DNA of 64,000 nt, from NCBI GenBank assembly GCA_963744715.1, contig CAVUUR010000010.1, positions 1 through 64,000 on the forward strand, written 5' to 3'. This DNA is from an uncultured bacterium (GTDB lineage: Bacteria; Babelota; Babeliae; Babelales; JACPOV01). How positions within the stretch are numbered: position 1 is the stretch's first letter; each line of letters opens with the position of its first letter. Made by a program: the position numbers and the translations under genes. This document shows, piece by piece, positions 1 through 64,000 of this stretch. The notes beneath the pieces were generated by a model. The model ran no database searches, had not been told where the DNA came from, and was given only the letters and a program-made list of their open reading frames with translations.

Positions 1-102
1 ATTTTTAGAAGTGAGTTTTTGATAGGCAGCAGTTTCTGTTTGCTCCATTGCAAGAGCATTAGTGCATAGCATTAATAAAAACAGTACATAAAACAACTTC
101 AT
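1..102 (-). CDS. Secreted hypothetical protein, 5' part only (runs off left edge)
   Basis: Manual translation MKLFYVLFLLMLCTNALA-MEQTETAAYQKLTSKN from ATG at 102 behind GAAGGAAG RBS; Sec-type signal peptide; not in ORF track. Confidence 0.75.
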   Translation of the reverse strand, partial: MKLFYVLFLLMLCTNALAMEQTETAAYQKLTSKN

Positions 103-234
103 AAAAACTTCCTTCAAGTAAGTAAATAATATAAAACATAAAAAGTTCTATGTAATGTAAAAAAATATTTCTGGTTTGTACAGGAACGTTACAAACAATT
201 TGTAAACTATTCGTTGAACAGCAGCAACGTACAT

Positions 235-1236
235 TTAGCACGGAATAATTTCAGTAATAATACCGTGATGGCGCGCATAAATTTTTGCTTCTGTTTCCAT
301 AACCGCTTTTCTTGAGGCGATCGACTTTTGATTCGATAAATTCCTCTTGTTCATCGATCATATGGAATAATAAATTTCCTGATTCAAGATCTTTTTTGAT
401 CGTTTCGATAACATCAAACGATAAATCAGAACCAGTCAATTCCAAGAAGTACACAAATCGTTCTACTAATGATTTTAATAGATCATCAAGTTCATCTTGA
501 TTTAAAATATCCTCTTGCATAAGGTTATCTAAATGCAGGGAAATATTTTTTCTAAAACCCATGTTTCTGCCTGGTCTAAGGGACTCCAAATAACTTTGCT
601 CATCATTGTTTCTAGTAAACCAATTGTTTTTGTCGTAACTGCTCTTGCGATACGCTTCTGAACAAAGGCACTATGGTGTAATGTTTGAACATTCTGGGAA
701 AGCCCATTAAAGAATTGTTCTGGATCTTTTTTAAATAACGAGAACCCTGATAAAAAAGTTGTATATAATATTTTTTTAACGATATTTTTTGCTTCAACGA
801 ACCATGATACTTGTGGTTGTTCTACAACGTAATCTTTAATCAGCTCAGGGAATCGTGCAAGGACTTGCGATAAAGCATCCGAGGTTATGTATTTGCATGA
901 TTTAATTTTATTGTTAAAAAGACGCAGTGTTGATTGAATATAGCCACTTTCCTGACCACTTTTTTTGCCATATTCTAAAAATTGAATAAGAGGATGAAAC
1001 GTGTGTGGTAAAACTTCTTGAGCAAATTCTTTGCGATTGAACGTATGTTTTAAAAAACAACGCATGCCAGATCGCGTGAATTTTGGTGTACAGAGTGACT
1101 GTAAAAGCTTATCATAGTCAGTGAGAGACTCTTGCACTAACGGTTGAGTAAAATATTGATTATCGAATGTTTTTACATTATTAATAAAAAGAACTAAAAA
1201 CATAAAAAATAAACTATAGACTATTTTTAATTTCAT
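235..1236 (-). CDS. Hypothetical membrane-anchored/exported protein, split by two frameshifts
   Basis: ORFs 529..1293 and 251..589 overlap in different frames; AGGAG RBS before ATG 1236 (MKLKIVYSLFFMFLVLF); a further frame gives a plausible end KAVMETEAKIYARHHGIITEIIPC* at 235. Confidence 0.6.
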
Positions 1237-1360
1237 TGTATTACTCCTAATTAAAAATAGAGTTAATAAACTATTAATAAAGCATCGTAGCATGAAATGA
1301 TTATATTAGGCAAGGTGAGCTTAATAAAAAAGATTTAATTAGTGTTTATGAGGTATAGAG

Positions 1361-2580
1361 ATGGCATTATTTACATATCAAGCATTATCAAAAGATGGTA
1401 AAAAAGTTAAAGGGACTCTTGATGCGGCGTCTCCTGAATCTGTTCGCGAACAATTAGTGAAAAGTGGTTTCTATCCTATTAATATAACCGCAACGACACA
1501 AGAAACGTATACTGGCTTTCAACGAATTATGTCCTTTTTTGCTTTTAGGGTTTCCGTAAAAGAAAAAATTTTATTTACCAAACAACTGTCGGTATTATTA
1601 AAATCAGGTGTTCCCTTGTTGCAAGCATTGGAACTATTAACCGAACAATTCAAGGGCCGACTGCATACCATACTGGTTGATTTAAAAGATGGTATTAAAG
1701 AAGGACAATCATTAGCCGATGGGTTGCGAAAATATCCCCGCGTATTTGACAATATTTATGTGCAATTAGTCAGAGCCGGTGAAGCCAGTGGCAAGCTAGA
1801 AGTTATTCTAGATCAGCTGACAGAATTTATGGAGCGCAGACAAGTTATTACCAAGAAAATCAAGGGGCAATGACCTATCCAATTATTCGATTGAGTATCG
1901 TTGAACTCGTTGTGGTGGCATTATTAGTTTTCGTGTTACCAAATCTTGTACAGAATTTTGCTGCTCAAGGAGTGCAATTGCGATGGGCAACAGCACTATT
2001 GATGGGGATTTCTAATTTTTTAACATCTATTATATTTTTATTATAGGATTTTTAGTCGTTATTTTTTTTGCATTCAGTATTGGAAATCAACAAAGCAAGG
2101 ACGGCGTACGTTAGATTTTTATTAAACTTAAACTGCCCATTATTGGTTTTTTTGCTCGCATGGGAGCGATTGTTCAATTTTCGCGGACGTTGGGTATGCT
2201 TACTGAAAGTGGCGTAAATTTATCTGAAATCATTAGATATCGTAGTTAATATTATTGATAATCGCATTCTAGCTGATGCATTATTTGAAGCGCGTGATAA
2301 TATTATTAAGCAGGGAAGAATTGCCGAATATTTACGGCAAACTAATATATTTCCTCCGATTGCTATTTATTTAATTAATACCGGCGAGCAGAGCGGGCAA
2401 TTAGGTTTTATGTTATTAACTGTTGCTAAAAATTATGAAGATGAGTTATCAGAATATTCAGACACCTTGTCATCATTATTAGAGCCTATTATGTTATTAG
2501 TTATGGCCGTTGTTGTTGGATTTATTGTGTTATCAGTAGTACAACCGATGCTCAATCAAGCATCGTTATTTAATATGTAG
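1361..2580 (+). CDS. gspF: Type II secretion inner-membrane platform protein GspF/PilC family (frameshifted in this sequence)
   Basis: MALFTYQAL...FTKQLSVLLKSGVPLLQAL...LVRAGEASGKLE; continues out of frame with YP..., FSRTLGMLTESGV, GEQSGQL, LLEPIMLLVMAVVVGFIVLSVVQPM to TAG 2580. Confidence 0.9.
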
Positions 2581-2591
2581 AAAGGATTATT

Positions 2592-3011
2592 ATGATACAA
2601 AGCAGAAGGCATCTTAATGCAGGATTTACCTTTATAGAAATTGTCGTTGTAGTATTAATTTTAGGATTATTAATGGGAATTGGTATTCCCGTATATAGAA
2701 CCTTTACTGAAGGTGCCAGGGAGAATACTACCAAAGCTAATTTGAAATTGCTAAAAAGTAGTCTCGATCTCTATCACGCGGAACACAGTAAATATCCTGC
2801 TCGTTTAATTGATTTGGTAGAACGTCCAAAAGGTGATGCAGGAAAAGGTTGGAAACAATATGTACAAAAATTACCAGAAGATGGTTGGAAAAATGCTTTT
2901 TATTATAAAGTGTTACCGGCGGGAAGCAAACATCCGTATGAATTATATTCGTATGGGTCAAATGGTCCAGAAGGTAGTGCACCAGAGGAACGCTTAAGTG
3001 CCTGGGACTAA
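2592..3011 (+). CDS. gspG: T2SS major pseudopilin GspG
   Basis: Prepilin motif GFTFIE plus hydrophobic helix; LPEDGWKNAFYY and LYSYGSNG motifs of the GspG C-domain. Confidence 0.9.
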   Translation: MIQSRRHLNAGFTFIEIVVVVLILGLLMGIGIPVYRTFTEGARENTTKANLKLLKSSLDLYHAEHSKYPARLIDLVERPKGDAGKGWKQYVQKLPEDGWKNAFYYKVLPAGSKHPYELYSYGSNGPEGSAPEERLSAWD

Positions 3012-3561
3012 AGCCGGATTTACGCTTTTAGAATTAGTAGTAGTTATCTTCGTATTGGGATTGCTTTTACGTATTACAGTACCAATGTTTGTGAATCGTA
3101 TACCTGGGTATAAACGTAATGAGTTTATTACCCAGGTTAGTTCGCTTATTAAATTAGCGTGGCAAAATGCGTTGATAACGCAACGCATGCATAGAGTATG
3201 GTTTGATCTTGAAAAAAAAATAATGCGCGTTGAAATAGTCAAACCTAAAAAAAAGGGGAATGATAAAGAAGAGTTTGAGCCGATTTCTGTTTCATATTTG
3301 AAGAGTGAATATCATTGGCCTGAAACATTTTTTATTAAGCAACTATATGTTGACGGAACTAATATTCTCAATCAACCCGGGGTGAAAACAGAAACGGCAT
3401 GGGTTTATGTTTTACCAGAAGGATTAATGCAGCCAACCATTATTAACGTTGTTGATACTGCCGAGTCTGATGAACATAATAATGAAGGTAAACAGATAGG
3501 GCTCGTTGTTAATCCTTTTACTGCGCAACTGAGTGTATATGAAACATTTGCAAAACCATAA
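2998..3561 (+). CDS. gspH: T2SS minor pseudopilin GspH-like
   Basis: GFTLLELVVV prepilin motif; position after gspG; overlapping stop/start. Confidence 0.75.
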   Translation: MPGTKAGFTLLELVVVIFVLGLLLRITVPMFVNRIPGYKRNEFITQVSSLIKLAWQNALITQRMHRVWFDLEKKIMRVEIVKPKKKGNDKEEFEPISVSYLKSEYHWPETFFIKQLYVDGTNILNQPGVKTETAWVYVLPEGLMQPTIINVVDTAESDEHNNEGKQIGLVVNPFTAQLSVYETFAKP

Positions 3562-3955
3562 TACGCACCCAAAAGGGATGACCCTTGTTGAAGTAATGCT
3601 TGCCCTTTTTATGATAGGTACGGTGCTCACTACATTATTTGTACTAGAAAGTACCATTTTTAATAAGGTAGCCGATTATTCAACAAAAATTGGACGTATT
3701 TTTTTGTTAAAAGAAAGATTATTTAAAGCACACTTTGAGCGTGCACAGCGTATAAAAGCACAAGATAAAAAACAAGAAGAAACAACGAATAACGTTACTA
3801 TTTCCTATGAGCTTAAAAAGCCTTCAAAAGATTCAGTATTAAAAAAGTTTGATGGTATTATGATTGAACAAGTAACGGCCTCCTGGGATGAGTTTGGAGT
3901 TCAACAAAAAGAAACGATGATTAATCTTGTATATAAGCCGGAGAAAAAAGAATGA
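3539..3955 (+). CDS. gspI: T2SS minor pseudopilin GspI-like
   Basis: KGMTLVEVMLAL prepilin motif; short length; gene order G-H-I-J-K. Confidence 0.7.
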   Translation: MKHLQNHNTHPKGMTLVEVMLALFMIGTVLTTLFVLESTIFNKVADYSTKIGRIFLLKERLFKAHFERAQRIKAQDKKQEETTNNVTISYELKKPSKDSVLKKFDGIMIEQVTASWDEFGVQQKETMINLVYKPEKKE

Positions 3956-4860
3956 GACTCGGGTTTACGTTGATTGAACTCTTACTAGCCGTTTCCTTTT
4001 CATTGATTTTGATAACAACATTGTTTAATAGTTTTTTTCAAATGACCAGAGTTGTTCATAGCGCCGATCAATTAATGGATAATGATACGCGTATCAGTAC
4101 TATCAACAATCAATTTGAACGAGATATTTCTGGCATTTTTGTTCCGGTTCAAGCAATAACTGAAGCAATACAACCGCAAACAACCCCAGGGTCTGCTCAA
4201 GCACAACCGGAAAAAAAATCACAACCTCTGCAAAAAGTTTTTTATAGCACGAATAAAGAAAATGTAGTATCAGCACTTACCTTTATTACTAATAATCCGA
4301 TACGCATTTATGAAAAAAATAAACAAGGCACCAGTAAGCCGTGCATTGTTCGCGTAGTGTATACCTTGGTTAAAGAAAAAGAAGCTGAAAACTCCTATGC
4401 TTTAATGCGCCAAGAAGGAACAGATTTAAATTATGATGCGTATAAAGCAAAGGCAAGCAAGCCTATTATTGCTTATCAACTTGCTGAGCGGATTAAAAGT
4501 ATTACCGTTGAATACAAAGTTCCCGAGCAAAAAAATAGTAAAGCATCCGAAGATAATAATCCTATAAAATATGATACACATAAAGAATGGCCTGGCAAAC
4601 AACAAGCAGATAAACCGCCATTGATACCGCAATTTATAACGTTCAAAATGATTTTATGGGATGCGCACCGACAAAACGAATATGAATACACGCTCGATTA
4701 TAGCATCGCAGCCTTTGATAGTAATAAGGCACTTTCATTTAAAGCAACTTCAACGGCAGGAACAGCGAAAGATTTGGTTCCCTCGACGACCCAGAACAAA
4801 ACGGGAAAATCAGGTTCGCCTAGAATAAATCCATTTGCAACAACGCAAGGATCGCGATGA
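3952..4860 (+). CDS. gspJ: T2SS minor pseudopilin GspJ-like
   Basis: GFTLIELLLA prepilin motif; FERDI helix end; ATGA overlaps with neighbours. Confidence 0.75.
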   Translation: MRLGFTLIELLLAVSFSLILITTLFNSFFQMTRVVHSADQLMDNDTRISTINNQFERDISGIFVPVQAITEAIQPQTTPGSAQAQPEKKSQPLQKVFYSTNKENVVSALTFITNNPIRIYEKNKQGTSKPCIVRVVYTLVKEKEAENSYALMRQEGTDLNYDAYKAKASKPIIAYQLAERIKSITVEYKVPEQKNSKASEDNNPIKYDTHKEWPGKQQADKPPLIPQFITFKMILWDAHRQNEYEYTLDYSIAAFDSNKALSFKATSTAGTAKDLVPSTTQNKTGKSGSPRINPFATTQGSR

Positions 4861-5921
4861 ACAAAACAACCAATCAGCAAGGGTATGTGTTAGTATTAAC
4901 GGTTATGATGTTGAGCATCGGTATTTTAATGATATCGCAATTTGTACAACAAGGTATGGTTCATGTTCATTTTGATCGCATTATTATTGATCGTGAACAA
5001 GCCCGGTCGATGGCATTGAATGGTATACAGCTTGCTATGAGTCAATTGTCTGTTTTAGATACAACAACGACAACCACTGATAATAATAAAAGCACACAAG
5101 ATTTTTTAGAAAAAGTTTTTCCTGCATTAAACCGTTGGCAAGAAATTACGTTTAATGGTGCCAAGGATGGCGTTGATGGGACGATAAAATTTTGTATTAG
5201 TTCTGAAGATGGGAAAATTGATATTAATCAAGTATTTGATTTTCAGAAAAAAAAATTTAAGAATGAAGATGCCGGCCAAGGCGATATGAAAAAAATAATG
5301 AAAGAGTTTTTTTTAAGCATGAAAAAGTTTAGTAATGATAAAGATTTGTTTGATACATTTGAAAAGTTTTTAAAACAACGGCACTATAAATTTAATGATG
5401 CAACTGAGTTGTTAACTAATGCGGAGTTCCAGACAGTGTTTAGATCTAATATTTTTTATGAACCGCCATCATCTGAACAAGATGTTAAAGAACGTCCAGT
5501 TTTTTTGACCGATATTTTTACTGTTTTTTCACAAAAATCGACTATCCAGCCGTGGTTATTATCTGATTCAATACAAAGAATTTTATCCTTAAAAACGGCA
5601 TATGGTTCTGATGAAAAACAGCGCAAGGATCAGATAAAACAGCTTTTAAAAGAAAAGCCTTTAAAAAAAATGGAAGATGGGGATATAAAAAAAATACAAG
5701 AATTATGGGACACGTATTGGCAAAAAATATATGGAAAAGATTTTAAAAGTTTGCCTCAAGAAATTGTGAATTTGTTTACGTTAAAATTTGAACCAATGGT
5801 ATTTTCTGTGGTATCTTATGGCATAGTCGGCCAAATAACACAGAAAGCACTGGCTATTATAGAAAGATTTAAATCTTCAGAGAACAATACCTTCTTAATA
5901 AAAAAATTGTATTGGCTTTGA
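4857..5921 (+). CDS. gspK: T2SS minor pseudopilin GspK-like
   Basis: QQGYVLVLTVMML (lacks Glu5, typical of GspK); SEDGKIDIN motif; F...TEL motif. Confidence 0.8.
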   Translation: MNKTTNQQGYVLVLTVMMLSIGILMISQFVQQGMVHVHFDRIIIDREQARSMALNGIQLAMSQLSVLDTTTTTTDNNKSTQDFLEKVFPALNRWQEITFNGAKDGVDGTIKFCISSEDGKIDINQVFDFQKKKFKNEDAGQGDMKKIMKEFFLSMKKFSNDKDLFDTFEKFLKQRHYKFNDATELLTNAEFQTVFRSNIFYEPPSSEQDVKERPVFLTDIFTVFSQKSTIQPWLLSDSIQRILSLKTAYGSDEKQRKDQIKQLLKEKPLKKMEDGDIKKIQELWDTYWQKIYGKDFKSLPQEIVNLFTLKFEPMVFSVVSYGIVGQITQKALAIIERFKSSENNTFLIKKLYWL

Positions 5922-5936
5922 TCTAAAGGAATTATA

Positions 5937-7529
5937 TTGCAGATTAAAACAGAAACTATTGTCGGCATTTTTATTGTTGCTGCGTTATGTATATTTTTTT
6001 ACATGAGTTTTTTTCTTCGGGTTTTTAGACTTGATCGCATGAAATATCAATATTATACCGTTTATTTTAATGATGTTTCAGGTCTTGAAAAAAAGGCAAA
6101 TGTTAAAATCGCAGGGGTCAACGTTGGTTGGGTTGATAGCATAGATCTTGTTGACGGCCATTATCAGGCAAAGGCGATAATTGCCGTATTAAAACGATAT
6201 GTTTTGCGAGCAGATGCGCATGCGGTAGTACGGCAAGAAGGATTACTAGGAACAAAATATTTAGAAGTTATTCCTGGTGATTCCATGTTGCCGATTTTAA
6301 CACCCGGTAAAGCATTAGAAGGTCCTGGAAAATCGCCGGTTGCCATTGATGATATTTTATCGAAAGTTAGAGATATCGCAGATCATGTAGAACATGTTAC
6401 GGCATCATTAAAAGAAAGTTTTGGCACTTCTGAAGGCAAAGAACAATTGAAATCTATGCTTGATAATTTTAGTCAAGCGGCAGAAAAAATTGCTGCATTC
6501 TCGTCAACACTCGATCGAACGGTAGCGACCAATGAAGAAAATGTAACGAGCATGCTGAAAGATTTTAAAGATTTTGCTCGCGATATTAAAGATAATTTCC
6601 CGGCGCTCAAAAACTATATTGAACGTATTTCAGATTCAATCGATCGGGATATTAGCAGAGTTGCGGATAAGTTGGAAGTAACGGCTAACGCACTAGAAGA
6701 TGCTGCTTTACAAGCACGCGATGGCTTTAAAAACGTTGGATCTATTGCACAAAAACTTGATGAAGGAAAAGGTGTTCTAGGAAAATTAATCAATGAAGAA
6801 GAAACGTATAAAGATTTAAAATTAACCGTTCAGGGTCTTAAGAATTATTTCAATAAAATGGATACGCTTATGATGGTTCTTGATGCCCATAGCGAATACA
6901 TGTATCGTCCTGCGGAACACGTGCGATTTGAAGATACAAAAGGATACTTAGATATCAGAATTCACCCTAATGAAGATAAATTTTATATTTTACAGCTCGT
7001 AAGCTCACAAAAAGGATCCATTAAACGCAGCATTGTTAATAGAGAATGGTACGATGAAAATGGGATGCCATTATTGCCAGGCCCACTTCTTGCTGAAAAA
7101 ATTGCGATACCTGAACTTATTGGCGTTATTGAAACAACCGATAGAATGCTTGATCAGTACAAATTTGGATTCCAGTTTGGAAAAATGTTTAGAGATTTTG
7201 CGGTCCGATTCGGGCTTTTTGAAAATACGGTTGGCATGGGTGTAGATTTTGATATTCCTCTGGGAACTGATAAATGTAGATGGGTTACAACCTTAGAAGC
7301 CTTTGATTTTAGAGGTCGCGATAGAATTAATGATAGCAGGCCACACTTAAAATGGCTTAACCGCGTCTTCTTATTCCGTAATTTCTACTTCACCTTTGGT
7401 GCCGATGACTTTGTAAGTAAAAATAATGCTAACGGATTCTTTGGTGGAGGTATTCGCTTCACTGATGATGATATTAAATACTTCCTCAATCAGGTTGGAT
7501 TGCTTGCAGCGCTTAACAACGGTCCATAA
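5937..7529 (+). CDS. MCE/MlaD-family protein with long helical region and beta-strand-rich C-terminus
   Basis: N-terminal TM (ETIVGIFIV), F.DVSGL...A.V.IAGV.VG.V and GLLG.KYLEV.PG MCE motifs; coiled-coil middle. Confidence 0.85.
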   Translation: MQIKTETIVGIFIVAALCIFFYMSFFLRVFRLDRMKYQYYTVYFNDVSGLEKKANVKIAGVNVGWVDSIDLVDGHYQAKAIIAVLKRYVLRADAHAVVRQEGLLGTKYLEVIPGDSMLPILTPGKALEGPGKSPVAIDDILSKVRDIADHVEHVTASLKESFGTSEGKEQLKSMLDNFSQAAEKIAAFSSTLDRTVATNEENVTSMLKDFKDFARDIKDNFPALKNYIERISDSIDRDISRVADKLEVTANALEDAALQARDGFKNVGSIAQKLDEGKGVLGKLINEEETYKDLKLTVQGLKNYFNKMDTLMMVLDAHSEYMYRPAEHVRFEDTKGYLDIRIHPNEDKFYILQLVSSQKGSIKRSIVNREWYDENGMPLLPGPLLAEKIAIPELIGVIETTDRMLDQYKFGFQFGKMFRDFAVRFGLFENTVGMGVDFDIPLGTDKCRWVTTLEAFDFRGRDRINDSRPHLKWLNRVFLFRNFYFTFGADDFVSKNNANGFFGGGIRFTDDDIKYFLNQVGLLAALNNGP

Positions 7530-7583
7530 TAGATATCAAAAATATAACCGTGCATCACCAGTTTACGTATAAAGGATAATTCT

Positions 7584-8318
7584 TTAGTATTCTGCCGGTA
7601 CGTTGGTATTTATTTTATATTGGGCTATCCAACTTATAAAAAGTTCCTTCAAAAATAGAAGTTTTTGTAAGCGTTCAGATAAAGTGGGTAAGGTATATTG
7701 ATACGGAAAAAATCGTGCAATGCGTAAGGTAGTAAGTATTCTTTGCATACGAATTAACCGTTTAACGGTGTGTATTTCTTGATCAATATCGCGTAAAAAA
7801 GTAATAAACGGTGTTAAAAAATCAGTCAGAGTAGATTCGGTTTGATAACGCTGCTGGATACTAAAAATAAGATCTTTAGATACCTCTTTTTGTGACATAC
7901 TCAATAAATTTTCAAAAGAAACCGTCTGTTTCCAAAGCCCCCACGACGTTGGGTTTGAAAGTTTATGGGTTAATCGAACTAATATACATTCAACAACGAC
8001 GTAGAGTGTTGCTAATGAAGCAAGAATTACTCGCATCTTATGTTCTTTTACATAGGTTAGACAGAATTCTGAAAAATTTAATGCACCGTTTTTTACGTGG
8101 CCATAATGCTCGGGAGAAAACAATTGATGAAGGTAATTGGACGTTTGATTCATCAAATTTTGACTAACCACGGTTTCTTGTGTGATAGTACTGCTATTTA
8201 CTGGCGTATTTTGTATAGTAATATTAAAGCTAGGTAATTGCGTTTTAGGTTGCGTATCTTCTGCGTAAGCTGGTAATGAAATTAATACAACAACACCTAT
8301 AGAAAATATTTTTTTCAC
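7584..8318 (-). CDS. Hypothetical exported/membrane protein
   Basis: 244-aa ORF, signal peptide ending AYA, one internal TM segment. Confidence 0.7.
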   Translation of the reverse strand: MKKIFSIGVVVLISLPAYAEDTQPKTQLPSFNITIQNTPVNSSTITQETVVSQNLMNQTSNYLHQLFSPEHYGHVKNGALNFSEFCLTYVKEHKMRVILASLATLYVVVECILVRLTHKLSNPTSWGLWKQTVSFENLLSMSQKEVSKDLIFSIQQRYQTESTLTDFLTPFITFLRDIDQEIHTVKRLIRMQRILTTLRIARFFPYQYTLPTLSERLQKLLFLKELFISWIAQYKINTNVPAEY

Positions 8319-8675
8319 AGTATAAATTCCTTTTTTTTACAGACTAATTAAAAATGAACATGCCTTATACTTTTAATTTAAGCAATATTTCTTTATTGTT
8401 ATTTTTGGGCATAAATTTGAGGCTATCTATGAAGTAAGATTTTACCAATATTATTATTGAGCAGGACTTTTGCTAAACATGAGCAAATATTCGATGGAAT
8501 CGGGGGTCGGACATTCCAGGAATTGATAATTGCTTAATGAGTCAATACTGATCAAATCTCTATAAGTTTCATTGTATTTTTTCGATTAGCAAGTTTACCC
8601 TGAAAACCGGAATTTTTTACCCCGTGCTACGATGGGAATTTATCACTGTGCGCTAACAAAAGGGCAAAATAGCAA

Positions 8676-8704
8676 TTGACAAATTGAATTTTTAAAGATA
8701 GTAT
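8676..8704 (+). promoter_or_regulatory. sigma70-type promoter for 8758 ORF
   Basis: TTGACA (8676-8681), 17-bp spacer, TAGTAT (8699-8704); AGGAG RBS downstream. Confidence 0.55.
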
Positions 8705-8757
8705 ATTAGTTATTGACAGTATATTAGCTTTTATTATTTTAATGATAGGAGATATCC

Positions 8758-9021
8758 ATGATATCTAAATTTAAACTTTTTTTACTATTTAATGTGTTTA
8801 TAGGGCTTGCTTCAGTAAAGATCTCTCGAGGCACTGAATCCCCTGCTGAGCAAGAGATTAGCCGTATTGAATCACAACAAATTTCTGACATGGAACAAGA
8901 ACTAAAGCGAATAGTGGAAAGGCAAGAGGACAGAGAAGCTATCAAAAAGCATCAAGAGCTCTCTTATGTCTTGAGGGTCATAGCAAATATCTGCTATGCG
9001 CTTCCGCTACTAATTAAGTGA
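8758..9021 (+). CDS. Small hypothetical exported protein
   Basis: 87 aa, AGGAG RBS, signal-like N-terminus, coiled-coil middle, hydrophobic C-terminus. Confidence 0.6.
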   Translation: MISKFKLFLLFNVFIGLASVKISRGTESPAEQEISRIESQQISDMEQELKRIVERQEDREAIKKHQELSYVLRVIANICYALPLLIK

Positions 9022-9185
9022 TTTTGAATATCGTTTAAAGAATCTGCATGAAGGGTCAATCGGAGATTTTTTTATGGATGAGGCCGATGCTACATCGCAT
9101 TAATTTTTCCGATCCTTCCCTTTGCTTGGTGAGTTGGTGTAGTAAGGCGTTCATGTTTTTACATAATTAAAAATAAGGCACATTA

Positions 9186-10448
9186 CTAAAAATTGAATGT
9201 TAGTATGCCTCCGATGGAATTAACTAACAATGCTCGCGATCCATTAAATCCTAATTTATAAAAGGCGGCAAGTTGAGGTTTAATGTATGAGTCATCACAT
9301 ATGTCATGTTGAAAGTCATACGATAGATTGAAAATCATATTATGCATAGTCCACTCTTGTAAGCTTTCCGCAGTATTAGCAACAAGTTCAGAAAACTGAT
9401 TGGTGCATAAAGCAAGTCTATCATCACCATGCTTCCAATATTGGTAGGTTGCACTAACTGATAAACCACGCCATATTTGGTATCCTTCAAGATATATATT
9501 AAATCGCTGTGTAAACCCAAAATCTTTATGCGCATTTACTTTTGCTAAAAATAAAAAATCAGTTTGTTGTGGAAATACTTTGATGCGGCGCAAGCGAGTA
9601 TTGCCAAATAAATAAATAAATTCTGCATCGATTCCTCCTCGAATATGGTCAATCCACGTTATATCGAGTCCGCCTCCAAAAATTAATCCCACAGAACCAT
9701 CAAGGCCAAAGGGAATAAAAAATATTTTATCATCATCTTTTTTTACACCGGTGGGAAAACTTACATTAAGGCGTCCATTTAATTGTACGTCTTTTAAAAT
9801 AGGTTTGCCCTGAGGAAAATTGCGTAACCAATCAACACTAAAAAGAATATCCCCGAGTCCGAGTCGATGCCATCCAGTGAGATTAAGTGTTGAATCAAAT
9901 TCGTGTACTCGTTGCAGTAAAACATCAGTTAAGTTGGTTCTTATAATCTCGTTGGTAGTATCAGTAGGGGTTAAATCAACAAACATAACATTATTAAGTT
10001 TTGCCGAATAAAATGGAACGTGCAAACCAAGCGTAAAATGATGGGCCATATGATAACGGAAAGCAAGGCCTCCTGCTTGTACATTAAGATGTCCGGTTAC
10101 ATTAAAATTTCCTCGTACACCATCATCTGTTGGGCTGTCAAGTACCGTATTGAAAAAAATTGACATAGGGCTTGATGCTGGAAATCCTTGAAGCATGGCT
10201 AATGCATCTTGGCGAGGAGTAAATATTTGCAAAGGATTAACTTTTTCGCCTTCGGCATTAAAACCTTGTACTTTTAATCCTTGCTCAAACCAACCGGTAA
10301 CCTGAATTTTTGTCCCATGCCAATATGGCGGCCTTAAGTTAATATCCCATGGTCTAAAAAGATTTATAGGAAACATGCCGAAAAGCGTTATAGAAAAACT
10401 ACTACATACTATGATCAAAAATATTTTATGGTGTATTCTCAAATTCAT
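9186..10448 (-). CDS. Putative outer-membrane beta-barrel protein
   Basis: Signal peptide, alternating amphipathic strands, C-terminal GGILTFNF with terminal Phe (BamA beta-signal-like). Confidence 0.65.
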   Translation of the reverse strand: MNLRIHHKIFLIIVCSSFSITLFGMFPINLFRPWDINLRPPYWHGTKIQVTGWFEQGLKVQGFNAEGEKVNPLQIFTPRQDALAMLQGFPASSPMSIFFNTVLDSPTDDGVRGNFNVTGHLNVQAGGLAFRYHMAHHFTLGLHVPFYSAKLNNVMFVDLTPTDTTNEIIRTNLTDVLLQRVHEFDSTLNLTGWHRLGLGDILFSVDWLRNFPQGKPILKDVQLNGRLNVSFPTGVKKDDDKIFFIPFGLDGSVGLIFGGGLDITWIDHIRGGIDAEFIYLFGNTRLRRIKVFPQQTDFLFLAKVNAHKDFGFTQRFNIYLEGYQIWRGLSVSATYQYWKHGDDRLALCTNQFSELVANTAESLQEWTMHNMIFNLSYDFQHDICDDSYIKPQLAAFYKLGFNGSRALLVNSIGGILTFNF

Positions 10449-10808
10449 CGATAATCCTTTGAAATCTGTTAACGTCTAAAGGAAAAGATTATACGGTATT
10501 ATTAAATTTTCCAGAAGCATAATTTCTAGTACCAAGTATTGCTACGGCAATACCCGTTTTTTAGCTACTATTTTCATTATATTGTTATATTTTTTTCTGC
10601 GCATTGAAAACTTGCAGTTCACCTTTATTTTACGCAAAATTCTAAAAAGAACTACTATTTTAAACGATACATAGTTTTATAAAATTTTTTTTTATTTTCA
10701 ATTTAAAAAAAATATAGTATATTGTGCTAACATATTGCATTATATTTTTTTATTTTTTTCTTTTAATTATTAAAAAATAATTATTTTACTACTGATGGTT
10801 AGGTTAGT

Positions 10809-12350
10809 ATGCACACTAAAATATTTTCTGCGACAACCATAGGTGTTGATGCACATGGCGTCGAGGTAGAAGTTGATTTGTCGTTTGGCATGCTTCAATT
10901 TTTTATTGTAGGTTTACCGGATACGGCAATTAAAGAAAGTCGCCAACGTATTCAAACAGCATTAAAAAATAGCGGTATTCGTTTGCCTGAACGTAAAATC
11001 ACCGTTAATCTTGCTCCAGCTGATTTGAAAAAAGAAGGCACTCTTTTTGATTTACCCATAGCTATTGGCATTTTGCAAGCATCGAATCATCTTGCAATAC
11101 CCCAAACGTTCATTCAAGAAACGCTCTTTTTAGGAGAACTATCATTAGATGGCAGTATTCGGTCTATTAAAGGGGCCTTGCCTATAGCCTATGATGCGCA
11201 AAAATTACACAAAAAAAGGATTATCGTTCCGCAAGAAAATGCGCATGAAGCGGCACTCATTGATAACATAGAAGTTATTGGTGTACAAAATCTTGTTCAA
11301 TTGATTGGTTATTTGCGTAATGAGATAACGATAGCACCAACAGTTAACACCATGCCATCTAGTACGAATCCCACCACAACAGGCTTAGATTTTAATCAAG
11401 TTAAGGGGCAACATCAGGCAAAACGGGCTTTGCAAATTGCTGCGGCAGGTCGTCATAATATTTTATTTATGGGCCCACCCGGTTCTGGAAAGACGATGTT
11501 GGCAAAGCGGTTGCCAACCATAATGCCATCAATGACCTTTTCTGAAATTCTTGAAACAAGCAAGATTTATTCAATAAGTGGAAAATTACCTTCACGGCAA
11601 CTTATTGTAGAGCGACCATTTAGAAATCCTCATCATACTATTTCGCAAGCCGGATTGGTTGGAGGTGGAACATTTCCACAACCGGGAGAAATTAGCTTAA
11701 CGCATAACGGCATTCTTTTTTTGGATGAATTAACTGAATTTAAGAGAGCAACGTTAGAAGTATTGCGTCAACCATTGGAACAGAAAATAATTTGTATTTC
11801 TCGTGCAAATCATACGGTAACATTTCCTGCCTCTTTTTTACTTATTAGTGCTCTTAACCCATGTCCATGTGGTTTTTTAGGTGATAGCAAGCGAACCTGC
11901 CATTGTTCAAAACAAGCAATTATGAATTATCTTGAAAAACTTTCAGGACCATTACTTGATAGAATAGATATTCAAATTAATGTTCAATCATTAGAATATG
12001 ATACGCTTAAAGAAAACAACAATTCCAATCAAAGTTCATCGACGCTATTTGAGGGTGTGCAGCGTGCTGTTGCTATGCAAAAAAATAGAAATCATGACAA
12101 AATTATGTGGAATGCATTCCTGACTACCGATCTTATTGAGAAATTTTGTATTTTAACACCAGTGGCGGAAGAATTAATCAAAAAGGCCTTTGATCGTTTG
12201 CATTTGAGCATGCGTGGTTACCATAAAATTTTAAAAGTAGCGCGCACCATTGCCGATTTAGAAGGCCAAGAAATCATTAATGATATGCACATTAAAGAAG
12301 CTATCACCTACCGTTCTTTAGATCAAAGTATTGAGCGTATTAAAAGTTAA
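10809..12350 (+). CDS. comM: YifB/ComM Mg-chelatase-like AAA+ ATPase
   Basis: IVGLPDTAIKES, ITVNLAPADLKKEG, GPPGSGKT Walker A, RPFRNPHHT, LFLDE, NPCPCG. Confidence 0.93.
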   Translation: MHTKIFSATTIGVDAHGVEVEVDLSFGMLQFFIVGLPDTAIKESRQRIQTALKNSGIRLPERKITVNLAPADLKKEGTLFDLPIAIGILQASNHLAIPQTFIQETLFLGELSLDGSIRSIKGALPIAYDAQKLHKKRIIVPQENAHEAALIDNIEVIGVQNLVQLIGYLRNEITIAPTVNTMPSSTNPTTTGLDFNQVKGQHQAKRALQIAAAGRHNILFMGPPGSGKTMLAKRLPTIMPSMTFSEILETSKIYSISGKLPSRQLIVERPFRNPHHTISQAGLVGGGTFPQPGEISLTHNGILFLDELTEFKRATLEVLRQPLEQKIICISRANHTVTFPASFLLISALNPCPCGFLGDSKRTCHCSKQAIMNYLEKLSGPLLDRIDIQINVQSLEYDTLKENNNSNQSSSTLFEGVQRAVAMQKNRNHDKIMWNAFLTTDLIEKFCILTPVAEELIKKAFDRLHLSMRGYHKILKVARTIADLEGQEIINDMHIKEAITYRSLDQSIERIKS

Positions 12351-12468
12351 TTGTTTTTTATTTGCAGTTACGATAAAATGGTGTGTTGTTATCTATGATT
12401 GACAAGCAATTTTCTGTGACAAAAACTACTGAACGAGATCAAATAAAAAACATACGAGTAGGGTTGAT

Positions 12469-12876
12469 ATGATTGTCGGTATTGGTATCGATTCTGTTGA
12501 AGTTAATCGTTTTGCGGCATGGCAAACCTATTGCCATAAAAAGTTATCAAAAATTTTTGGACCAGAAGAAATAGCCTATTGTTTGCAGTACTCAGTTAAA
12601 TCGGCCGAACGGTTCGCAGTGCGGTTTGCTGCAAAAGAAGCTTTTTACAAAGCGTTATGCACAGCAATCCCTACCTTATCCATTCCTTTTTTACGTTTAA
12701 CAAAATACGTTGAACTGCGTAATAAAGTAGATGGAATGCCCTATTTGTATATTGATTGGAAATTAATGGGTTTTGAGGCTCAGGGAACCACTATGCAACC
12801 ATGGGTTTCACTTACCCATACCAAAAAAACAGCAACAGCTATGGTAATTCTTGAAAAGTTTCCGGTAAATGTTTGA
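12469..12876 (+). CDS. acpS: Holo-[acyl-carrier-protein] synthase
   Basis: GIGIDSVE, RFAAKEAFYKA, VSLTH motifs. Confidence 0.9.
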   Translation: MIVGIGIDSVEVNRFAAWQTYCHKKLSKIFGPEEIAYCLQYSVKSAERFAVRFAAKEAFYKALCTAIPTLSIPFLRLTKYVELRNKVDGMPYLYIDWKLMGFEAQGTTMQPWVSLTHTKKTATAMVILEKFPVNV

Positions 12877-12900
12877 CAAACCGAAAAAACTCTTTATTAT
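12873..12900 (+). promoter_or_regulatory. sigma70-type promoter of tRNA-Met
   Basis: TTGACA (12873-12878), 16-bp spacer, TATTAT (12895-12900). Confidence 0.5.
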
Positions 12901-12969
12901 TGTACTAATAAAACTGATTAACAATTCTTTATGTTTTGTGAATAATATTGTTCTTTATTTAGCAAATGA

Positions 12970-13046
<77 letters not shown>

Positions 13047-13120
13047 AAATTCTAACGTCTCTTCAAAACAAATAGAATCTATCCCAAACGATCTTACATC
13101 ACCATAGTAGTAGCATTTTT

Positions 13121-13843
13121 TTAAGAATTATTATTATCCTTATCTTTGGAATGTCTTTTTATTGGTGACATTTTTGCGAATCTATCTTTAATTTTTCTCA
13201 AGGTGGGGGATCCGCTTGGTGAAGTAGACTGCGGTGAAGATGAGCCAGGAGATCCAGTTGTGCCTCTTCTTCGCATGAACTGAGTAGTTCCAGAAACCCA
13301 AGGAAAAATGTCATTTAAACGTTTATTATATACCGTTGTGCCGTAGGTTAATTTAGTATCATCATCTTTATCTGGTTGTGCCCGATCAAGTTCGTAATAT
13401 ACTGTTTCGATAAAATTACAAAGGTCTCGTTTTGTTTGTTTTTCTTCTTCAAAAAGTAAACGATTAACAATATCGGTAATATCAAGCGGGTCATAGTTAA
13501 TAAGCGGTAAATTAAAATTGATAACACCATCTCCCTGAATAATAGATACTTGTTGTGATTTGCTCTCAAATCCGTTATTTTTTCCATGTTTTTGAGTAAT
13601 GACTAATGCTTGTGCCGCAAGAACAAGTGGTTCATAAAAAGGATTTATCCCTTTGAATTTTTTATTTTCTAGGGCTCTGTTATAAATAATGTCAGCATAT
13701 GAGTTATCAATTTCATCATAAGGCCCCTCGATTTTGTTGGTGTAGGAACTAATACGTTCTTCCATAGCAATGATACAAGGGAGATTGCATAGAGTACTTA
13801 GCATGATCATCAATACAACATGGTTATTCATAATACCCACCAT
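13121..13843 (-). CDS. Secreted hypothetical protein with Ser/Pro-rich basic C-terminal tail
   Basis: Signal peptide ending CIIA-MEE; tail RRRGTTGSPGSSSPQSTSPSGSPTLRKIK...SPIKRH; start may be 13831. Confidence 0.7.
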   Translation of the reverse strand: MVGIMNNHVVLMIMLSTLCNLPCIIAMEERISSYTNKIEGPYDEIDNSYADIIYNRALENKKFKGINPFYEPLVLAAQALVITQKHGKNNGFESKSQQVSIIQGDGVINFNLPLINYDPLDITDIVNRLLFEEEKQTKRDLCNFIETVYYELDRAQPDKDDDTKLTYGTTVYNKRLNDIFPWVSGTTQFMRRRGTTGSPGSSSPQSTSPSGSPTLRKIKDRFAKMSPIKRHSKDKDNNNS

Positions 13844-13929
13844 TATTCTCTTTTTTATATTAATTTTAGTGAGATTGCCTACGGTGGGTCAATGAATAAC
13901 CATGAATTGTGCTTTTTGATATCAAAAAA

Positions 13930-14382
13930 TTAGTTTTTTAGATGGTTAAGAATAAATAATTCTTTGCGGTGCATTTTTTTATAATCAGTATCTTTAATAT
14001 GGTCATAACCAAGTAAATGACAAATTCCATGTACTATAAGGATACGCAGGCGTTGCTCAAAGGTTGTGTTGAGTTCTTGTGCCGCATTTTTAACATATTC
14101 CAGTGAAATAATAAGATCGCCAAGATTTTTTTCATCAGATGTTTTGGCTTTAATACGGTTACCAGCTTTTACGGTAGTATGAAAAGGAAATGCCAAAATA
14201 TCGGTTGGGTTGTCTTTATGGCGATACAGAGCATTATAATGTTTAATGGTCTTATTAGTGGTTAACATAACTCCTACAGCAAAATCGGAATAATGCAAAA
14301 GATCTAAAATATCCTGAATATCCTGTTTTAGTTGTTTAGTATTAACAATAATTTTTCGTTGCGTATTTTTTATAGTGATCAT
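13930..14382 (-). CDS. ybeY: rRNA maturation endoribonuclease YbeY
   Basis: YRHKDNPTDILAF, LGDLIIS, HGICHLLGYDH zinc motif. Confidence 0.95.
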   Translation of the reverse strand: MITIKNTQRKIIVNTKQLKQDIQDILDLLHYSDFAVGVMLTTNKTIKHYNALYRHKDNPTDILAFPFHTTVKAGNRIKAKTSDEKNLGDLIISLEYVKNAAQELNTTFEQRLRILIVHGICHLLGYDHIKDTDYKKMHRKELFILNHLKN

Positions 14383-14425
14383 GTTTTTATAGTACTTTGA
14401 TCATTTTTTACATTTTTTTAGGTAT

Positions 14426-16905
14426 TTAATGTTGTACAACTACTTTTATACTTACGATATTGTTATGAGTTTCAAGTGACGCTGAAGGTAATGTTCCTAT
14501 GGTGTAGGTAACTTTTGCTGCGTGCGTTATTCCTTTAATTAATTGCTCCTGTTTTTTGAGCAAAGTAAGATTGTGTTCTTGCGATGAATATAGTTCAAGA
14601 ACATCGATTGGTGTTTTGAGAGAATATTTATGTTCAGTTTTTAATTTTCGCACATTGGTTATGCACATAATTACTAAATTCATTATTGCAATACTGTATT
14701 CAAAACTAAAATTAATTTGAGTTTGCTCAAAACGTGTTTTGTGAATTGATGGAATAGCGCAATAATTTTTATATAATTCTTGATAAATAATTTCCGTAAT
14801 ATGAGGCAAATAGGGTGCATACAATTGTAAAATGCGTAATCCAACGGTGTATAACGTCCAATGAGTAGAATCAATTTCACCTTTGCTATACAATTCTGGT
14901 TTAAATAATTGTTCCTTAATCAGTTCAAGATAATTATCACAAAAATCATGCCAAAAAAATGATTCGGCACATCGAGTGCTAGATTAAATTCATATTTATC
15001 AAGATACTGCTGATAACGGGTAAAGCACGAGTAGCGTTGTGTAAAATCCATTCATTAATAGTGCCCAAATATTCAGGGCAAGGTTGTCCGAGCGGGTATT
15101 TGCTGGTATGTTCATTAATAAAGAGAAAAGCATTCCATAATTTGGTCATTAATCGTTGGCCAATTTTGATTTGTGTTTCTGAAAATGCGACATCTTGGCC
15201 AAGATTGCCTGATGCGGTCCAATACCGAATAACATCTGCCGGATAGGTTTTTAACAAAAATTCCGGATCGGTTTTTGAATTTTCTTTTGATTTTGATAGT
15301 TTTTCTTTAGCTGTCACTTAGAACATGCCCTGAAATAACAATATATCGCCAAGGGATAGTTGCTTGATGCATCCATACTTTGATAATAGTATAGAATGCC
15401 CAGGTGCGAATAATATCATGCGCTTGCGGTCGCATACCCATCGGTAAAAAATTCGTGAGATTACTATCGGCGAAAACACTGATATCTTTTCGATTGAATA
15501 ATGAATAACAAATATAAGGGGTCAACGAAGAGGTATTCCACGTATCCATCACATCAGTATCGGGAATAATAGTAGTGCTTGACGCATTGTGGACATGAGC
15601 ACCGGGATAAGGCGATTCTTGCGGATCGATGGGTAATGATGTCTAATGGTGCTAATAATATAGTGCCACATGTAAGTGCAATGCCATGCAGGAAACGGAA
15701 TACCAAAAAAACGTTGCCGAGAAAGCACCAATCCCACTGAATATTTTCTACCCAATTTGATAACGAGCTTTCATAAATCCGGGATACCAATTAATTTCAT
15801 CACCCAATGCTATAAATTTTTCTTTATATCAAAAATATTTAAAAACCATTGTGATAATGCATATATATTCAATTTCATTTTTGCATCGCTCATGTACATT
15901 AACCGCATGTGTAATAGGTTTTTGCTGCATGCAATAATCCCGTTTCTTTGAGTGCGTCGAGAACTGCATTACGCGCTTCATGTACCTTTAATCCAGCCAA
16001 GAAAACCGGTTCGCTACTAAGCATCGGCCATCAAGACCGATTGATTGGTTTATAGGGTAGATTATATTTTTTATACCAATAATATCAGTTTTATCACCAA
16101 AGGTGCAGCACATAACAAGCCCAGTTCCCTTTTCCGGATCAACACTTATCATCAGCATAAATAGGAACTTTATGATTAAAAAATGGAACTATTGCCGTTT
16201 TTCCCAGCTAAATGTTGATATCGTTTATCAGTGGGATTATAAAATACTGCAACACAGGAAGGTAAAAATTCTGGGCGCGTGGTACCAATAAGAAGTTCTT
16301 TGCCATCTTCTGTTTAAACACAATATCATTAAAAAATGATGCTTTTTCAACATCATCTAATTCTGCTTGTGCAACGGAGGTGCGGCAATGGTGCAATAGA
16401 ATGCCGGTTCATGCTTGCGATAAATAAAACCTTTTTTGATATAAACGAATAAATGATTCTTGTGAAATTTTTCGTGTCGCTTCGGAAATGGTTGAATAAC
16501 GGTTGCTCCAATCAACGGAAAGCCCCATGCGTTGCCATAGTTGTTGAAACTTTTCTTCGACCTTAATAGTTTCTTGCAAACAAACTAGTAATAAATTCAG
16601 ATCGTTTCATTGCATGTGCATGAATTGTCTGTTTTTTTTCAACAAAACGCTCAGTTGGCAGCCCATTATCATCAAAGCCAAATGGATAAAAAACCGAAAA
16701 TCCGGCCATTCTTTTATAACGTGCGCCAATATCAGTTTGTGTATAAGAAAAAATATGACCTATATGCAAAGCCCCCGAGACGGTTGGCGGTGGCGTATCG
16801 ATACTGAACAAAGGGCCCCTGTTATGTTCTATTTTATAGGTCTGTTCTTTGTGCCATTGATCTTGCTTGTTTTTCATGCTAATGATAATCGTATTTTTTA
16901 TCCAT
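14426..16905 (-). CDS. valS: Valine--tRNA ligase, archaeal-type (type 2), heavily frameshifted in this sequence
   Basis: Fragments: [82 protein letters not shown]; start MDKKYD at 16905. Confidence 0.9.
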
Positions 16906-16995
16906 AGTTATTTCGCATTTTGATGATTAATAATTGTTGCTAGTATACTACATTTTTCACATATATTCTAAATTATTTTGTGGACACCTTTTTAG

Positions 16996-19296
16996 TTATA
17001 AAACTATCGTATTACTCTCTTTTTTAACCTCATTGAGCGCCATAAGAGCTGTTTCTTTTATATCGGGGTCGGATGTTTGTGCTATAAGCTGTTGTAATAC
17101 CATACATGCTTGATGACTATTACCCATAAATTGGAGGCATGCCGCTATGCGTAAATCAAGTGCTGGAAAAATAGTTGGATTATATTTTTTTATAGTTAGA
17201 AAGCATTGAAATGCCTCTTCCGGTTGCGAAGTGTTGAAATAGCACTCAGCTAAATTATACCAAGCTTGAATTTGTTGGGGTTCTTTATTAATAACGCTTT
17301 TCAAGACCGGTATTGCATCAAAAAATTGATTGTTTAAGAAATAAGCATCGGCTAAACTAAGTGCATAGTGAATGGAATGTGGTTGCAATTCAAGTAACTT
17401 GATAAAAGCAAAAATTGCATCGTCGTATTTTTTTGCATCTACACTTACTTTTGCATAAACTGAAAATCCAATTTCGTTATCATAATCAGCTTTTGTGCAC
17501 GCTGCCTTAAATGCTTCAAAGGCCTTTTCGGTGTTCCCCTGTTCAAGATACAGTTTTCCATAATTAAAATATGCTTTGCCATAATAAGGACGTAAATTAA
17601 TGGCGCATTCCAGCATTCGTTCAGCAAGGGCATATTCTTTTTTAATGATTAAAAAAGAAGCAAGATTATTATAGCCTTCAGGGTAATCTCGGTGAATGCG
17701 AATTGCTTGCTTAAGAGTGTTAATCGCTAAATCCAATTTGTTGGTTAATGAATAAGCAACAGCCAGATTGTTCCAAGGATCTGGGTAGAAATGATCCATT
17801 GATATAGCTTTTTTATATAAGGGTATTGATTCTTGCATTCTTCCATGTTCTGAAATAGCCACGCCTAAATTATTGTAAGCACGAGCTTTTCCGGGGGCAT
17901 TTTCGACAATGTTTGCCCAAAATTCTTCGGAAGAACGCCATACTTTATTGCGGTTATACGTTAAATATCCTGAAAGAAGTATAACTAACGCTATGCAAGA
18001 ATGAGATGCAAGAGAAGAAGATATGCGACGGTTGATTCCGGGAATATGCATGTAAAGCAAGGTTATTATTTTTACAATACCAAATGCTAATAACAATAAA
18101 ATTCCAAATGATGCAGAATATGTCTTGTAATCGGCAAGTAACTCTGATGATGGAATAATGGTTGATCGTGGCGCAAGAGCAATAGTAATCCATAATGCTG
18201 CAAAAACGATTAAAGAAGTTTTATCTTTTTTGATCATGTATACGACCATGGCTGCAATAATAATTAAAAGTAATAAGGGGAGGATGCAATCAATTGAAAA
18301 AAAATGGTGTACCAATTTCCAGTCATATTCAACGCTAATGGAAAAGGGCCATATAAACATTCATAAGATAGTGAAGAATGACTTTGAATTGTGAAATAAA
18401 AAAATGTAACGGTTTTATTGGCTCAGCAGGATTTTCTGTTAACACATTGCCGATATTATTATGCGCTACCATCGATAACTCCAAATAGGTCTCTGAAGAA
18501 ATGATGGTTTTGAGTAAATAGATATAGATTCCCAATACTGTAAGAAAAAAGAGTATATGAAGAGGTATACGTTTTTTGAAAATATGCCAATCGCCCTGTG
18601 CAATAAAAAACCAATCGGTAAGCATAATGAAAAGAGGGGAAACGATAGCAATTTCTTTGGTGCCGCAGGATATTAATGCAAGTGCAAAAGTGAGCACCAT
18701 GAATACATAATATAAGAACAATATACTTTGTTATGTGTGCTCGTAAAAAACAAAAACATAAGGCGATATCATACAATAGGAAAGCGCAAGTCCTTCAAGT
18801 TGACCTTGAATTACATAGGAAACAGTTTGTGTCTGTACAGGATGCAATAAAAAAGCGGCAGCTAGATATGAAATCGGAAATTTATAATAAGTAAAAAATG
18901 ACTGTTTTTTTATATGAGCAGCCCGTTAATAAAAAAAGAAAAACAGTAATACCGGCAATACTATGAGAAGTTACATTAACTACTCTGTAAATAAATGGAT
19001 CAAATTTCGCAATGCTATAATTGATTGAGTTAAGCCAATAGCTAATCCATCGAGTTCCGCTAAAACATGATGAAAATGTTTGATGCCGAATATAGTAAAA
19101 TTTTGAAATATTAGCGACATCATCAAATTGAAAATTATAATGTAACGATGGATAGTAAACAATAGTTGCTATAATAGATAAAAGAAAGGGAGGAATATAC
19201 CAATGAACCCATGTTAAGGGGGGGATCTTGTATTATCTGATTACTACCGATAGCATTATTTATGGTACTATTTTTTTTCTGATGAGCCTTTGTCAT
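16996..19296 (-). CDS. TMTC-like multi-TM (GT-C-like) protein with C-terminal TPR repeats, 5' half frameshifted
   Basis: AAGGAG RBS before ATG 19296; FQFDD, FLLHPVQTQTVSYV and TKE motifs; RNKVW then TPRs (ARAYNNLG, DPWNNLA, EGYNNLA). Confidence 0.8.
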
Positions 19297-19482
19297 ACTA
19301 TCTCCTTTTTTGCTTCATACTCATTTTTCTATGCTTAATTACTCATGAGATTTATTGTACTCTTGCAGAAGTTCTTGTCGAGCCCTAAATTGCATCTGAT
19401 TGATTTGACCGTCTCAGTAATTTACTTTAGACTATTACAATAAGTATTAATTTTATCAATCCCCTTTTTTAGAGCATTGTTT

Positions 19483-20184
19483 ATGGTTAGTTTACGTGAC
19501 ATAGAATTGATAATAAAAATTCTTACGGTAGGGTTTGCTTATATTGTTGGGGAAACAACAGCCGGCTATGCTCAAGCATGGATTGCCAAATATATGGGAG
19601 ATGACACTCCTGAAGAGGCCGGTTTTTTAACCTGGGAACCCACTGGTACATATTGATCCTATCGGGCGGTCTTATTACTATATCTCGGTATAGGATGGAG
19701 TAAGTATATACCCATTAATCATGATGCTATACAAGGCCGATGGCGCCTTGGGATTGTTTATTTCTCTAATGTTATTACCTACCTTATAATAGCCGTCAGT
19801 TCGCTTTTTTTATTGGGTATATTTTTTGGTAGCACGATGTTACAGGTAGCATTATCGATGGTGTTGATCAATGATGTTTCCTTATCAATACTCAATAGTC
19901 TTTACCCACATGCTTCTTCATTGATGCTTACCTCATCGTTTATATTAATAAGTACTCTTTCTCTAGGTGTTGTTTTTGCCGTACTTAATTTTATTATTGA
20001 TGGATTTCGCTTTATTATGGCGGCTTTTTTTCAAGATCATGAGGATTTTAAGGAAAATAATTTTTTGACATTTATAGTACCGATTCTTATAGTGGTTACG
20101 TTTTCTTCATCATTACGAACCTATTTACTCTATGGAATTTCATATATTAGCTCTTTAGTATTTCCATTCTTAGGAGTTTCCTAA
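19483..20184 (+). CDS. Site-2 protease (M50)-like membrane protein with degenerate zinc motif, frameshifted
   Basis: Manual translation ...[34 protein letters not shown]... matches M50 N-terminal motif except HExxH; joins ORF 19813..20184. Confidence 0.6.
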
Positions 20185-20186
20185 TA

Positions 20187-21380
20187 ATGCAGTATGAAAA
20201 AAATGCAGAATTGTTAATGAGAGGCACCGCACAGGTTATTCCTGAGCAAGAATTAATAAAAAAATTACAACGGAACACTCCGTTACGAGTAAAGCTAGGA
20301 ATGGATCCAACAGCGCCAGATTTACATTTAGGGCATGCCGTAGTTCTTTCCAAGTTAAAGCAATTTCAGGATTTGGGCCACGAGGTAATCTTCTTGATTG
20401 GTGATTTTACCGCCCGCATTGGTGATCCGACCGGAAAATCAAAAACAAGGCCATCATTAACGGAAGAAGAAATAGCGCATAATACGGCGACATACTTTGA
20501 GCAAGTTAGTAAAATTCTTGATCCTAAAAAAATTACCATTCGTTTTAATAGTGAATGGTTGGGTAAACTTACCAGTAAAGAATTTGTTTCCTTATGTGCT
20601 AAAGTAACCTTATCGCGCCTGATTGAGCGTGATGATTTTGCTATGCGCATGGCAAAACATGAATCTATTGGTTTTCATGAATTATTGTATCCACTGATGC
20701 AAGGTTATGATTCGGTTGCATTAAAAGCCGACGTTGAATTGGGCGGCACTGATCAAACATTCAATCTATTAATGGGACGTTATTTGCAAGAGCAATATGG
20801 GCAAGAACCGCAAGTAATTGTCACAACGCCATTATTAGAAGGGCTTGATGGTGTTCAAAAAATGTCAAAATCATTAGGTAATAGTATTGGGTTAATGGAA
20901 CCAGCCGATCAAGCCTACGGCAAATTAATGTCAATATCCGATACCTTAATGTGGCGTTACATGGAAATTTTGTTACATACTTCGCCAGAACAAATTAGTA
21001 GATTGCAAGAATCGGTTGCGGCCGGCACGATGCATCCGATGGCATTAAAAAAACAAATGGCGTATGATATTGTTGCAAAATTTTGGTCAAAAGATCAAGC
21101 GAGTGCAGCACAAGAACAATTTGAAGCATTGTTTCAACGCAAAGATTATTCACAAGCAACGGCCATTGACTTAGATGTTGAGACAGCAAATCCGTTACCA
21201 ATTGTTGAGCTTCTTAAAAAATTACAGGCAGTAAAAACATCTTCAGAAGCCTATCGCTTACTTGAAGGGGATGCCGTGAGCGTCGATGGCATTATCATTA
21301 CTGATCCTAAAGCAATGATCTCATGGAAATCGGATATGCAGATCAAAGTTGGCAAACATCGCATCTATCGCATCGCTTAA
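20187..21380 (+). CDS. tyrS: Tyrosine--tRNA ligase
   Basis: [34 protein letters not shown]-terminal S4 domain. Confidence 0.97.
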
Positions 21381-22763
21381 TTAAGCATGTGTCGATAAAT
21401 CATACAGCGGTTCGCGATTGGTTTTCCCTTCCGATAATAAATGCTCGCCTTTAATAGTAATGCGATGTTGTTGTATATAATTAAAAATTGTTCTATAGGT
21501 TAATGCGCGTTGTAGTATGTTGCCATCGATAGTATAAAATGATGGAACCTGCGTCGAGTTAGCGACAGCAAATCCATAATATCTATGTGAAGGGTTAGTT
21601 ATTTTTGATCGGGGATGAAAAAATTCTCCTCGTGCCACTGCGCCGGCAAGGGTTGTAAGGAGAGGAATATGAAACATATTACCGAGTTTTCCATCCACAT
21701 ACTCTTTTTTTGATAAAGGTAGTAAGTAGCCAATGCGTTGCTTGCACATATGAAAATAAGCAGTGGCCCCAGTATCAAAACGATAACCGGCAAATAATGA
21801 ATTGCCGAAGGATAAAGATATTTCTGCATTCGTGGGTTTGGTATCATACCAACTAGTGCCTCTATACAATAGCCACTGCGCTTTTTTTTCTGCATCGTAT
21901 TCTGTCGTAAGTATTTTTTCAAGATGATCTTTATCCAAAGAATCTATTTTTGAGTGTTGGCAATATTCTTGATACGCTGATTGTTTAAAATCAGTATCAC
22001 TATGGATTTTCATATAATCATGTTGATGAGCGGTACTTGGATTTAATGAACGTTTTTTTAAAAAATCAACAATATAATTATTAAGAAATAAATGACATTT
22101 TTTTACTTCTAACGTTCTGTTTATTTCTTCAAAAGGCAACGCAGTTTGATCTAAAAAAGTTTTTTCAAGGGAAGTTGTTAATGCAGGTTCTCCTCGATTG
22201 AAATATGATTGATAATGAGGGTAAGTATTGTAGAGCAACCCCCCCGAAGCTTTTTTAATAGTTGTTTGGTTGTGATCGATATAATTCATGAAAAAAAGTT
22301 CATACATCGTAGTTGGTATAAAGGCAACCTTAATACCAGGAAGTTTCTCAGCAAGTTGTTGTTGCATTGCGGCAATTTCATTATCATGATAATTGTTATA
22401 CAACGTACTCATGGGAAATTGATAATGCAGTTTAATATCGTAAATAATTTCATGTTCTTTTTCGCAAATGGGTGAACCATCTTCCTTATAGAATACTGTT
22501 TCTGCTTGTGCGGTATGTGATTGTTTAACGTTGCGCGCAACAGAAGCTATCCCGCCCAATAGAGCATGAATGCTTTTTGAAGCGCTTTGGCCTATAGTAT
22601 GTGCTTGTTGTGTAAACCAAGTACTGATGTTTGCTAGTAATGGTTGTGCGCTAGAAGTTATGTTAATTGCTGGTTGAGTATTTTCTTTTTTTGCTTGCGC
22701 AGATAGTGGCATACATGCAATAGTAATCAGCATTGTACCAGTTATAAAACGTAAAAAATTCAT
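21381..22763 (-). CDS. Secreted hypothetical protein, paralog A
   Basis: Signal peptide; collinear similarity to 22795..24162; LLYRGT / SLSFGNSLFAG / GEFFH motifs. Confidence 0.8.
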   Translation of the reverse strand: MNFLRFITGTMLITIACMPLSAQAKKENTQPAINITSSAQPLLANISTWFTQQAHTIGQSASKSIHALLGGIASVARNVKQSHTAQAETVFYKEDGSPICEKEHEIIYDIKLHYQFPMSTLYNNYHDNEIAAMQQQLAEKLPGIKVAFIPTTMYELFFMNYIDHNQTTIKKASGGLLYNTYPHYQSYFNRGEPALTTSLEKTFLDQTALPFEEINRTLEVKKCHLFLNNYIVDFLKKRSLNPSTAHQHDYMKIHSDTDFKQSAYQEYCQHSKIDSLDKDHLEKILTTEYDAEKKAQWLLYRGTSWYDTKPTNAEISLSFGNSLFAGYRFDTGATAYFHMCKQRIGYLLPLSKKEYVDGKLGNMFHIPLLTTLAGAVARGEFFHPRSKITNPSHRYYGFAVANSTQVPSFYTIDGNILQRALTYRTIFNYIQQHRITIKGEHLLSEGKTNREPLYDLSTHA

Positions 22764-22794
22764 ACATATCCATATTCAAGTATTAAGGTTGGGT

Positions 22795-24162
22795 TCATAT
22801 AGTGTACTTATGTTCATTATCTTTAATATTAATGCGATGTTGTTGTATATAATTAAAAATATTTGTGTAAATTAATTTTTTTTCTAGCACACTGTCATTG
22901 ATAGTATAAAATTCAGGAATCTCCGTCCCGTCACAACCGAAAAATCCTTTTACATTTAAAGGATTAGTCATTTTTGATCGAGCATGAAAGAACTCTCCTT
23001 CTGCTACTAAGCCGGCAATAGTTGTCAATGGAGGAACATGAAACATCTGGTTAAGCGTCCCATGAATATATTGTTTCTTTGATAAAGGTAGTAAATAACC
23101 ATTGCGGCTTCTCCACATATAAAAATAAGCATTAGCCGTAGTATCAAAAAGATAACCAGCCAAAAATGAGTTACCAAAAGATAAAGAAATATCCCCTGAA
23201 ATATCAGGTTTTATATCATTTTTATCTGTTCCTCTATAAAGTAACCACTGTCCTAATTTTTCTGCATTATATTCATTAGTAAGTATTTTTTTAAAATTAT
23301 CTACACTTGGAGGCGTAAGCGTTGGGTCTATTTCCTGGTCAAGCGTTGGGTCTATTTCCTGGTCCTGAAATGCTGATTGTTTAAAACCAGTATCATTATA
23401 GATTTGCACATAATCACGTTGATTGGCGGTGCTTGGATTTAATGAACGGTGTTTTAAAAAATCAACGATATAATTATTGAGTAATAAGTGACAATTTTTA
23501 ACTTCGGTAGTTTTATTTATTTGTTCAAAAGGGAGATCAGCTGGACTATCTAAAAAAATTTTTTCAAGAATATGCATGCGTTTGAAAAAGAATATGGTTA
23601 TGGTTGTGTTTTCTATAATTTCAGGTTGGTGATAATTATAGATTAATCCACCCGACGCTTCTCTGATGGTTGCGCCATGACTATTAACGTAACTCATGAA
23701 AAAGAGTTCATACATCGTAGTTGGTATAAAGGCAACCTTAACACCAGGAAGTTTCTCAGCAAGTTGTTGTTGCATTGCGGCAATTTCATTATCATGATAA
23801 TTGTTATACAACGTGCTCATCGGAAATTGATTGCGCAGTTTAATGTCATAAATAATCTCATGTTCTTTTTGGCAAATAGGAGCGCCATCTTCTTTATAAA
23901 ATACTGTTTCAGCTTGTGCGGTATACGATTTTTTGAATTGCTGGGCAGCCGTATGTATTCCTGCGGATAATGCATGAAGATTTTTTAAGGCATGCTGACG
24001 TACATTCTGTGTTTGTTGTGTGCACCAACTGCGCGCATTTGATAATAAGGTTTTTGTGGGAGAAATTGTTTCATGCTTTTGTACCATTGCTTGAGCAGCC
24101 CATGGTGCGCATGAAATTATAACAAGAAGTACAAATCGTGAAAAAAACATAATTATTTCCAT
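22795..24162 (-). CDS. Secreted hypothetical protein, paralog B
   Basis: Signal peptide AAQA-MVQ; tandem paralog of 21381..22763. Confidence 0.8.
   Translation of the reverse strand: MEIIMFFSRFVLLVIISCAPWAAQAMVQKHETISPTKTLLSNARSWCTQQTQNVRQHALKNLHALSAGIHTAAQQFKKSYTAQAETVFYKEDGAPICQKEHEIIYDIKLRNQFPMSTLYNNYHDNEIAAMQQQLAEKLPGVKVAFIPTTMYELFFMSYVNSHGATIREASGGLIYNYHQPEIIENTTITIFFFKRMHILEKIFLDSPADLPFEQINKTTEVKNCHLLLNNYIVDFLKHRSLNPSTANQRDYVQIYNDTGFKQSAFQDQEIDPTLDQEIDPTLTPPSVDNFKKILTNEYNAEKLGQWLLYRGTDKNDIKPDISGDISLSFGNSFLAGYLFDTTANAYFYMWRSRNGYLLPLSKKQYIHGTLNQMFHVPPLTTIAGLVAEGEFFHARSKMTNPLNVKGFFGCDGTEIPEFYTINDSVLEKKLIYTNIFNYIQQHRINIKDNEHKYTI
23317..23364. repeat. Perfect 24-bp tandem duplication (DQEIDPTL x2)
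   Basis: AAGCGTTGGGTCTATTTCCTGGTC at 23317-23340 and 23341-23364. Confidence 0.95.
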
Positions 24163-24291
24163 ATTTTTATAGATTGCTACATTATTGATAATATTTCTAT
24201 TATAAATTATCTAAAAATATTGTCAATGTCCCCTCCTCCCTATTGGCAGGAGAATGAGTTTTGATCTAAAATATATGGAAATAGTCAGATA

Positions 24292-24567
24292 TTATACGGG
24301 TAGGGTACTGTCTTTTTTATATCCAATTGTCGCCCAGAAGTAACCAGTACAGATACTTGGAATATTTTTTAACTTTTTAACTGTTTCTTGCATATCACGT
24401 GTTAATTGATCAATATCTTGATCAGACAGAAAATGAGATGATAAGTTTTCTTGGGTATTCATGGCGTTATTTAATGTATTTGTTTTAACATCATTTTGCT
24501 GCATGCATAGGGTAACAAGAGAATTTAATAGCATCAAACACAGCATTGTTTTATGAATAGAATTCAT
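24292..24567 (-). CDS. Small secreted hypothetical protein
   Basis: AAGGA RBS, signal peptide VTLC-MQQ, 91 aa. Confidence 0.65.
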   Translation of the reverse strand: MNSIHKTMLCLMLLNSLVTLCMQQNDVKTNTLNNAMNTQENLSSHFLSDQDIDQLTRDMQETVKKLKNIPSICTGYFWATIGYKKDSTLPV

Positions 24568-24729
24568 TAATTTCCTTTATAATTTTTTTGAGTTTATTTG
24601 CGGTAAACTATAACAATACTAAATATTTTTACAAGTTTTTTATGGTTAGTTGTTTATTCTCAGTTGTTTGAAAATGATAATTTTTTTTGAATTGAACAGT
24701 ATTAAGTATGATAAAAAAAGTTAGTAAAA

Positions 24730-26139
24730 CTACTCTTTGAGTAATGCCACTATACGTTCTTTTAATTCTTCTTTATTGTGTATATTTTCTTCGATTTGTA
24801 CCTGGTATGCTTTTTTTACCATCGCTCCTAATAGAGGGCCGGGTGGTATAACATCCAACAAATCTTTGCCCTGCAATAGTGGTTGCTCAACGCACGTAAG
24901 TACATTCGCCTTCTGGGCCATAATCAAAAATTGATCAATTTCCGGAACATCCACGGTTAATGGGGTTCCTTTGTGCTGATTGCGCCCGCGTTTATCGGCG
25001 AGAGCCAATTTTGCCAGCATATTGAGGGTTAACGGTGCTAATTTTTGTGCCAAGCGTTTGTAAGCAGCTAACGTGGAGTGTTGTAAAACTAATTGTGTTG
25101 GTTGCATGTGATAGCGAACCAATATGCATACATCATCGATTAATTCCTTGTTATTGGTAATGCGTTGTAATAATTTTTTTGTGATGATGGCACCTTCTTG
25201 AGCATGATCAAAGCTGCGAACTTTGTGATCAATAATTTCAGTAGTAGTTGCTTTGCCAAGATCATGACATAATGCTGCATAGAGTATGATTAATTTTTCT
25301 TGTTGGTCATCATATGATAATGCTGCTGCTGCATCCAGCGATTGTTTACTATGTTCAAAAACATCACCTTCCGGATGCCATTTTGGTTCTTGTGAAATAT
25401 TTTTGGTTACAGCAAGTTCCGGTAATACATCCGCCAATCTTCCAATAGTATCAAGCCAAACAAGGCCTAGTGATGGACGTTTTGATTGCAATAATAATTT
25501 TTTAAATTCATGCTCGATGCGTTCCCGTGAGACACCTGAGATATCCATGTTTGAACAAATCTGATTTAACGTAGCATCCGGATTCATTTGGAATCGTCCA
25601 ACAAATTGCATTACCCTAAAAAAACGTAACGGATCTTGTACAAATAAGGCTGGATCGGGAGTGCGTAAAATATGACGTTGTAAATCATGTAAACCGTTAA
25701 ATGGATCAATAAGTTCATAGGTAGATAGATTAATGCCCATAGCATTAATGGTTAAATCTCTTCTTCTAAAGGCTTCTTCTATTGATAACGAAGGATCAAG
25801 AACAACCGTTGGTTTGCGGCCGGAACTATCATTGCGGGGTACCGACCAATCAATATTCAATCCATGCAAGCGCAATACGCCAAATTGCTTTCCTACCAGA
25901 CTAACTATGCCAAATTTTCCTAGTAATTGCTCAAGATTATCTAAAGAAATACCATGTACTTCGCAATCTAAATCTTTGACCGATAACCCTAATAACAGGT
26001 CTCGAACTGCACCGCCCACTAATAAAATTATACCATCTGCTTTGACTATTGAGTTTATAATGGAATGCAATAATGAGTACTGATTGAGTATTTTTATAAG
26101 GTTTTTTTGAATATTTTCTTCAATTTTTATATACTGCAT
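24730..26139 (-). CDS. cca: CCA tRNA nucleotidyltransferase with HD domain
   Basis: LVGGAVRD, DLDCE, RRDLTINA, DPLRFFR, SRERI, HPEGDVFEH, HDLGK. Confidence 0.9.
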   Translation of the reverse strand: MQYIKIEENIQKNLIKILNQYSLLHSIINSIVKADGIILLVGGAVRDLLLGLSVKDLDCEVHGISLDNLEQLLGKFGIVSLVGKQFGVLRLHGLNIDWSVPRNDSSGRKPTVVLDPSLSIEEAFRRRDLTINAMGINLSTYELIDPFNGLHDLQRHILRTPDPALFVQDPLRFFRVMQFVGRFQMNPDATLNQICSNMDISGVSRERIEHEFKKLLLQSKRPSLGLVWLDTIGRLADVLPELAVTKNISQEPKWHPEGDVFEHSKQSLDAAAALSYDDQQEKLIILYAALCHDLGKATTTEIIDHKVRSFDHAQEGAIITKKLLQRITNNKELIDDVCILVRYHMQPTQLVLQHSTLAAYKRLAQKLAPLTLNMLAKLALADKRGRNQHKGTPLTVDVPEIDQFLIMAQKANVLTCVEQPLLQGKDLLDVIPPGPLLGAMVKKAYQVQIEENIHNKEELKERIVALLKE

Positions 26140-26188
26140 AGTATGTATTACCTCTAGTAAATTATCATCGCATAAAAGGCATATTCAG

Positions 26189-26986
26189 ATGAAGGTTTTA
26201 GAAAAATCCTTTTTTATTTTTTCGATATTCTGTTTATTGCTTACTCCTTGGTCACCGTCTCTTTCATTAAAACAGGTTTCGTCATGGGTATTCAACCACA
26301 AGGAAGAAACATTCTATCAGGAACACTCTTTAGAAAATACAGCAACGGTGGTTATAAAACAAACTACAGGATCAATTACCATTAAAACATGGTTACAGCC
26401 TAAACTTGTTATTGAAGCTACTAAAATAGGCAAAGAAAAAGATATTAATAAATTTATGGTTGAAACAACGTTAACTCCCGATCATGCCCTAATACAAACT
26501 CATTATAAAGAGGTAGTTTCAGGCAATATTGATTACGTTATTATGATGCCGCAACAAGCAACACTCATTATAGAAGCTGAAAATAGTGATATTGTGGTTA
26601 AGCAACTAGAAGGGTCAATTAATATCGTTCTGCAGGCGGGATTAATTGATATTAGGCATGCTAACAATACGGTTTATGCAAAAAATGAACATGGACCAAT
26701 AACGCTCAGCAGTAAGCGTCTTGTAGAGCCACATTTTATTTCGTTGGAAGCGGGTAATTCTATAATGTTATCAATTCCTTTAACAATACATGCTAATTTA
26801 CAAGCAAAGGCTCCCCAGGGAACGGTTGAATCAGAACACTTAGTGACTATCAAACCGTTTAAGGCAAAACTTAATCAACACACGTGGAATCAATGTAAAA
26901 AGGAAGTATCAGGAACGTTGGGTGATGGAGGTCCAAAAATTAAATTGTATGCTCGAAGCGGTAGTATTAAATTGATCGAATATTAA
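26189..26986 (+). CDS. DUF4097-like beta-strand repeat protein
   Basis: N-terminal hydrophobic segment; repeated GSITI/GSINI/GPITL strands; ends LGDGGPKIKLYARSGSIKL. Confidence 0.7.
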   Translation: MKVLEKSFFIFSIFCLLLTPWSPSLSLKQVSSWVFNHKEETFYQEHSLENTATVVIKQTTGSITIKTWLQPKLVIEATKIGKEKDINKFMVETTLTPDHALIQTHYKEVVSGNIDYVIMMPQQATLIIEAENSDIVVKQLEGSINIVLQAGLIDIRHANNTVYAKNEHGPITLSSKRLVEPHFISLEAGNSIMLSIPLTIHANLQAKAPQGTVESEHLVTIKPFKAKLNQHTWNQCKKEVSGTLGDGGPKIKLYARSGSIKLIEY

Positions 26987-27043
26987 TCAATATTGACGAA
27001 GTTGTTTTCATTGTAGTAACTTTTTTTAAAAAAAGGGAATAGT

Positions 27044-27970
27044 ATGAAAACATTGCTTTGTGTCATGTCAACTGTAGCAGTAATCAATGCTATGGATAAT
27101 AATAGCATGGTATCCGTATCTGAAAAAAATAATACCTATCAAATAGTTCGTAGCAGATCGGAAAGTGATCTACGGTATGTAATGGATAAGCAAGGAAAAC
27201 AACATCTGCAGTTAAAACATTGTGATCCAGTTATTGCGTATTGTAAAGAAGAAACCAGAGTGAATACTTTTCATGCATATAAATTATTAAATACTATAGA
27301 GAAAAAAGAAATGTCCATATTAGAAAAGGAAACTCTATATCAAGCCGCATTTGTAAACTTGATTCCCTTTGAATCACCATGGCAAAAAGAATTAAATAAG
27401 TATGATCATATAAACGTCGATCAATTGAAAAAATTATTGGTAGAATGCCAAAAAGTTCATGATGAAGCATGGGCAGTAGCAAATAAGATGAGTCCTGCAT
27501 ATGAATTATATGATGCATATATGAAACGATTATCGCATTTTTCCGATTCATTGAATACGCGATTAAATAGATATGCGCAAACGTATATCTATGAAGGAAT
27601 TACCTATCAACAACAGGTTGATATGCTGAACAACGATGATTGTTATGAAAATATTTTGGTGTCATTTAATATTGCTGCCAAGCATTATTTAGAGGCATTA
27701 AAAAATCAAAGAGCTATCTTTGCACTGCTAAAAAAATCACCAAAGGCAAATGTGGATCATAAAAATGTATTACAAGGGGCAATCTTAGATCAGTTGGGGC
27801 ATGCATATAATGTTTTAATGCTATCGCATGGTGTGATAGTACTGGTTCACGAAACCCCAAAAAAAGAAAAAGAATTAACTTCCTGCATCCAAGAATATGC
27901 GCGTTTACGTGATCGCTATGAAAAAATAAATAAGGTTGTAAAGGCAGAGATGGCCCTAGTAAAGAGCTAA
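27044..27970 (+). CDS. Secreted helical hypothetical protein
   Basis: Signal peptide VINA-MDN; 308 aa. Confidence 0.75.
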   Translation: MKTLLCVMSTVAVINAMDNNSMVSVSEKNNTYQIVRSRSESDLRYVMDKQGKQHLQLKHCDPVIAYCKEETRVNTFHAYKLLNTIEKKEMSILEKETLYQAAFVNLIPFESPWQKELNKYDHINVDQLKKLLVECQKVHDEAWAVANKMSPAYELYDAYMKRLSHFSDSLNTRLNRYAQTYIYEGITYQQQVDMLNNDDCYENILVSFNIAAKHYLEALKNQRAIFALLKKSPKANVDHKNVLQGAILDQLGHAYNVLMLSHGVIVLVHETPKKEKELTSCIQEYARLRDRYEKINKVVKAEMALVKS

Positions 27971-27985
27971 TAGATGGGTAGACTG

Positions 27986-28603
27986 CTAAAAATTTTTAAT
28001 ATTGAAAGCTTGTTTAGAATAAGTATTTTTAACATAGTGCTGGGTTGACGGCGGGAATTTTAATAAAACTTGGTGCAATGTCTGCAACAAAGCGACGGTG
28101 ACTCCGTTATGTTTTCTCGCAGCGGGAGAGGCATCTAATTTTCTTCTGAGCTTTAGATCAAAAAGCAATTTTTCAGGCAAGTGTTTTTTTACTATTGTTT
28201 CCAACGCGTAGGGTGTTGCTACATATGCCGCAGCCAAAAAAATTGGATCACATTTATCATGAAAAATTTTTGCTATTCGGTTAATCAAATGATTGTTGAA
28301 TTGTTGCGTTGCGGTTTTGGTACTATCACCACATCGCAGATCAAAGATTATGCTATGTATTTTTTTATCAGTGGATGAGAAATTATGCAATGTTGTCAGT
28401 AAATTTTTATGAGCATTGGGTTCTATACTAGCTGTATCAACGATGGCATATGCTAGCAATACTACCATCTCAGAAGGTAATCGATCTAATGAGCAGTGAT
28501 CCATAGTATGTATGTGTGGTGAACGTAGAAGTAACGATGACAATAATAATCTAATTAATAATCTGTTCCTATTATTCATCATGATTTTTTTTGTCACGTG
28601 CAC
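27986..28603 (-). CDS. Secreted protein with N-terminal F-box-like motif
   Basis: Signal-like RLLIRLLLSSLLL...HIHT-MDH then SLDRLPSEMVVLL; true start probably the MMNN codons. Confidence 0.55.
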   Translation of the reverse strand: MHVTKKIMMNNRNRLLIRLLLSSLLLRSPHIHTMDHCSLDRLPSEMVVLLAYAIVDTASIEPNAHKNLLTTLHNFSSTDKKIHSIIFDLRCGDSTKTATQQFNNHLINRIAKIFHDKCDPIFLAAAYVATPYALETIVKKHLPEKLLFDLKLRRKLDASPAARKHNGVTVALLQTLHQVLLKFPPSTQHYVKNTYSKQAFNIKNF

Positions 28604-28678
28604 CCATTCATATTACGCAAAAATATTTTTGTTAAGATAGTGGTTAAGAAATAATATGTCAATGCACAAAAAAATCAA

Positions 28679-30319
28679 TCATATGCATTTATCATGAATA
28701 ATAAAATTTTCTGCGATTCGTTCAAATAACGGTGCGGCCACAGCAGAAGCAAATAATTTTTTTTGAGGGGAGTCTTTAATAAAAGTCACAATTACTCGTT
28801 TATAAGAATCTTTTTCAATAATACCTGCAACCGTATAGATATTATGTTCGGTATTATATTTTCCATTTATTACCATGTTAGCAGTGCCTGTTTTTGCCAT
28901 TACTTTATAGCCATTTAAAGCAGCTTTTTTTGCCGTACCTTCTTTGACGGTTTTTTCTAAGATGGTGCGAATGGTAGTAATAGATGATTGGGTGTATAAC
29001 GGTAATTGGTTGTTATCATGTTCATTGACGGGGTTCAGAAGCAAATTAGGTTTTATGGGGATACCATTATTTGCAATAATACAAAAAGCGCATCCTAGTT
29101 GTAATAAGGTAGCAGTAATTTCATACCCAAATGAAAGTGATATGAGTGATTGCCGTGACCATTGTGCCGGTGACGTAATAAATCCTGATTGTTCTCCGGG
29201 CCAATTGAGGGTTGTTTTTGTACCAAATCCTATTTTTTTGTAATGATCATATAATTGTTTTCCAAGCCGTTGTGCAACTTTAGCAATACCAATATTATTG
29301 GAGTGTTGAATAACTTCTGCAAACGAAAGCAAACCATATTCTTTCCAAGTACTAATAGTAAAGCCATTGATGCTTGCGATTTTTTTGTTTTCACAATCGA
29401 TGATTTCTTCCGGTTGTACTACTGCTTGTTCCAGGCAAGCTAGTGCAACGAATGGTTTCATTACTGATCCTAATTCGTAGCTTTCCGTGACGAGTCTATT
29501 TTTGGTTAATTCTAAATTGAGTGATTCTATAGTATTTGGATCAAAATCTGGGTATTGCGCCATAACCAGAATTTCGCCATTGATAGGATTCATAACCAGA
29601 ACTGCGCCTTCCTGTGCTTGAAAATTATGTACCGTTTCTTTAAGGTCCTCATATGCCAGGAATTGCATATTTGCATCGATGGTCAGCTGTAATGCTTTAC
29701 CTTGTAAACCCGAAGATTTTATTTCTCGCGTACTATAAAAATTTTCAGAACGAGCATCTCTATCTAATAAAAATGTTGTGGGTGATCCTGCTAAATAATT
29801 ATTATGTAATAGTTCAATACCAAATAATCCATGATTATCAATATCGGTAATGCCGACAATATGCCCCAGTGACTCAACAGGATAAAAACGATTTGGTTCT
29901 TTGAGTATTTGTATATCAGTTACGTTGCAATTGGCAATAATTGCTAATTGCTCGGGTGTTAGTTTCCGTTTAACGTACATAAAGGATGTTTGTTTGTTGT
30001 TATGCCAGCGCTCCAGAGCAGCTGGAAAATATTGGTGCAGAAAATTCTGTAATGATTCTGGGTCTTTTATATGGGTTGGCACTATAAATGCGGAAAAACT
30101 TTCTTTATTTCCTGCCAATAAATGATTACCAGTTCGATCGTATATTAAGCCGCGTTCAGCGTTTTTGATTATGGTCATCGCATATTGTTGTTTGCCTAAT
30201 TGAATAAAAAAATCATGCTGATTGATTTGGATATTATAAAGATTCCATATAATAATTAAATATAATAAGCATACTATGAGAAAAATAATGCTGGTACGTA
30301 GTTTATAACGTTCATTCAT
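28679..30319 (-). CDS. ftsI: Class B penicillin-binding protein (FtsI/PBP3-like)
   Basis: N-terminal TM, RGLIYDR, RFYP, GSVMK (SxxK), SNN (SxN), KTGTA; FtsL-like gene upstream. Confidence 0.85.
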   Translation of the reverse strand: MNERYKLRTSIIFLIVCLLYLIIIWNLYNIQINQHDFFIQLGKQQYAMTIIKNAERGLIYDRTGNHLLAGNKESFSAFIVPTHIKDPESLQNFLHQYFPAALERWHNNKQTSFMYVKRKLTPEQLAIIANCNVTDIQILKEPNRFYPVESLGHIVGITDIDNHGLFGIELLHNNYLAGSPTTFLLDRDARSENFYSTREIKSSGLQGKALQLTIDANMQFLAYEDLKETVHNFQAQEGAVLVMNPINGEILVMAQYPDFDPNTIESLNLELTKNRLVTESYELGSVMKPFVALACLEQAVVQPEEIIDCENKKIASINGFTISTWKEYGLLSFAEVIQHSNNIGIAKVAQRLGKQLYDHYKKIGFGTKTTLNWPGEQSGFITSPAQWSRQSLISLSFGYEITATLLQLGCAFCIIANNGIPIKPNLLLNPVNEHDNNQLPLYTQSSITTIRTILEKTVKEGTAKKAALNGYKVMAKTGTANMVINGKYNTEHNIYTVAGIIEKDSYKRVIVTFIKDSPQKKLFASAVAAPLFERIAENFIIHDKCI

Positions 30320-30584
30320 TAGGTTTTACCATCTTTACTTGATCAATCCCTATTTTTTTCATATGTAACGTTGTTTGAGCAAATGTTTTAATGGTTGAAC
30401 GATGTTTCAAAATAAAGAGCTGTTCTGTTAAATTGTTTTTTTGAGCACGTAATGCATCCTTGTGCTTTTCATTACGTTGTTTTTCGAACGACCATTTAAT
30501 TACATACGACTGCTTATGGATTTGTAAACCAATATAAATAAGATGAAAACCTATAACTATATGAACAAAGATATTTTTTTTCAT
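30312..30584 (-). CDS. ftsL: FtsL-like cell division protein
   Basis: 90 aa, single TM plus coiled coil, ...A...LHM end, overlaps PBP start. Confidence 0.6.
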   Translation of the reverse strand: MKKNIFVHIVIGFHLIYIGLQIHKQSYVIKWSFEKQRNEKHKDALRAQKNNLTEQLFILKHRSTIKTFAQTTLHMKKIGIDQVKMVKPNE

Positions 30585-30625
30585 TGCTATTCCTTATATA
30601 TACTACTTAGAATAGCGAGTTTTTT
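30579..30625. repeat. Direct repeat copy 1 (ftsL start/RBS/leader)
   Basis: TTTCATTGCTATTCCTTA-N10-TTA(G)AATAGCGAGTTTTTT; second copy at 31693-31739. Confidence 0.85.
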
Positions 30626-30695
30626 CGGTTGTTTTGAAGAAATTAGATAAAATCAGTATATTGCAGGTAATTTTTTACTATGGGTTCTAAAGAAT

Positions 30696-31577
30696 TTATT
30701 CCTTTTCCAATTGTTTTAAATAATGGGCTACATAGGAATCCTTACGTGCTAATTGAGAAGGCGTTTTCCTATTTCTGTTCGTTATATTCATTTTAATTTT
30801 TTGATCATGAAAATATTCTAATAATTTGCTCCGAGAGTATTTTGCTGCGATATGCATAATAGTATTTTGATCAGCATCTACATGTGTTGACTCAAAAGTT
30901 TCGTTTGAAATATCGAAATGTTTATAAACTTGTATCATTGTTGTAAGAAGATAGAAGTTAGAAGAAAGTTTTTTGGAAAGATCTTGCAAAATCTGTTGGT
31001 GTGAATAATTTTTATACTTCTTAATTAACGTATCGAAGGTTTCTTTTGATTCTCGTTCCCGTTCTGCTTCTTCCTGATCCTTTCGTGCTCGTTCGTTGAG
31101 TTCTTCTTCCCTGGTCTTAGCGATATAAAAAGCAGTAATGGGTTGTTTATCATATTGAGTTGTAGTTTTTTGTTTTTTTGAGACCTGTCCTGTAACGTTT
31201 GCAGATGGTTTAAAATCTTGACCAGATAACTGAGGCGCTTTAGTTTGAAATCTTTGAGTTTCTTTAGATGATGCTATTATAGGTGACGACCTAATTGTAT
31301 TGGTTATTATGGTAGAATTGGCAGAAACAGTTTGTTGTTCGGCAATCCGGGATGGTAGAAATGGATCTTGAAGTAATCTTTTTTCGTAGTTAATAAGCCA
31401 TGCGGCGTTTTTTTGTGTGAATGCCGAAAAAGTATTTATTAAAGATGACATTTCAAGATCTGAAATAGATCCTGTTATCGGGAATTGTCTTTGGGTTTCG
31501 GAGAGTTGTTCCATGCTCAATAGTTGTAGAGGAAATATGAGGCTGATTAAACTATATTTTTTTATAGAAAATTTCAT
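30696..31577 (-). CDS. Secreted ankyrin-repeat family protein (array member 1, module B)
   Basis: MKFSIKKYSLISLIFPLQLLS-MEQ; NTIMHIAAKY...KTPSQLA. Confidence 0.85.
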   Translation of the reverse strand: MKFSIKKYSLISLIFPLQLLSMEQLSETQRQFPITGSISDLEMSSLINTFSAFTQKNAAWLINYEKRLLQDPFLPSRIAEQQTVSANSTIITNTIRSSPIIASSKETQRFQTKAPQLSGQDFKPSANVTGQVSKKQKTTTQYDKQPITAFYIAKTREEELNERARKDQEEAERERESKETFDTLIKKYKNYSHQQILQDLSKKLSSNFYLLTTMIQVYKHFDISNETFESTHVDADQNTIMHIAAKYSRSKLLEYFHDQKIKMNITNRNRKTPSQLARKDSYVAHYLKQLEKE

Positions 31578-31638
31578 GATATTTCTCTTGGGTAAAATTA
31601 CTATTTATATTACGAAATTGTATATTAAGTAGTATGAA

Positions 31639-31669
31639 ATTATACAATAAAAAATTGTATATTAAAATT
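31639..31669 (-). promoter_or_regulatory. Array promoter/operator motif copy 1
   Basis: TACAA-N7-TTGTA at 31643-31659; TATAAT -10 on minus strand. Confidence 0.7.
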
Positions 31670-31692
31670 ACTTTTTTTGGTTCGATATATAC

Positions 31693-31739
31693 TTTCATTG
31701 CTATTCCTTACGTATGCCATTTAAAATAGCGAGTTTTTT
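31693..31739. repeat. Direct repeat copy 2 of ftsL leader
   Basis: TTTCATTGCTATTCCTTA...TTAAAATAGCGAGTTTTTT abutting stop codon of next array gene. Confidence 0.85.
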
Positions 31740-32964
31740 ATGTAGGGTTTATGTGTTCCCAATCTTTTAAGTAGAGAGCCGTTAAAGAACCGTCGGGAGC
31801 TAATTGACAAGGTGTTTGCCCGTCAGCGTTTTTTATACTTGTATTAATTTTTTTTGTTGTATGCAAATAGTCCAATAAATTTTTTTGTGAATGTATCGCT
31901 GCTATATGAATAATAGTATTACCATTTTTGTCAAAAGGTATTGATTCGAGAGTTTCACTTGAGATATTAAATCTGTCACAAGCTCCTTGTACTGCGTCGT
32001 TAAAAGATCCGTTGCCCATATGAGTTCCAGAAAACCTATTGATAATTCCTTGTAAAATTTCTTTGTGTGAAAGGAAGTTTTTTTCATAGGAGTTAAGAAT
32101 TTTTTCTATGCATTCCGTATTTTTTCTTGATCGATCGTTTTTTTCACGTTTTTTTCTGGGGGTTCTTGTCTGTTTCTTTTCTGTTAGGTTATCATGCGTT
32201 ATTCCAATTGCTCCTGTTACTTGTGCTAAATATTTTTTAGTCTTTCCTGCCGTTTTGATCGTACATTGTTCAGCATAATTCAATGCATTTTTTCCGTTAT
32301 CATCAGTTTCCAAAGGGTCGAAGTGATGAATATCAATTAAATATTGAACTGCTCTTAAAGCTCCTACCGAAGCTACTTGATGTAAAAGCGTTGAGTTGTT
32401 GTCAAAGCGAGCGTTAAGGTAAATGGCTGAGTCAGTTTTTCGCAGGAGTTCTATAACATACGGTGAACTTTTCCCGTACTTTGCATAGCCCGGTTGTAAA
32501 AGGGGTTTAACCCTTTTGATAAAATTGCGTGTGCCCTCAGATTGTGTTACGGTTCTATCGGTTACTATGTTAGAGTTAACAGAAATAGTTTGTGGTTCGG
32601 CGATCGGGAATGCTTGAAGTTGATAGGGCCGTTCTTGAGCGAAAATTTGTTGATGGTCTGTCATCATGATAGATTGTTCCGACTCCGTGTGATCTATCCG
32701 CTGCGGTGCAATAGAATTTAAAGTACTATTGTTATCTGAGTAATTTTTACTATTGAAATCTGTTTCATTGGGCATATCCGTATGGGGCTTCATGTTTATA
32801 ACGGTTGATTGGCTTTCGGTGTAGTTAGTTTTCATCTGTCCCGTGAAGTTATAAAATTTTTGTATCAGAGATGACATTTGCTCATCCGAATTTCGTTGCA
32901 TGCTCAATAGTTGTAGAGGAAATATGAGGCCGATTAAACTATATTTTTTTATAGAAAATTTCAT
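31738..32964 (-). CDS. Secreted ankyrin-repeat family protein (member 2, modules A+B)
   Basis: Start corrected to MKFSIKKY at 32964; STLLHQVA and NTIIHIAA repeats; basic RTPRKKREK. Confidence 0.88.
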   Translation of the reverse strand: MKFSIKKYSLIGLIFPLQLLSMQRNSDEQMSSLIQKFYNFTGQMKTNYTESQSTVINMKPHTDMPNETDFNSKNYSDNNSTLNSIAPQRIDHTESEQSIMMTDHQQIFAQERPYQLQAFPIAEPQTISVNSNIVTDRTVTQSEGTRNFIKRVKPLLQPGYAKYGKSSPYVIELLRKTDSAIYLNARFDNNSTLLHQVASVGALRAVQYLIDIHHFDPLETDDNGKNALNYAEQCTIKTAGKTKKYLAQVTGAIGITHDNLTEKKQTRTPRKKREKNDRSRKNTECIEKILNSYEKNFLSHKEILQGIINRFSGTHMGNGSFNDAVQGACDRFNISSETLESIPFDKNGNTIIHIAAIHSQKNLLDYLHTTKKINTSIKNADGQTPCQLAPDGSLTALYLKDWEHINPT

Positions 32965-33026
32965 GATATTTCTCTTGGGTAAAAATCTATTACTTATGTT
33001 ACGAGATTGCATACAACCAGCAAGGA

Positions 33027-33057
33027 ATTATACAATAAAAAATTGTAAATTAAAATT
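33027..33057 (-). promoter_or_regulatory. Array promoter/operator motif copy 2
   Basis: TACAA-N7-TTGTA at 33031-33047; TATAAT -10. Confidence 0.7.
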
Positions 33058-33152
33058 ATTTTTTTAATGCGATATGCATTTTGATCGCTGAATTCTCCGA
33101 TTAGCGGGTCTCTTCGATTATTTTATGGAGATGTCCTGTCAACTAATTTTTC

Positions 33153-34139
33153 TTATATATCATCTGGTAAGATTTCCCCCCGCTCAAGAGGAGGGAGGTA
33201 TTCTTGAGCAGACTGAAGGATAGTAGTACAAATATTTCTTGATTTATCTGTATTTGTATCGATTTGTTCAAAACATTTTGATATCCAACCTTGATTAATT
33301 GCACCACAGTAATAATCATCGTTTTTTTTATTAGACAATCCGGATTTCACAAAAGGAAGTATGTCATCATTAACATAATTTACCAAATGCTCAGGGAAAA
33401 ATTGAGTGCTGCACTCACTACCGATACAAGAAAGTAATTTTATTTTAATAATGTTAACAAAACGTTCATAATCTCCTAAATCATTCTTGTGTGTATTTAC
33501 GTAGGTATCATACCACACCTTGGCTGCACGAGGCTGTTGCTTAATAATGGCACGTTTGAGCCCTTTAATGCTTTCAGGTTGTAAAATGCTATATTCTAAG
33601 GCCTCAGGGTCACCAGATTGTGGCGGAAATTGTAGTGCAGCGCGTGATAGAGCTACCATTCTTTGAGATTTTGCTTTTATAAGTCGTTCTGTGCCTAGAT
33701 CACCACTGATTTTTCTTAACGAATTATAGGCCTTTATCATGTGAAGATAAGCTTCTAGATCAGAAAATTTAAATTCAGAATCAAGGAACTGTTTAGTGAA
33801 TTCGCTTGCATACCCTTCAATTATCAATATTTTACTAAGATTATTTTTTTTTTCAGAGATGTCTTTAATAATTTGTTCTTGCTTGACCCAAGACTCATGT
33901 GAGTTTAAACCTTTCTTATTCTTAAGAGCTTCAAGTTGCTGAATTTGTATTGGAAGAATAATTTTAAGTTCCTCAGGAGAAGGCTTTGGTTCTGTTTTGA
34001 CTGTAAAGGCGAAATATGCATCGCGTTGTACATATTTCCCAATATTAGGGCTGTTTAATTGCGGATTAATTTGAGACATGTTCATGGCATTAATTGCATA
34101 GGTAATAAAAGCTATAAAAAATAAGATGTTACGTAACAA
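33153..34139 (-). CDS. Secreted hypothetical protein within the array (non-ankyrin)
   Basis: AGGAG RBS, TTG start, signal peptide AINA-MNM, 328 aa. Confidence 0.75.
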   Translation of the reverse strand: MLRNILFFIAFITYAINAMNMSQINPQLNSPNIGKYVQRDAYFAFTVKTEPKPSPEELKIILPIQIQQLEALKNKKGLNSHESWVKQEQIIKDISEKKNNLSKILIIEGYASEFTKQFLDSEFKFSDLEAYLHMIKAYNSLRKISGDLGTERLIKAKSQRMVALSRAALQFPPQSGDPEALEYSILQPESIKGLKRAIIKQQPRAAKVWYDTYVNTHKNDLGDYERFVNIIKIKLLSCIGSECSTQFFPEHLVNYVNDDILPFVKSGLSNKKNDDYYCGAINQGWISKCFEQIDTNTDKSRNICTTILQSAQEYLPPLERGEILPDDI

Positions 34140-34209
34140 AATTATATCTCCTGTATTGCTAATATTGCTATAAAAGGTGATGGAATAGTTAATATTAATT
34201 ATTACATTG

Positions 34210-34557
34210 TTACAAGGAAATTTTTAACATATACAGTGGTTTTTTGTGAATTTTTTGGATGCTTGCATTAATTTTTTCAAATATATATTTATTATTTCTT
34301 TTGTACAATTGGTAGGATATAAGACCCACTATCAATCCTCCCACGATGCCTCCCAATAAAGCATTCAAAAATTGCATGCCCATTAACGTTGGGGATTTAA
34401 AAAAAAATAACATTGTTCTAAATTTTATTTTTTCTATATAGGTGTGGCAAGCGCTGAAGATTTTTTGTTTCAATCTTGGCATATTCTCTGAACATAAACA
34501 ATGTAGATTTAGTGTGAGAAGTACGCAGCCATAAAAACGTTGTAAGTTAGTATTCAT
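34210..34557 (-). CDS. Hypothetical membrane protein
   Basis: 115 aa, signal-like N-terminus and GxxxG TM helix (LLGGIVGGLIVGLI). Confidence 0.6.
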   Translation of the reverse strand: MNTNLQRFYGCVLLTLNLHCLCSENMPRLKQKIFSACHTYIEKIKFRTMLFFFKSPTLMGMQFLNALLGGIVGGLIVGLISYQLYKRNNKYIFEKINASIQKIHKKPLYMLKISL

Positions 34558-34608
34558 GATTACCTTTAAAAACTCAAAGTTATTTGCTTATTGGATTTAA
34601 GCATTAAG

Positions 34609-34635
34609 GTAGATTTTTTTCATAAAAAAATCTAC
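34609..34635. terminator. Perfect 12-bp inverted repeat (terminator or operator)
   Basis: GTAGATTTTTTT-CAT-AAAAAAATCTAC downstream of 34711..35379. Confidence 0.4.
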
Positions 34636-34710
34636 TTCTATATCATGAAATTATAACTTAAAAAATTCAAAATATACATTATCAATATATGCATAATCGA
34701 CAAGGCTTTA

Positions 34711-35379
34711 TTAGTTCCTTTTTCGTTTTTTTGTTGGATAAATAGATTGTAAAGAATTAGAATTTTTAATTTGATTTAATCCGGCTAAATATTGAAAAGC
34801 CTGAGGTTTTTCATTTTGAATTTTTGCTGCGTAATCAAGAGGTGTTTTCCCGAGGGAATCTCTAGCACTATAGTCAAATCGATATTTCTCAATACATTCT
34901 CTAATCATTGTGTACATTCCCACTCTAGCGAGTTCATGTAAAAGCGTTCTTTTGTATTTAAAACAAGGTTGGGAGTAAATTTTTTCGGGCGTGTTATTGA
35001 GGAGTTGTCTCATGTCATCTACATATGTTAATTTTTGTCTATATGCCTCAATTAAATTTGCTATCTGTTTTTTAAAGGTTGTTTGGTTTTTGATGTTGTA
35101 TAGTTTATTATTATTATTATCATCAACATAATCTTCATCATTATCTTCATCTCCACAATTTTTATCATTGTCTTCATCAGAGACTGGTTGATGATTGTCA
35201 GAATAATATTGTTCGGTATTATCGTTAGCAGATTTTATAGTAGTCAACATTTGGGCTAAAAAAATTTCCGCCGCTTCAGAATCTTCCGGAGAGTCATTAA
35301 AATGATATTGATCCATGCTTAAGAGTTGTAAAGGAAATATGAGAGTCGCTAAAATATATTTTTTTAAGTAAGTTTGCAT
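34711..35379 (-). CDS. Secreted ankyrin-repeat family protein (member 3, module A, acidic tract, C-terminal NLS-like)
   Basis: MQTYLKKYILATLIFPLQLLS-MDQ; RTLLHELA...GKTPLDYA; ends PTKKRKRN. Confidence 0.88.
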   Translation of the reverse strand: MQTYLKKYILATLIFPLQLLSMDQYHFNDSPEDSEAAEIFLAQMLTTIKSANDNTEQYYSDNHQPVSDEDNDKNCGDEDNDEDYVDDNNNNKLYNIKNQTTFKKQIANLIEAYRQKLTYVDDMRQLLNNTPEKIYSQPCFKYKRTLLHELARVGMYTMIRECIEKYRFDYSARDSLGKTPLDYAAKIQNEKPQAFQYLAGLNQIKNSNSLQSIYPTKKRKRN

Positions 35380-35423
35380 AATAATTTCTTTCCGTTTTTT
35401 TACATCAGCATTATTGCTACTGT

Positions 35424-36590
35424 TTATTTAATTGTTTTTCTTTTTTTATTTTGCGGTGTGCTATCCATAGTATTATCGATTAATTCACTCAATAACGTTT
35501 GTGTTTTGGGATGTCCGTGAGCTAGTTGATAGGGAGTTTTACTTTTTTTATTTTGGGTATTTATAGCAACATTTTTGAGGTTAAGAAATTGTAATAGATG
35601 ACATTGCCCATACTTCGCTGCTATATGAGTAAGATTATTTCCATCGTTATCTAAAGCAGTTGACTGAATAACCCCTTTCGAAAGAGGCCATTTTTCATCA
35701 AACATTTGTATCGCCATGTACAAGCCCCCATTTAAAATATACTTCTTACCAAAAGGAAATACGTTAATAAGTTTTTTTAGACGTTCTTCGGTTGGAAGAT
35801 TTGGCGTAGCGCATGCGGTTAAGATGTTTGTCATACTCTTTTTTAGATGGGGATTAATTCCTGGATGTTTCGGGGGGCGTCCCATTTCCATTGGCAATTG
35901 GGTAGTTCGCACAATTGAGATAATATTTTCTTCTCCATCAGATGTGATTCGTTTTTTGCTTTTTGCAAATCTGTTTAAATATTTGAAAGCCTGAGGTTTT
36001 TCATTTTGAATTTGTGCTGCGTAATAAAGGGGAGTCTTGCCATGGGAATCTTGAGCGAGAGGATCAAATCCATAGTTCTCCACACATGCTTTAATTATCG
36101 TGAACATCCCCTCGTGAGCTGCGAGATGTAAAAGTGTTGCACCATGTTCAAAACAGGGTTGAGAGTAAATTTTCGGAGGAGTATCCTTTAGGAGTTTTTT
36201 TATATCCACTGCACACGATTGGTTTTGAGCATATCTTTGAATTGCCCTTTCTATCTGATCTTTAAAATAGTTGCTGTCACTACCGTCTTCATCATGCACC
36301 TTATCATCGCTCGATTCATCCTCTGCATAATAATAATCATGATTGACTTTATTGGTCTCGCCCTCGCTCAATGTAGTTTGATTTGATGAAATTTCTTTTT
36401 TGCCTGAATGAGCGCTTGGATCTTCCAGCCTTTTAGTTAAAAAAGATATAATACCCATTTCTTCTTCAGTAAAATTTAAATCCGAAGTGCCAGATATGGC
36501 GTTAGACTGTGGAGGTTGTTGTTGCATACTCAATAGCTGTAGAGGAAATAGGAAACTGATTAAACTATACTTTTTTAGATAGGTTTTCAT
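35424..36590 (-). CDS. Secreted ankyrin-repeat family protein (member 4, modules A+B, C-terminal NLS-like)
   Basis: Start corrected to MKTYLKKY at 36590; GATLLHLAA, GNNLTHIAA; ends PQNKKRKTIK. Confidence 0.88.
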   Translation of the reverse strand: MKTYLKKYSLISFLFPLQLLSMQQQPPQSNAISGTSDLNFTEEEMGIISFLTKRLEDPSAHSGKKEISSNQTTLSEGETNKVNHDYYYAEDESSDDKVHDEDGSDSNYFKDQIERAIQRYAQNQSCAVDIKKLLKDTPPKIYSQPCFEHGATLLHLAAHEGMFTIIKACVENYGFDPLAQDSHGKTPLYYAAQIQNEKPQAFKYLNRFAKSKKRITSDGEENIISIVRTTQLPMEMGRPPKHPGINPHLKKSMTNILTACATPNLPTEERLKKLINVFPFGKKYILNGGLYMAIQMFDEKWPLSKGVIQSTALDNDGNNLTHIAAKYGQCHLLQFLNLKNVAINTQNKKSKTPYQLAHGHPKTQTLLSELIDNTMDSTPQNKKRKTIK

Positions 36591-36671
36591 AGCAATGTTC
36601 TTTGATAAAAAAGTTATGCAGGTAAATATTTTTGCTGTGGATACTAAATTGCTGTACATCACATGAGCTAC

Positions 36672-37457
36672 CTATGTTCTCTTTCTGTTGGGTGTAAAAT
36701 CTTCATCCGAATCCGAATCCGAATCACTTTCATCACCATCTGAGGATTTTTTATTCTTACGTTTTTTTTTGGGTTTTTGGGTATTGGTTTGTGCAGTGAG
36801 AGATGTCAAATAGTCGATAACGCCTTTTCCGGTTATTCCAGATCGATTTGTTCGACCCGGAAATACATCATTGGCGTAATCAAGGGGGGTTTTTCTTTGA
36901 CAATCTACGGCTGATGGTTCCAGCCCTCCTTCAACTAAGAATACGCAAAGACTTTTAGCGCCCACTTGAGCTGCTAGATGTAAAAGCGTTGCGTCATTTT
37001 CAAAACGCCATTTACAAATAATTTTTTTATCAATATCTTTTAATAACCCTATAATGCGTGCTGATGCTTTTCCCCACCGCGTATACCCCCGGAGTTTGAA
37101 TATAGCAGCAACTTGGGCCCTAATTTTCTCCCCAGAATGGGCAATGCCGCCAGATTCAATGTAAGGATCATCATCAAAATCGGTATCCCCACCGGAGCCT
37201 ATATGCTCTGTACTATCGGATTTTTGTTCTGATGAAATATCAGAAAAGTATTTTGAAATTGGCTGATGCAATCCACTTAATTGTCGTACAGCAATATTAA
37301 AATTTTCGTCTTCGTCTAGCGGATTGTTGATTAGTTTTTCCCGCATTGCATAAGGTACTTTGGCTGTTTTTCTTTTATTATCTGATTGTTCCATGCACAA
37401 GATCTGCAGGGGAAATATCACACAAATTACAACGTATTTTCTTATATAGATTTTCAT
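36672..37457 (-). CDS. Secreted ankyrin-repeat family protein (member 5, module A, NLS-like plus acidic tail)
   Basis: MKIYIRKY...FPLQILC-MEQ; DATLLHLAA; PKKKRKNKK; SSDGDESDSDSDSDED; (ATCCGA)3 at 36705-36722. Confidence 0.88.
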   Translation of the reverse strand: MKIYIRKYVVICVIFPLQILCMEQSDNKRKTAKVPYAMREKLINNPLDEDENFNIAVRQLSGLHQPISKYFSDISSEQKSDSTEHIGSGGDTDFDDDPYIESGGIAHSGEKIRAQVAAIFKLRGYTRWGKASARIIGLLKDIDKKIICKWRFENDATLLHLAAQVGAKSLCVFLVEGGLEPSAVDCQRKTPLDYANDVFPGRTNRSGITGKGVIDYLTSLTAQTNTQKPKKKRKNKKSSDGDESDSDSDSDEDFTPNRKRT

Positions 37458-37523
37458 AGTAATTTTATTTGTTTATGCGTTAAACGTTTTTTTAATATAT
37501 GGTTGTTCATAATGCGCGAAAAA

Positions 37524-37554
37524 AGAGTACAATAAAAATTTGTAAATTAAAAGA
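37524..37554 (-). promoter_or_regulatory. Array promoter/operator motif copy 3
   Basis: TACAA-N7-TTGTA at 37528-37544; TACTCT -10. Confidence 0.7.
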
Positions 37555-37697
37555 TTATTTTATTTCGATTGCTTATTTTTTATAAAGGAATTATATGAAA
37601 TATAGAAATGTCGGCATACATTCTCATAATGATTGATTTATGCGAAGTGCAACTATATGGGGGTAGTGGTTATTACGGTAAAGTGAAGAATGAATTA

Positions 37698-38888
37698 TTA
37701 TCCTCTTTTTCTTTTTCTCGATTGCGTGTTTTCCTCTCGAGCATAGTTCATCCGAGGGTTTTGCTCTAAGTACTTAATAATTTCCGTATGCCTATTTTCC
37801 GTGGCATACTCGAGTGGTGTTTTTCCATGATCGTCGCACATAAAGATGTCATGCCCGTGCCCCTCAATTAAGAATTTACATGCATATAATGATCCGGCTG
37901 CAGCCGCTAAATGTAAAATAGGTTTTGGCCGTGTTGGGATCCTTTCATTCTGGCATTGTGTCATAGTTTGTTCGGCATTTAGGTTTTTCAAACGTTCTAC
38001 CCTAGTGGTTTGTAGGCATCTGTGGATCGATTTACGCGCACTACCATCATCCGGGATGTAATCAATCGGAATTTGCCCATTATTATCTTTCGTGAAACAG
38101 CTAAAATTATATCTTCTAAGTAATTTTGTTACCAATGTGCCCGCACCTTTTGCAGCCGCTAGATGTAAAAGTGTTGCACCATTTTCAAAACGAGCATTAA
38201 GATAAACTTTTTCGGGGGTTTTTTCTATTATCGCCAGAATATTGGATTGTGTGCCCCGACGCGTATCGAGTAATTCGAGTTGCTCACAGATTTTTGATTT
38301 AAAAGTCTCTAGATTTTCTTCTGTGGGAGTATCCGGGTCATCCAAATATGGATATTCATTCGCGTATACGGCGTTCACGGCGTTTCTTAGATAGTTTGTG
38401 GTCATTGTATGTTTATTGTTACGAGCATAATCGATGGGAGTTTCCCCGTTATCGTCTTTACAGAGGGGATTAAATCTATATTGTTCCACCAACGTAATAG
38501 CTGGAGCGAGCAAACCTGCTTGGGCTACTAGGTGCAAAGGTGTTGCACCATTTTCAAAACGAACTTCCGGATAAATTTCTTCGGGAATAGTTGCTAAGAA
38601 TGATAATAGCTGTGAGATATTATGTTTGAGTGGGCCCTTGCTCAGGAAATTTTCTTGAATATAGCTTACGGCCCCATTAATAGCCATAGTTTTTTGGGGA
38701 TCGACTTCTCGTATACTGAACCGTGTGGTTATGTTATCAGCGTTATTTTCATCGAATGATAAATTTGGGACAGATGCTTCGTTTAAAATCTCTCTAATAT
38801 CTATTATTTGTTCTATTTGTTCCATACTCAAGAGCCGCAAAGGAAATATCAAATAGGTAAAAATATATTTTTTTATATAAATTTTCAT
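37698..38888 (-). CDS. Secreted ankyrin-repeat family protein (member 6, three A-type modules, C-terminal NLS-like)
   Basis: MKIYIKKY...FPLRLLS-MEQ; three LHL(V/A)A...GKTP-type repeats; ends QSRKRKRG. Confidence 0.9.
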   Translation of the reverse strand: MKIYIKKYIFTYLIFPLRLLSMEQIEQIIDIREILNEASVPNLSFDENNADNITTRFSIREVDPQKTMAINGAVSYIQENFLSKGPLKHNISQLLSFLATIPEEIYPEVRFENGATPLHLVAQAGLLAPAITLVEQYRFNPLCKDDNGETPIDYARNNKHTMTTNYLRNAVNAVYANEYPYLDDPDTPTEENLETFKSKICEQLELLDTRRGTQSNILAIIEKTPEKVYLNARFENGATLLHLAAAKGAGTLVTKLLRRYNFSCFTKDNNGQIPIDYIPDDGSARKSIHRCLQTTRVERLKNLNAEQTMTQCQNERIPTRPKPILHLAAAAGSLYACKFLIEGHGHDIFMCDDHGKTPLEYATENRHTEIIKYLEQNPRMNYAREENTQSRKRKRG

Positions 38889-38964
38889 AGTAATTTATTT
38901 TTTGTAAAAAATTAAACATATACTATTATCATGAGGTTTATATATAAACGAAACGAGTGGAAAA

Positions 38965-38995
38965 AGGGTACAATAAAAATTTGTAAATTAAAAGA
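38965..38995 (-). promoter_or_regulatory. Array promoter/operator motif copy 4
   Basis: TACAA-N7-TTGTA at 38969-38985; TACCCT -10. Confidence 0.7.
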
Positions 38996-39001
38996 TTATT
39001 T

Positions 39002-40402
39002 TTATTCCAGCATCTTTTTTTTCTTATCTTGCTGCTGAAGTGGTTTTATTCGTTTGTTTTTATCTGTTTTACCATTCTTTTTTTCTATGGCGATGCATCG
39101 TTTATTTACCGTCTTGACTTCCTGGTACTGATTGATTTCATTTGCTTTACTAGCGGATAATTTTTGTAGTGAGTCAAGTATGGTATTGCTATTTTCGCCT
39201 GGAAATGATGACGTGTTTGGCGTTTCTAATTCTTCTAGCGGTTGATTTCCTTTTACGTGACCAAATTCTAAGTATTTAATAATTTCCGTATGCCTATTTT
39301 CCCTGGCATACTCGAGTGGTGTTTTTCCATGATCGTCGAGCATAAAAGGACTAAATCCGCGTTCTTCGATTAAAAATTTACATACATCTAATGATCCAGT
39401 TGCAGCCGCTAAATGTAAAATTAGTTTTGGAGATGTAAGAGGTGTATTAATGGATGGAGCGGCAGTTTGTGGAATACTTAGTTGTTGCCAGCGTTCTAAT
39501 CGCTTATAAAAACTCTTTACGTTGCGGTGTAACCACGTGCGGATCGATTGATTTGGATAATCGTTTGTGACATAATCAATTGGAGATTTTCCATTATTAT
39601 CCAGCACGAGAGGATTAAAATTATATGTTTGAACCAATTCTTTTACTGCTTTAAACGCACCTATTCGAGCTGTTAGGTGTAAAACTGTTGCACCATCTTC
39701 ATCTTCAAAACGGGCATTGAAATAAATTTTTTCAGGGGTTCTCTTTATCATTTTGAGAATACTATTCGAAATATGACCAGTATAGCCTGATGTGAAATAT
39801 TTACGGATTTTTACTTTAAAACTCTTCAACTCTTTTTCCGTAGGAAAATCTTTTTCCTGTAGATATTTTTCGTACAGTGTTCTTTTTAGATCTTTTAAAT
39901 AGCTACTAGTTTGTTGATGGTTATTGTTCTGGGCGTAGTAAAGTGGCGTATTTCCCTTATCATCTTTGCAGAAAGGGTCAAGTTGATAGTGTGTAACCAA
40001 TGACACAACTGCTCGCAGTGCTCCAGCTGCTGCTACTTTATGTAAAAGTGTCTCTCTATTTTCAAAGCGAGCTGCGGAATAAACCTCCTTGGAAGTATCT
40101 TGCAGGAGTGATAATACGTTGTCTGAAGTATTTTTGTGTCGAGCAACATCGTGGGAAAAATATTTCGTAATTTTTTTCTTAAAAAATTCAATAGATATAG
40201 TGGGTTGAGTATCTACTTTGTTTGTATTGAGTTCATGTGCGTTTATGTTATCAGTATGTAATATGTTATTTTCATCTATGAGCGGTAAGATTTGGGTGTA
40301 TAGTTTATTGAAACTGTCTGAATTATTTGATTGCATGCTCAAAAGCTGTAAAGGAAATATCAGATAGGTAAAAATATATTTTTTTATACAAGTTTTCATC
40401 AT
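39002..40402 (-). CDS. Secreted ankyrin-repeat family protein (member 7, three A-type modules)
   Basis: MKTCIKKY...FPLQLLS-MQS; ETLLHKVA, ATVLHLTA, ILHLAA; basic tail KNKRIK...DKKKK. Confidence 0.9.
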   Translation of the reverse strand: MMKTCIKKYIFTYLIFPLQLLSMQSNNSDSFNKLYTQILPLIDENNILHTDNINAHELNTNKVDTQPTISIEFFKKKITKYFSHDVARHKNTSDNVLSLLQDTSKEVYSAARFENRETLLHKVAAAGALRAVVSLVTHYQLDPFCKDDKGNTPLYYAQNNNHQQTSSYLKDLKRTLYEKYLQEKDFPTEKELKSFKVKIRKYFTSGYTGHISNSILKMIKRTPEKIYFNARFEDEDGATVLHLTARIGAFKAVKELVQTYNFNPLVLDNNGKSPIDYVTNDYPNQSIRTWLHRNVKSFYKRLERWQQLSIPQTAAPSINTPLTSPKLILHLAAATGSLDVCKFLIEERGFSPFMLDDHGKTPLEYARENRHTEIIKYLEFGHVKGNQPLEELETPNTSSFPGENSNTILDSLQKLSASKANEINQYQEVKTVNKRCIAIEKKNGKTDKNKRIKPLQQQDKKKKMLE

Positions 40403-40464
40403 TACTCATTGTACCTTTCATAAAAAATTTAAATATAGCTTCGAGGATTCATACAATTTGAGAA

Positions 40465-40495
40465 AGGGTACAATAAAAAATTATAAATTAAAAGA
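40465..40495 (-). promoter_or_regulatory. Array promoter/operator motif copy 5
   Basis: TACAA-N7-TTATA at 40469-40485; TACCCT -10. Confidence 0.65.
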
Positions 40496-40499
40496 GATA

Positions 40500-41097
40500 A
40501 TACTTTGATCCCCTGACTGCGTAGGCTGGAGTGGTATTTTTTCTTGAAGGCTTTTTCCTATACTTGTTTGCTATACTCGTACCAACTTTTTTTTTCATTT
40601 TTATAGTGCTCGTTTCCATCATCCGTTGCCAGTTCTTGTAGTAAAAGTAAATATAGTATCACTATTTTCACCAGGAACGGATGGCATGTTTAGTATTTCT
40701 GATACTTCTAGAGACTGATCTAATTATGCTTTGTCTTGTCAGTTGTTAAGGACTGTAAGTATAGTTTAGTTTTTCGATACGTACTGTTATTAGCGTAATC
40801 GAGTGGGGTTTTTCCATGATTATCTGTAACTAGAGGATCAAAGTTATTTTGCATGACTAAACATTTAATCGTTTCCGAAGCTCCTACGAAGCTAATTTAT
40901 GAAAAATTGTTGCACCATTTTCAAAACGAGCTTGAGAATAAATTTCTTTAGGAGTATCTCGTAGGATGGGAGTCATGCATTCCGATGCGTGATTAAGATA
41001 ACCTGGTTTGAGAGAGTAGTCATTAATTATTGATATAAAACTATCCACCGTTGTTATCGGTCCTCGTCGCCGTTTTTTATTTGTAGTGGCTGCGGGT
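40500..41097 (-). pseudogene. Frameshifted second ankyrin module, probably the 3' half of 41098..41790
   Basis: Shifted frame reads NEPAATTNKKRRRGP...TPKEIYSQARFENGATIFHKLAS/VGASETIKCLVMQNNFDPLVTDNHGKTPLDYA; 40791-40977 is a near-copy of 41208-41395 with a 1-nt deletion; 3' boundary approximate. Confidence 0.75.
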
Positions 41098-41790
41098 TCA
41101 TTTTGGGGCAGATGACATGTTTAGTGCTTGTAAAGACTTATCTAGTTGTACTTTATTTTTGCTAGCCGTTAAATATTGTAAACATATTTTAGTTGTTCCT
41201 CTCTGACTAGCATAATCGAGTGGAGTTTTTCCATGATCATCTGTAACTGAAGGATCAAAATTATTTTGCATGACTAAATATTTAATTGTTTCCAAAGCTC
41301 CTACCGAAGCTAATTTATGAAAAATTGTTGCACCATTTTCAAAACGAGCTTGGGAATAAATTTCTTTAGGAGTATCTCGTAGGATGGGGATCATGGATCT
41401 TGACCCTTGGTTAATATAACGTGCCTCGAGAAAATAGTTATTAATTACCGATGTAAACCTATCAACAGGCGTTATTGATTTACGTAGGCGCTTTTTACTT
41501 GCAGTTGTTGCCTCTTTAGTAGTGTCATTGGTTTGTTTTTTTAATTCATCAGAACTAGGTCGAAGTTGGTATTCACTAGTAAGATATCGATCGATGCCTT
41601 CCGCGTTGGGTTGGTTTACAAGAAGTAATTTGGTTTCATCGGTAGAAATATTTGCTGATTTCTGTGCAGATAGTTGGCTATATTTTTGATTATTCTTAAC
41701 GTCAAGATCTAAACTGTGCTGATGCATACCCAATAATTGCAAGGGTAATATCAAGTTAATTAAACTATAGTTTTTTATATAGATTTTCAT
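41098..41790 (-). CDS. Secreted ankyrin-repeat family protein (member 8, module A; probably extends to ~40500)
   Basis: MKIYIKNY...LPLQLLG-MHQ; SKKRLRK; GATIFHKLA...GKTPLDYA. Confidence 0.85.
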   Translation of the reverse strand: MKIYIKNYSLINLILPLQLLGMHQHSLDLDVKNNQKYSQLSAQKSANISTDETKLLLVNQPNAEGIDRYLTSEYQLRPSSDELKKQTNDTTKEATTASKKRLRKSITPVDRFTSVINNYFLEARYINQGSRSMIPILRDTPKEIYSQARFENGATIFHKLASVGALETIKYLVMQNNFDPSVTDDHGKTPLDYASQRGTTKICLQYLTASKNKVQLDKSLQALNMSSAPK

Positions 41791-41859
41791 AGTGATTTAT
41801 TTTTTTATAAAAAAATTAAACATATAATAATATGAGGTTATATATAAATGGGTTGAAAA

Positions 41860-41890
41860 AGGGTACAATAAAAAATTATAAATTAAAAGA
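41860..41890 (-). promoter_or_regulatory. Array promoter/operator motif copy 6
   Basis: TACAA-N7-TTATA at 41864-41880; TACCCT -10; lies in divergent gap with pgi. Confidence 0.65.
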
Positions 41891-41937
41891 TTATATTATT
41901 TTTTATGTACATTTTTGGGGTATTTGTATGAAAATCA

Positions 41938-43251
41938 ATGGAATTTAATTATAATGGTACAATCCTCATTAATAAAAAACACCTTGCGCCGTTGGCAACT
42001 CGCTTAATGCCTGAGATTAACGTTATACGAGAAGCTGTTGGAACTGGATATACTTCCGAGTATAGTTCGATTAATTTACCTACTGATGAAAAAATAAGTA
42101 AACAGGTTATCGATCTCGTAGCGAAAAAAAAAGAAAAAAACATTTCAACGTTAATCGTTATAGGAATCGGTGGTTCAAATCTTGGTACGATGGCTATTCA
42201 AGAGGCATTGCAAAATTCATTGTTTAGCACTCAATCTCACACAATAAAAATTTATTATGCCGATACGGTTGATGTGGATTATATTAGTTCTTTAATACGC
42301 TATGTGGAATGCGAATTGCAACAAGGAAGAAACGTTTTATTGAACGTTGTAACTAAATCCGGTACCACCATAGAAACTATTGCCAATTTTGAATGTTTAC
42401 TTTCTGTACTGATGCACTATCATCCGCATGATTATAATGATTACGTTGTCATTACCACTGATCGTGATTCGGTATTATGGCACTATGCAGAACAACAACG
42501 ATGTGCAGTCCTTGAAGTTCCTAAAAAAGTAGGAGGTCGTTATTCAGTATTATCAGCCGTTGGTTTATTTCCTTTGGCCATGATAGGTATTGATATTATT
42601 GAATTATTACATGGTGCACACGCTAGTACGCTTTTGTGTGTACAAGATGATATTGAGCAAAATCCTGCAGCATTAAGCGCTCTTATTAAATATAGTTATT
42701 ATAAGGAAGGCATTAATATCAATGATCTTTTCTTTTTTGATCGGGCCTTGGAAGCAATGGGCAAATGGTATAGGCAATTAATGGGAGAAAGTATAGGCAA
42801 AGAATATGACCGAGCTGGTAACAAAGTTGAAGTAGGTATTACGCCGACGGTTTCAATAGGAAGTACCGACTTACATTCCGTTGGTCAATTATATTTGGGT
42901 GGGCCAAGGGATAAATATATAACGTTTGTTTCTGTGCTTGAACATAATAACGTGCTTAATGTTCCTTTGATGCCGATATTTGAAAAATTGTTTGCAACTA
43001 TTCAGAAAAAATCATTATCATCAATAATGAATGCAATTTTAGAAGGTGTTAAAAAAGTTTATATTACACATGAGCGCCCGTTTTCTTCCATTATATTACC
43101 TTCAAAATCAGCATTTTATATTGGGCAATTTTTACAAATGAGTATGATAGAGATTATGTATTTAGGATATTTGCTTGATATTAATCCTTTTGATCAACCG
43201 CAGGTAGAGTTATATAAAGAAGAAACTCGAAAGATATTAGCACATGAATGA
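41938..43251 (+). CDS. pgi: Glucose-6-phosphate isomerase
   Basis: IGIGGSNLG, TKSGTTIET, VGGRYSVLSAVG, QLMGESIGK, DLHSVGQ, NPFDQPQVE.YK. Confidence 0.95.
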   Translation: MEFNYNGTILINKKHLAPLATRLMPEINVIREAVGTGYTSEYSSINLPTDEKISKQVIDLVAKKKEKNISTLIVIGIGGSNLGTMAIQEALQNSLFSTQSHTIKIYYADTVDVDYISSLIRYVECELQQGRNVLLNVVTKSGTTIETIANFECLLSVLMHYHPHDYNDYVVITTDRDSVLWHYAEQQRCAVLEVPKKVGGRYSVLSAVGLFPLAMIGIDIIELLHGAHASTLLCVQDDIEQNPAALSALIKYSYYKEGININDLFFFDRALEAMGKWYRQLMGESIGKEYDRAGNKVEVGITPTVSIGSTDLHSVGQLYLGGPRDKYITFVSVLEHNNVLNVPLMPIFEKLFATIQKKSLSSIMNAILEGVKKVYITHERPFSSIILPSKSAFYIGQFLQMSMIEIMYLGYLLDINPFDQPQVELYKEETRKILAHE

Positions 43252-44647
43252 TTGTTCTTTTATTATTTTAGGTGGCACGGGTGATCTTGCTAAGCGAAAA
43301 TTGATACCTGCAATGTATCGCTTAATGCACGATAAAAAAATTGAAAAATTTATTTTTGTTGGGGCTGCACTTGATGATATTTCCGGTGATGAGTTTATAG
43401 AGCGTGGCTACTCTTTTATTCGTAATCCGGATCAAGTATTGTGGGATCGTTTAAAAGCAGCTTCATATTACTATAAACTTGATTTTAACCAACAACGTGA
43501 TTTTGTTGTACTTAATGACGCACTTACGGTACTTGAAAAAAAACATGGGTTATCAGGAAACCGAATATTCTATCTAGCAACACCATCATATTATTTTTGT
43601 GATATCACGCAACATCTTGGTAGTTCCGGTTTGGTTAAAAAAGCTGGTACTGATGGTATGCATAATGGTATTTGGCAACGCATAGTTTATGAAAAACCAT
43701 TCGGTCTTGATTTAACTTCGGCATTAGCAGCTAATGCATGTATTACCAGCTGGTTTAATGAAAACCAAATTTATCGCATCGACCATTATTTAACCAAAGA
43801 ATTGGTAAGTAATATTGTGTTAGTGCGATTCACTAATATTATTTTAGAACCCTTGTGGAACAAACAATATATCGATTACGTAGAAATTATCATGACCGAG
43901 ACGATAGGCCTTGAAGGACGCGGGCGTTATTATGACAGCTATGGCATACTTAAAGATGTTGTACAAAATCATGTTATGCAATTAATTGCGCTGATTGCCA
44001 TGGAATTGCCCGAGACGTTAACGGCTCATGCAATTAGAGATGAAAAAGCAAAAGTATTAAAAAAAATTAGTGTAGTTGACGGACTTCTTGGTCAGTATGA
44101 TGGATATAAACAAGAACAAAATGTTGCTACGGATTCAACAACACCCACGTTTGCGTGTTTACGTCTTTTTGTTGATACGCCACGGTGGCAAGGAGTTCCT
44201 TTTTATGTAAAAGCGGGCAAACGATTAAGTAAAAAAGATACATCAATTCATATTAAATTTAAAAACGTTGATTGTACTATTAAAGAAAGTTGTGTATATG
44301 AATCAGACTATCTTTCCATTCAAATTGAACCGGATGCGAGTTTTTCTTTGCAATTAAATACTAAACAACCTGGTGCAATGTACGAAGTTGTTCCGGTCTC
44401 ACTAACTTTTAGTCATAATTATGTTTTTCGTAGTTTAACACCCGAGGCGTATGAAGTATTATTAGAGCGGATTATGCTTGGTGATCAATATGTTTCAGTT
44501 CGGTTTGATGAAATTGAATATGCTTGGATAGTAATAGATACTATTCAAAAGCTCAATCTTCCCCTCTATTTTTATAAGCAACTTAGTGTTGGACCTGAAG
44601 AAATTAAAGCTTTTGATAAAAAATATAAGGTACGGTGGCGGGCATGA
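43244..44647 (+). CDS. zwf: Glucose-6-phosphate 1-dehydrogenase
   Basis: GGTGDLAKRKL, EKPFG, RIDHYLTK, DVVQNH, RWQGVPF. Confidence 0.95.
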   Translation: MNDCSFIILGGTGDLAKRKLIPAMYRLMHDKKIEKFIFVGAALDDISGDEFIERGYSFIRNPDQVLWDRLKAASYYYKLDFNQQRDFVVLNDALTVLEKKHGLSGNRIFYLATPSYYFCDITQHLGSSGLVKKAGTDGMHNGIWQRIVYEKPFGLDLTSALAANACITSWFNENQIYRIDHYLTKELVSNIVLVRFTNIILEPLWNKQYIDYVEIIMTETIGLEGRGRYYDSYGILKDVVQNHVMQLIALIAMELPETLTAHAIRDEKAKVLKKISVVDGLLGQYDGYKQEQNVATDSTTPTFACLRLFVDTPRWQGVPFYVKAGKRLSKKDTSIHIKFKNVDCTIKESCVYESDYLSIQIEPDASFSLQLNTKQPGAMYEVVPVSLTFSHNYVFRSLTPEAYEVLLERIMLGDQYVSVRFDEIEYAWIVIDTIQKLNLPLYFYKQLSVGPEEIKAFDKKYKVRWRA

Positions 44648-45543
44648 AAATAGGCATTATTGGTCTGGGCAAAATGGGAAGCGCAATAGCATATCGCTTA
44701 TTGCAAGCAGGACATGAAGTAATTGGTTTTAATCAAGATCGGCAAGCAGCAGATATTGTTAAAAAAATGGGTGCTGAAATTGTTACATCGGTGCAAGAAG
44801 TTGCACAAAAAGCGCGGATTATTTGGCTTATGATTCCTGCGGGAGATCCGGTGGATGAAGTTCTTGAGCAATTACAGGGGAACTTACAACGCGATGACAT
44901 TATTATTGATGGAGGAAACAGCAAATTTACCGATTCGATACGGCGTGCAAATTATCTTAAAGGGTTCAACATTAATTTTCTTGATTGCGGAACCTCTGGT
45001 GGCTTACAGGGCAAAGAGATCGGTTTTTGCTTAATGGTTGGGGGCCAAAAAGGCGCTTATCTCACTATCGAACCATTATTGAAGGCAATTGCAGCACCGC
45101 GAGGATATGGGCATGTAGGGGTTTCAGGAGCAGGACACTACGTTAAAATGATACACAATGGTATTGAATACGCATTGTTGCAGAGTTATGCCGAAGGATT
45201 TCATTTATTAAAAGAAGGTCGTTATAAAGAATTAGATCTTGCTCACATTGCTGATATTTGGAACCATGGTTCGGTAATACGTTCATGGATTTTAGAGCTT
45301 TCGTATACGATATTTAAGCATAATACAACCTTCAAAAATATTTCCGGAGAAATTGCTGAAAGTGGTACTGGAGCATGGACGGTGCAGGAAGCAAAAGAAC
45401 AAAATATTCCAGTACCGTTGATTGAACATGCATTAGCTATCCGAGCATGGTCACGTGCTACGGGTGGTAATTATGCAACGAAAGTTGTTGCAATGTTACG
45501 CAATGCTTTCGGCGGACATGCGGTTACCAAGAAAAATACATAA
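44644..45543 (+). CDS. gnd: 6-phosphogluconate dehydrogenase, decarboxylating (short GndA/YqeC type)
   Basis: GLGKMG, IIIDGGNS, DCGTSGG, GAGHYVKMIHNGIEY, RNAFGGH; ATG at 44644 overlaps zwf stop. Confidence 0.93.
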   Translation: MKIGIIGLGKMGSAIAYRLLQAGHEVIGFNQDRQAADIVKKMGAEIVTSVQEVAQKARIIWLMIPAGDPVDEVLEQLQGNLQRDDIIIDGGNSKFTDSIRRANYLKGFNINFLDCGTSGGLQGKEIGFCLMVGGQKGAYLTIEPLLKAIAAPRGYGHVGVSGAGHYVKMIHNGIEYALLQSYAEGFHLLKEGRYKELDLAHIADIWNHGSVIRSWILELSYTIFKHNTTFKNISGEIAESGTGAWTVQEAKEQNIPVPLIEHALAIRAWSRATGGNYATKVVAMLRNAFGGHAVTKKNT

Positions 45544-45590
45544 ATAACTATCTAGCAACAATTACAAAAAAATTTATCCCAGATAAATGT

Positions 45591-45621
45591 TCTTTCAATA
45601 TACAATACTTTATTGTAAACT
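45591..45621 (+). promoter_or_regulatory. Array promoter/operator motif copy 7 (opposite orientation)
   Basis: TCTTTCAATA-TACAA-TACTTTA-TTGTA-AACT; palindrome 45601-45617; TAAACT -10. Confidence 0.7.
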
Positions 45622-45663
45622 TTTACGCGTTTAACGATAATTTTTTACAGAAAGAGCATTGTT

Positions 45664-46140
45664 ATGAAAGTATGTATAAAAAAATATAGTTTTATGTGTT
45701 TGCTATTTCCTCTGAGAGTACTGAGTATGGAGCAGCAGGATTTAGATTCGTATATGAAAAGGCTGATCACAGAATTTAATAACTTTAAGAATACCGATGT
45801 TTATAAGCAAAAGTTACCATCGGATCAAAGACAAGGTATGGGTTGTGGCAATGAAGGCTATTCAGCCGATAATAATAATGTACGCAGTACTGGTAAACGT
45901 GGGTCTGAATTTTTTATTGAACATACTGGGGATAAATCAGCTCAAAAAGGTATTTACGAACGATTGGATGAAGAGGGGAATACCATAATGCACATAGCAG
46001 CAATGCGTGGGCAAGAATCATTTTTAGGAAATCTTTGGCGAAACGGTGTTTCTATGGATATAAAAAATAGTAGTGGACAAACTCCTAATCAGTTATTGGA
46101 GATATTCAAGAAACAAAAAAATATCGTCGATTGCGAATAA
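45664..46140 (+). CDS. Secreted ankyrin family protein (member 9, outlier, module B)
   Basis: MKVCIKKYSFMCLLFPLRVLS-MEQ; GNTIMHIAA...GQTPNQL. Confidence 0.85.
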   Translation: MKVCIKKYSFMCLLFPLRVLSMEQQDLDSYMKRLITEFNNFKNTDVYKQKLPSDQRQGMGCGNEGYSADNNNVRSTGKRGSEFFIEHTGDKSAQKGIYERLDEEGNTIMHIAAMRGQESFLGNLWRNGVSMDIKNSSGQTPNQLLEIFKKQKNIVDCE

Positions 46141-46148
46141 TACGTTTT

Positions 46149-46568
46149 TTATTTATAGTGGTTGCGGTCCTTATGTTTTTTAGAATTGCTAGAAAATAAA
46201 TCGGGATTGTTAGTAATATAATTTTGCAGTAAAGAACATAGTTCTTCGGGAGCCTTGAATCCGTTAGCAATAGTGAACATGTTGCGAATAGTTTCTGGAT
46301 TTTTTTCTGCTAGTAGTTGGTGCTTGTTATTAACCTGTAGCGTCTGCATTATATCGGTGAATTTAAAATTGATTTTTATATGATTTTGATCTTTTGGAAA
46401 GGCTTTGAAAACGCTTAAAGTACCTTGGTGAACATACATAGTAAGATCAGTACATTCTAACTTTATCATGATAAGTTCGCAATCCATTGCCCATGAAAAA
46501 TTGATCTGGGCCGCTAAAGAAAAAAAGAAAAACAGCAAACAATTCTTGATCATAGGTATTTCTTTCAT
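46149..46568 (-). CDS. Secreted protein, possible BTB/Skp1-like fold
   Basis: Signal peptide FSWA-MDC; IKLECTDLTMYVHQGTL...F and MFTIANGFKAPEELCSLL resemble BTB landmarks. Confidence 0.5.
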   Translation of the reverse strand: MKEIPMIKNCLLFFFFSLAAQINFSWAMDCELIMIKLECTDLTMYVHQGTLSVFKAFPKDQNHIKINFKFTDIMQTLQVNNKHQLLAEKNPETIRNMFTIANGFKAPEELCSLLQNYITNNPDLFSSNSKKHKDRNHYK

Positions 46569-46592
46569 TAAAAACGGTGTAAAAATGAGTAT

Positions 46593-47483
46593 CTAAACAA
46601 TATTTTGTACTTGCTCTCGTGCTTTTTCTAATTCAACTTTAATATTAATAGCATGTTCACTTATTATTGCATCAGAACATTTAGCAGCAATAGTGTTAAC
46701 TTCTCGAGCAAGTTCTTGTAAGGTGAAATCCAGGCGTCTCCCTTTTTCTACATCGGCAGCATTAAGATGAGTGAGAAATGTTTTTAAGTGACTATTAAAT
46801 CGAATAATTTCTTCATGAATATCAATTTTATCCAGTTCAAAATATAAGGTGTTACGCTGCGATTCACGTATTTCTGGACTTTGATTATCAAGGTGCGAAA
46901 GTCGTTCTAAAATTTTTGCTTTTTTTTCTGCCATGCATCGTTGTGCTTCGCGTTCGATAATACTCATTTCATGGCTAATGGTTGAACAGCGTTGCTCCAA
47001 ATCTTTTTTTAAAGCAATACCTTCAGTTTTTCTTGATTTGTTAAGATCTTCTAATAGTTCATCAATAGTTGTAAGAATGATTTTTTTATCGTGATCATCA
47101 ATCGTGTGCTCTTCCATGCTAAAAATTGCCGGTAGCGCAATCATATCTGAGATAGTGATAGTGCCCGGTACTGCACACTGTTGTTGAATATCAGCAACAG
47201 CGGTAAGATAACTGTTTGCAATAGTAATTTCCGCTTGCACGGAACCTTTAAATAAACTCTGATTGCTGATATGAATGCTAAAAACAATGTAACCACGATG
47301 CAATTTTTCCTTAAAACGCTTAATGCATTCAGTTTCAATATGGCTCAACACGCTCGGCAATTTGCACGTTGTTTCCAAAAAGCGTGAGTTAAGTGATTTT
47401 ATGCTTAAGGTAAGATGTGCGGTAACGTTATTTTTTGTAATACTTATTGTTTTGAGTGCAAAGCCGGTCATGCTGACAACCAT
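46593..47483 (-). CDS. yicC: YicC/YloC family endoribonuclease
   Basis: SMTGF, IKSLNSRFLE, DIHEEIIRF, GRRLDFTLQE.AREVNT, EKAREQVQNI. Confidence 0.93.
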   Translation of the reverse strand: MVVSMTGFALKTISITKNNVTAHLTLSIKSLNSRFLETTCKLPSVLSHIETECIKRFKEKLHRGYIVFSIHISNQSLFKGSVQAEITIANSYLTAVADIQQQCAVPGTITISDMIALPAIFSMEEHTIDDHDKKIILTTIDELLEDLNKSRKTEGIALKKDLEQRCSTISHEMSIIEREAQRCMAEKKAKILERLSHLDNQSPEIRESQRNTLYFELDKIDIHEEIIRFNSHLKTFLTHLNAADVEKGRRLDFTLQELAREVNTIAAKCSDAIISEHAINIKVELEKAREQVQNIV

Positions 47484-47492
47484 TGATTATTC

Positions 47493-48212
47493 CTAACTTG
47501 TTACGTTGGTATAGACATGTTGAACATCATCATGTTCTTCAAGTTCTTGCAAAAATTCATAAGCCTTTTCTGCTTGTTCCTTATCAAGTGCTACCGTGTT
47601 ATTAGCGACCCACTCTACTTCAGCACTTTCGACGGTTAAACCAATTTTAATGATAGCCTGTTTTACTGCTTCCAATGATTTAGAATCACAGGTAATAACA
47701 AACATATCCTCATCGCGTGTTATATCGTTGATGTTATAATCGAGTAATGCTTCAAGGAGTGAATCTTCAGTTATATTTTTTCCATGAGCACGAACGACAC
47801 CCATTTTGGTAAACATCCAGTTAACAGATCCTGTCTCGCCTAGCGAACCATCTTTATTGACAAAGAGCCTTCTTAGCTCGGCTACCGTTCTGTTTTTATT
47901 ATCGGTTAAGGCTTCAACTATAATTGCTATGCCATAAGGGCCATACCCTTCATACATTTGTGATTCATAGTGCATGCCAGGGAGTTCACCAGTTCCACGT
48001 TTTATAGCACGTATTACGTTATCAGTTGGCATATTAATCTCTTTGGCTTTATCCATTAATAAACGAAGGCGAGCATTTCCGGTTGGATCACCACCGCCGG
48101 CACGGGCGGCAACAGAAATTTCTTTAGTTAATTGGGAAAATGCTTTACCCCGTTTTGCATCAATACTTGCTTTTTTGCGTTTAATAGTAGCCCATTTAGA
48201 ATGTCCTGACAT
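47493..48212 (-). CDS. yebC: YebC/PmpR family protein
   Basis: MSGHSKWATIKRKK, YEGYGPYG, TDNKNRT, DDVQHVYTN. Confidence 0.95.
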   Translation of the reverse strand: MSGHSKWATIKRKKASIDAKRGKAFSQLTKEISVAARAGGGDPTGNARLRLLMDKAKEINMPTDNVIRAIKRGTGELPGMHYESQMYEGYGPYGIAIIVEALTDNKNRTVAELRRLFVNKDGSLGETGSVNWMFTKMGVVRAHGKNITEDSLLEALLDYNINDITRDEDMFVITCDSKSLEAVKQAIIKIGLTVESAEVEWVANNTVALDKEQAEKAYEFLQELEEHDDVQHVYTNVTS

Positions 48213-48225
48213 GGATTCTCCGTTG

Positions 48226-49242
48226 CTATAAAAAAAGATTCTTTTGTCCTAAAAATTTACTTTTTAAATAGGATAGCGCTTTAGGTGGAATCTGTCGACC
48301 CCGGGGGGTTATCTCAAGAAGTCCTTTACGCATCAAAAAAGGCTCGATGACCGATTCGATAGTTTCTTTATCTTCACCTATTAATGAGGCCAACGTTGCG
48401 AGTGCTGCGGGTCCTCCATCAAAGTGCTGAACAATTTTACGTAGCAATAAATTATCAACGGTATTTAATCCATCGCTATCAATTCCTAAAAAAACAAGTG
48501 CTTCTTTAACAAGCTCCTGGGTTGGTTGCTTATTACTTACTTGAGCAAAATCGCGCACACGTCGAAGAATTTTTTTTGCAATGCGAGGCGTGCCACGAGA
48601 GCATTGAGCAATCGATAATGCCGACGATGCATCTATGGGGAATTTAAGAAATTGTGAATTTTGTATAATAATATCTCGCAACTCTTCATCAGTATAAAAA
48701 TCAATACGCTCTATAATGCCAAATCGGCTGCGTAACGGTGCTGATATCATACCACTTTTTGTTGTTGCACCGATTAAGGTAAATGAATTTAATGGTAGTG
48801 TAATGGTTTTTGCGCCAGCGCCTTGTCCAATAACAACATCGACACTAAATTGTTCCATGGCATTATAAAGAATTTCTTCAACATTGGCCGGCATTCGGTG
48901 AATTTCATCAATAAATAAAATATCTTTATGTTCAAGGCTTGATAAAATGGCAACAACATCACCGGTTCGCTCAAACATTGGGCCGCTACCAACTTTAATG
49001 CCAACATCCATAACTTGAGCCATAATTTGAGCCAAGGTTGTTTTACCCAATCCTGGAGGTCCAAATAAAAGCAGATGATCCAGTGGTTCGCCACGCATTT
49101 TTGCAGCGGTTGTATAAATGGATAATTTTTTTTTTAGTTCTTCCTGTCCCAAATAATCAGAGAATTGTTTTGGTATAAAATCAAGGCTACGCTCTTCAGG
49201 AGTTTCTTGTTTTAATAACTCAAGTGGTGTTATAGTATTCAC
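48226..49242 (-). CDS. ruvB: Holliday junction branch migration helicase RuvB
   Basis: GPPGLGKTTLA, LFIDEIHR, GATT, PLRSRFG, RGTPRIA, EPFL, TPRGR. Confidence 0.95.
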   Translation of the reverse strand: MNTITPLELLKQETPEERSLDFIPKQFSDYLGQEELKKKLSIYTTAAKMRGEPLDHLLLFGPPGLGKTTLAQIMAQVMDVGIKVGSGPMFERTGDVVAILSSLEHKDILFIDEIHRMPANVEEILYNAMEQFSVDVVIGQGAGAKTITLPLNSFTLIGATTKSGMISAPLRSRFGIIERIDFYTDEELRDIIIQNSQFLKFPIDASSALSIAQCSRGTPRIAKKILRRVRDFAQVSNKQPTQELVKEALVFLGIDSDGLNTVDNLLLRKIVQHFDGGPAALATLASLIGEDKETIESVIEPFLMRKGLLEITPRGRQIPPKALSYLKSKFLGQKNLFL

Positions 49243-49309
49243 GATTTACCTTACTGATTGACTACAATGTTGCTTAAAGCCTAATGCATTTTTTTTTATT
49301 TGTCTTTAC

Positions 49310-50419
49310 TTAATCACCAACATACGATTGTCTAATAATGATACCATTGATCCAACCAAAACTTGCAAAAGTAATCCAGAGGTTGCTGATACCGTAACTA
49401 ATAAGTGGTAGAGGAATACCAACAATAGGAAGCAAACCAGTAACCATTCCCATATTAATAATACAGGCAAGAACACTGTGGATAACGAGCCCAATGGCTA
49501 ACAATTGTGCGTGGAAATTTTTTATAATTCCTATGGAATAAAAAAGGCGCAAAAATAAAAAGGCATACAGCATAATGATAAGAATGCTACCAAAAAATCC
49601 CCATTCTTCTCCAATAACTGCAAAAATACTATCCGTTCTACTTTCAGGTAAGAACATTAATTTATTCTGTGTACCTTGTAAAAAACCTTTACCGAATAAT
49701 CCACCGGAACCTATGGCAATTTTAGATTGTTCCAGTTGATAACGCTCTTTTTTTACATTTCCTCCCCCAAAAAACACAGAAATTCGTTGTTTTTGATACG
49801 GTTTAAGTAAATGTTGCGTAAAAGGGGCAGAAATGCTCACCATGAGTATAGTTAAAATAAAAAATTTCGTAGTAAGACCTGTTATCCAGAGTAAAATAGC
49901 GCCAGAAATAATAAGAAGAAGGCCTGTTCCTAAATCTGGTTGTTTAACAATAAGAAATCCGCTAAAAAGAAGTATAGCAATAATAGGGACAAAATCTTTG
50001 AACATATAAATGGGAGTATCATTTTCAGTGTAAAGATGGTAGGTAATAAATGCAGGGAAAAATAATTTTGCTACTTCAGAAGGCTGAAATTTAAAGAGTA
50101 ATACATCAATCCAACGCTGCCCTCCCATGCCAATATGGCCCTTAAGCAAGGTGAATATTAAAAATCCTATAACACTGAGGTATAAGAAATATCCCCAACG
50201 GAGTAATATGCGATAATCTGCGATACAAAAAATAGTGTAAAGCACTACTCCGGAACAAACACCGAACAGTTGTTTTTTGAAAAAAAGAGAATAAGGGCAT
50301 TCTTGACGATACGTTGCACTAAAAACAAAAAGAAGACCAATGCTAGCTAATATAATAATTAAACAGAAACTGAGTGTGTCGAAATATCTAAAATAACGCT
50401 GATCAATATTTTTTAACAT
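49310..50419 (-). CDS. rodA: SEDS family rod shape-determining protein RodA
   Basis: GGQRWI, QPSEVAK, QPDLGT, YQLEQSKIAIGSGG, LPESRTD, EEWGF, GIPLPLISYG. Confidence 0.88.
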   Translation of the reverse strand: MLKNIDQRYFRYFDTLSFCLIIILASIGLLFVFSATYRQECPYSLFFKKQLFGVCSGVVLYTIFCIADYRILLRWGYFLYLSVIGFLIFTLLKGHIGMGGQRWIDVLLFKFQPSEVAKLFFPAFITYHLYTENDTPIYMFKDFVPIIAILLFSGFLIVKQPDLGTGLLLIISGAILLWITGLTTKFFILTILMVSISAPFTQHLLKPYQKQRISVFFGGGNVKKERYQLEQSKIAIGSGGLFGKGFLQGTQNKLMFLPESRTDSIFAVIGEEWGFFGSILIIMLYAFLFLRLFYSIGIIKNFHAQLLAIGLVIHSVLACIINMGMVTGLLPIVGIPLPLISYGISNLWITFASFGWINGIIIRQSYVGD

Positions 50420-50576
50420 ACTACGATACTTACTGTTATGATTAATAAAAAATCATGAATAAAAATAGTATAGCAGTATTGTTTAAAGAACTGTAAGCTT
50501 CAGCTCTAGCGGAATATAATAAGAAAGATTTTTAATTAATGGAATCAATTAAGGTTAAGGTATTGAATAAAAAATA

Positions 50577-51458
50577 TTATGCTGTGCAAACATTTGGTTC
50601 TAATAATGCAGACAAGGCATTTTTTGTTTTTGAGATAACAGGTTTTTTTATTATTTGCGGGAATGGACGTTCCATAGTAGAAACTTCTTGATTTCCCGGA
50701 TTAAATATTGGGTGATGATACAGTGGAGGGAAGTTAGGTGTGGAATTTTTCCCTTTGAGTAGCAGTTCAGTTTTATATTCATTGCTATGCATTATCAACG
50801 ATTTGAGCAATTGCAACTGTTCAACAAGCAGCTGTAATTGATATTCTTGCACATTTAACTGATCAAGAGTGGTGCGTAAATCTTCGGTAATTTGATGTGA
50901 AATGTTAGCGGTGGTAGAATACAATAATTGTTTTTCACGATCAGCTAAAATTTTTATCCAGCAACGCAATGTTTTATCATCTTTTTCTATGGTGCTAATA
51001 TAAGCAGTAAGAGGAAATGAATGATCAAATTTTTGCTTGATTTGATAGGCCAACACTGCATTCATAGTAACATAATTTTTTTTATCAGAGAGTTCCTTAT
51101 CTTTATTGACGGGATTATGTTGTTTTTGATTGAGATCAAAATAAGGAATGAGCTCTAATTCTGGCTTAAAATAATTGAGAATTTTTTCGTATTCACCCTG
51201 AGCATCTTGCAATAATTGATAGGAGGTTTTTTTATTGATGGTATACTTTTGATAAAAATCATAACCTATTGTTCCAAGTGCGACAATAAAAGGAATTGCG
51301 ACGATACTGGCGCCAAGAGCCGATAATATTGTTGCATCGTCATAGTTTTCATTTAAATTAAGAGAAAATGAGCCACTCTCGTTACCGATCGCATTATTTA
51401 ATTGGACGAAAGGTAGAGAGAGCAAAATTGTAGCTGCGCTTATTTTTATAATATTCAT
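50577..51458 (-). CDS. Hypothetical exported/membrane protein
   Basis: Signal peptide, one TM, coiled coil. Confidence 0.7.
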   Translation of the reverse strand: MNIIKISAATILLSLPFVQLNNAIGNESGSFSLNLNENYDDATILSALGASIVAIPFIVALGTIGYDFYQKYTINKKTSYQLLQDAQGEYEKILNYFKPELELIPYFDLNQKQHNPVNKDKELSDKKNYVTMNAVLAYQIKQKFDHSFPLTAYISTIEKDDKTLRCWIKILADREKQLLYSTTANISHQITEDLRTTLDQLNVQEYQLQLLVEQLQLLKSLIMHSNEYKTELLLKGKNSTPNFPPLYHHPIFNPGNQEVSTMERPFPQIIKKPVISKTKNALSALLEPNVCTA

Positions 51459-51637
51459 TTTTAATCACTATTTGGTAATAGGTACGAGTTATCTAGATTG
51501 TCAATAAATAATTTCATTATAATAATCATAATGCTATTTACACTTAATGTAAAGCTTTTCTTTATTGCTTTTAAATTATTTTTTTTAATTTCTAATTAGA
51601 TTTTTTATATTGGTTTCTAAAAAGAACTCCAGCATTT

Positions 51638-52531
51638 TTAGGAAGGGTCGTACAGTCTCTCTGTCCTTTGGTCATGAGGAATGATACCGTACTCATCAAA
51701 CATAATCATGCCATAATCATCAAGAAGGTTACGATTTCTCATGGAAATATAAACCTGGGTATAATAAAGCATGAATATTGAAAGGCATTGTTCTTGAATG
51801 GCACGCGTAAACGAATCAAAATTTGAAATTATGGCCGAGGATTTTTCTTGTTGCTGTTCAATAACGTTTACAACGTTACGCAATAATTCTATGGTTGCGG
51901 TTTCTTGTTGGTCGGCAGGTGCTTGAAATGGAAATTGACCATCAAGTAATGCCTGATGAGTGCGGCTTAGCATAGTAAATATATTGATCATTTCTTCGAG
52001 CGTTTGTTTGTTGTTCGATATTAGAGTATTAAGTAATTCTTTTTGATCGTGAGTAAGAGTATGAACAAAAATAATTGTCTGTTCAATCAGATCTTCCACA
52101 ATGCGACGGGTGGACTTATATTCCGGTTGTTGAATAATATTCATAGCAACGTTATATGCATTACTACAGTATATAAGATCTGCTACACGATTATTAAAAT
52201 TATGTAACGAATGATTAAAGTTATCTATGTCCTTATAATCAGCAGCAGGTGTAGTTGGATACGCTTTTTTTGTTTTCTGTGCATACAGAATGATGTTGTT
52301 AAATGCTACAGTAGCCTCTATTTGATTACGTGCATGCGCAAATGAAAAAAGAAGAACGTTAGCAAGTAATTGCAATGCCTCAGGAGATTCTTGATCTATG
52401 AGAGGTGATATTTCTGCCCATATATGTTCGGATATACGCCGCGATGCTTTAGGATTTGATGCTGGAATTTCTTGCGCGATTGCATAGCTTACAGAAAAAA
52501 AACATACAGCGAAAAAAATAACGTTATTCAT
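51638..52531 (-). CDS. Secreted helical hypothetical protein
   Basis: Start corrected to MNNVIFFAVCFFSVSYAIA (GAGG RBS); longer ORF call overlaps tRNA-Pro. Confidence 0.75.
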   Translation of the reverse strand: MNNVIFFAVCFFSVSYAIAQEIPASNPKASRRISEHIWAEISPLIDQESPEALQLLANVLLFSFAHARNQIEATVAFNNIILYAQKTKKAYPTTPAADYKDIDNFNHSLHNFNNRVADLIYCSNAYNVAMNIIQQPEYKSTRRIVEDLIEQTIIFVHTLTHDQKELLNTLISNNKQTLEEMINIFTMLSRTHQALLDGQFPFQAPADQQETATIELLRNVVNVIEQQQEKSSAIISNFDSFTRAIQEQCLSIFMLYYTQVYISMRNRNLLDDYGMIMFDEYGIIPHDQRTERLYDPS

Positions 52532-52565
52532 TAATGCCTCAAGAAAAGAAATAATTCGATAAAAA

Positions 52566-52641
52566 TGGTCGGGGTGGCCAGACTCGAACTGGCAACCCCT
52601 CGCTCCCAAAGCGAGTGCGCTACCAATTGCGCCACACCCCG
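52566..52641 (-). tRNA. tRNA-Pro(TGG)
   Basis: CGGGGTG...CACCCCG-A-CCA; anticodon arm CTCGC-TTTGGGA-GCGAG. Confidence 0.97.
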
Positions 52642-52757
52642 ACAAATGATTTTTTGGTACAATTTAGTAAGAAAAAGTTTAGCTTTTTTCTTTTTGTGAT
52701 GCAAGATCTATTTTTTAAATAACTGATATTCTTGCATATTAAAAAAAGTAAAAACTT

Positions 52758-52834
52758 TGGGGTGAATGGTGGGAATCGAACCCACGACCCCCAGAACCAC
52801 AACCTGGTGCTCTACCAATTGAGCTACATTCACC
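52758..52834 (-). tRNA. tRNA-His(GTG)
   Basis: G(-1)GTGAATG...CATTCAC-C-CCA; anticodon arm CCAGG-TTGTGGT-TCTGG. Confidence 0.97.
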
Positions 52835-52899
52835 ATACATTATTGAAAGTATAAGATTTTTTAGGTAAAACGCAACCTGTTATGGAATGAATTTTTACT

Positions 52900-53709
52900 T
52901 TACCAAACAAAATCTAATCTTTTTTGTAAGTTTTTAATCCCTATCATCAAGCATACTGCTGAAAAAAACGTTATCGCAAGCAAGCATAGCCAGAAATTTA
53001 TGTATCCTTCTTGTCCTAAAATTGCCGTTCTTGCTGCTTCGGTAATGTATGTAATCGGATTTAAAAGATTTATTATTGCCAGGTTTGGGATCGTTTTGTA
53101 AAGAGCCATCCAAGAAAATTGGAAACCGCCCATATACCACATGGGATAGATAAACCTCGACCATATATTTGCTGATTTACTTATGCTGGCTGTTATACTG
53201 GTTGCCCATAAAATAAAACATGCATAAAAAAGACTCTGAAAAGCCATTGAGAGTAATAATTTACCATAAAAAATTTGTGTAAGATCCAATTGATTCCACA
53301 GGAGTATTTTCCCTGCAGGAAAAATTAAAAGAGCAAGTATAAAATACTGAATAAAATAATAGATAGCTTTACTTATGATAGCAAGCCAAGAAGGTATAGG
53401 TAACAGAAGCGAATAATTGATAATACGATCACCTTCAAGATCTGCAACAAGTTCGATAACGTTTCTAAAGAGCTCAAAAATTCCAGTTGCAGCGATGATG
53501 GCGCCGAATTGGAAGGCACCGAAATTGTTTGATAAACCAAAAAATGGCATTACGTAACCCATAACTATGGATTGTAAAGTAACCCAAATGATCAGATTTA
53601 TATATTTATCAAAAAAGGTTTGTTTCAAGATAGTTAAATCAGCGATTACTAACTGCTTGCATACGGTGAAGTACAATGCTTTATTCATAACGGGCTTAGT
53701 AGGTATCAT
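52900..53709 (-). CDS. ABC-2 type exporter permease
   Basis: Six TM segments, NPITYITEAAR motif, downstream of ABC ATPase. Confidence 0.88.
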   Translation of the reverse strand: MIPTKPVMNKALYFTVCKQLVIADLTILKQTFFDKYINLIIWVTLQSIVMGYVMPFFGLSNNFGAFQFGAIIAATGIFELFRNVIELVADLEGDRIINYSLLLPIPSWLAIISKAIYYFIQYFILALLIFPAGKILLWNQLDLTQIFYGKLLLSMAFQSLFYACFILWATSITASISKSANIWSRFIYPMWYMGGFQFSWMALYKTIPNLAIINLLNPITYITEAARTAILGQEGYINFWLCLLAITFFSAVCLMIGIKNLQKRLDFVW

Positions 53710-54446
53710 TAGTTTTGACCTGCCTTTAATAATTCGACAAATACATCTTCGAGATTTTTTTGTTTAAAATCAACGATTAATTTATCCGGTGTATCAATAA
53801 GTTTTATTTGTCCATGATCTAAGATGCACACACGATCGGATAATTTTTCTGCTTCATCCAGATAGTGCGTTGTCAGTAAGGTGGTAATGCCATCTTTTTT
53901 GAGATCTTTAATGATATCCCATATATTTCTTCTGATAGGTGCATCAAGGCCAGTACTTGGTTCATCAAATATGATGAATTTTGGGTTGGTAAGTAAAATG
54001 CGAGCAATCATAAAGCGTTGCTTGTATCCACCAGAAAGGACAGAGGCCTTTTGATGTAAATATTTTTGTAATCCAAATTGGGTAGATAATGCATCTATCC
54101 GTTGCATTATAACTTCTTGCGTCAACCCGTAAAATTTACCAGCAAAAATGAGATTTTGTTGGAGCGTTAAAAAAGTATTTAAATTAGGTTTTTGAGGACA
54201 ATAGCCCAAATGCAATCTAAACTCTGCAACGTTGTTGTAGATAGATTGTCCTTGATATTCAATATCGCCTTCGGTTGGCGGATGGAGCGTAGCAATAATT
54301 GATGACAAGGTTGTTTTTCCAGCACCATTAACACCTAAAAGGCTTATAATTTCACCTTTATAAATGTCAAAATTTATGCCTTTTAATACCTGAAAAGTAC
54401 CATAATTTTTCTTAATATTCTTAATTTTTAGTAAAATTTCTTGCAT
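53709..54446 (-). CDS. ABC transporter ATP-binding protein (DrrA/NodI-like)
   Basis: GVNGAGKT, LSGG, FDEPSTGLD, TTHYLDEAE. Confidence 0.93.
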   Translation of the reverse strand: MQEILLKIKNIKKNYGTFQVLKGINFDIYKGEIISLLGVNGAGKTTLSSIIATLHPPTEGDIEYQGQSIYNNVAEFRLHLGYCPQKPNLNTFLTLQQNLIFAGKFYGLTQEVIMQRIDALSTQFGLQKYLHQKASVLSGGYKQRFMIARILLTNPKFIIFDEPSTGLDAPIRRNIWDIIKDLKKDGITTLLTTHYLDEAEKLSDRVCILDHGQIKLIDTPDKLIVDFKQKNLEDVFVELLKAGQN

Positions 54447-54576
54447 AAAATCTCATGTAGTTTTTGAACAATGGTCATTAAGAGTATTTTTAATGATCCA
54501 ATTATCTAGTATGTTTTTTTAATATATATGTATAGTAATCAAAAAACAAAAAATATCAATCGGGCTTAATAGTATT

Positions 54577-54613
54577 AAAAAAAATAAGGCTGGGAGAACA
54601 TCTTCTCCCAGCC
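54577..54613 (-). terminator. Rho-independent terminator of groESL
   Basis: Stem GGCTGGGAGAA/TTCTCCCAGCC (54588-54613), followed on minus strand by TTATTTTTTTT. Confidence 0.85.
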
Positions 54614-54647
54614 AAATAATATTTATGAAGAACAGTATTAATAGTAA

Positions 54648-56295
54648 TTAATACATTCCGCCCATGCCACCCATTCCGCCCATACCGGCTCCTGGATGCG
54701 CGTGACCAGCTTCTTTTTTCTCTTCAGGAATTTCAGAAATAATTGCTTCAGTTGTTAACAACAATCCAGAAATAGATGCTGCATTTTGCAATGCTGTACG
54801 AGTTACTTTAGCAGGATCAATAATACCAGCTTCAATCATATCAACAAATTGACCGGTCTTGGCATCAAAGCCGACAGCTTCTTTTTCTGTTTTTACACGA
54901 TTTACAATAACTGATGCTTCATGACCTGCATTGGATGCAATAATTCGTAATGGTTCTTCGAGAGACGCATACAATTTGTGCACCAAGTTTTTCATCGCCT
55001 TCAAGTTTTAATTTGCTTACTGCAGTTTGCGCACGAAGTAATGCAACGCCACCACCGGCAACAATACCTTCTTCTACTGCGGCACGTGTTGCATTAAGTG
55101 CATCTTCGATGCGATCTTTCTTTTCTTTCATTTCTGTTTCAGTAGCTGCACCAACTTTGATAACTGCAACACCGCCAGCAAGTTTTGCTAAACGTTCTTG
55201 CAATTTTTCTTTATCGTAATCAGAGGTGTCTTGCTTCAATTTGTGCTTTGATTTGCAGCGACACGGCCTTTAATTGCTTGTGTTTCGCCTTTGCCTTCAA
55301 TAATGGTGCACTTATCTTTGGTGATTAAACACTTTTTGCACGGCCAAGATCATTCAAGCTTACGTTTTCTAAGTTTAAACCGATATCTTCAGAAATTAGT
55401 TTTCCGCCGGTTAAAATTGCAATATCTTCAAGCATTGCTTTACGACGATCACCAAATCCAGGAGCTTTAACTGCTGCAACATTAAGAGTGCCGCGAAGTT
55501 TATTAACTACTAACGTTGCTAACGCTTCGCCTTCAATATCTTCAGCAATGATCAAAAGAGTACGCCCCGATTTTGCTACTTGTTCAAGAATGGTAATAAG
55601 CTTTTCATGCTTGAAATTTTTTTTTCATACAATCAAAATGAGAGGATCATTGAGTACGGCTTCCATTTTTTCAGCATCGGTAATAAAATACGGAGAAAGA
55701 TAGCCACGATCAAATTGCATACCTTCAACGACTTCCAATTCATTTTCCATACCTTTTGCTTCTTCAACGGTGATAACACCATCGCGACCAACGCGTTCCA
55801 TAGCTTCAGCAATTTGTTGTCCAATACAGTATCGGAATTGCTGAAATAGTTGCAACTTGTTCAATTTCTTTTTTTGAACTTACTTTTTTTGCATTTCCTT
55901 TAATATACTGAACGACAGCCGTCAACTGCTTTGTCAATACCACGTTTTAATTCCATAGGATTAGCGCCAGCGGTGACATATTTATTTCCTTCACGGAAAA
56001 TAGCTTGTGCCAATACCGTAGCGGTAGTTGTGCCATCACCCGCAACATCAGCAGTTTTGCTTGCAACTTCTCGCACCATTTGTGCGCCCATATTTTCTAA
56101 TCGGTCAGCTAATTCAATTTCTTTAGCAACAGTTACACCGTCTTTAGTAATACCCGGAGCGCCAAATGATTTTTCGAACGCTACGTTACGACCACGGGGC
56201 CCGAGAGTTACTTTTACTGCATCGGCTAAGATATCCACACCTGAACGAATTTTATCACGTGCTTCGATCCCAAATAAAATACGTTTTGAAGCCAT
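54648..56295 (-). CDS. groEL: Chaperonin GroEL, frameshifted in this sequence
   Basis: Fragments [61 protein letters not shown] tail. Confidence 0.95.
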
Positions 56296-56329
56296 GAAAA
56301 CTCCTTATACTATAATTATTTATATTTTT

Positions 56330-56614
56330 TTACTTATTCATAACGCCAAGAATTTCATCTTCGCGAACAATGATATAATCACCAGCTTCAGTGCCTGCAT
56401 ATTTACCAACAAAAACAATATCGCCAGCTTTGACGGCTACAGGAATATGTTTCCCTTCGTTAGTAATACGTCCTTGTCCAACAGCTTTAACTTCACCGGT
56501 TTGTGTCTTTTCCTTTGCTGCATCAGGAATAAAAAGACCACCTGGGGTTTTTTCATCAGCATCAAGTCGCTTAATCAATACGCGATCACCCAATGGCTTA
56601 AGTTTTTCGAACAT
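56330..56614 (-). CDS. groES: Co-chaperonin GroES
   Basis: MFEKLKPLGDRVLI, TPGGLFIPDAAKEK, KYAGTE; AAGGAG RBS before ATG 56614. Confidence 0.96.
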   Translation of the reverse strand: MFEKLKPLGDRVLIKRLDADEKTPGGLFIPDAAKEKTQTGEVKAVGQGRITNEGKHIPVAVKAGDIVFVGKYAGTEAGDYIIVREDEILGVMNK

Positions 56615-56943
56615 AAAGTTCTCCTTAGTTAAAACAATACATAAAAAATTGAAATACAATGTATATTATTCGACATTAATCAAATACCCATGCTTTGCAG
56701 CATACATCAAGTATACAATAAATCTAAGCTAATTCAACCTTTATATAACATGACTCAACTTTTATTCAGAAAAAATTAAGATAAACTTAAAATTTAAAGT
56801 CATATTTTATATAAAAACATTAGTAAAGTCAAATGCTAAGAAAGAGCATAATCTTATCATTTATTTTGTAAAAATACCCAAGAAAACTTAAAAATATTAT
56901 AAGTGGCGTATTGTTGTTGTTCATGTAACTATTGATATGATTT

Positions 56944-57405
56944 TTAGCAGGTACATCCACTTTGGCAGCAATCATCATTGCCTTCATTGTTTTGTTGCTT
57001 TTTTTTCAATAATTCTTGAACGCGATCCACGGTTGGTTGAACAAGGCCAATAATATTATTTCCTGGGTCCTTGATGCTAGCAACAATAGCGTAATCAACC
57101 TGTGTTGGCGTGCTAATAAAATCGATACCTTTATCTTTTAATGATTCATAGAATGCCAATAAATCATTAACTTGAAGAGCAATTCCTGTGTATCGTTCAG
57201 GCAGCTGTTCATCAATATAGTATAAAAATAGCCGTATTCCTTGAATATCAAATTCTGCCCATTTTTGTTCAACGTAAAAGGTCATGGGGAGTCCTAATGT
57301 TTTATAAAATTCAACGGCAGCAGCAAGATCATGTTGCGTCAAACTTAACATAGAAACTGATATGGTTAACGAATTCATCGTTGTCTTTCGTATCAAATAT
57401 TTCAT
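56944..57405 (-). CDS. VOC/glyoxalase family protein with Cys-rich tail
   Basis: DLAAAVEFYKTLG, IKDPGNNIIGL; ends DDCCQSGCTC; start possibly 57378. Confidence 0.8.
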   Translation of the reverse strand: MKYLIRKTTMNSLTISVSMLSLTQHDLAAAVEFYKTLGLPMTFYVEQKWAEFDIQGIRLFLYYIDEQLPERYTGIALQVNDLLAFYESLKDKGIDFISTPTQVDYAIVASIKDPGNNIIGLVQPTVDRVQELLKKKQQNNEGNDDCCQSGCTC

Positions 57406-57525
57406 TGATGTAATAATTATTCACGCAATAATTTTTTAATATCAACAAATATAATGATTAGAGGTACATTATTATATATAAATAATAATAAGTGTAACAA
57501 TCATTAACGGGAGAGTCACGTACAA

Positions 57526-58188
57526 ATGCAGACAATAGCTATTTATCCATCTCTGATTAGTGCAAATCTTTTACAATTAGGTAATGAAATAGAAGCCCTT
57601 GAATCATATTGTGATGGATTTCATATTGATGTGATGGATTATCATTTTGTTCCCAATCTTACCTGGGGAAGTGCATTTGTTAATGCGATACGGAATCATA
57701 CCACTAAACGACTGTGGGTTCATTTAATGATGGAAAAAACATTGTCTTTTATTGAAACGATACATTTGGCACCAGGAGATATAGTGTCATTTCACATAGA
57801 AGAAAAAATTGATTTTAATGTAGCAATAAAATCTATAAAAGCAAAAAAAATGAAGGTGAGTATTGCAATAAAACCAAAAACGCCCCTTGCTGAATTATTT
57901 TCATTGTTGCCTTATATTGATCAAGTTCTGCTGATGTCGGTTGAACCCGGGTTTTCTGGACAGCCTTTTTTGCCCGATTCATTACAACGATTACAAGATC
58001 TTATCGAATATCGCAAAGAGAAATCACTATTATTTACCATAGGTATGGATGGTGGTATTGATGCAACAATCATTGGAACATTGGCACGTATGGGGGTTGC
58101 CGAAGTTGGTGTTGCTGCAGGTATTTTTGGCCACAGTAACCGCGTAAGGGCGCTGTTGGAATTATACGATGCTGCAAAAAAGATATAG
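57526..58188 (+). CDS. rpe: Ribulose-phosphate 3-epimerase
   Basis: PSLISAN, HIDVMD.HFVPNLTWG, VHLM, MSVEPGFSGQ, DGGI. Confidence 0.95.
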   Translation: MQTIAIYPSLISANLLQLGNEIEALESYCDGFHIDVMDYHFVPNLTWGSAFVNAIRNHTTKRLWVHLMMEKTLSFIETIHLAPGDIVSFHIEEKIDFNVAIKSIKAKKMKVSIAIKPKTPLAELFSLLPYIDQVLLMSVEPGFSGQPFLPDSLQRLQDLIEYRKEKSLLFTIGMDGGIDATIIGTLARMGVAEVGVAAGIFGHSNRVRALLELYDAAKKI

Positions 58189-58194
58189 TACTAG

Positions 58195-59583
58195 TTATAG
58201 ATGTGCACCGTGTTGTTTTAAGTAATTATAGATTTTTTTATTATTCGCATATGCTAGCGCGGTTTTATCATCCAAATCACGGGCATTGATAAATTGCTCA
58301 AAGTCAAATGAATCAAGGCCTAATACCTCTTGGGCTCGTTCAACAAGCATCTGTATAACGTCGAAAGAAATTTCATCGTCCGTACTAATATTAGCAGCAA
58401 GAAGTAGTGGTGTAAAACCATTCAGTTCTCCCTTCTGATTAATAAATTGCATAAATAATTTTTTATCGTTTCCAAAAAGTTTTTTTTCATTTTCTATAAG
58501 ATTTTTTGTAGTATGATAATGATGTCGTTGAATGGCTAGATGTAGCGCGGATCGACCATGAATGTCGCCAATGGTTAGAAAGAACATAGACAATTGTTCA
58601 TCGTCAAAGTATTTTTTTACCGCATCAAGGATGATAGAAATATAGTCTTTGTGACCATTGGCTGCTGCGTTTATTAGTGGCGTCCATCCAGCATCATCGC
58701 GTGTAGTAATGAGATAAAGAAAGTCTTTTGGGTCTGAGCTAAATTTTTCTCTTGCCTCATCTAATAAACTTTCCAATTTGTCTGTATATCCTGAATGAGA
58801 GGCGTAATGCATTAATAATTTACTCATCCTATGTTGTTCTGTAGTCGCTTTATCTTCTTGATGATCGACGGCTTGTGCTGCTTTATGATTGAGTAAAAAA
58901 ATTCTATCTCCAGGATCAACTGATAAATCCAAAGCTGTTCTTCCAAATGCATCCTTGGCATTAATGAATTCTGAGAACTGTTGAGAGTCTGCTCCAAAAA
59001 CATTTTGTGCCTGATGAACAAGAGCGGTAATAATATCACCAATACTGTGAAAGACTGCTAGCATTAAAGGATTTAGTTGCAAGTGTTTGGTGTGTCGCGT
59101 CAAAAAATCAAAAAATGATTTTTTATCATTTTTATATAATTGTGCCGTAGCTTGAAGTAATTGTTTGGTTACTGGTATATTATGGCGCTCAACAGCATGA
59201 TATAACGCTGTTTTTCCATGACTATCTTGTTCATTTATGATTTTAGCCAACAGAACAGTATTAGCATCTAGTACATCGGTCATAGTATTCAAAATAAGAC
59301 CAACTCGCTCAGTATCGCCCAGGCTTACCGCATGCATTAAGGGGGTCCATGGAATACCTTGTTCTGGCAAACCGGTTGTCATTACCTTAACAAAAGCTTG
59401 AGGATTGTGCCCATAGGCGGCAACAATTCTTTGAAGAGCTTGTTTAACCGCATTGGTTGACCGACCATGTAAGGCATTAATGAGATTTATGGATAGTTTT
59501 TGAGGTGAATTGGTTGCTGTATAATGAGATTCTGTAGATATATGCCATAGGCCGCATAGTATCAAAAAATATATTTTTTTCAT
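58195..59583 (-). CDS. Secreted ankyrin-repeat protein with helical inserts (different family from the array)
   Basis: Signal peptide; WTPLMHA, GKTALYHA, GWTPLINA, GRSALHLA, GFTPLLLA; two-fold internal duplication. Confidence 0.88.
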   Translation of the reverse strand: MKKIYFLILCGLWHISTESHYTATNSPQKLSINLINALHGRSTNAVKQALQRIVAAYGHNPQAFVKVMTTGLPEQGIPWTPLMHAVSLGDTERVGLILNTMTDVLDANTVLLAKIINEQDSHGKTALYHAVERHNIPVTKQLLQATAQLYKNDKKSFFDFLTRHTKHLQLNPLMLAVFHSIGDIITALVHQAQNVFGADSQQFSEFINAKDAFGRTALDLSVDPGDRIFLLNHKAAQAVDHQEDKATTEQHRMSKLLMHYASHSGYTDKLESLLDEAREKFSSDPKDFLYLITTRDDAGWTPLINAAANGHKDYISIILDAVKKYFDDEQLSMFFLTIGDIHGRSALHLAIQRHHYHTTKNLIENEKKLFGNDKKLFMQFINQKGELNGFTPLLLAANISTDDEISFDVIQMLVERAQEVLGLDSFDFEQFINARDLDDKTALAYANNKKIYNYLKQHGAHL

Positions 59584-59832
59584 TAGTTCCCCTAAAAGCT
59601 GATATTCATTATTGGTATAATGTCTATGATTTAGGTTTATAATACAAAATAAAAAATTATAATTGCAATAATTGTCACATAAAAATCCTGCTTATTTACC
59701 ATTGCCACCCACTTGTTCCAATTAGGGAATTATTATATACTTATATTCATAGTGATTTATATTTATTTATTTTTTATTTGTAAATATAAATATCAAAACA
59801 GTATAAAAATATAGATATTTTATGGGAAAATC

Positions 59833-61164
59833 ATGATGTTGAAAAAAATTGTTTTTATTGGTTTTATTGCGATCAATGTCTATCAAAGCATCTCTTCTTA
59901 TCACCTGGTCTTTCCTAAAAGCTTCTTAAAAGGGGTAGGCTTTTCTTCATTTCAGAATGGGGGCTCGTATTGGGGCATTAATAATTGGAATTTGTTTGAA
60001 GACAAAAAAACCATGTTAGGAAGACCTACTATAGCACTTGGACAAGTATCAGGCAAAGGTGCAGGCTTCTGGCAAAAGGCGTTTGAAGATATTCGATTAA
60101 TGAAAGAACTTGGTTGCAATGCCGTTCGTTTTTCAGTTGAATGGGCAGAAGTTGAGCCAGAAGAAGGTGTTTTTAATGAAAAAGCACTTGCGTTTTATGA
60201 GAAATATTGTTCTGCGCTTATTAAAGAAGGAATTATTCCAACCATAACCTTACACCATTTTACGCATCCGCTATGGTTTGAGCAAAAAGGTGGTTGGGAA
60301 CGAGAAGAAAATATTGCTTTATTCGTTCGTTTTGCGCAAAAAGTTTTCGAACGCCTTGGTACTAAAGTATCCATTTGGTATACCATCAATGAGCCTACGG
60401 TTTATAGTTTTATGGGATATATTTTAGGTATGCATGCTCCTGGAAAAATATTTCATATACAGACCGCAGGAATCGTACTAAAACATCTGCTTCAAGCACA
60501 TGTAGCAACGTATGCTGCTCTAAAAAAAATGCCAGGAGGCGATCGTGCACAAATAGGGTTAGTTCATCAAGTGCTTAAGGCTCAAGGATATTCCCCATGG
60601 CACCCGGTTGGCGATGTAGTAGCAGGTTTTTTAAATTTTTGCTCTGCACAAGAATGTGTGAAGAATTTTCTTAAAACCGGTGATTTTAATTATTATTTAC
60701 CGGGGATGGTGAACATTAAGTATCAAGATACCAATGCTTGTAATTCTTATGATTTTATCGGTATTAATTATTATTCACGCGTTGTTGTTAGATTTGGGCC
60801 AACTTGTTATCCGCATGAAACAATGACCGATATGGAATATCCAATTTTTGCCCAAGGTCTTTATGATACTATTGTTGAAATGTCTGAGCTTGGGGTTCCC
60901 ATCTATATTACCGAAAATGGCATTCCGGATAATGACGATACGCGACGAGATCAATTTATTAAAGAATATTTATGTTCTGTGTATCGTGCACTTGCCGATG
61001 GTTATGATGTGCGCGGGTATTTTTATTGGACATTAATGGACAATTTTGAATGGGATCGAGGATTTACCATTAAATTTGGTCTTTATGATGTTAATAGAGA
61101 AACGCTAGAACGTACATTACGCAAAGGCGCTTACGCGTTTCGTGATTTTTTTATTATTAAATAA
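59833..61164 (+). CDS. Glycoside hydrolase family 1 with N-terminal signal peptide
   Basis: RFSVEW, TLHHFTHP, TINEP (acid/base), IGINYY, ITENG (nucleophile), DNFEW. Confidence 0.93.
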   Translation: MMLKKIVFIGFIAINVYQSISSYHLVFPKSFLKGVGFSSFQNGGSYWGINNWNLFEDKKTMLGRPTIALGQVSGKGAGFWQKAFEDIRLMKELGCNAVRFSVEWAEVEPEEGVFNEKALAFYEKYCSALIKEGIIPTITLHHFTHPLWFEQKGGWEREENIALFVRFAQKVFERLGTKVSIWYTINEPTVYSFMGYILGMHAPGKIFHIQTAGIVLKHLLQAHVATYAALKKMPGGDRAQIGLVHQVLKAQGYSPWHPVGDVVAGFLNFCSAQECVKNFLKTGDFNYYLPGMVNIKYQDTNACNSYDFIGINYYSRVVVRFGPTCYPHETMTDMEYPIFAQGLYDTIVEMSELGVPIYITENGIPDNDDTRRDQFIKEYLCSVYRALADGYDVRGYFYWTLMDNFEWDRGFTIKFGLYDVNRETLERTLRKGAYAFRDFFIIK

Positions 61165-61273
61165 ATAATAAATGTCTCATCAATAATTAAAGATTATAAT
61201 AAAAATTGTTGATTTTATTCATTTTACTAGTACAATTTGTTAAAAAATAAATTTTCTAACAAAAATTAAGATA

Positions 61274-61555
61274 ATGGATTGTATGAATAAAACAATATTT
61301 TTAGTAATAAATATTTTGTGCATGTCAAAACTTATGAGTATGGAAAAAGATATCTTAGAAAAAGAGATACATGAGTTTAAAAATGATTATATATCATTTA
61401 TGAATGGGATATTTATTCCTAATATTTATCTACATTCCGAATTGCTATTGCAACAAGCGAAGGGACATGAGCTTCAAGAAATACAAATGATTCAACGAAG
61501 TATAATAATCTATAGCAATCAACATTATGCTCCAGCAAGCGATCCCATAGCATGA
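61274..61555 (+). CDS. Small secreted hypothetical protein
   Basis: MNKTIFLVINILCMSKLMS-MEK signal-like leader. Confidence 0.55.
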   Translation: MDCMNKTIFLVINILCMSKLMSMEKDILEKEIHEFKNDYISFMNGIFIPNIYLHSELLLQQAKGHELQEIQMIQRSIIIYSNQHYAPASDPIA

Positions 61556-61692
61556 TAATTAATTTGCGTTAACATTATTTGTTTCTTATACCAAATACTT
61601 TTATGAAATGTAGTAGGTAATATATACAAAGCTTATAGCGCTTTATATACTACATAACAAAATATAAAACCTATAAAATTTAGGGTATTGGT

Positions 61693-64000
61693 ATGCATAT
61701 TGCGTTACGTAATGGTTTTTTTCGAACCTATCTAGGTTGGTTTTTACTAACAGCTCTTTGCATTGCAGGTTGTTTTTTTTCTTATCATTATTTTCACAAA
61801 GCATTTCCTATCGCTGATTTAATAATAACAATGAATTCGCATGAAGCATTGGCAAAAGCACGTGAATTATCGACACGTTATCAATGGGGGCCTGAACATT
61901 ATCAAGAGGCTGCTTCATTTGAATCTGATGAAGAAACAAAAAATTTTATTGAACTTGAAGGGGGCGGAACCGAAGCGCTCAAGAGCATTATAGAAAAGCA
62001 TTATTATTGTCCATATTTTTGGGTTGTACGGCATTTTAAAGAAAATCAGCCGAATGAAACATTGATTTATTTTACGCCAGAAGGCAAACCGTATGGATTT
62101 AACCAAAAATTAGCAGAAGATATGCCAGGTGCTGCATTAACAGCGCAAGAAGCACAAAAAATTGCACTGCAAAAAGCGCAAATTGATTGGCAGATTGATC
62201 CTAGCAATTATACGTTAGTTGAATCATCACAAGAAAAAAAACCTAATGGCCGCATCGATCACACGTTTGTTTATGAGTATAAACATGAAATGATAGGGAA
62301 TACTCCTTACCGCCTGCAATTGGTAGTTAGTGGAGATTCTTTAACAGAATTGCTGTTATCAATCAAAATTCCTGAATCATTTACACGCCGTTACACGCAT
62401 ATGCGATCGGCCAACAATCTTATTGCTTTTATAGCTAATATTTTAATGCTTATTCTCTATATCTGTTGTGGTTGTATTGGCGGATTTTTTTATTTGATGC
62501 GTCATCATTGGCTTATTTGGCGTCCCGCATTTTGTTGGGGATTACTTCTTGCTTCACTTCAGGTACTTAACACTATCAATACCATACCATTGCTATGGAT
62601 GACGTATGATACTGCCTTTGATAAAACTACCTTTTTTTTCAATATTTTTCTTACCTGTTTATTGCAATTATTAGCATTTACTTTTCTACTGACCTGTATT
62701 TTCATGATTGCGGAGGGATTAACGCGCAAGGCCTTTGGCAATCATATCCAATTATGGAAATTGTGGTCTAAAGATGCCGGATCTTCTTTGCAAGTAGCAG
62801 GAAGGACCATCGGTGGATATTTAGTAATCGGGTTTGATCTAGCATTTGTAACGTTAATGTATTTTTTTGCTTCTCGTTATTTAGGATGGTGGACTCCGTC
62901 AGAAACGTTATATAATCCTAATATTTTGGCTACCTATATGCCGTGGTTAAGTTCAATTGCACAATCACTTAACGCGGGATTTATGGAAGAATGTTTATTC
63001 AGAGCTATTCCTTTAGCTGGAGCAGCACTAATAGGCAGATATTATAAAAAAGAGTCATGGTTTATTGCTATTGCATTTATTGCACAAGCAATTATTTTTG
63101 GTGCTGCTCATGCGAATTATCCAACACAGCCTGCATATGCAAGACTTATTGAACTTATTATTCCGTCAGCAATTTTTGGCGGTATCTACTTAGTTTTTGG
63201 GCTTCTTCCTGCGATACTTTCTCATTTTGTATTCGATGTATTTTGGTTTGCTTTACCGCTTTTTATTTCTACAGCCGCTGGAATATGGATTAATCAAGTA
63301 TTGGTTATCGTTTTTTCCGGTATACCATTGTGGGTTGTTATATATCGACGCATACAACACGGGTCCTTCGATGAGCTTCCACAAAAGTTATATAATTATG
63401 CCTGGGTTGCTAAAGAAGTTTCTCAACCAGTTCCTACGGCGGTACAGCCAGATGCTCCTACAGTTGTTAATGTTAATAAAGCCATACAGCCATTGTGCAT
63501 AGTATTGGGAGCAATAGGATTGCTTGGTTGGTTTTTTACAACTCATTTTACACAAAATAATCTTCCTCTATCTATCAATAGAACTGCGGCAAGAGATATT
63601 GCAACTGCAATTTTGCATGAACACAAAATAGCATTACCACCTGCAACATGGGAATCAAATGCTTTAATTGAAGCGAATCTTGATGATCAACATCTTTTTG
63701 TGTGGCGTATTAGTGGTAAAAATATGTACAAAAAACTTATCGGTACTTATTTAGCACCGGCGTTATGGAAAATTCGGTATGCGCAATTTGATGGTGATAT
63801 TGTAGATCGTGCAGAAGAATATGAAGTATACGTAACCGGTAATGGTTTATTATCACATCTTCATCATCAGCTACCAGAAAATCGTCCTGGTAAAGAATTA
63901 ACTGAGCAAGAAGCGCGAAATAAAGCATATACATTGGTGCAAAATGTTTACCACGTTGATCCTAAAAAATTAATCGAAGTTTCTGCTATTTCATCAAAAC
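61693..64000 (+). CDS. Large CPBP/Abi (CAAX-protease-like) intramembrane metalloprotease, partial (runs off right edge)
   Basis: Manual translation from ATG 61693 (MHIALRNGFF...), no stop seen to window end; motifs EECLFR, FGAAH, SHFVFD; absent from ORF track because it has no stop. Confidence 0.85.
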   Translation, partial: MHIALRNGFFRTYLGWFLLTALCIAGCFFSYHYFHKAFPIADLIITMNSHEALAKARELSTRYQWGPEHYQEAASFESDEETKNFIELEGGGTEALKSIIEKHYYCPYFWVVRHFKENQPNETLIYFTPEGKPYGFNQKLAEDMPGAALTAQEAQKIALQKAQIDWQIDPSNYTLVESSQEKKPNGRIDHTFVYEYKHEMIGNTPYRLQLVVSGDSLTELLLSIKIPESFTRRYTHMRSANNLIAFIANILMLILYICCGCIGGFFYLMRHHWLIWRPAFCWGLLLASLQVLNTINTIPLLWMTYDTAFDKTTFFFNIFLTCLLQLLAFTFLLTCIFMIAEGLTRKAFGNHIQLWKLWSKDAGSSLQVAGRTIGGYLVIGFDLAFVTLMYFFASRYLGWWTPSETLYNPNILATYMPWLSSIAQSLNAGFMEECLFRAIPLAGAALIGRYYKKESWFIAIAFIAQAIIFGAAHANYPTQPAYARLIELIIPSAIFGGIYLVFGLLPAILSHFVFDVFWFALPLFISTAAGIWINQVLVIVFSGIPLWVVIYRRIQHGSFDELPQKLYNYAWVAKEVSQPVPTAVQPDAPTVVNVNKAIQPLCIVLGAIGLLGWFFTTHFTQNNLPLSINRTAARDIATAILHEHKIALPPATWESNALIEANLDDQHLFVWRISGKNMYKKLIGTYLAPALWKIRYAQFDGDIVDRAEEYEVYVTGNGLLSHLHHQLPENRPGKELTEQEARNKAYTLVQNVYHVDPKKLIEVSAISSK

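Follow-up and report, generated by a model that had tools for sequence, protein, structure and literature searches.

Methionine and an acidic residue behind the predicted signal peptide of exported host-type proteins in Dependentiae, with a membrane-anchored GNAT as the candidate capping enzyme

The methionine pattern described here is real and lies well above chance: in the genome of an uncultured bacterium of the Dependentiae, Met stands directly behind the predicted signal peptide (position +1) in 89 of the 387 signal-peptide-like, transmembrane-free proteins, with 14 neighbouring offsets giving only 1 to 19 and with 2000 permutation runs over the mature positions 1-12 giving a mean of 16 and a maximum of 28. 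Our main reading, to which a probability of about 0.48 is given, is that Met-Glu or Met-Asp marks the predicted signal peptidase (SPase) cut of host-bound exported proteins, whose new ends would then be capped by a membrane-anchored acetyltransferase of the GNAT type. The bacterium itself most likely acetylates these ends, in a counterpart of the Q-rule of Bacteroidetes. All cleavage sites are the predictions of a heuristic -3/-1 rule, in which the residue at +1 is left unscored.

The 89 Met proteins belong to 67 of the 272 single-linkage families. Their second residue is Glu, Asp, Gln or Asn in 69 cases (E 33, D 25, Q 7, N 4), and Glu plus Asp amount to 51 of 298 behind non-Met +1 residues and, among the non-exported proteins, to 37 of 493 at their position 2; Gln occupies +1 in 39 of the 387 proteins, vs 89 for Met. 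A refined call yielded 112 Met proteins among the 374 with a signal peptide, 85 of the 112 being devoid of a Pfam family. The sites have the features of Sec/SPase I processing, such as a basic n-region, a hydrophobic h-region and small residues at -1 and -3, the former being A in 47%, S in 25%, G in 13% and C in 11% (partly built into the predictor), and the latter L/I/V/S/A/C. A canonical-looking LepB is encoded in the genome (one PF10502 match, E 1e-36, with the Ser/Lys motifs visible). Where a paralogue family contains a Met protein (17 families), conservation peaks at +1 with 0.62, a value to which the calling of the site contributes in part, and is 0.37 at -1, 0.27 at +2, and at most 0.31 elsewhere.

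The Met is a marker of proteins with host-type domains and not of envelope proteins, as the class and family counts agree, and the equal frequency in envelope proteins, which the first-pass annotation had named as refuting, was not found. Thus, Met at +1 is carried by 20 of 30 proteins with ankyrin, WD40, LRR or zinc-finger domains, 3 of 38 envelope proteins, 1 of 43 other exported enzymes, and 65 of 263 proteins of unknown class (Fisher p 3.5e-7 for repeat-domain vs envelope). Counted as families, 5 of 7 with repeat domains stand against 4 of 62 of the envelope and enzyme groups (p 2e-4). An N-terminal BC-box-like motif occurs in 7 of the 112 Met proteins, from 3 families, and in 0 of the 262 others.

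The window, i.e., the whole 64-kb stretch of DNA that was analysed, comes from an organism classed as a protist parasite of the phylum Dependentiae (Table 1). All 19 Met sites claimed for it at first pass were located, each behind a leader of the n/h/c type, and 16 of them are indeed M-[EDQN], with MFP, MVQ and MHQ as the exceptions; the three exported proteins cited as lacking Met (AYA-EDT, AIA-QEI and LSA-QAK) are likewise present. The Met-blind rule placed the cut directly before Met in 17 of the 19, the misses being the proteins at 9186 and 27986. The description of the carriers as unrelated families stands in part, since the nine array members are paralogues sharing one leader, and the window therefore offers about 11 independent cases. 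The beta-barrel at 9186, proposed earlier as a case against the rule, does not serve as one, for its Met column is a variable hydrophobic position in 119 homologues (I 33, F 26, M 20, L 12), 116 of which end in Phe; the Atlas lead for this candidate is PF13557, at 21% of one cluster. A homologue search with the 13121..13831 protein returned nothing besides itself, the protein at 22795..24150 has a paralogue without the Met at 21381-22763, and that at 46149..46553 gave a sub-threshold Skp1 match (E 0.006).

Table 1. Features of the 64-kb window and the anchored GNAT gene (the hyphen in a motif precedes the Met; "blind" denotes the Met-blind cleavage predictor)
Feature	Motif	Positions	Met codon	Strand	Remark
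Leader of 18 aa, Met at +1	ALA-MEQ	46..102	46-48	-	gene runs past window edge
Type II secretion genes: a fragment of gspF, then gspG and others of pseudopilin type		1361..5921		+	Pfam T2SSF, T2SSG
Outer-membrane beta-barrel candidate	MFP	9186..10448	10374-10376	-	Met incidental, outside the rule
Orphan exported protein	IIA-MEE	13121..13831	13763-13765	-	blind predictor agrees
Exported protein	AQA-MVQ	22795..24150	24085-24087	-	blind predictor agrees
Small exported protein	TLC-MQQ	24292..24567	24502-24504	-	blind predictor agrees
Exported protein	INA-MDN	27044..27970	27092-27094	+	blind predictor agrees
Exported protein	IHT-MDH	27986..28582	28502-28504	-	weaker site, blind predictor misses
Array of eight ankyrin-type paralogues		30696..41790		-	21-aa leader ending S/C/G, then Met
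Array members		30696-31577, 31738-32964, 34711-35379, 35424-36590		-	
Array members, continued		36672-37457, 37698-38888, 39002-40399, 41098-41790		-	
Exported protein	INA-MNM	33153..34139	34083-34085	-	within the ankyrin-type array
Ninth array member	VLS-MEQ	45664..46140	45727-45729	+	weak ankyrin match
Exported protein	SWA-MDC	46149..46553	46485-46487	-	blind predictor agrees
Signal-peptide ankyrin protein		58195..59583		-	no Met at +1 (counter-example)
Small exported protein	LMS-MEK	61283..61555	61340-61342	+	blind predictor agrees
Anchored GNAT		contig C6 of the genome under study (G000), 187531-188109		-	behind truA

Ankyrin matches pass the E 0.001 threshold in six of the nine array members and are weak in the other three. 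In the DNA alignment of the array, the ATG at +1 and the middle base A of the +2 codon are invariant, the -1 residue varies among S, C and G, and conservation collapses past +3.

Across 151 Dependentiae genomes, the motif pattern was matched 756 times vs 113 for a control pattern, with at least 5 matches in 53 genomes (control, 0), and the motif is retained in nine or more of the phylum's families. The second export step is likely type II secretion: besides the genes in the window, of which the four after gspG gave no Pfam match at 1e-4, GspD and GspC are encoded on contig C3. This is the sole secretion system reported for Babela in PMC4378268, and in Chromulinavorax 44% of the coding sequences are given as carrying a signal (PMC6561590).

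The candidate capping enzyme has a GNAT fold with the acetyl-CoA motif, preceded by basic residues and one hydrophobic helix, from which an outward-facing catalytic domain is predicted. It was found in 124 of the 151 genomes, including all members of 11 families, mostly as one copy, and all three metagenome homologues retain the anchor. The best PDB matches of a four-sequence profile were three chains of Naa30, the catalytic subunit of NatC (E values from 2.6e-10 to 1.4e-7), followed by N-terminal acetyltransferases (NATs) of the RimI type and archaeal Ard1, the top five being all NATs; in the structural ranks, NATs are tied with small-molecule GNATs. RimI, the N-acetyltransferase of ribosomal protein S18, is soluble and cytoplasmic. 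The enzyme shares the GNAT fold with it, TIGR01575 being the best NCBIfam match, but differs in having a conserved hydrophobic helix at its N-terminus, preceded by basic residues; against the RimI equivalog model it scores 48.8 bits, far below the curated cut-off of 86.4.

Conservation of this GNAT co-varies with the use of the Met motif. Its similarity to the copy of the genome under study correlates with the motif count over the 116 genomes outside the own family (Spearman 0.56) and within two families (0.57 in f2 and 0.52 in f8; control pattern 0.07), and the partial correlation, with TruA similarity and genome size fixed, is 0.51 for 73 genomes and 0.52 for 47 genera, TruA similarity itself giving -0.06. 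As a speculation, the acidic residue at +2 may be accommodated by the Tyr-Tyr-Lys-Lys-Lys loop, which is invariant.

From these sequences we infer a route of cleavage, acetylation and host delivery, in which LepB would cut directly before the Met, exposing Met-E/D/Q/N, and the anchored GNAT would transfer an acetyl group to the new N-terminus, at its alpha-amino group. The cap would shield this end from aminopeptidases and from the N-degron pathways of the host, whose enzymes are encountered by signal-cleaved proteins arriving in the cytosol, according to PMC8037982. The capped protein would leave through the type II system and reach the host cytosol, bearing there an N-terminus like that of an ordinary NatB-type eukaryotic protein. 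In a wider form, which is less probable, this would be an extracytoplasmic N-terminal acetylation pathway with a dedicated membrane-anchored enzyme, where the acetylated Met-Glu/Asp would be both passport and shield for Sec/T2SS effectors passing as native host proteins.

The same ends could be imposed by the host without any bacterial enzyme, as Met before a large residue evades MetAP and Arg/N-degron recognition, with acetylation by a host NAT optional and another role for the GNAT. It is consistent with this that small, MetAP-permissive +2 residues are met at just 9 of 89 Met sites vs 90 of 285 others, that predicted N-degron residues are freely exposed by envelope proteins (25 of 38) and exported enzymes (26 of 43), that the ankyrin proteins of some relatives seem, by eye, to open with Ala/Ser-Glu/Gln, and that in families f10 and f12 the motif is present and the GNAT was not found. 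There is also a weak echo in the unrelated host-dependent Alphaproteobacteria, where Met stands at +1 in 9 of 111 (other offsets 0-5) and the pattern exceeds its control in 51 TLC-bearing genomes (66 vs 45), the other 350 giving 180 vs 198 (p 0.03 between the sets). However, none of the ankyrin loci of Holosporales (0/23) and Rickettsiales (0/18) carries the Met motif, so the host pressure is not general; the co-variation with the GNAT is left unexplained; and NatB and NatC are ribosome-associated (PMC3130931), which makes a protein delivered after translation a doubtful NatB substrate. The explanation is rather doubtful, and an export-tagged NAT-like enzyme of the bacterium's own is favoured over host NatB as the acetylator. 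In another reading, the mature Met-E/D end, whether acetylated or free, is a sorting signal, comparable to PEXEL xE/Q/D, read by a second translocation step (the type II system or a translocon of the vacuole membrane) that splits host-bound cargo from residents of the periplasm or vacuole. The sharp class split, in which exported hydrolases hardly ever carry the motif, speaks for it, as do the single reported secretion system, encoded in the window, and the Plasmodium mature N-termini that decide export and are acetylated (PMC10653839); it is rendered unlikely by the 8 of 30 repeat-domain proteins without the motif in the refined call, paralogue pairs that differ in Met presence, several ankyrin-rich relatives with no pattern match, and a receptor that is putative. 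Sorting and capping by the GNAT can both hold.

A functionless relic, in which recombination spread either one leader cassette with Met-E/D at its end or leaders joined to the old start codons of captured genes, would agree with the array DNA, where conservation stops just past the Met, and with the tendency of family members to agree (of 47 paralogue families, 8 are all-Met and 30 have none). It is quite improbable, given that so many families carry the Met behind leaders sharing only the generic pattern, that native starts in the genome are MN, MK and MI and not ME or MD, and that the Met outlasts the flanking positions within families and persists so widely in the phylum. The alternative, also raised at first pass, of an internal start codon yielding a cytoplasmic isoform was dismissed as very improbable: the residue is Met and native genes likewise begin with ATG, but a Shine-Dalgarno motif precedes 0 of 89 inner Mets vs 42 of 89 upstream starts, the A content upstream is the same as at non-Met sites, the +1 codon preceding D/E is ATG in 58 cases, TTG in 2 and GTG in 0, and ankyrin or WD40 isoforms have no evident use in the bacterial cytoplasm.

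Returning to capping by the anchored GNAT, the nearest likeness is the Q-rule, under which a membrane-bound cyclase stabilises exported proteins (PMC5837995; PMC10653852). Common to both is a lineage-wide preferred residue right behind the SPase I cut; the membrane-attached, periplasm-facing capping enzyme of the Q-rule would have its match in the anchored GNAT candidate, with stabilisation as the presumed purpose. The Q-rule differs in employing Gln and cyclisation instead of Met, predicted acetylation and a strong E/D preference at +2, and in covering all compartments (48% or more) and 60% or more of signal-peptide proteins, vs host-type proteins only and about 23-30% here. The Plasmodium PEXEL (PMC10653839) resembles the rule in a processed N-terminus with E/D/Q second on the host-bound proteins of a vacuolar parasite, acetylated after cleavage, which is predicted here; the differences are a bacterial system, a fixed Met, predicted ordinary SPase I cleavage with no RxL motif or plasmepsin V, and no PTEX-like machine identified. 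The NatB class (Met-Asp/Glu/Asn; PMC3130931) fits 69 of the 89 predicted mature ends, and the Naa30 matches recall NatC, which favours a hydrophobic +2 residue, unlike the E/D here; both act co-translationally on the initiator Met, ribosome-bound and with auxiliary subunits, whereas an internal Met would here be exposed after export to a single-subunit bacterial candidate with an N-terminal anchor. In the literature consulted, neither a Met-E/D rule in Dependentiae exported proteins nor an N-terminal acetyltransferase acting outside the bacterial cytoplasm was found described.

With a large share of Sec export and a type II system only, the Dependentiae pose the question of how host-bound proteins are sorted and kept stable. 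The Met-E/D rule is a computable effector marker, and together with the anchored GNAT makes a two-component hypothesis that could be put to the test in E. coli and in vitro, with no need for parasite genetics. If true, the wider acetylation pathway would be the bacterial equivalent of what malaria parasites do with their acetylated PEXEL end, and the motif would provide a sequence rule by which some 100 effectors per genome could be called in a phylum that lacks T3SS and T4SS.

Methionine was the commonest residue at the first position after the predicted signal peptidase I cut (+1) in this Dependentiae genome (GCA_963744715.1; 1.26 Mb, 35% GC), being found in 89 of the 387 proteins which, among 1277 genes called with a codon model, have a signal peptide-like N-terminus and no further helix; the next was glutamine, with 39. 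The neighbouring offsets of the same set hold 1-19 methionines, compared with 89 at +1, and the permutation maximum is 28. Met is followed by E in 33, D in 25, Q in 7 and N in 4 of the 89 proteins; E and D together follow the other +1 residues in 51/298 cases, and position 2 of the non-exported proteins is N, K or I, with E or D in 37/493. A comparison of 15 residues placed in front of D/E at small-residue sites gave 92 genes for Met and at most 20 for any other residue. The 89 proteins are spread over 67 of 272 families, the genome encodes one LepB that has the usual motifs, and a refined call placed Met at +1 in 112 of 374 signal peptide proteins. The breaks in the genes listed in the table probably reflect indels of the assembly and not true pseudogenes, so that some short proteins of the genome may be truncated.

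In the window, all 19 sites reported by the first-pass annotation were found, 16 of them as M-[EDQN], and Met stands directly after the predicted cut at 17, as judged by a heuristic that scores only the residues before the cut and is blind to Met. Nine sites belong to paralogues of one ankyrin-type array that share a leader of 21 residues. Across these paralogues the ATG never varies, position -1 is Ser, Cys or Gly, the +2 residue is one of Glu, Gln, Asp and His, and sequence conservation collapses beyond +3. The beta-barrel protein previously taken as a counter-case has no bearing on the rule, because its Met occupies a variable hydrophobic column (I 33, F 26, M 20, L 12, n=119).

Features of the genome with their coordinates (window, positions 1-64000 of contig C10, or other contigs, C2-C12, of the same assembly; L, locus)
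Feature	Position	Strand	Description
Membrane-anchored NAT-like GNAT (putative)	C6:187531-188109 (L022:14110-14688)	minus	PF00583; behind truA
Outer-membrane beta-barrel family (candidate)	window 9186-10448	minus	Unannotated, Dependentiae; 136 homologues; ends in Phe; Asn-x-Phe-Arg-Pro-x-Asp motif conserved in the N-terminal part; resembled by several further 400-500 aa signal peptide proteins of the genome
MlaD/MCE-domain protein	window 5937-7529		530 aa; directly behind type II secretion pseudopilin genes
valS	window 14426-16877		Split by frameshifts into several ORFs
groEL	window 54648-56295		Split by frameshifts into several ORFs
gspF	window 1361-1873		Split by frameshifts into several ORFs
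typA	C6		Apparently broken too
Exported WD40 family	C12:110894-114700, C4:36631-38950, C7:68584		Ten members; BC-box-like motif just after Met in several; candidate adaptors for host cullin ligases
F-box-like family	C4:4220-7130		Three exported paralogues; F-box-like motif near mature N-terminus
PT-HINT (intein-like) domains on signal peptide proteins	C2:54842, C9:1728, C9:142251		Ntox21 tip on one; predicted polymorphic-toxin-like, exported by Sec
Enzymes usually found in the cytoplasm, here with an export signal or anchor	C2:106015, C12:94169, C12:44288, C12:143791-148400		Nucleoside diphosphate kinase, DOT1-like methyltransferase, LigD phosphoesterase domain, glycosyl- and methyltransferases

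Classes were assigned by hand from Pfam scans of the window proteins and of 371 proteins outside it (first 450 residues). The expected difference between proteins with eukaryotic-type domains and housekeeping ones was borne out, with Met at +1 in 20/30 ankyrin, WD40, LRR and C2H2 proteins and in 3/38 envelope and periplasmic proteins (TolB, Skp, BamA, GspD, SBPs, thioredoxins, amidases and others). The other exported enzymes, such as GH1, GH18, phospholipases, C11 peptidases and glycosyltransferases, have it in 1/43, the signal peptide proteins with no Pfam family in 65/263, and false signal peptide calls in 0/13; counted by family, the values are 5/7 for repeat-domain proteins, 3/31 for envelope and housekeeping ones and 1/31 for the other enzymes. 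Under the refined call the repeat class reaches 22/30, the exceptions to a strict rule being the remaining 8/30 and the F-box-like family, which has no Met at +1. A motif that we take to be BC-box-like occurs in 7/112 Met proteins versus 0/262 others and was not confirmed by Pfam; NLS-like motifs were not enriched among the Met proteins of the refined call (374 signal peptide proteins).

Named homologues of one window protein belong to Candidatus Babeliales, Dependentiae or TM6, 149 of the 151 genomes in the phylum sample are ankyrin-rich, and the window encodes type II secretion genes. Many signal-peptide ankyrin proteins and type II secretion have been described for the phylum in the available text of PMC4378268, PMC6561590 and PMC4776705, where the residue after the cut is not mentioned. 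In 36 stretches from relatives (signal peptide calls from 23 genomes, 15 families), Met stands at +1 in 26/236 proteins and at the remaining offsets in 0-9. A DNA pattern composed of a start, hydrophobic codons and Ala/Ser-Met-Asp/Glu, enriched in frame, gave 756 matches in the 151 genomes versus 113 for a control made of identical letters in which Met and Asp/Glu exchange places; it exceeded the control in 108 genomes, fell below it in 16, and at least five matches were reached in 53 genomes by the pattern and in none by the control. It is strong in families f1, f2, f7, f8, f13, f17 and f18, moderate in f5, f10 and f12, not clearly visible in f4, and not visible in f3, f6, f9, f11 and f14-f16, each sampled by 1-3 genomes. 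By eye, the predicted mature ends of ankyrin proteins at loci of three relatives (L062-L088; G041, G040, G090) appear to be Ala/Ser-Glu/Gln, not Met-Glu/Asp, which may be a NatA-type form of the rule. Met was absent at +1 from the signal peptide proteins at ankyrin loci of Holosporales (0/23) and Rickettsiales (0/18). Among 40 Alphaproteobacteria that carry an ATP/ADP translocase, +1 was Met in 9/111 proteins, some of them effector-like, and the pattern and control gave 66 versus 45 matches in the 51 translocase-bearing genomes and 180 versus 198 in the remaining 350 (p 0.03), a hint of convergence and no more.

An exported modifier was looked for because of the Bacteroidetes rule by which Gln at +1 is capped by a membrane-attached glutaminyl cyclase (available text of PMC5837995 and PMC10653852). 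The Met rule works alike but belongs outside it, and it likewise resembles the mature end of the Plasmodium export motif PEXEL but belongs outside that system. Two PF00583 matches were found in the genome, among them a GNAT whose N-terminus carries basic residues and then a 19-residue hydrophobic helix, an anchor kept in three metagenome homologues. By the positive-inside rule, the textbook basis for membrane orientation, this arrangement would make the catalytic domain extracytoplasmic, whether it stays anchored or is released. Among PDB sequences the protein is matched best by N-terminal acetyltransferases, the profile search being headed by three Naa30 chains, and the AlphaFold model (pLDDT 77) has a GNAT fold, with Ard1, RimI, NatC and, at tied Z, small-molecule GNATs as structural neighbours. 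With the query from this genome, the GNAT was detected in all sampled genomes of 11 families and in none from 7 others; f10 and f12 have the motif and no detected GNAT. Motif matches are more numerous where the GNAT copy is closer to the present one, also within f2 and f8, and this correlation is absent within f4, f5 and f7. With genome size and the similarity of TruA controlled for, r is 0.51 (n=73; 0.52 over 47 genera) and for TruA similarity itself -0.06, these statistics having a single control gene and no tree correction for kinship. An acetyl-CoA carrier was looked for in addition and not found.

The preferred reading, with a probability of about 0.48, is that the bacterium itself caps the Met ends for stability: cleavage would fall directly before Met, the GNAT would acetylate the exposed N-terminus, and type II secretion would deliver the capped proteins, which may thereby be protected inside the host; signal-cleaved proteins entering a cytosol encounter N-degron enzymes (available text of PMC8037982). 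Mimicry of host N-termini with no bacterial enzyme involved is rather unlikely; host NatB, whose specificity matches, is ribosome-bound (available text of PMC3130931). Pure sorting is improbable, although in Plasmodium export is decided by a mature, acetylated xE/Q/D end (accessible portion of PMC10653839), and a relic is more improbable still. The internal start proposed in the first-pass annotation is hardly credible, since a Shine-Dalgarno sequence precedes 0/89 inner Mets versus 42/89 upstream starts, and alternative start codons are nearly absent at +1 before D/E (ATG 58, TTG 2, GTG 0).

In a literature search limited to the main text of open-access papers, no description of the Met rule in Dependentiae and no extracytoplasmic bacterial N-terminal acetyltransferase was found, and none is named in the available text of a review from 2026 on N-terminal proteoforms in bacteria (PMC13515050). 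The GNAT behind truA, present in 124 of the 151 genomes, deserves a separate study.

Follow-up and report, generated by a model that had tools for sequence, protein, structure and literature searches.

Results

A family of ankyrin proteins with motifs resembling nuclear import signals

Half to most members of a family of ten ankyrin proteins, nine of which are encoded in a single 64,000-nucleotide stretch of DNA (hereafter the window) from a Babeliales bacterium, one of a group found within single-celled eukaryotes, carry short basic motifs that resemble the nuclear import signals of eukaryotes, and action of the family in the host nucleus is therefore predicted to be probable. On balance, judging from sequence features, we favor the reading that the family consists of ankyrin effectors that are non-catalytic and are targeted to the host nucleus.

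The nine window paralogs comprise eight minus-strand ORFs and one plus-strand ORF. The common leader reported for them in the initial annotation was confirmed: the pattern MK.xIKKY...FPL[QR]LL[SCG]M is seen in 9/9 ORFs, and a looser leader pattern applied to the 6512 stop-to-stop frames of the genome returned the same nine window ORFs and nothing else. The tandem array described there holds for the eight minus-strand paralogs but is not an unbroken run, being interrupted by two unrelated ORFs (328 and 115 aa) that have no Pfam or NCBIfam match. The tenth paralog, A10 (C-terminus TRKRKRI; 28% identical to A4), lies on a different contig and was located by profile, not by motif. The window features are:

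30696..31577, minus strand: A1; leader, low-complexity linker and one type-II ankyrin module, without a strong basic cluster
31738..32964, minus strand: A2; leader and modules I and II, with RTPRKKREK internal, between the modules
33153..34557 (33153-34139 and 34210-34557), minus strand: two ORFs unrelated to the family, splitting the array
34711..35379, minus strand: A3; leader, acidic linker and module I; C-terminus PTKKRKRN; upstream element absent
35424..36590, minus strand: A4; leader, acidic linker and modules I and II; C-terminus STPQNKKRKTIK; upstream element absent, preceded by A5
36672..37457, minus strand: A5; leader, module I, KPKKKRKNKK and acidic Ser/Asp tract; C-terminus TPNRKRT
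37698..38888, minus strand: A6; leader and three ankyrin modules; C-terminus SRKRKRG
39002..40399, minus strand: A7; leader and three ankyrin modules; weak DKKKKMLE tail
about 40,490-41,097, minus strand: frameshifted stretch; A8 module I in a second copy, which includes NKKRRR, and a tail resembling that of A7
41098..41790, minus strand: A8; leader, SKKRLRK and module I
45664..46140, plus strand: A9; leader and short type-II-like module; inverted outlier past pgi-zwf-gnd, without a strong cluster

A3 starts 44 nt past A4, A7 is 47% identical to A6, and A2 has a further in-frame ATG upstream, at 33012. The frameshifted stretch, which matches the A8 ankyrin module with 81% DNA identity and a shifting reading frame, is probably the 3' half of A8; the A8 stop codon, at a homopolymer run, may be an assembly error, and the assembly contains many indel errors.

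The family leader, 21 residues long and assessed by hydropathy only, has a basic n-region, a 10-residue hydrophobic core (mean KD 1.75-2.78 across 10 residues; the A10 leader is weaker) and a small residue ahead of Met22. The same [ASGC]-M-[EDQ] junction is present in 84/398 signal-type proteins, versus 5 at control positions.

The ankyrin assignment is borne out by Pfam ankyrin matches at E<=0.01 in all nine window members; by Pfam curated cut-offs, five are clearly above and four at or below (A1, A5 and A9, with A3 only just so). In a predicted model of A4, the module at residues 106-213 aligns with ankyrin domains (Z 12.8, rmsd 2.6, 98 residues), and fold searches returned DARPins and assorted ankyrins but no specific relative. 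Pfam and NCBIfam searches found no catalytic or DNA-binding domain in the family. Membership in the Orientia/poxvirus Ank-F-box (PRANC) group is ruled out, because window members have no F-box/PRANC Pfam match at E<=0.01 and the family C-termini are short disordered tails. Module I weakly matches the Legionella AnkG/AnkZ/LegA7 model NF043022 (E 4e-12), in its C-terminal ankyrin part only, and the best score, 45.6 bits against a 500-bit whole-protein cut-off, places the family outside that group. The RaDAR cargo code (L/I/F/C at position 13 in two consecutive repeats; numbering after the available part of PMC9204287) is absent: in well-formed repeats, position 13 is occupied by A, S, Q, M or R, with L in A6 module 1 as sole exception, and the second repeats of family modules are degenerate.

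Basic motifs exceed the proteome background

The initial annotation ascribed NLS motifs to all nine window members and quoted eight basic clusters. Seven of the eight clusters lie inside intact ORFs; the other, NKKRRR, lies beyond the A8 ORF, in the frameshifted stretch. A loose rule, which asks for 4 basic residues in 5, finds the motif in 7/9 members, and a strict rule (the class-1 NLS pattern; patterns after Kosugi/ELM/PSORT) in 4/9, with A1 and A9 lacking a strong cluster. The class-1 pattern was found in 17/1183 other ORFs; shuffles gave 0.1, versus 4/9 observed, and 0/100 shuffles reached the observed value. With A10 counted, the pattern is present in 5/10 members versus 16/1136 other proteins of the same genome (G000), 18/1004 in a second genome (G001) and 7/345 in ankyrin-rich loci of other Babeliales. 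An NLS content no higher than that of the Lys-rich proteome, which had been named as grounds for dropping the nuclear reading, is thus not what we find. The Fisher values, 3e-7 and 8e-7, overstate the excess, because the members are kin and the array was singled out for its motif.

The loose cluster occurs in 8/10 members (none in A1 and A9), and also in 8/24 other ankyrin genes and ~15% of all proteins; it is reached in 12-38% of shuffled single members. A K[KR]x[KR] core within an exposed disordered segment, above background, as in classical monopartite NLSs, is present in 5 to 8 of the 10 members. General NLS enrichment across all secreted proteins was not found with strict patterns (2/95, 6/251), and among 53 other local paralog clusters the class-1 share attains 40% in only one, and in none are most of the tails basic.

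The excess extends to the C-terminus, where 4-of-5 basic residues are found in 5/10 members versus 21/1182 others, and R-K-R-x-stop in 4/10 (A3, A5, A6 and A10) versus 1/1182 others. Arg codons at matching places differ (AGA, CGA, AGG, CGG) while the residues are kept, so the tails are not products of poly-A slippage. A frameshift origin of the A3-A6 and A10 tails was rejected, double stops or the next gene lying close downstream, and Logan-derived proteins carry the same A3 and A4 C-terminal ends. The motifs occupy three different positions relative to the modules, and the A4 tail (376-388) has pLDDT <50 in the predicted model. An [ST]P immediately precedes the cluster in 3/10 members versus 12/1136 others. 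The A5 motif is adjoined by an acidic Ser tract resembling CK2 sites, which boost SV40 import according to the available part of PMC3022542. Tails of related appearance (TRKRKRAE, GTKRKR, KKRK...KKAK) are found in unrelated small secreted ankyrins of another Babeliae genome (G053).

A private upstream element

A 28-bp upstream element occurs at exactly eight sites in the genome, each ahead of a family gene. Those in the window are:

31640..31667, minus strand: element ahead of A1
33028..33055, minus strand: element ahead of A2
37525..37552, minus strand: element ahead of A5
38966..38993, minus strand: element ahead of A6
40466..40493, minus strand: element ahead of A7
41861..41888, minus strand: element ahead of A8
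45593..45620, plus strand: element ahead of A9

The initial annotation proposed a shared operator. The common element stands, but it is absent ahead of A3 and A4, and an operator role stays putative; the layout (TTTYAA-17-TAnnnT with a TACAA-N7-TTGTA palindrome) is that of a weak sigma-70 promoter with a palindrome. The A5 element probably also serves A4 and A3. A terminator reading was ruled out. Across 60 relatives there was one match only (G017), which, with 2 mismatches and no adjoining ankyrin gene, we take as chance. A genome search for regulators gave one sigma-70 match, three HTH_3 matches (two antitoxin-like, one HTH-S24 repressor-like) and no match to an OmpR-type regulator; none of these was assigned to the element.

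Organism and secretion genes

RuvB is 61-76% identical to Babeliales/Dependentiae/TM6 proteins and about 50% identical to those of other bacteria. The genome, which encodes ATP/ADP translocases, is that of a Babeliales (Dependentiae) bacterium, and the phylum is described as strictly intracellular (PMC12172432); a free-living source, also named as grounds against the nuclear reading, is therefore not indicated. Of the T2SS that had been placed at 1.4-5.9 kb, the genes are real but the system there is only partial:

1361..5921, plus strand: partial T2SS operon; gspF (spread over three frames), gspG (above cut-off), two more N-methyl pseudopilins and two unassigned ORFs

This operon is a candidate export route only. 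Genome-wide, T2SS genes (GspC, two GspD, two GspE, GspF, GspG and minor pseudopilins) are dispersed over four contigs; GspE and GspG are above the NCBIfam cut-off, while the two GspD-like, the GspC-like and the GspF-like proteins are below it, with T2SS models still their best matches. The window gspF is frameshifted, and a second GspF is intact elsewhere in the genome.

Relatives and prior descriptions

An A1 profile gave only generic ankyrin-level matches over the 60 relatives (best E 2e-15), and a G031 match (model 1-184) was set aside as a generic secreted ankyrin. A profile search against 1.84 billion representatives gave 27361 matches, the best 150 of which included long proteins with many ankyrins together with members from this same genome. 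Word-index searches found no member outside this genome, one weak search having scored 8000 candidates and missed several known members, and the ESM Atlas returned only generic ankyrin clusters.

Tandem ankyrin arrays, and the combination of signal peptide, ankyrin repeats and T2SS, are already known or common in Babeliae. Since that combination has been described in the phylum (PMC4378268, PMC6561590), the novelty is narrower than the undescribed architecture initially claimed; what survives of that claim is the NLS-like tails and the private element, which we did not find in print. Among the matches listed from openly accessible papers, no paper joined Dependentiae, Babeliae or Babelota to NLSs.

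Discussion

Alternative explanations for the basic motifs

COPI-type RKxx binding or polyanion anchoring is the main rival for the terminal motif. The proteins would be secreted effectors whose basic tails are cytoplasmic addresses, RKRx binding COPI, or polybasic stretches binding nucleic acid or anionic membranes near the bacterium as it replicates; we think this rather unlikely. The R-K-R-x-stop tails suit it, as do Lys at -3 (A3, A5, A6, A10) and at -5 (A3, A6, A10), which fit the C-terminal retrieval motifs KKxx, RKxx or KxKxx in the available part of PMC8208577, and CaaX-like tails of other Babeliales ankyrins (5/147 signal-type versus 0/148 without) indicate that membrane addressing exists in the lineage. 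However, neither the A4 tail (KRKTIK) nor the internal clusters of A2, A5 and A8 match a COPI motif, the G053 tails (RKRKRAE, TKRKR) are without Lys at -3, and the motifs are longer than COPI binding requires. The cargo of COPI usually consists of membrane proteins, and no clear transmembrane segment is seen in the mature family proteins (max KD19 0.3-1.6).

There is a small chance that the basic tails serve the bacterium itself: the secreted ankyrins would never reach the nucleus, and the tails would help in their export, stability or periplasmic/surface anchoring. No leaders other than Sec-type ones are evident, Babeliae are not known to have a tested T2SS substrate, and the frameshift of the window gspF in the assembly also leaves room for this explanation. 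In T4SS effectors, a positively charged C-terminus acts as an export signal; however, VirB4 was not found in the 86%-complete genome, the second GspF is intact, and a basic tail is present in only 5/398 other signal-type proteins and so is not a general export tag. A founder effect, in which one ancestral K/R-rich tail was duplicated without function in an AT-rich genome, has a slim chance. The members are indeed paralogs of an array selected by its motif, AAA/AGA codons are frequent, and a 7-gene cluster in G001 has one inherited KKRK common to four genes. Yet paralogs only 23-42% identical keep the tails, which follow different modules, show synonymous changes of Arg codons and are closed by double stops, and the clusters recur at three positions.

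Proposed action in the host nucleus

The nucleomodulin interpretation of the initial annotation is partly supported: motifs exceed background, the source is an intracellular lineage, and the unselected A10 has the same tail, but the strict motif is present in only half of the members and RKRx is also COPI-compatible. Under the favored reading, nucleus-directed effectors, the family would be a lineage-restricted set of ten host-directed proteins of a Babeliales parasite, each gene a cassette of private upstream element, conserved Sec-type leader, disordered linker and ankyrin modules. One to three small (about 100 aa) modules per protein would serve in binding; a catalytic or F-box part is lacking, and most members carry a basic motif within a disordered stretch. 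The common element would provide co-expression. The proteins would be exported by Sec, cleaved ahead of Met22, and may cross the outer membrane via the T2SS, apart from which the available parts of published accounts describe no secretion system in Babeliae. Release into the host cytoplasm would be followed by importin-alpha binding and by nuclear action as decoys or adaptors binding host nuclear proteins; the motif-less A1 and A9 would probably stay cytoplasmic.

Some observations run against this reading: two of ten members have no cluster, the A7 cluster is weak, one of the 53 other clusters matches on class-1, and, in the available part of PMC8406279, the predicted NLS of Orientia Ank13 (cNLS score 7) was dispensable.

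A broader proposal is tentative and, in our view, doubtful: Babeliales parasites may address Sec/T2SS-exported ankyrin binders to host compartments by short eukaryotic tails, the present family being a co-regulated nuclear set in which one private promoter/operator and leader cassette sits over ten genes, each encoding a different mini-ankyrin decoy delivered via importin-alpha, some with CK2/CDK-type sites by the NLS. If true, such sites would couple import to the host cell cycle, and the phylum would have its first nucleomodulin family, along with a T2SS-to-nucleus route.

Babeliae encode up to 126 ankyrin proteins and only a T2SS, and host nuclei degrade in Chromulinavorax infection (PMC6561590). 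With its testable address motifs, the family would allow a target compartment to be predicted in concrete terms for the first time, and its private upstream element would be a handle on effector regulation in genomes where regulators are very scarce. Should the motifs not be NLSs, what remains is an ordinary lineage-specific ankyrin expansion.

Comparison with known systems

Orientia tsutsugamushi likewise has a paralogous ankyrin repertoire with nuclear members, Ank1, Ank6 and Ank13 (available parts of PMC7819608, PMC8406279). As described there, these are T1SS substrates with a C-terminal F-box/PRANC, and Ank13 enters by RaDAR, whereas the present family has a Sec-type leader, classical-type motifs, no F-box match and no RaDAR code. 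AnkA of Anaplasma phagocytophilum is an ankyrin effector with importin-dependent nuclear entry but, in the available part of PMC9204287, a single large DNA-binding T4SS substrate whose NLS overlaps a repeat; the present family has small modules, terminal or linker motifs, and no VirB4 found. Legionella AnkH and AnkG/AnkZ/LegA7 are likewise ankyrin effectors, of an amoeba parasite, but are Dot/Icm substrates, and AnkH acts in the nucleus through LARP7 binding with no identifiable NLS. Theileria TashAT/SVSP are tandem families of signal peptide and NLS genes aimed at the host nucleus, and in terminal reassortment of T3SS effectors promoter and secretion-signal cassettes are reused on different bodies; both are analogies only, from a eukaryotic parasite and a T3SS context.

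Closest are the Babeliae Babela massiliensis and Chromulinavorax destructans, of the same phylum, with ankyrin-rich islands, signal peptide plus ankyrin proteins (79/126 in Babela, 78% of 98 in Chromulinavorax) and a T2SS as sole secretion system; the available parts of their descriptions make no mention of NLSs or nuclear targeting. G053, also of the Babeliae, has tandem arrays of dozens of signal peptide plus ankyrin genes. Compared with the Babela and Chromulinavorax ankyrins, the present family has its own leader, its own module types and its own upstream element.

Results

Source organism and assembly

The RuvB encoded in the window shares 61-76% identity with database entries whose titles name Babeliales, Dependentiae or TM6 (some close entries bear other or vague titles), and the genome contains three ATP/ADP-translocase-family genes. 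The RuvB assignment, combined with the description of Babelota in the available text of PMC12172432 as strictly intracellular in protists, with FISH placing cells in the cytoplasm, points to an intracellular, not a free-living, source, in line with the parasite proposed in the initial annotation. valS (14426-16907) lies in at least seven frame pieces, dnaE (contig C12, about 190.6-194.0 kb) is broken over several frames, the only sigma-70 (rpoD) match (contig C2, about 139-140 kb) is in a 158-aa frame, and 4 of 28 conserved genes occupy more than one frame. The assembly has many single-base indels, and pseudogene calls in this genome are therefore unreliable.

Family membership

The nine ORFs proposed to encode leader-plus-ankyrin paralogs are all present: A1 (30696) to A8 (41098) on the minus strand and A9 (45664) on the plus strand. 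A loose pattern for the shared leader matches A1-A9 and nothing else in all 6512 frames of the 1.26-Mb genome. A Pfam ankyrin match is found in 9/9, four of these matches being at or below cut-off; the array is tandem but not uninterrupted, two unrelated ORFs lying between A2 and A3; and NKKRRR, listed as a family motif, is located past the A8 stop, outside the ORF. Pairwise identity of the bodies is mostly 22-47%. Across 36 pairs, identity over leader codons 2-21 is 62%, vs. 45% in the best ankyrin core, and one third of kept leader residues use a different codon.

A profile built from the nine identified a tenth paralog outside the window, A10 (contig C6, 137697-138707; L021:5698-6708), which has 336 aa, is 28% identical to A4 across 299 residues, and carries both module types, a divergent leader, the C-terminal sequence TRKRKRI and the family's upstream element. 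Selected without regard to its tail, A10 is the best independent check of the basic-tail observation. No member outside the source genome was found by profile in 60 relatives, among the best 150 of 27361 profile-search matches, in word-index searches or in the ESM Atlas.

The 40.5-41.1 kb stretch repeats the A8 module at 81% DNA identity, with an A7-like tail at its end adjoining the upstream element of A7; it most likely represents the 3' half of A8, disrupted by indel errors or by recent decay. A4 has a Logan-derived copy that breaks at a run of C. The sequence after A2 (31680-31720) resembles 30585-30630, the start region of the ftsL-like gene that follows A1 (gctattntaa...taaggaatagcaatgaaa), which argues for a recent tandem duplication of A1/A2 next to ftsL-ftsI.

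Upstream element

Seven window sites of the 28-bp upstream element score 29.5-38.2 bits with a matrix built from those seven, and the A10 site scores 29.0 bits, vs. 15.9 for the next-best site in the genome. The eight sites end 42-76 nt ahead of family gene starts and read TTTYAA, 17 nt, TAnnnT, with TA(C/T)AA-N7-TTGTA spanning the spacer. Promoters in this genome read TTGAC-N17-19-TAnnnT (found in 62 of 693 upstream regions, where 6.7 would be expected), and on this comparison the element resembles a weak sigma-70 promoter with a palindrome lying across it, and may act as an operator. A4 and A3 have no element and lie close downstream of A5; A5-A4-A3 are probably one transcript. Among 60 relatives, a single one has a match to the element, which appears to be fortuitous. 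A frameshifted HTH plus S24-like repressor gene (contig C6, about 192.8-193.5 kb) is one of few regulator candidates.

Candidate export route

Type II secretion (T2SS) genes are present as follows.

T2SS genes of the source genome
Window: gspF (in three frames), gspG and minor pseudopilins
Contigs C3, C6, C11 and C2: two GspD-like, one GspC-like, two GspE-like and one intact GspF-like

No VirB4 was found in the 86%-complete genome, which, with the T2SS genes, agrees with the available text of PMC4378268 and PMC4776705. The family proteins may be exported by T2SS.

The junction [ASGC]-M-[EDQ] occurs at the predicted cleavage site in 84/398 proteins of the source genome and 76/378 of the same-family genome G001, about one fifth of signal-type proteins, vs. 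5 and 4 at control positions. Mature proteins would begin Met-Asp/Glu/Gln, like eukaryotic NatB substrates, a possible host mimicry or export tag.

Ankyrin modules

Type I modules are present in A2-A8 and A10 (two copies in A6 and A7), type II modules in A1, A2, A4, A9 and A10, and a third form in A6 and A7. An AlphaFold2 prediction for A4 (7-row alignment; pTM 0.38) places two domains of helices at about 103-212 and about 247-375 (pLDDT mostly 80-92), with linking and flanking segments at pLDDT <50. Module I of the model matches ankyrin domains with Z up to 12.8 (rmsd 2.6, 98 residues) and no standout match, and Foldseek returns DARPins and viral ankyrins. Pfam/NCBIfam-type profile searches of the members gave no match to an enzyme, F-box or DNA-binding family. 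We conclude that the ankyrin modules are small binding modules.

Basic motifs

Motifs were counted in crudely called ORFs (n = 1192) using NLS sequence patterns, the strict monopartite pattern (class-1) being KR[KR]R or K[KR]RK. The claim of an NLS in all nine proteins stands in part: class-1 occurs in 4/9 window members, vs. 0.1 in shuffles (0/100 shuffles reach it), but a strong basic cluster is absent from A1 and A9. Other protein classes of the genome yield 2/95, 6/251, 9/596 and 0/241. With A10 the count is 5/10, vs. 16/1136 for the remainder of the genome, 18/1004 in G001 and 7/345 in other loci, exceeding the Lys-rich background. Four basic residues of five occur within the last 12 in 5/10 members vs. 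21/1182, and C-terminal RKRx in 4/10 vs. 1/1182. Because members are kin, families were also counted: among 53 other local paralog clusters of at least three, a class-1 frequency of 40% is attained once, through a single inherited site, and in no cluster are basic tails the majority. Enrichment is not clear for the bipartite and class-2 patterns, for which 10 and 5 of 100 shuffles reach the observed count, and a loose rule scores 8/10 members but also picks out 8/24 of the other ankyrin genes and roughly 15% of the other proteins. Strict patterns show no enrichment among secreted proteins taken together; the excess is therefore a property of the family.

Arg codons differ among the tails, and the cluster lies before module I in A8, after module I in A2, A3 and A5, and after module II or III in A4, A6 and A10. 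[ST]P lies ahead of the cluster in 3/10 members vs. 12/1136, and SV40 T has a CDK site at the corresponding place before its NLS. An effect of CK2 on SV40 T import is described in the available part of PMC3022542. The 44-nt A4-A3 gap (35380-35423) contains KKRKE in the frame of A3, like a second copy of the A4 tail.

Tails in other Babeliales

Comparison DNA comprised about 1.20 Mb of G001 plus ankyrin-rich loci of six other genomes, the latter totalling 0.41 Mb. Tandem secreted-ankyrin arrays are common (in one genome, G053, 20-kb loci contain 27, 18 and 12 in a row). A few unrelated ankyrins end in TRKRKRAE, GTKRKR or PTKKKKRIL or carry KKRK...KKAK, and others are CaaX-like, suggesting that short tails with an address role recur across the order; 5/86 signal-type ankyrins of those loci have a basic tail. 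CaaX-like ends occur in 5/147 signal-type proteins vs. 0/148 without a signal, in loci chosen for ankyrins, an excess absent in the source genome and G001.

The G053 array (C1, about 1,387-1,432 kb; L168-L170) has about 60 tandem small signal peptide plus ankyrin genes with varied tails, NLS-like at L170:8426-8806, L170:8833-9228 and L169:9862-10653; L019:9536-10357 has two basic clusters. The CaaX-like ends (CIIT, CLFS, CTLL, CCIG, CLFK) belong to signal-type proteins at L168:9635-10240, L168:7449-7988 and L169:4626-5384 (G053), L171:2766-4019 and L176:12787-14880. L160:13147-19097 (G001) encodes seven secreted proteins with an N-terminal LMDLPNDIL, F-box-like by eye, plus ankyrins, four with WKKRK, and L043:6788-7762 a signal-type hydrolase-like Babeliales protein ending TTTRKRS.

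Discussion

The most likely reading, which we hold somewhat more probable than all others together, is that the members would be transcribed from the shared upstream element, exported by Sec via the leader, passed across the outer membrane by T2SS and imported into the host nucleus by importin-alpha, where the ankyrin modules would act as decoys or adaptors by binding nuclear proteins. Host nuclear degradation at 12 h in Chromulinavorax, as given in the available text of PMC6561590, is by analogy consistent with nuclear action and not specific to it.

The basic motifs could instead be a cytoplasmic address, e.g. COPI RKxx or anionic membranes (PMC8208577, in its available part), which we consider unlikely; that the tails serve the bacterial side appears less probable again; and inherited chance is slightly the least probable. 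Orientia Ank13, whose predicted NLS is dispensable according to the available text of PMC8406279, is a warning against trusting NLS motifs.

We found no NLS-like tails or family-private element of Babeliae in print in the main texts searched, and the available text of PMC10117894 and PMC13311002 covers neither. The family is real, and its function is a prediction from sequence. In mode of action it would resemble AnkA, AnkH and the Orientia nuclear Anks (PMC9204287, PMC7819608), as far as the available text of these sources goes. The family is a member of none of these, has another predicted export route and no F-box, does not follow the RaDAR code, and reaches at best 45.6 bits with the LegA7 profile vs. 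a 500-bit cut-off. It falls within a known class, the signal-peptide ankyrins of Babeliae.
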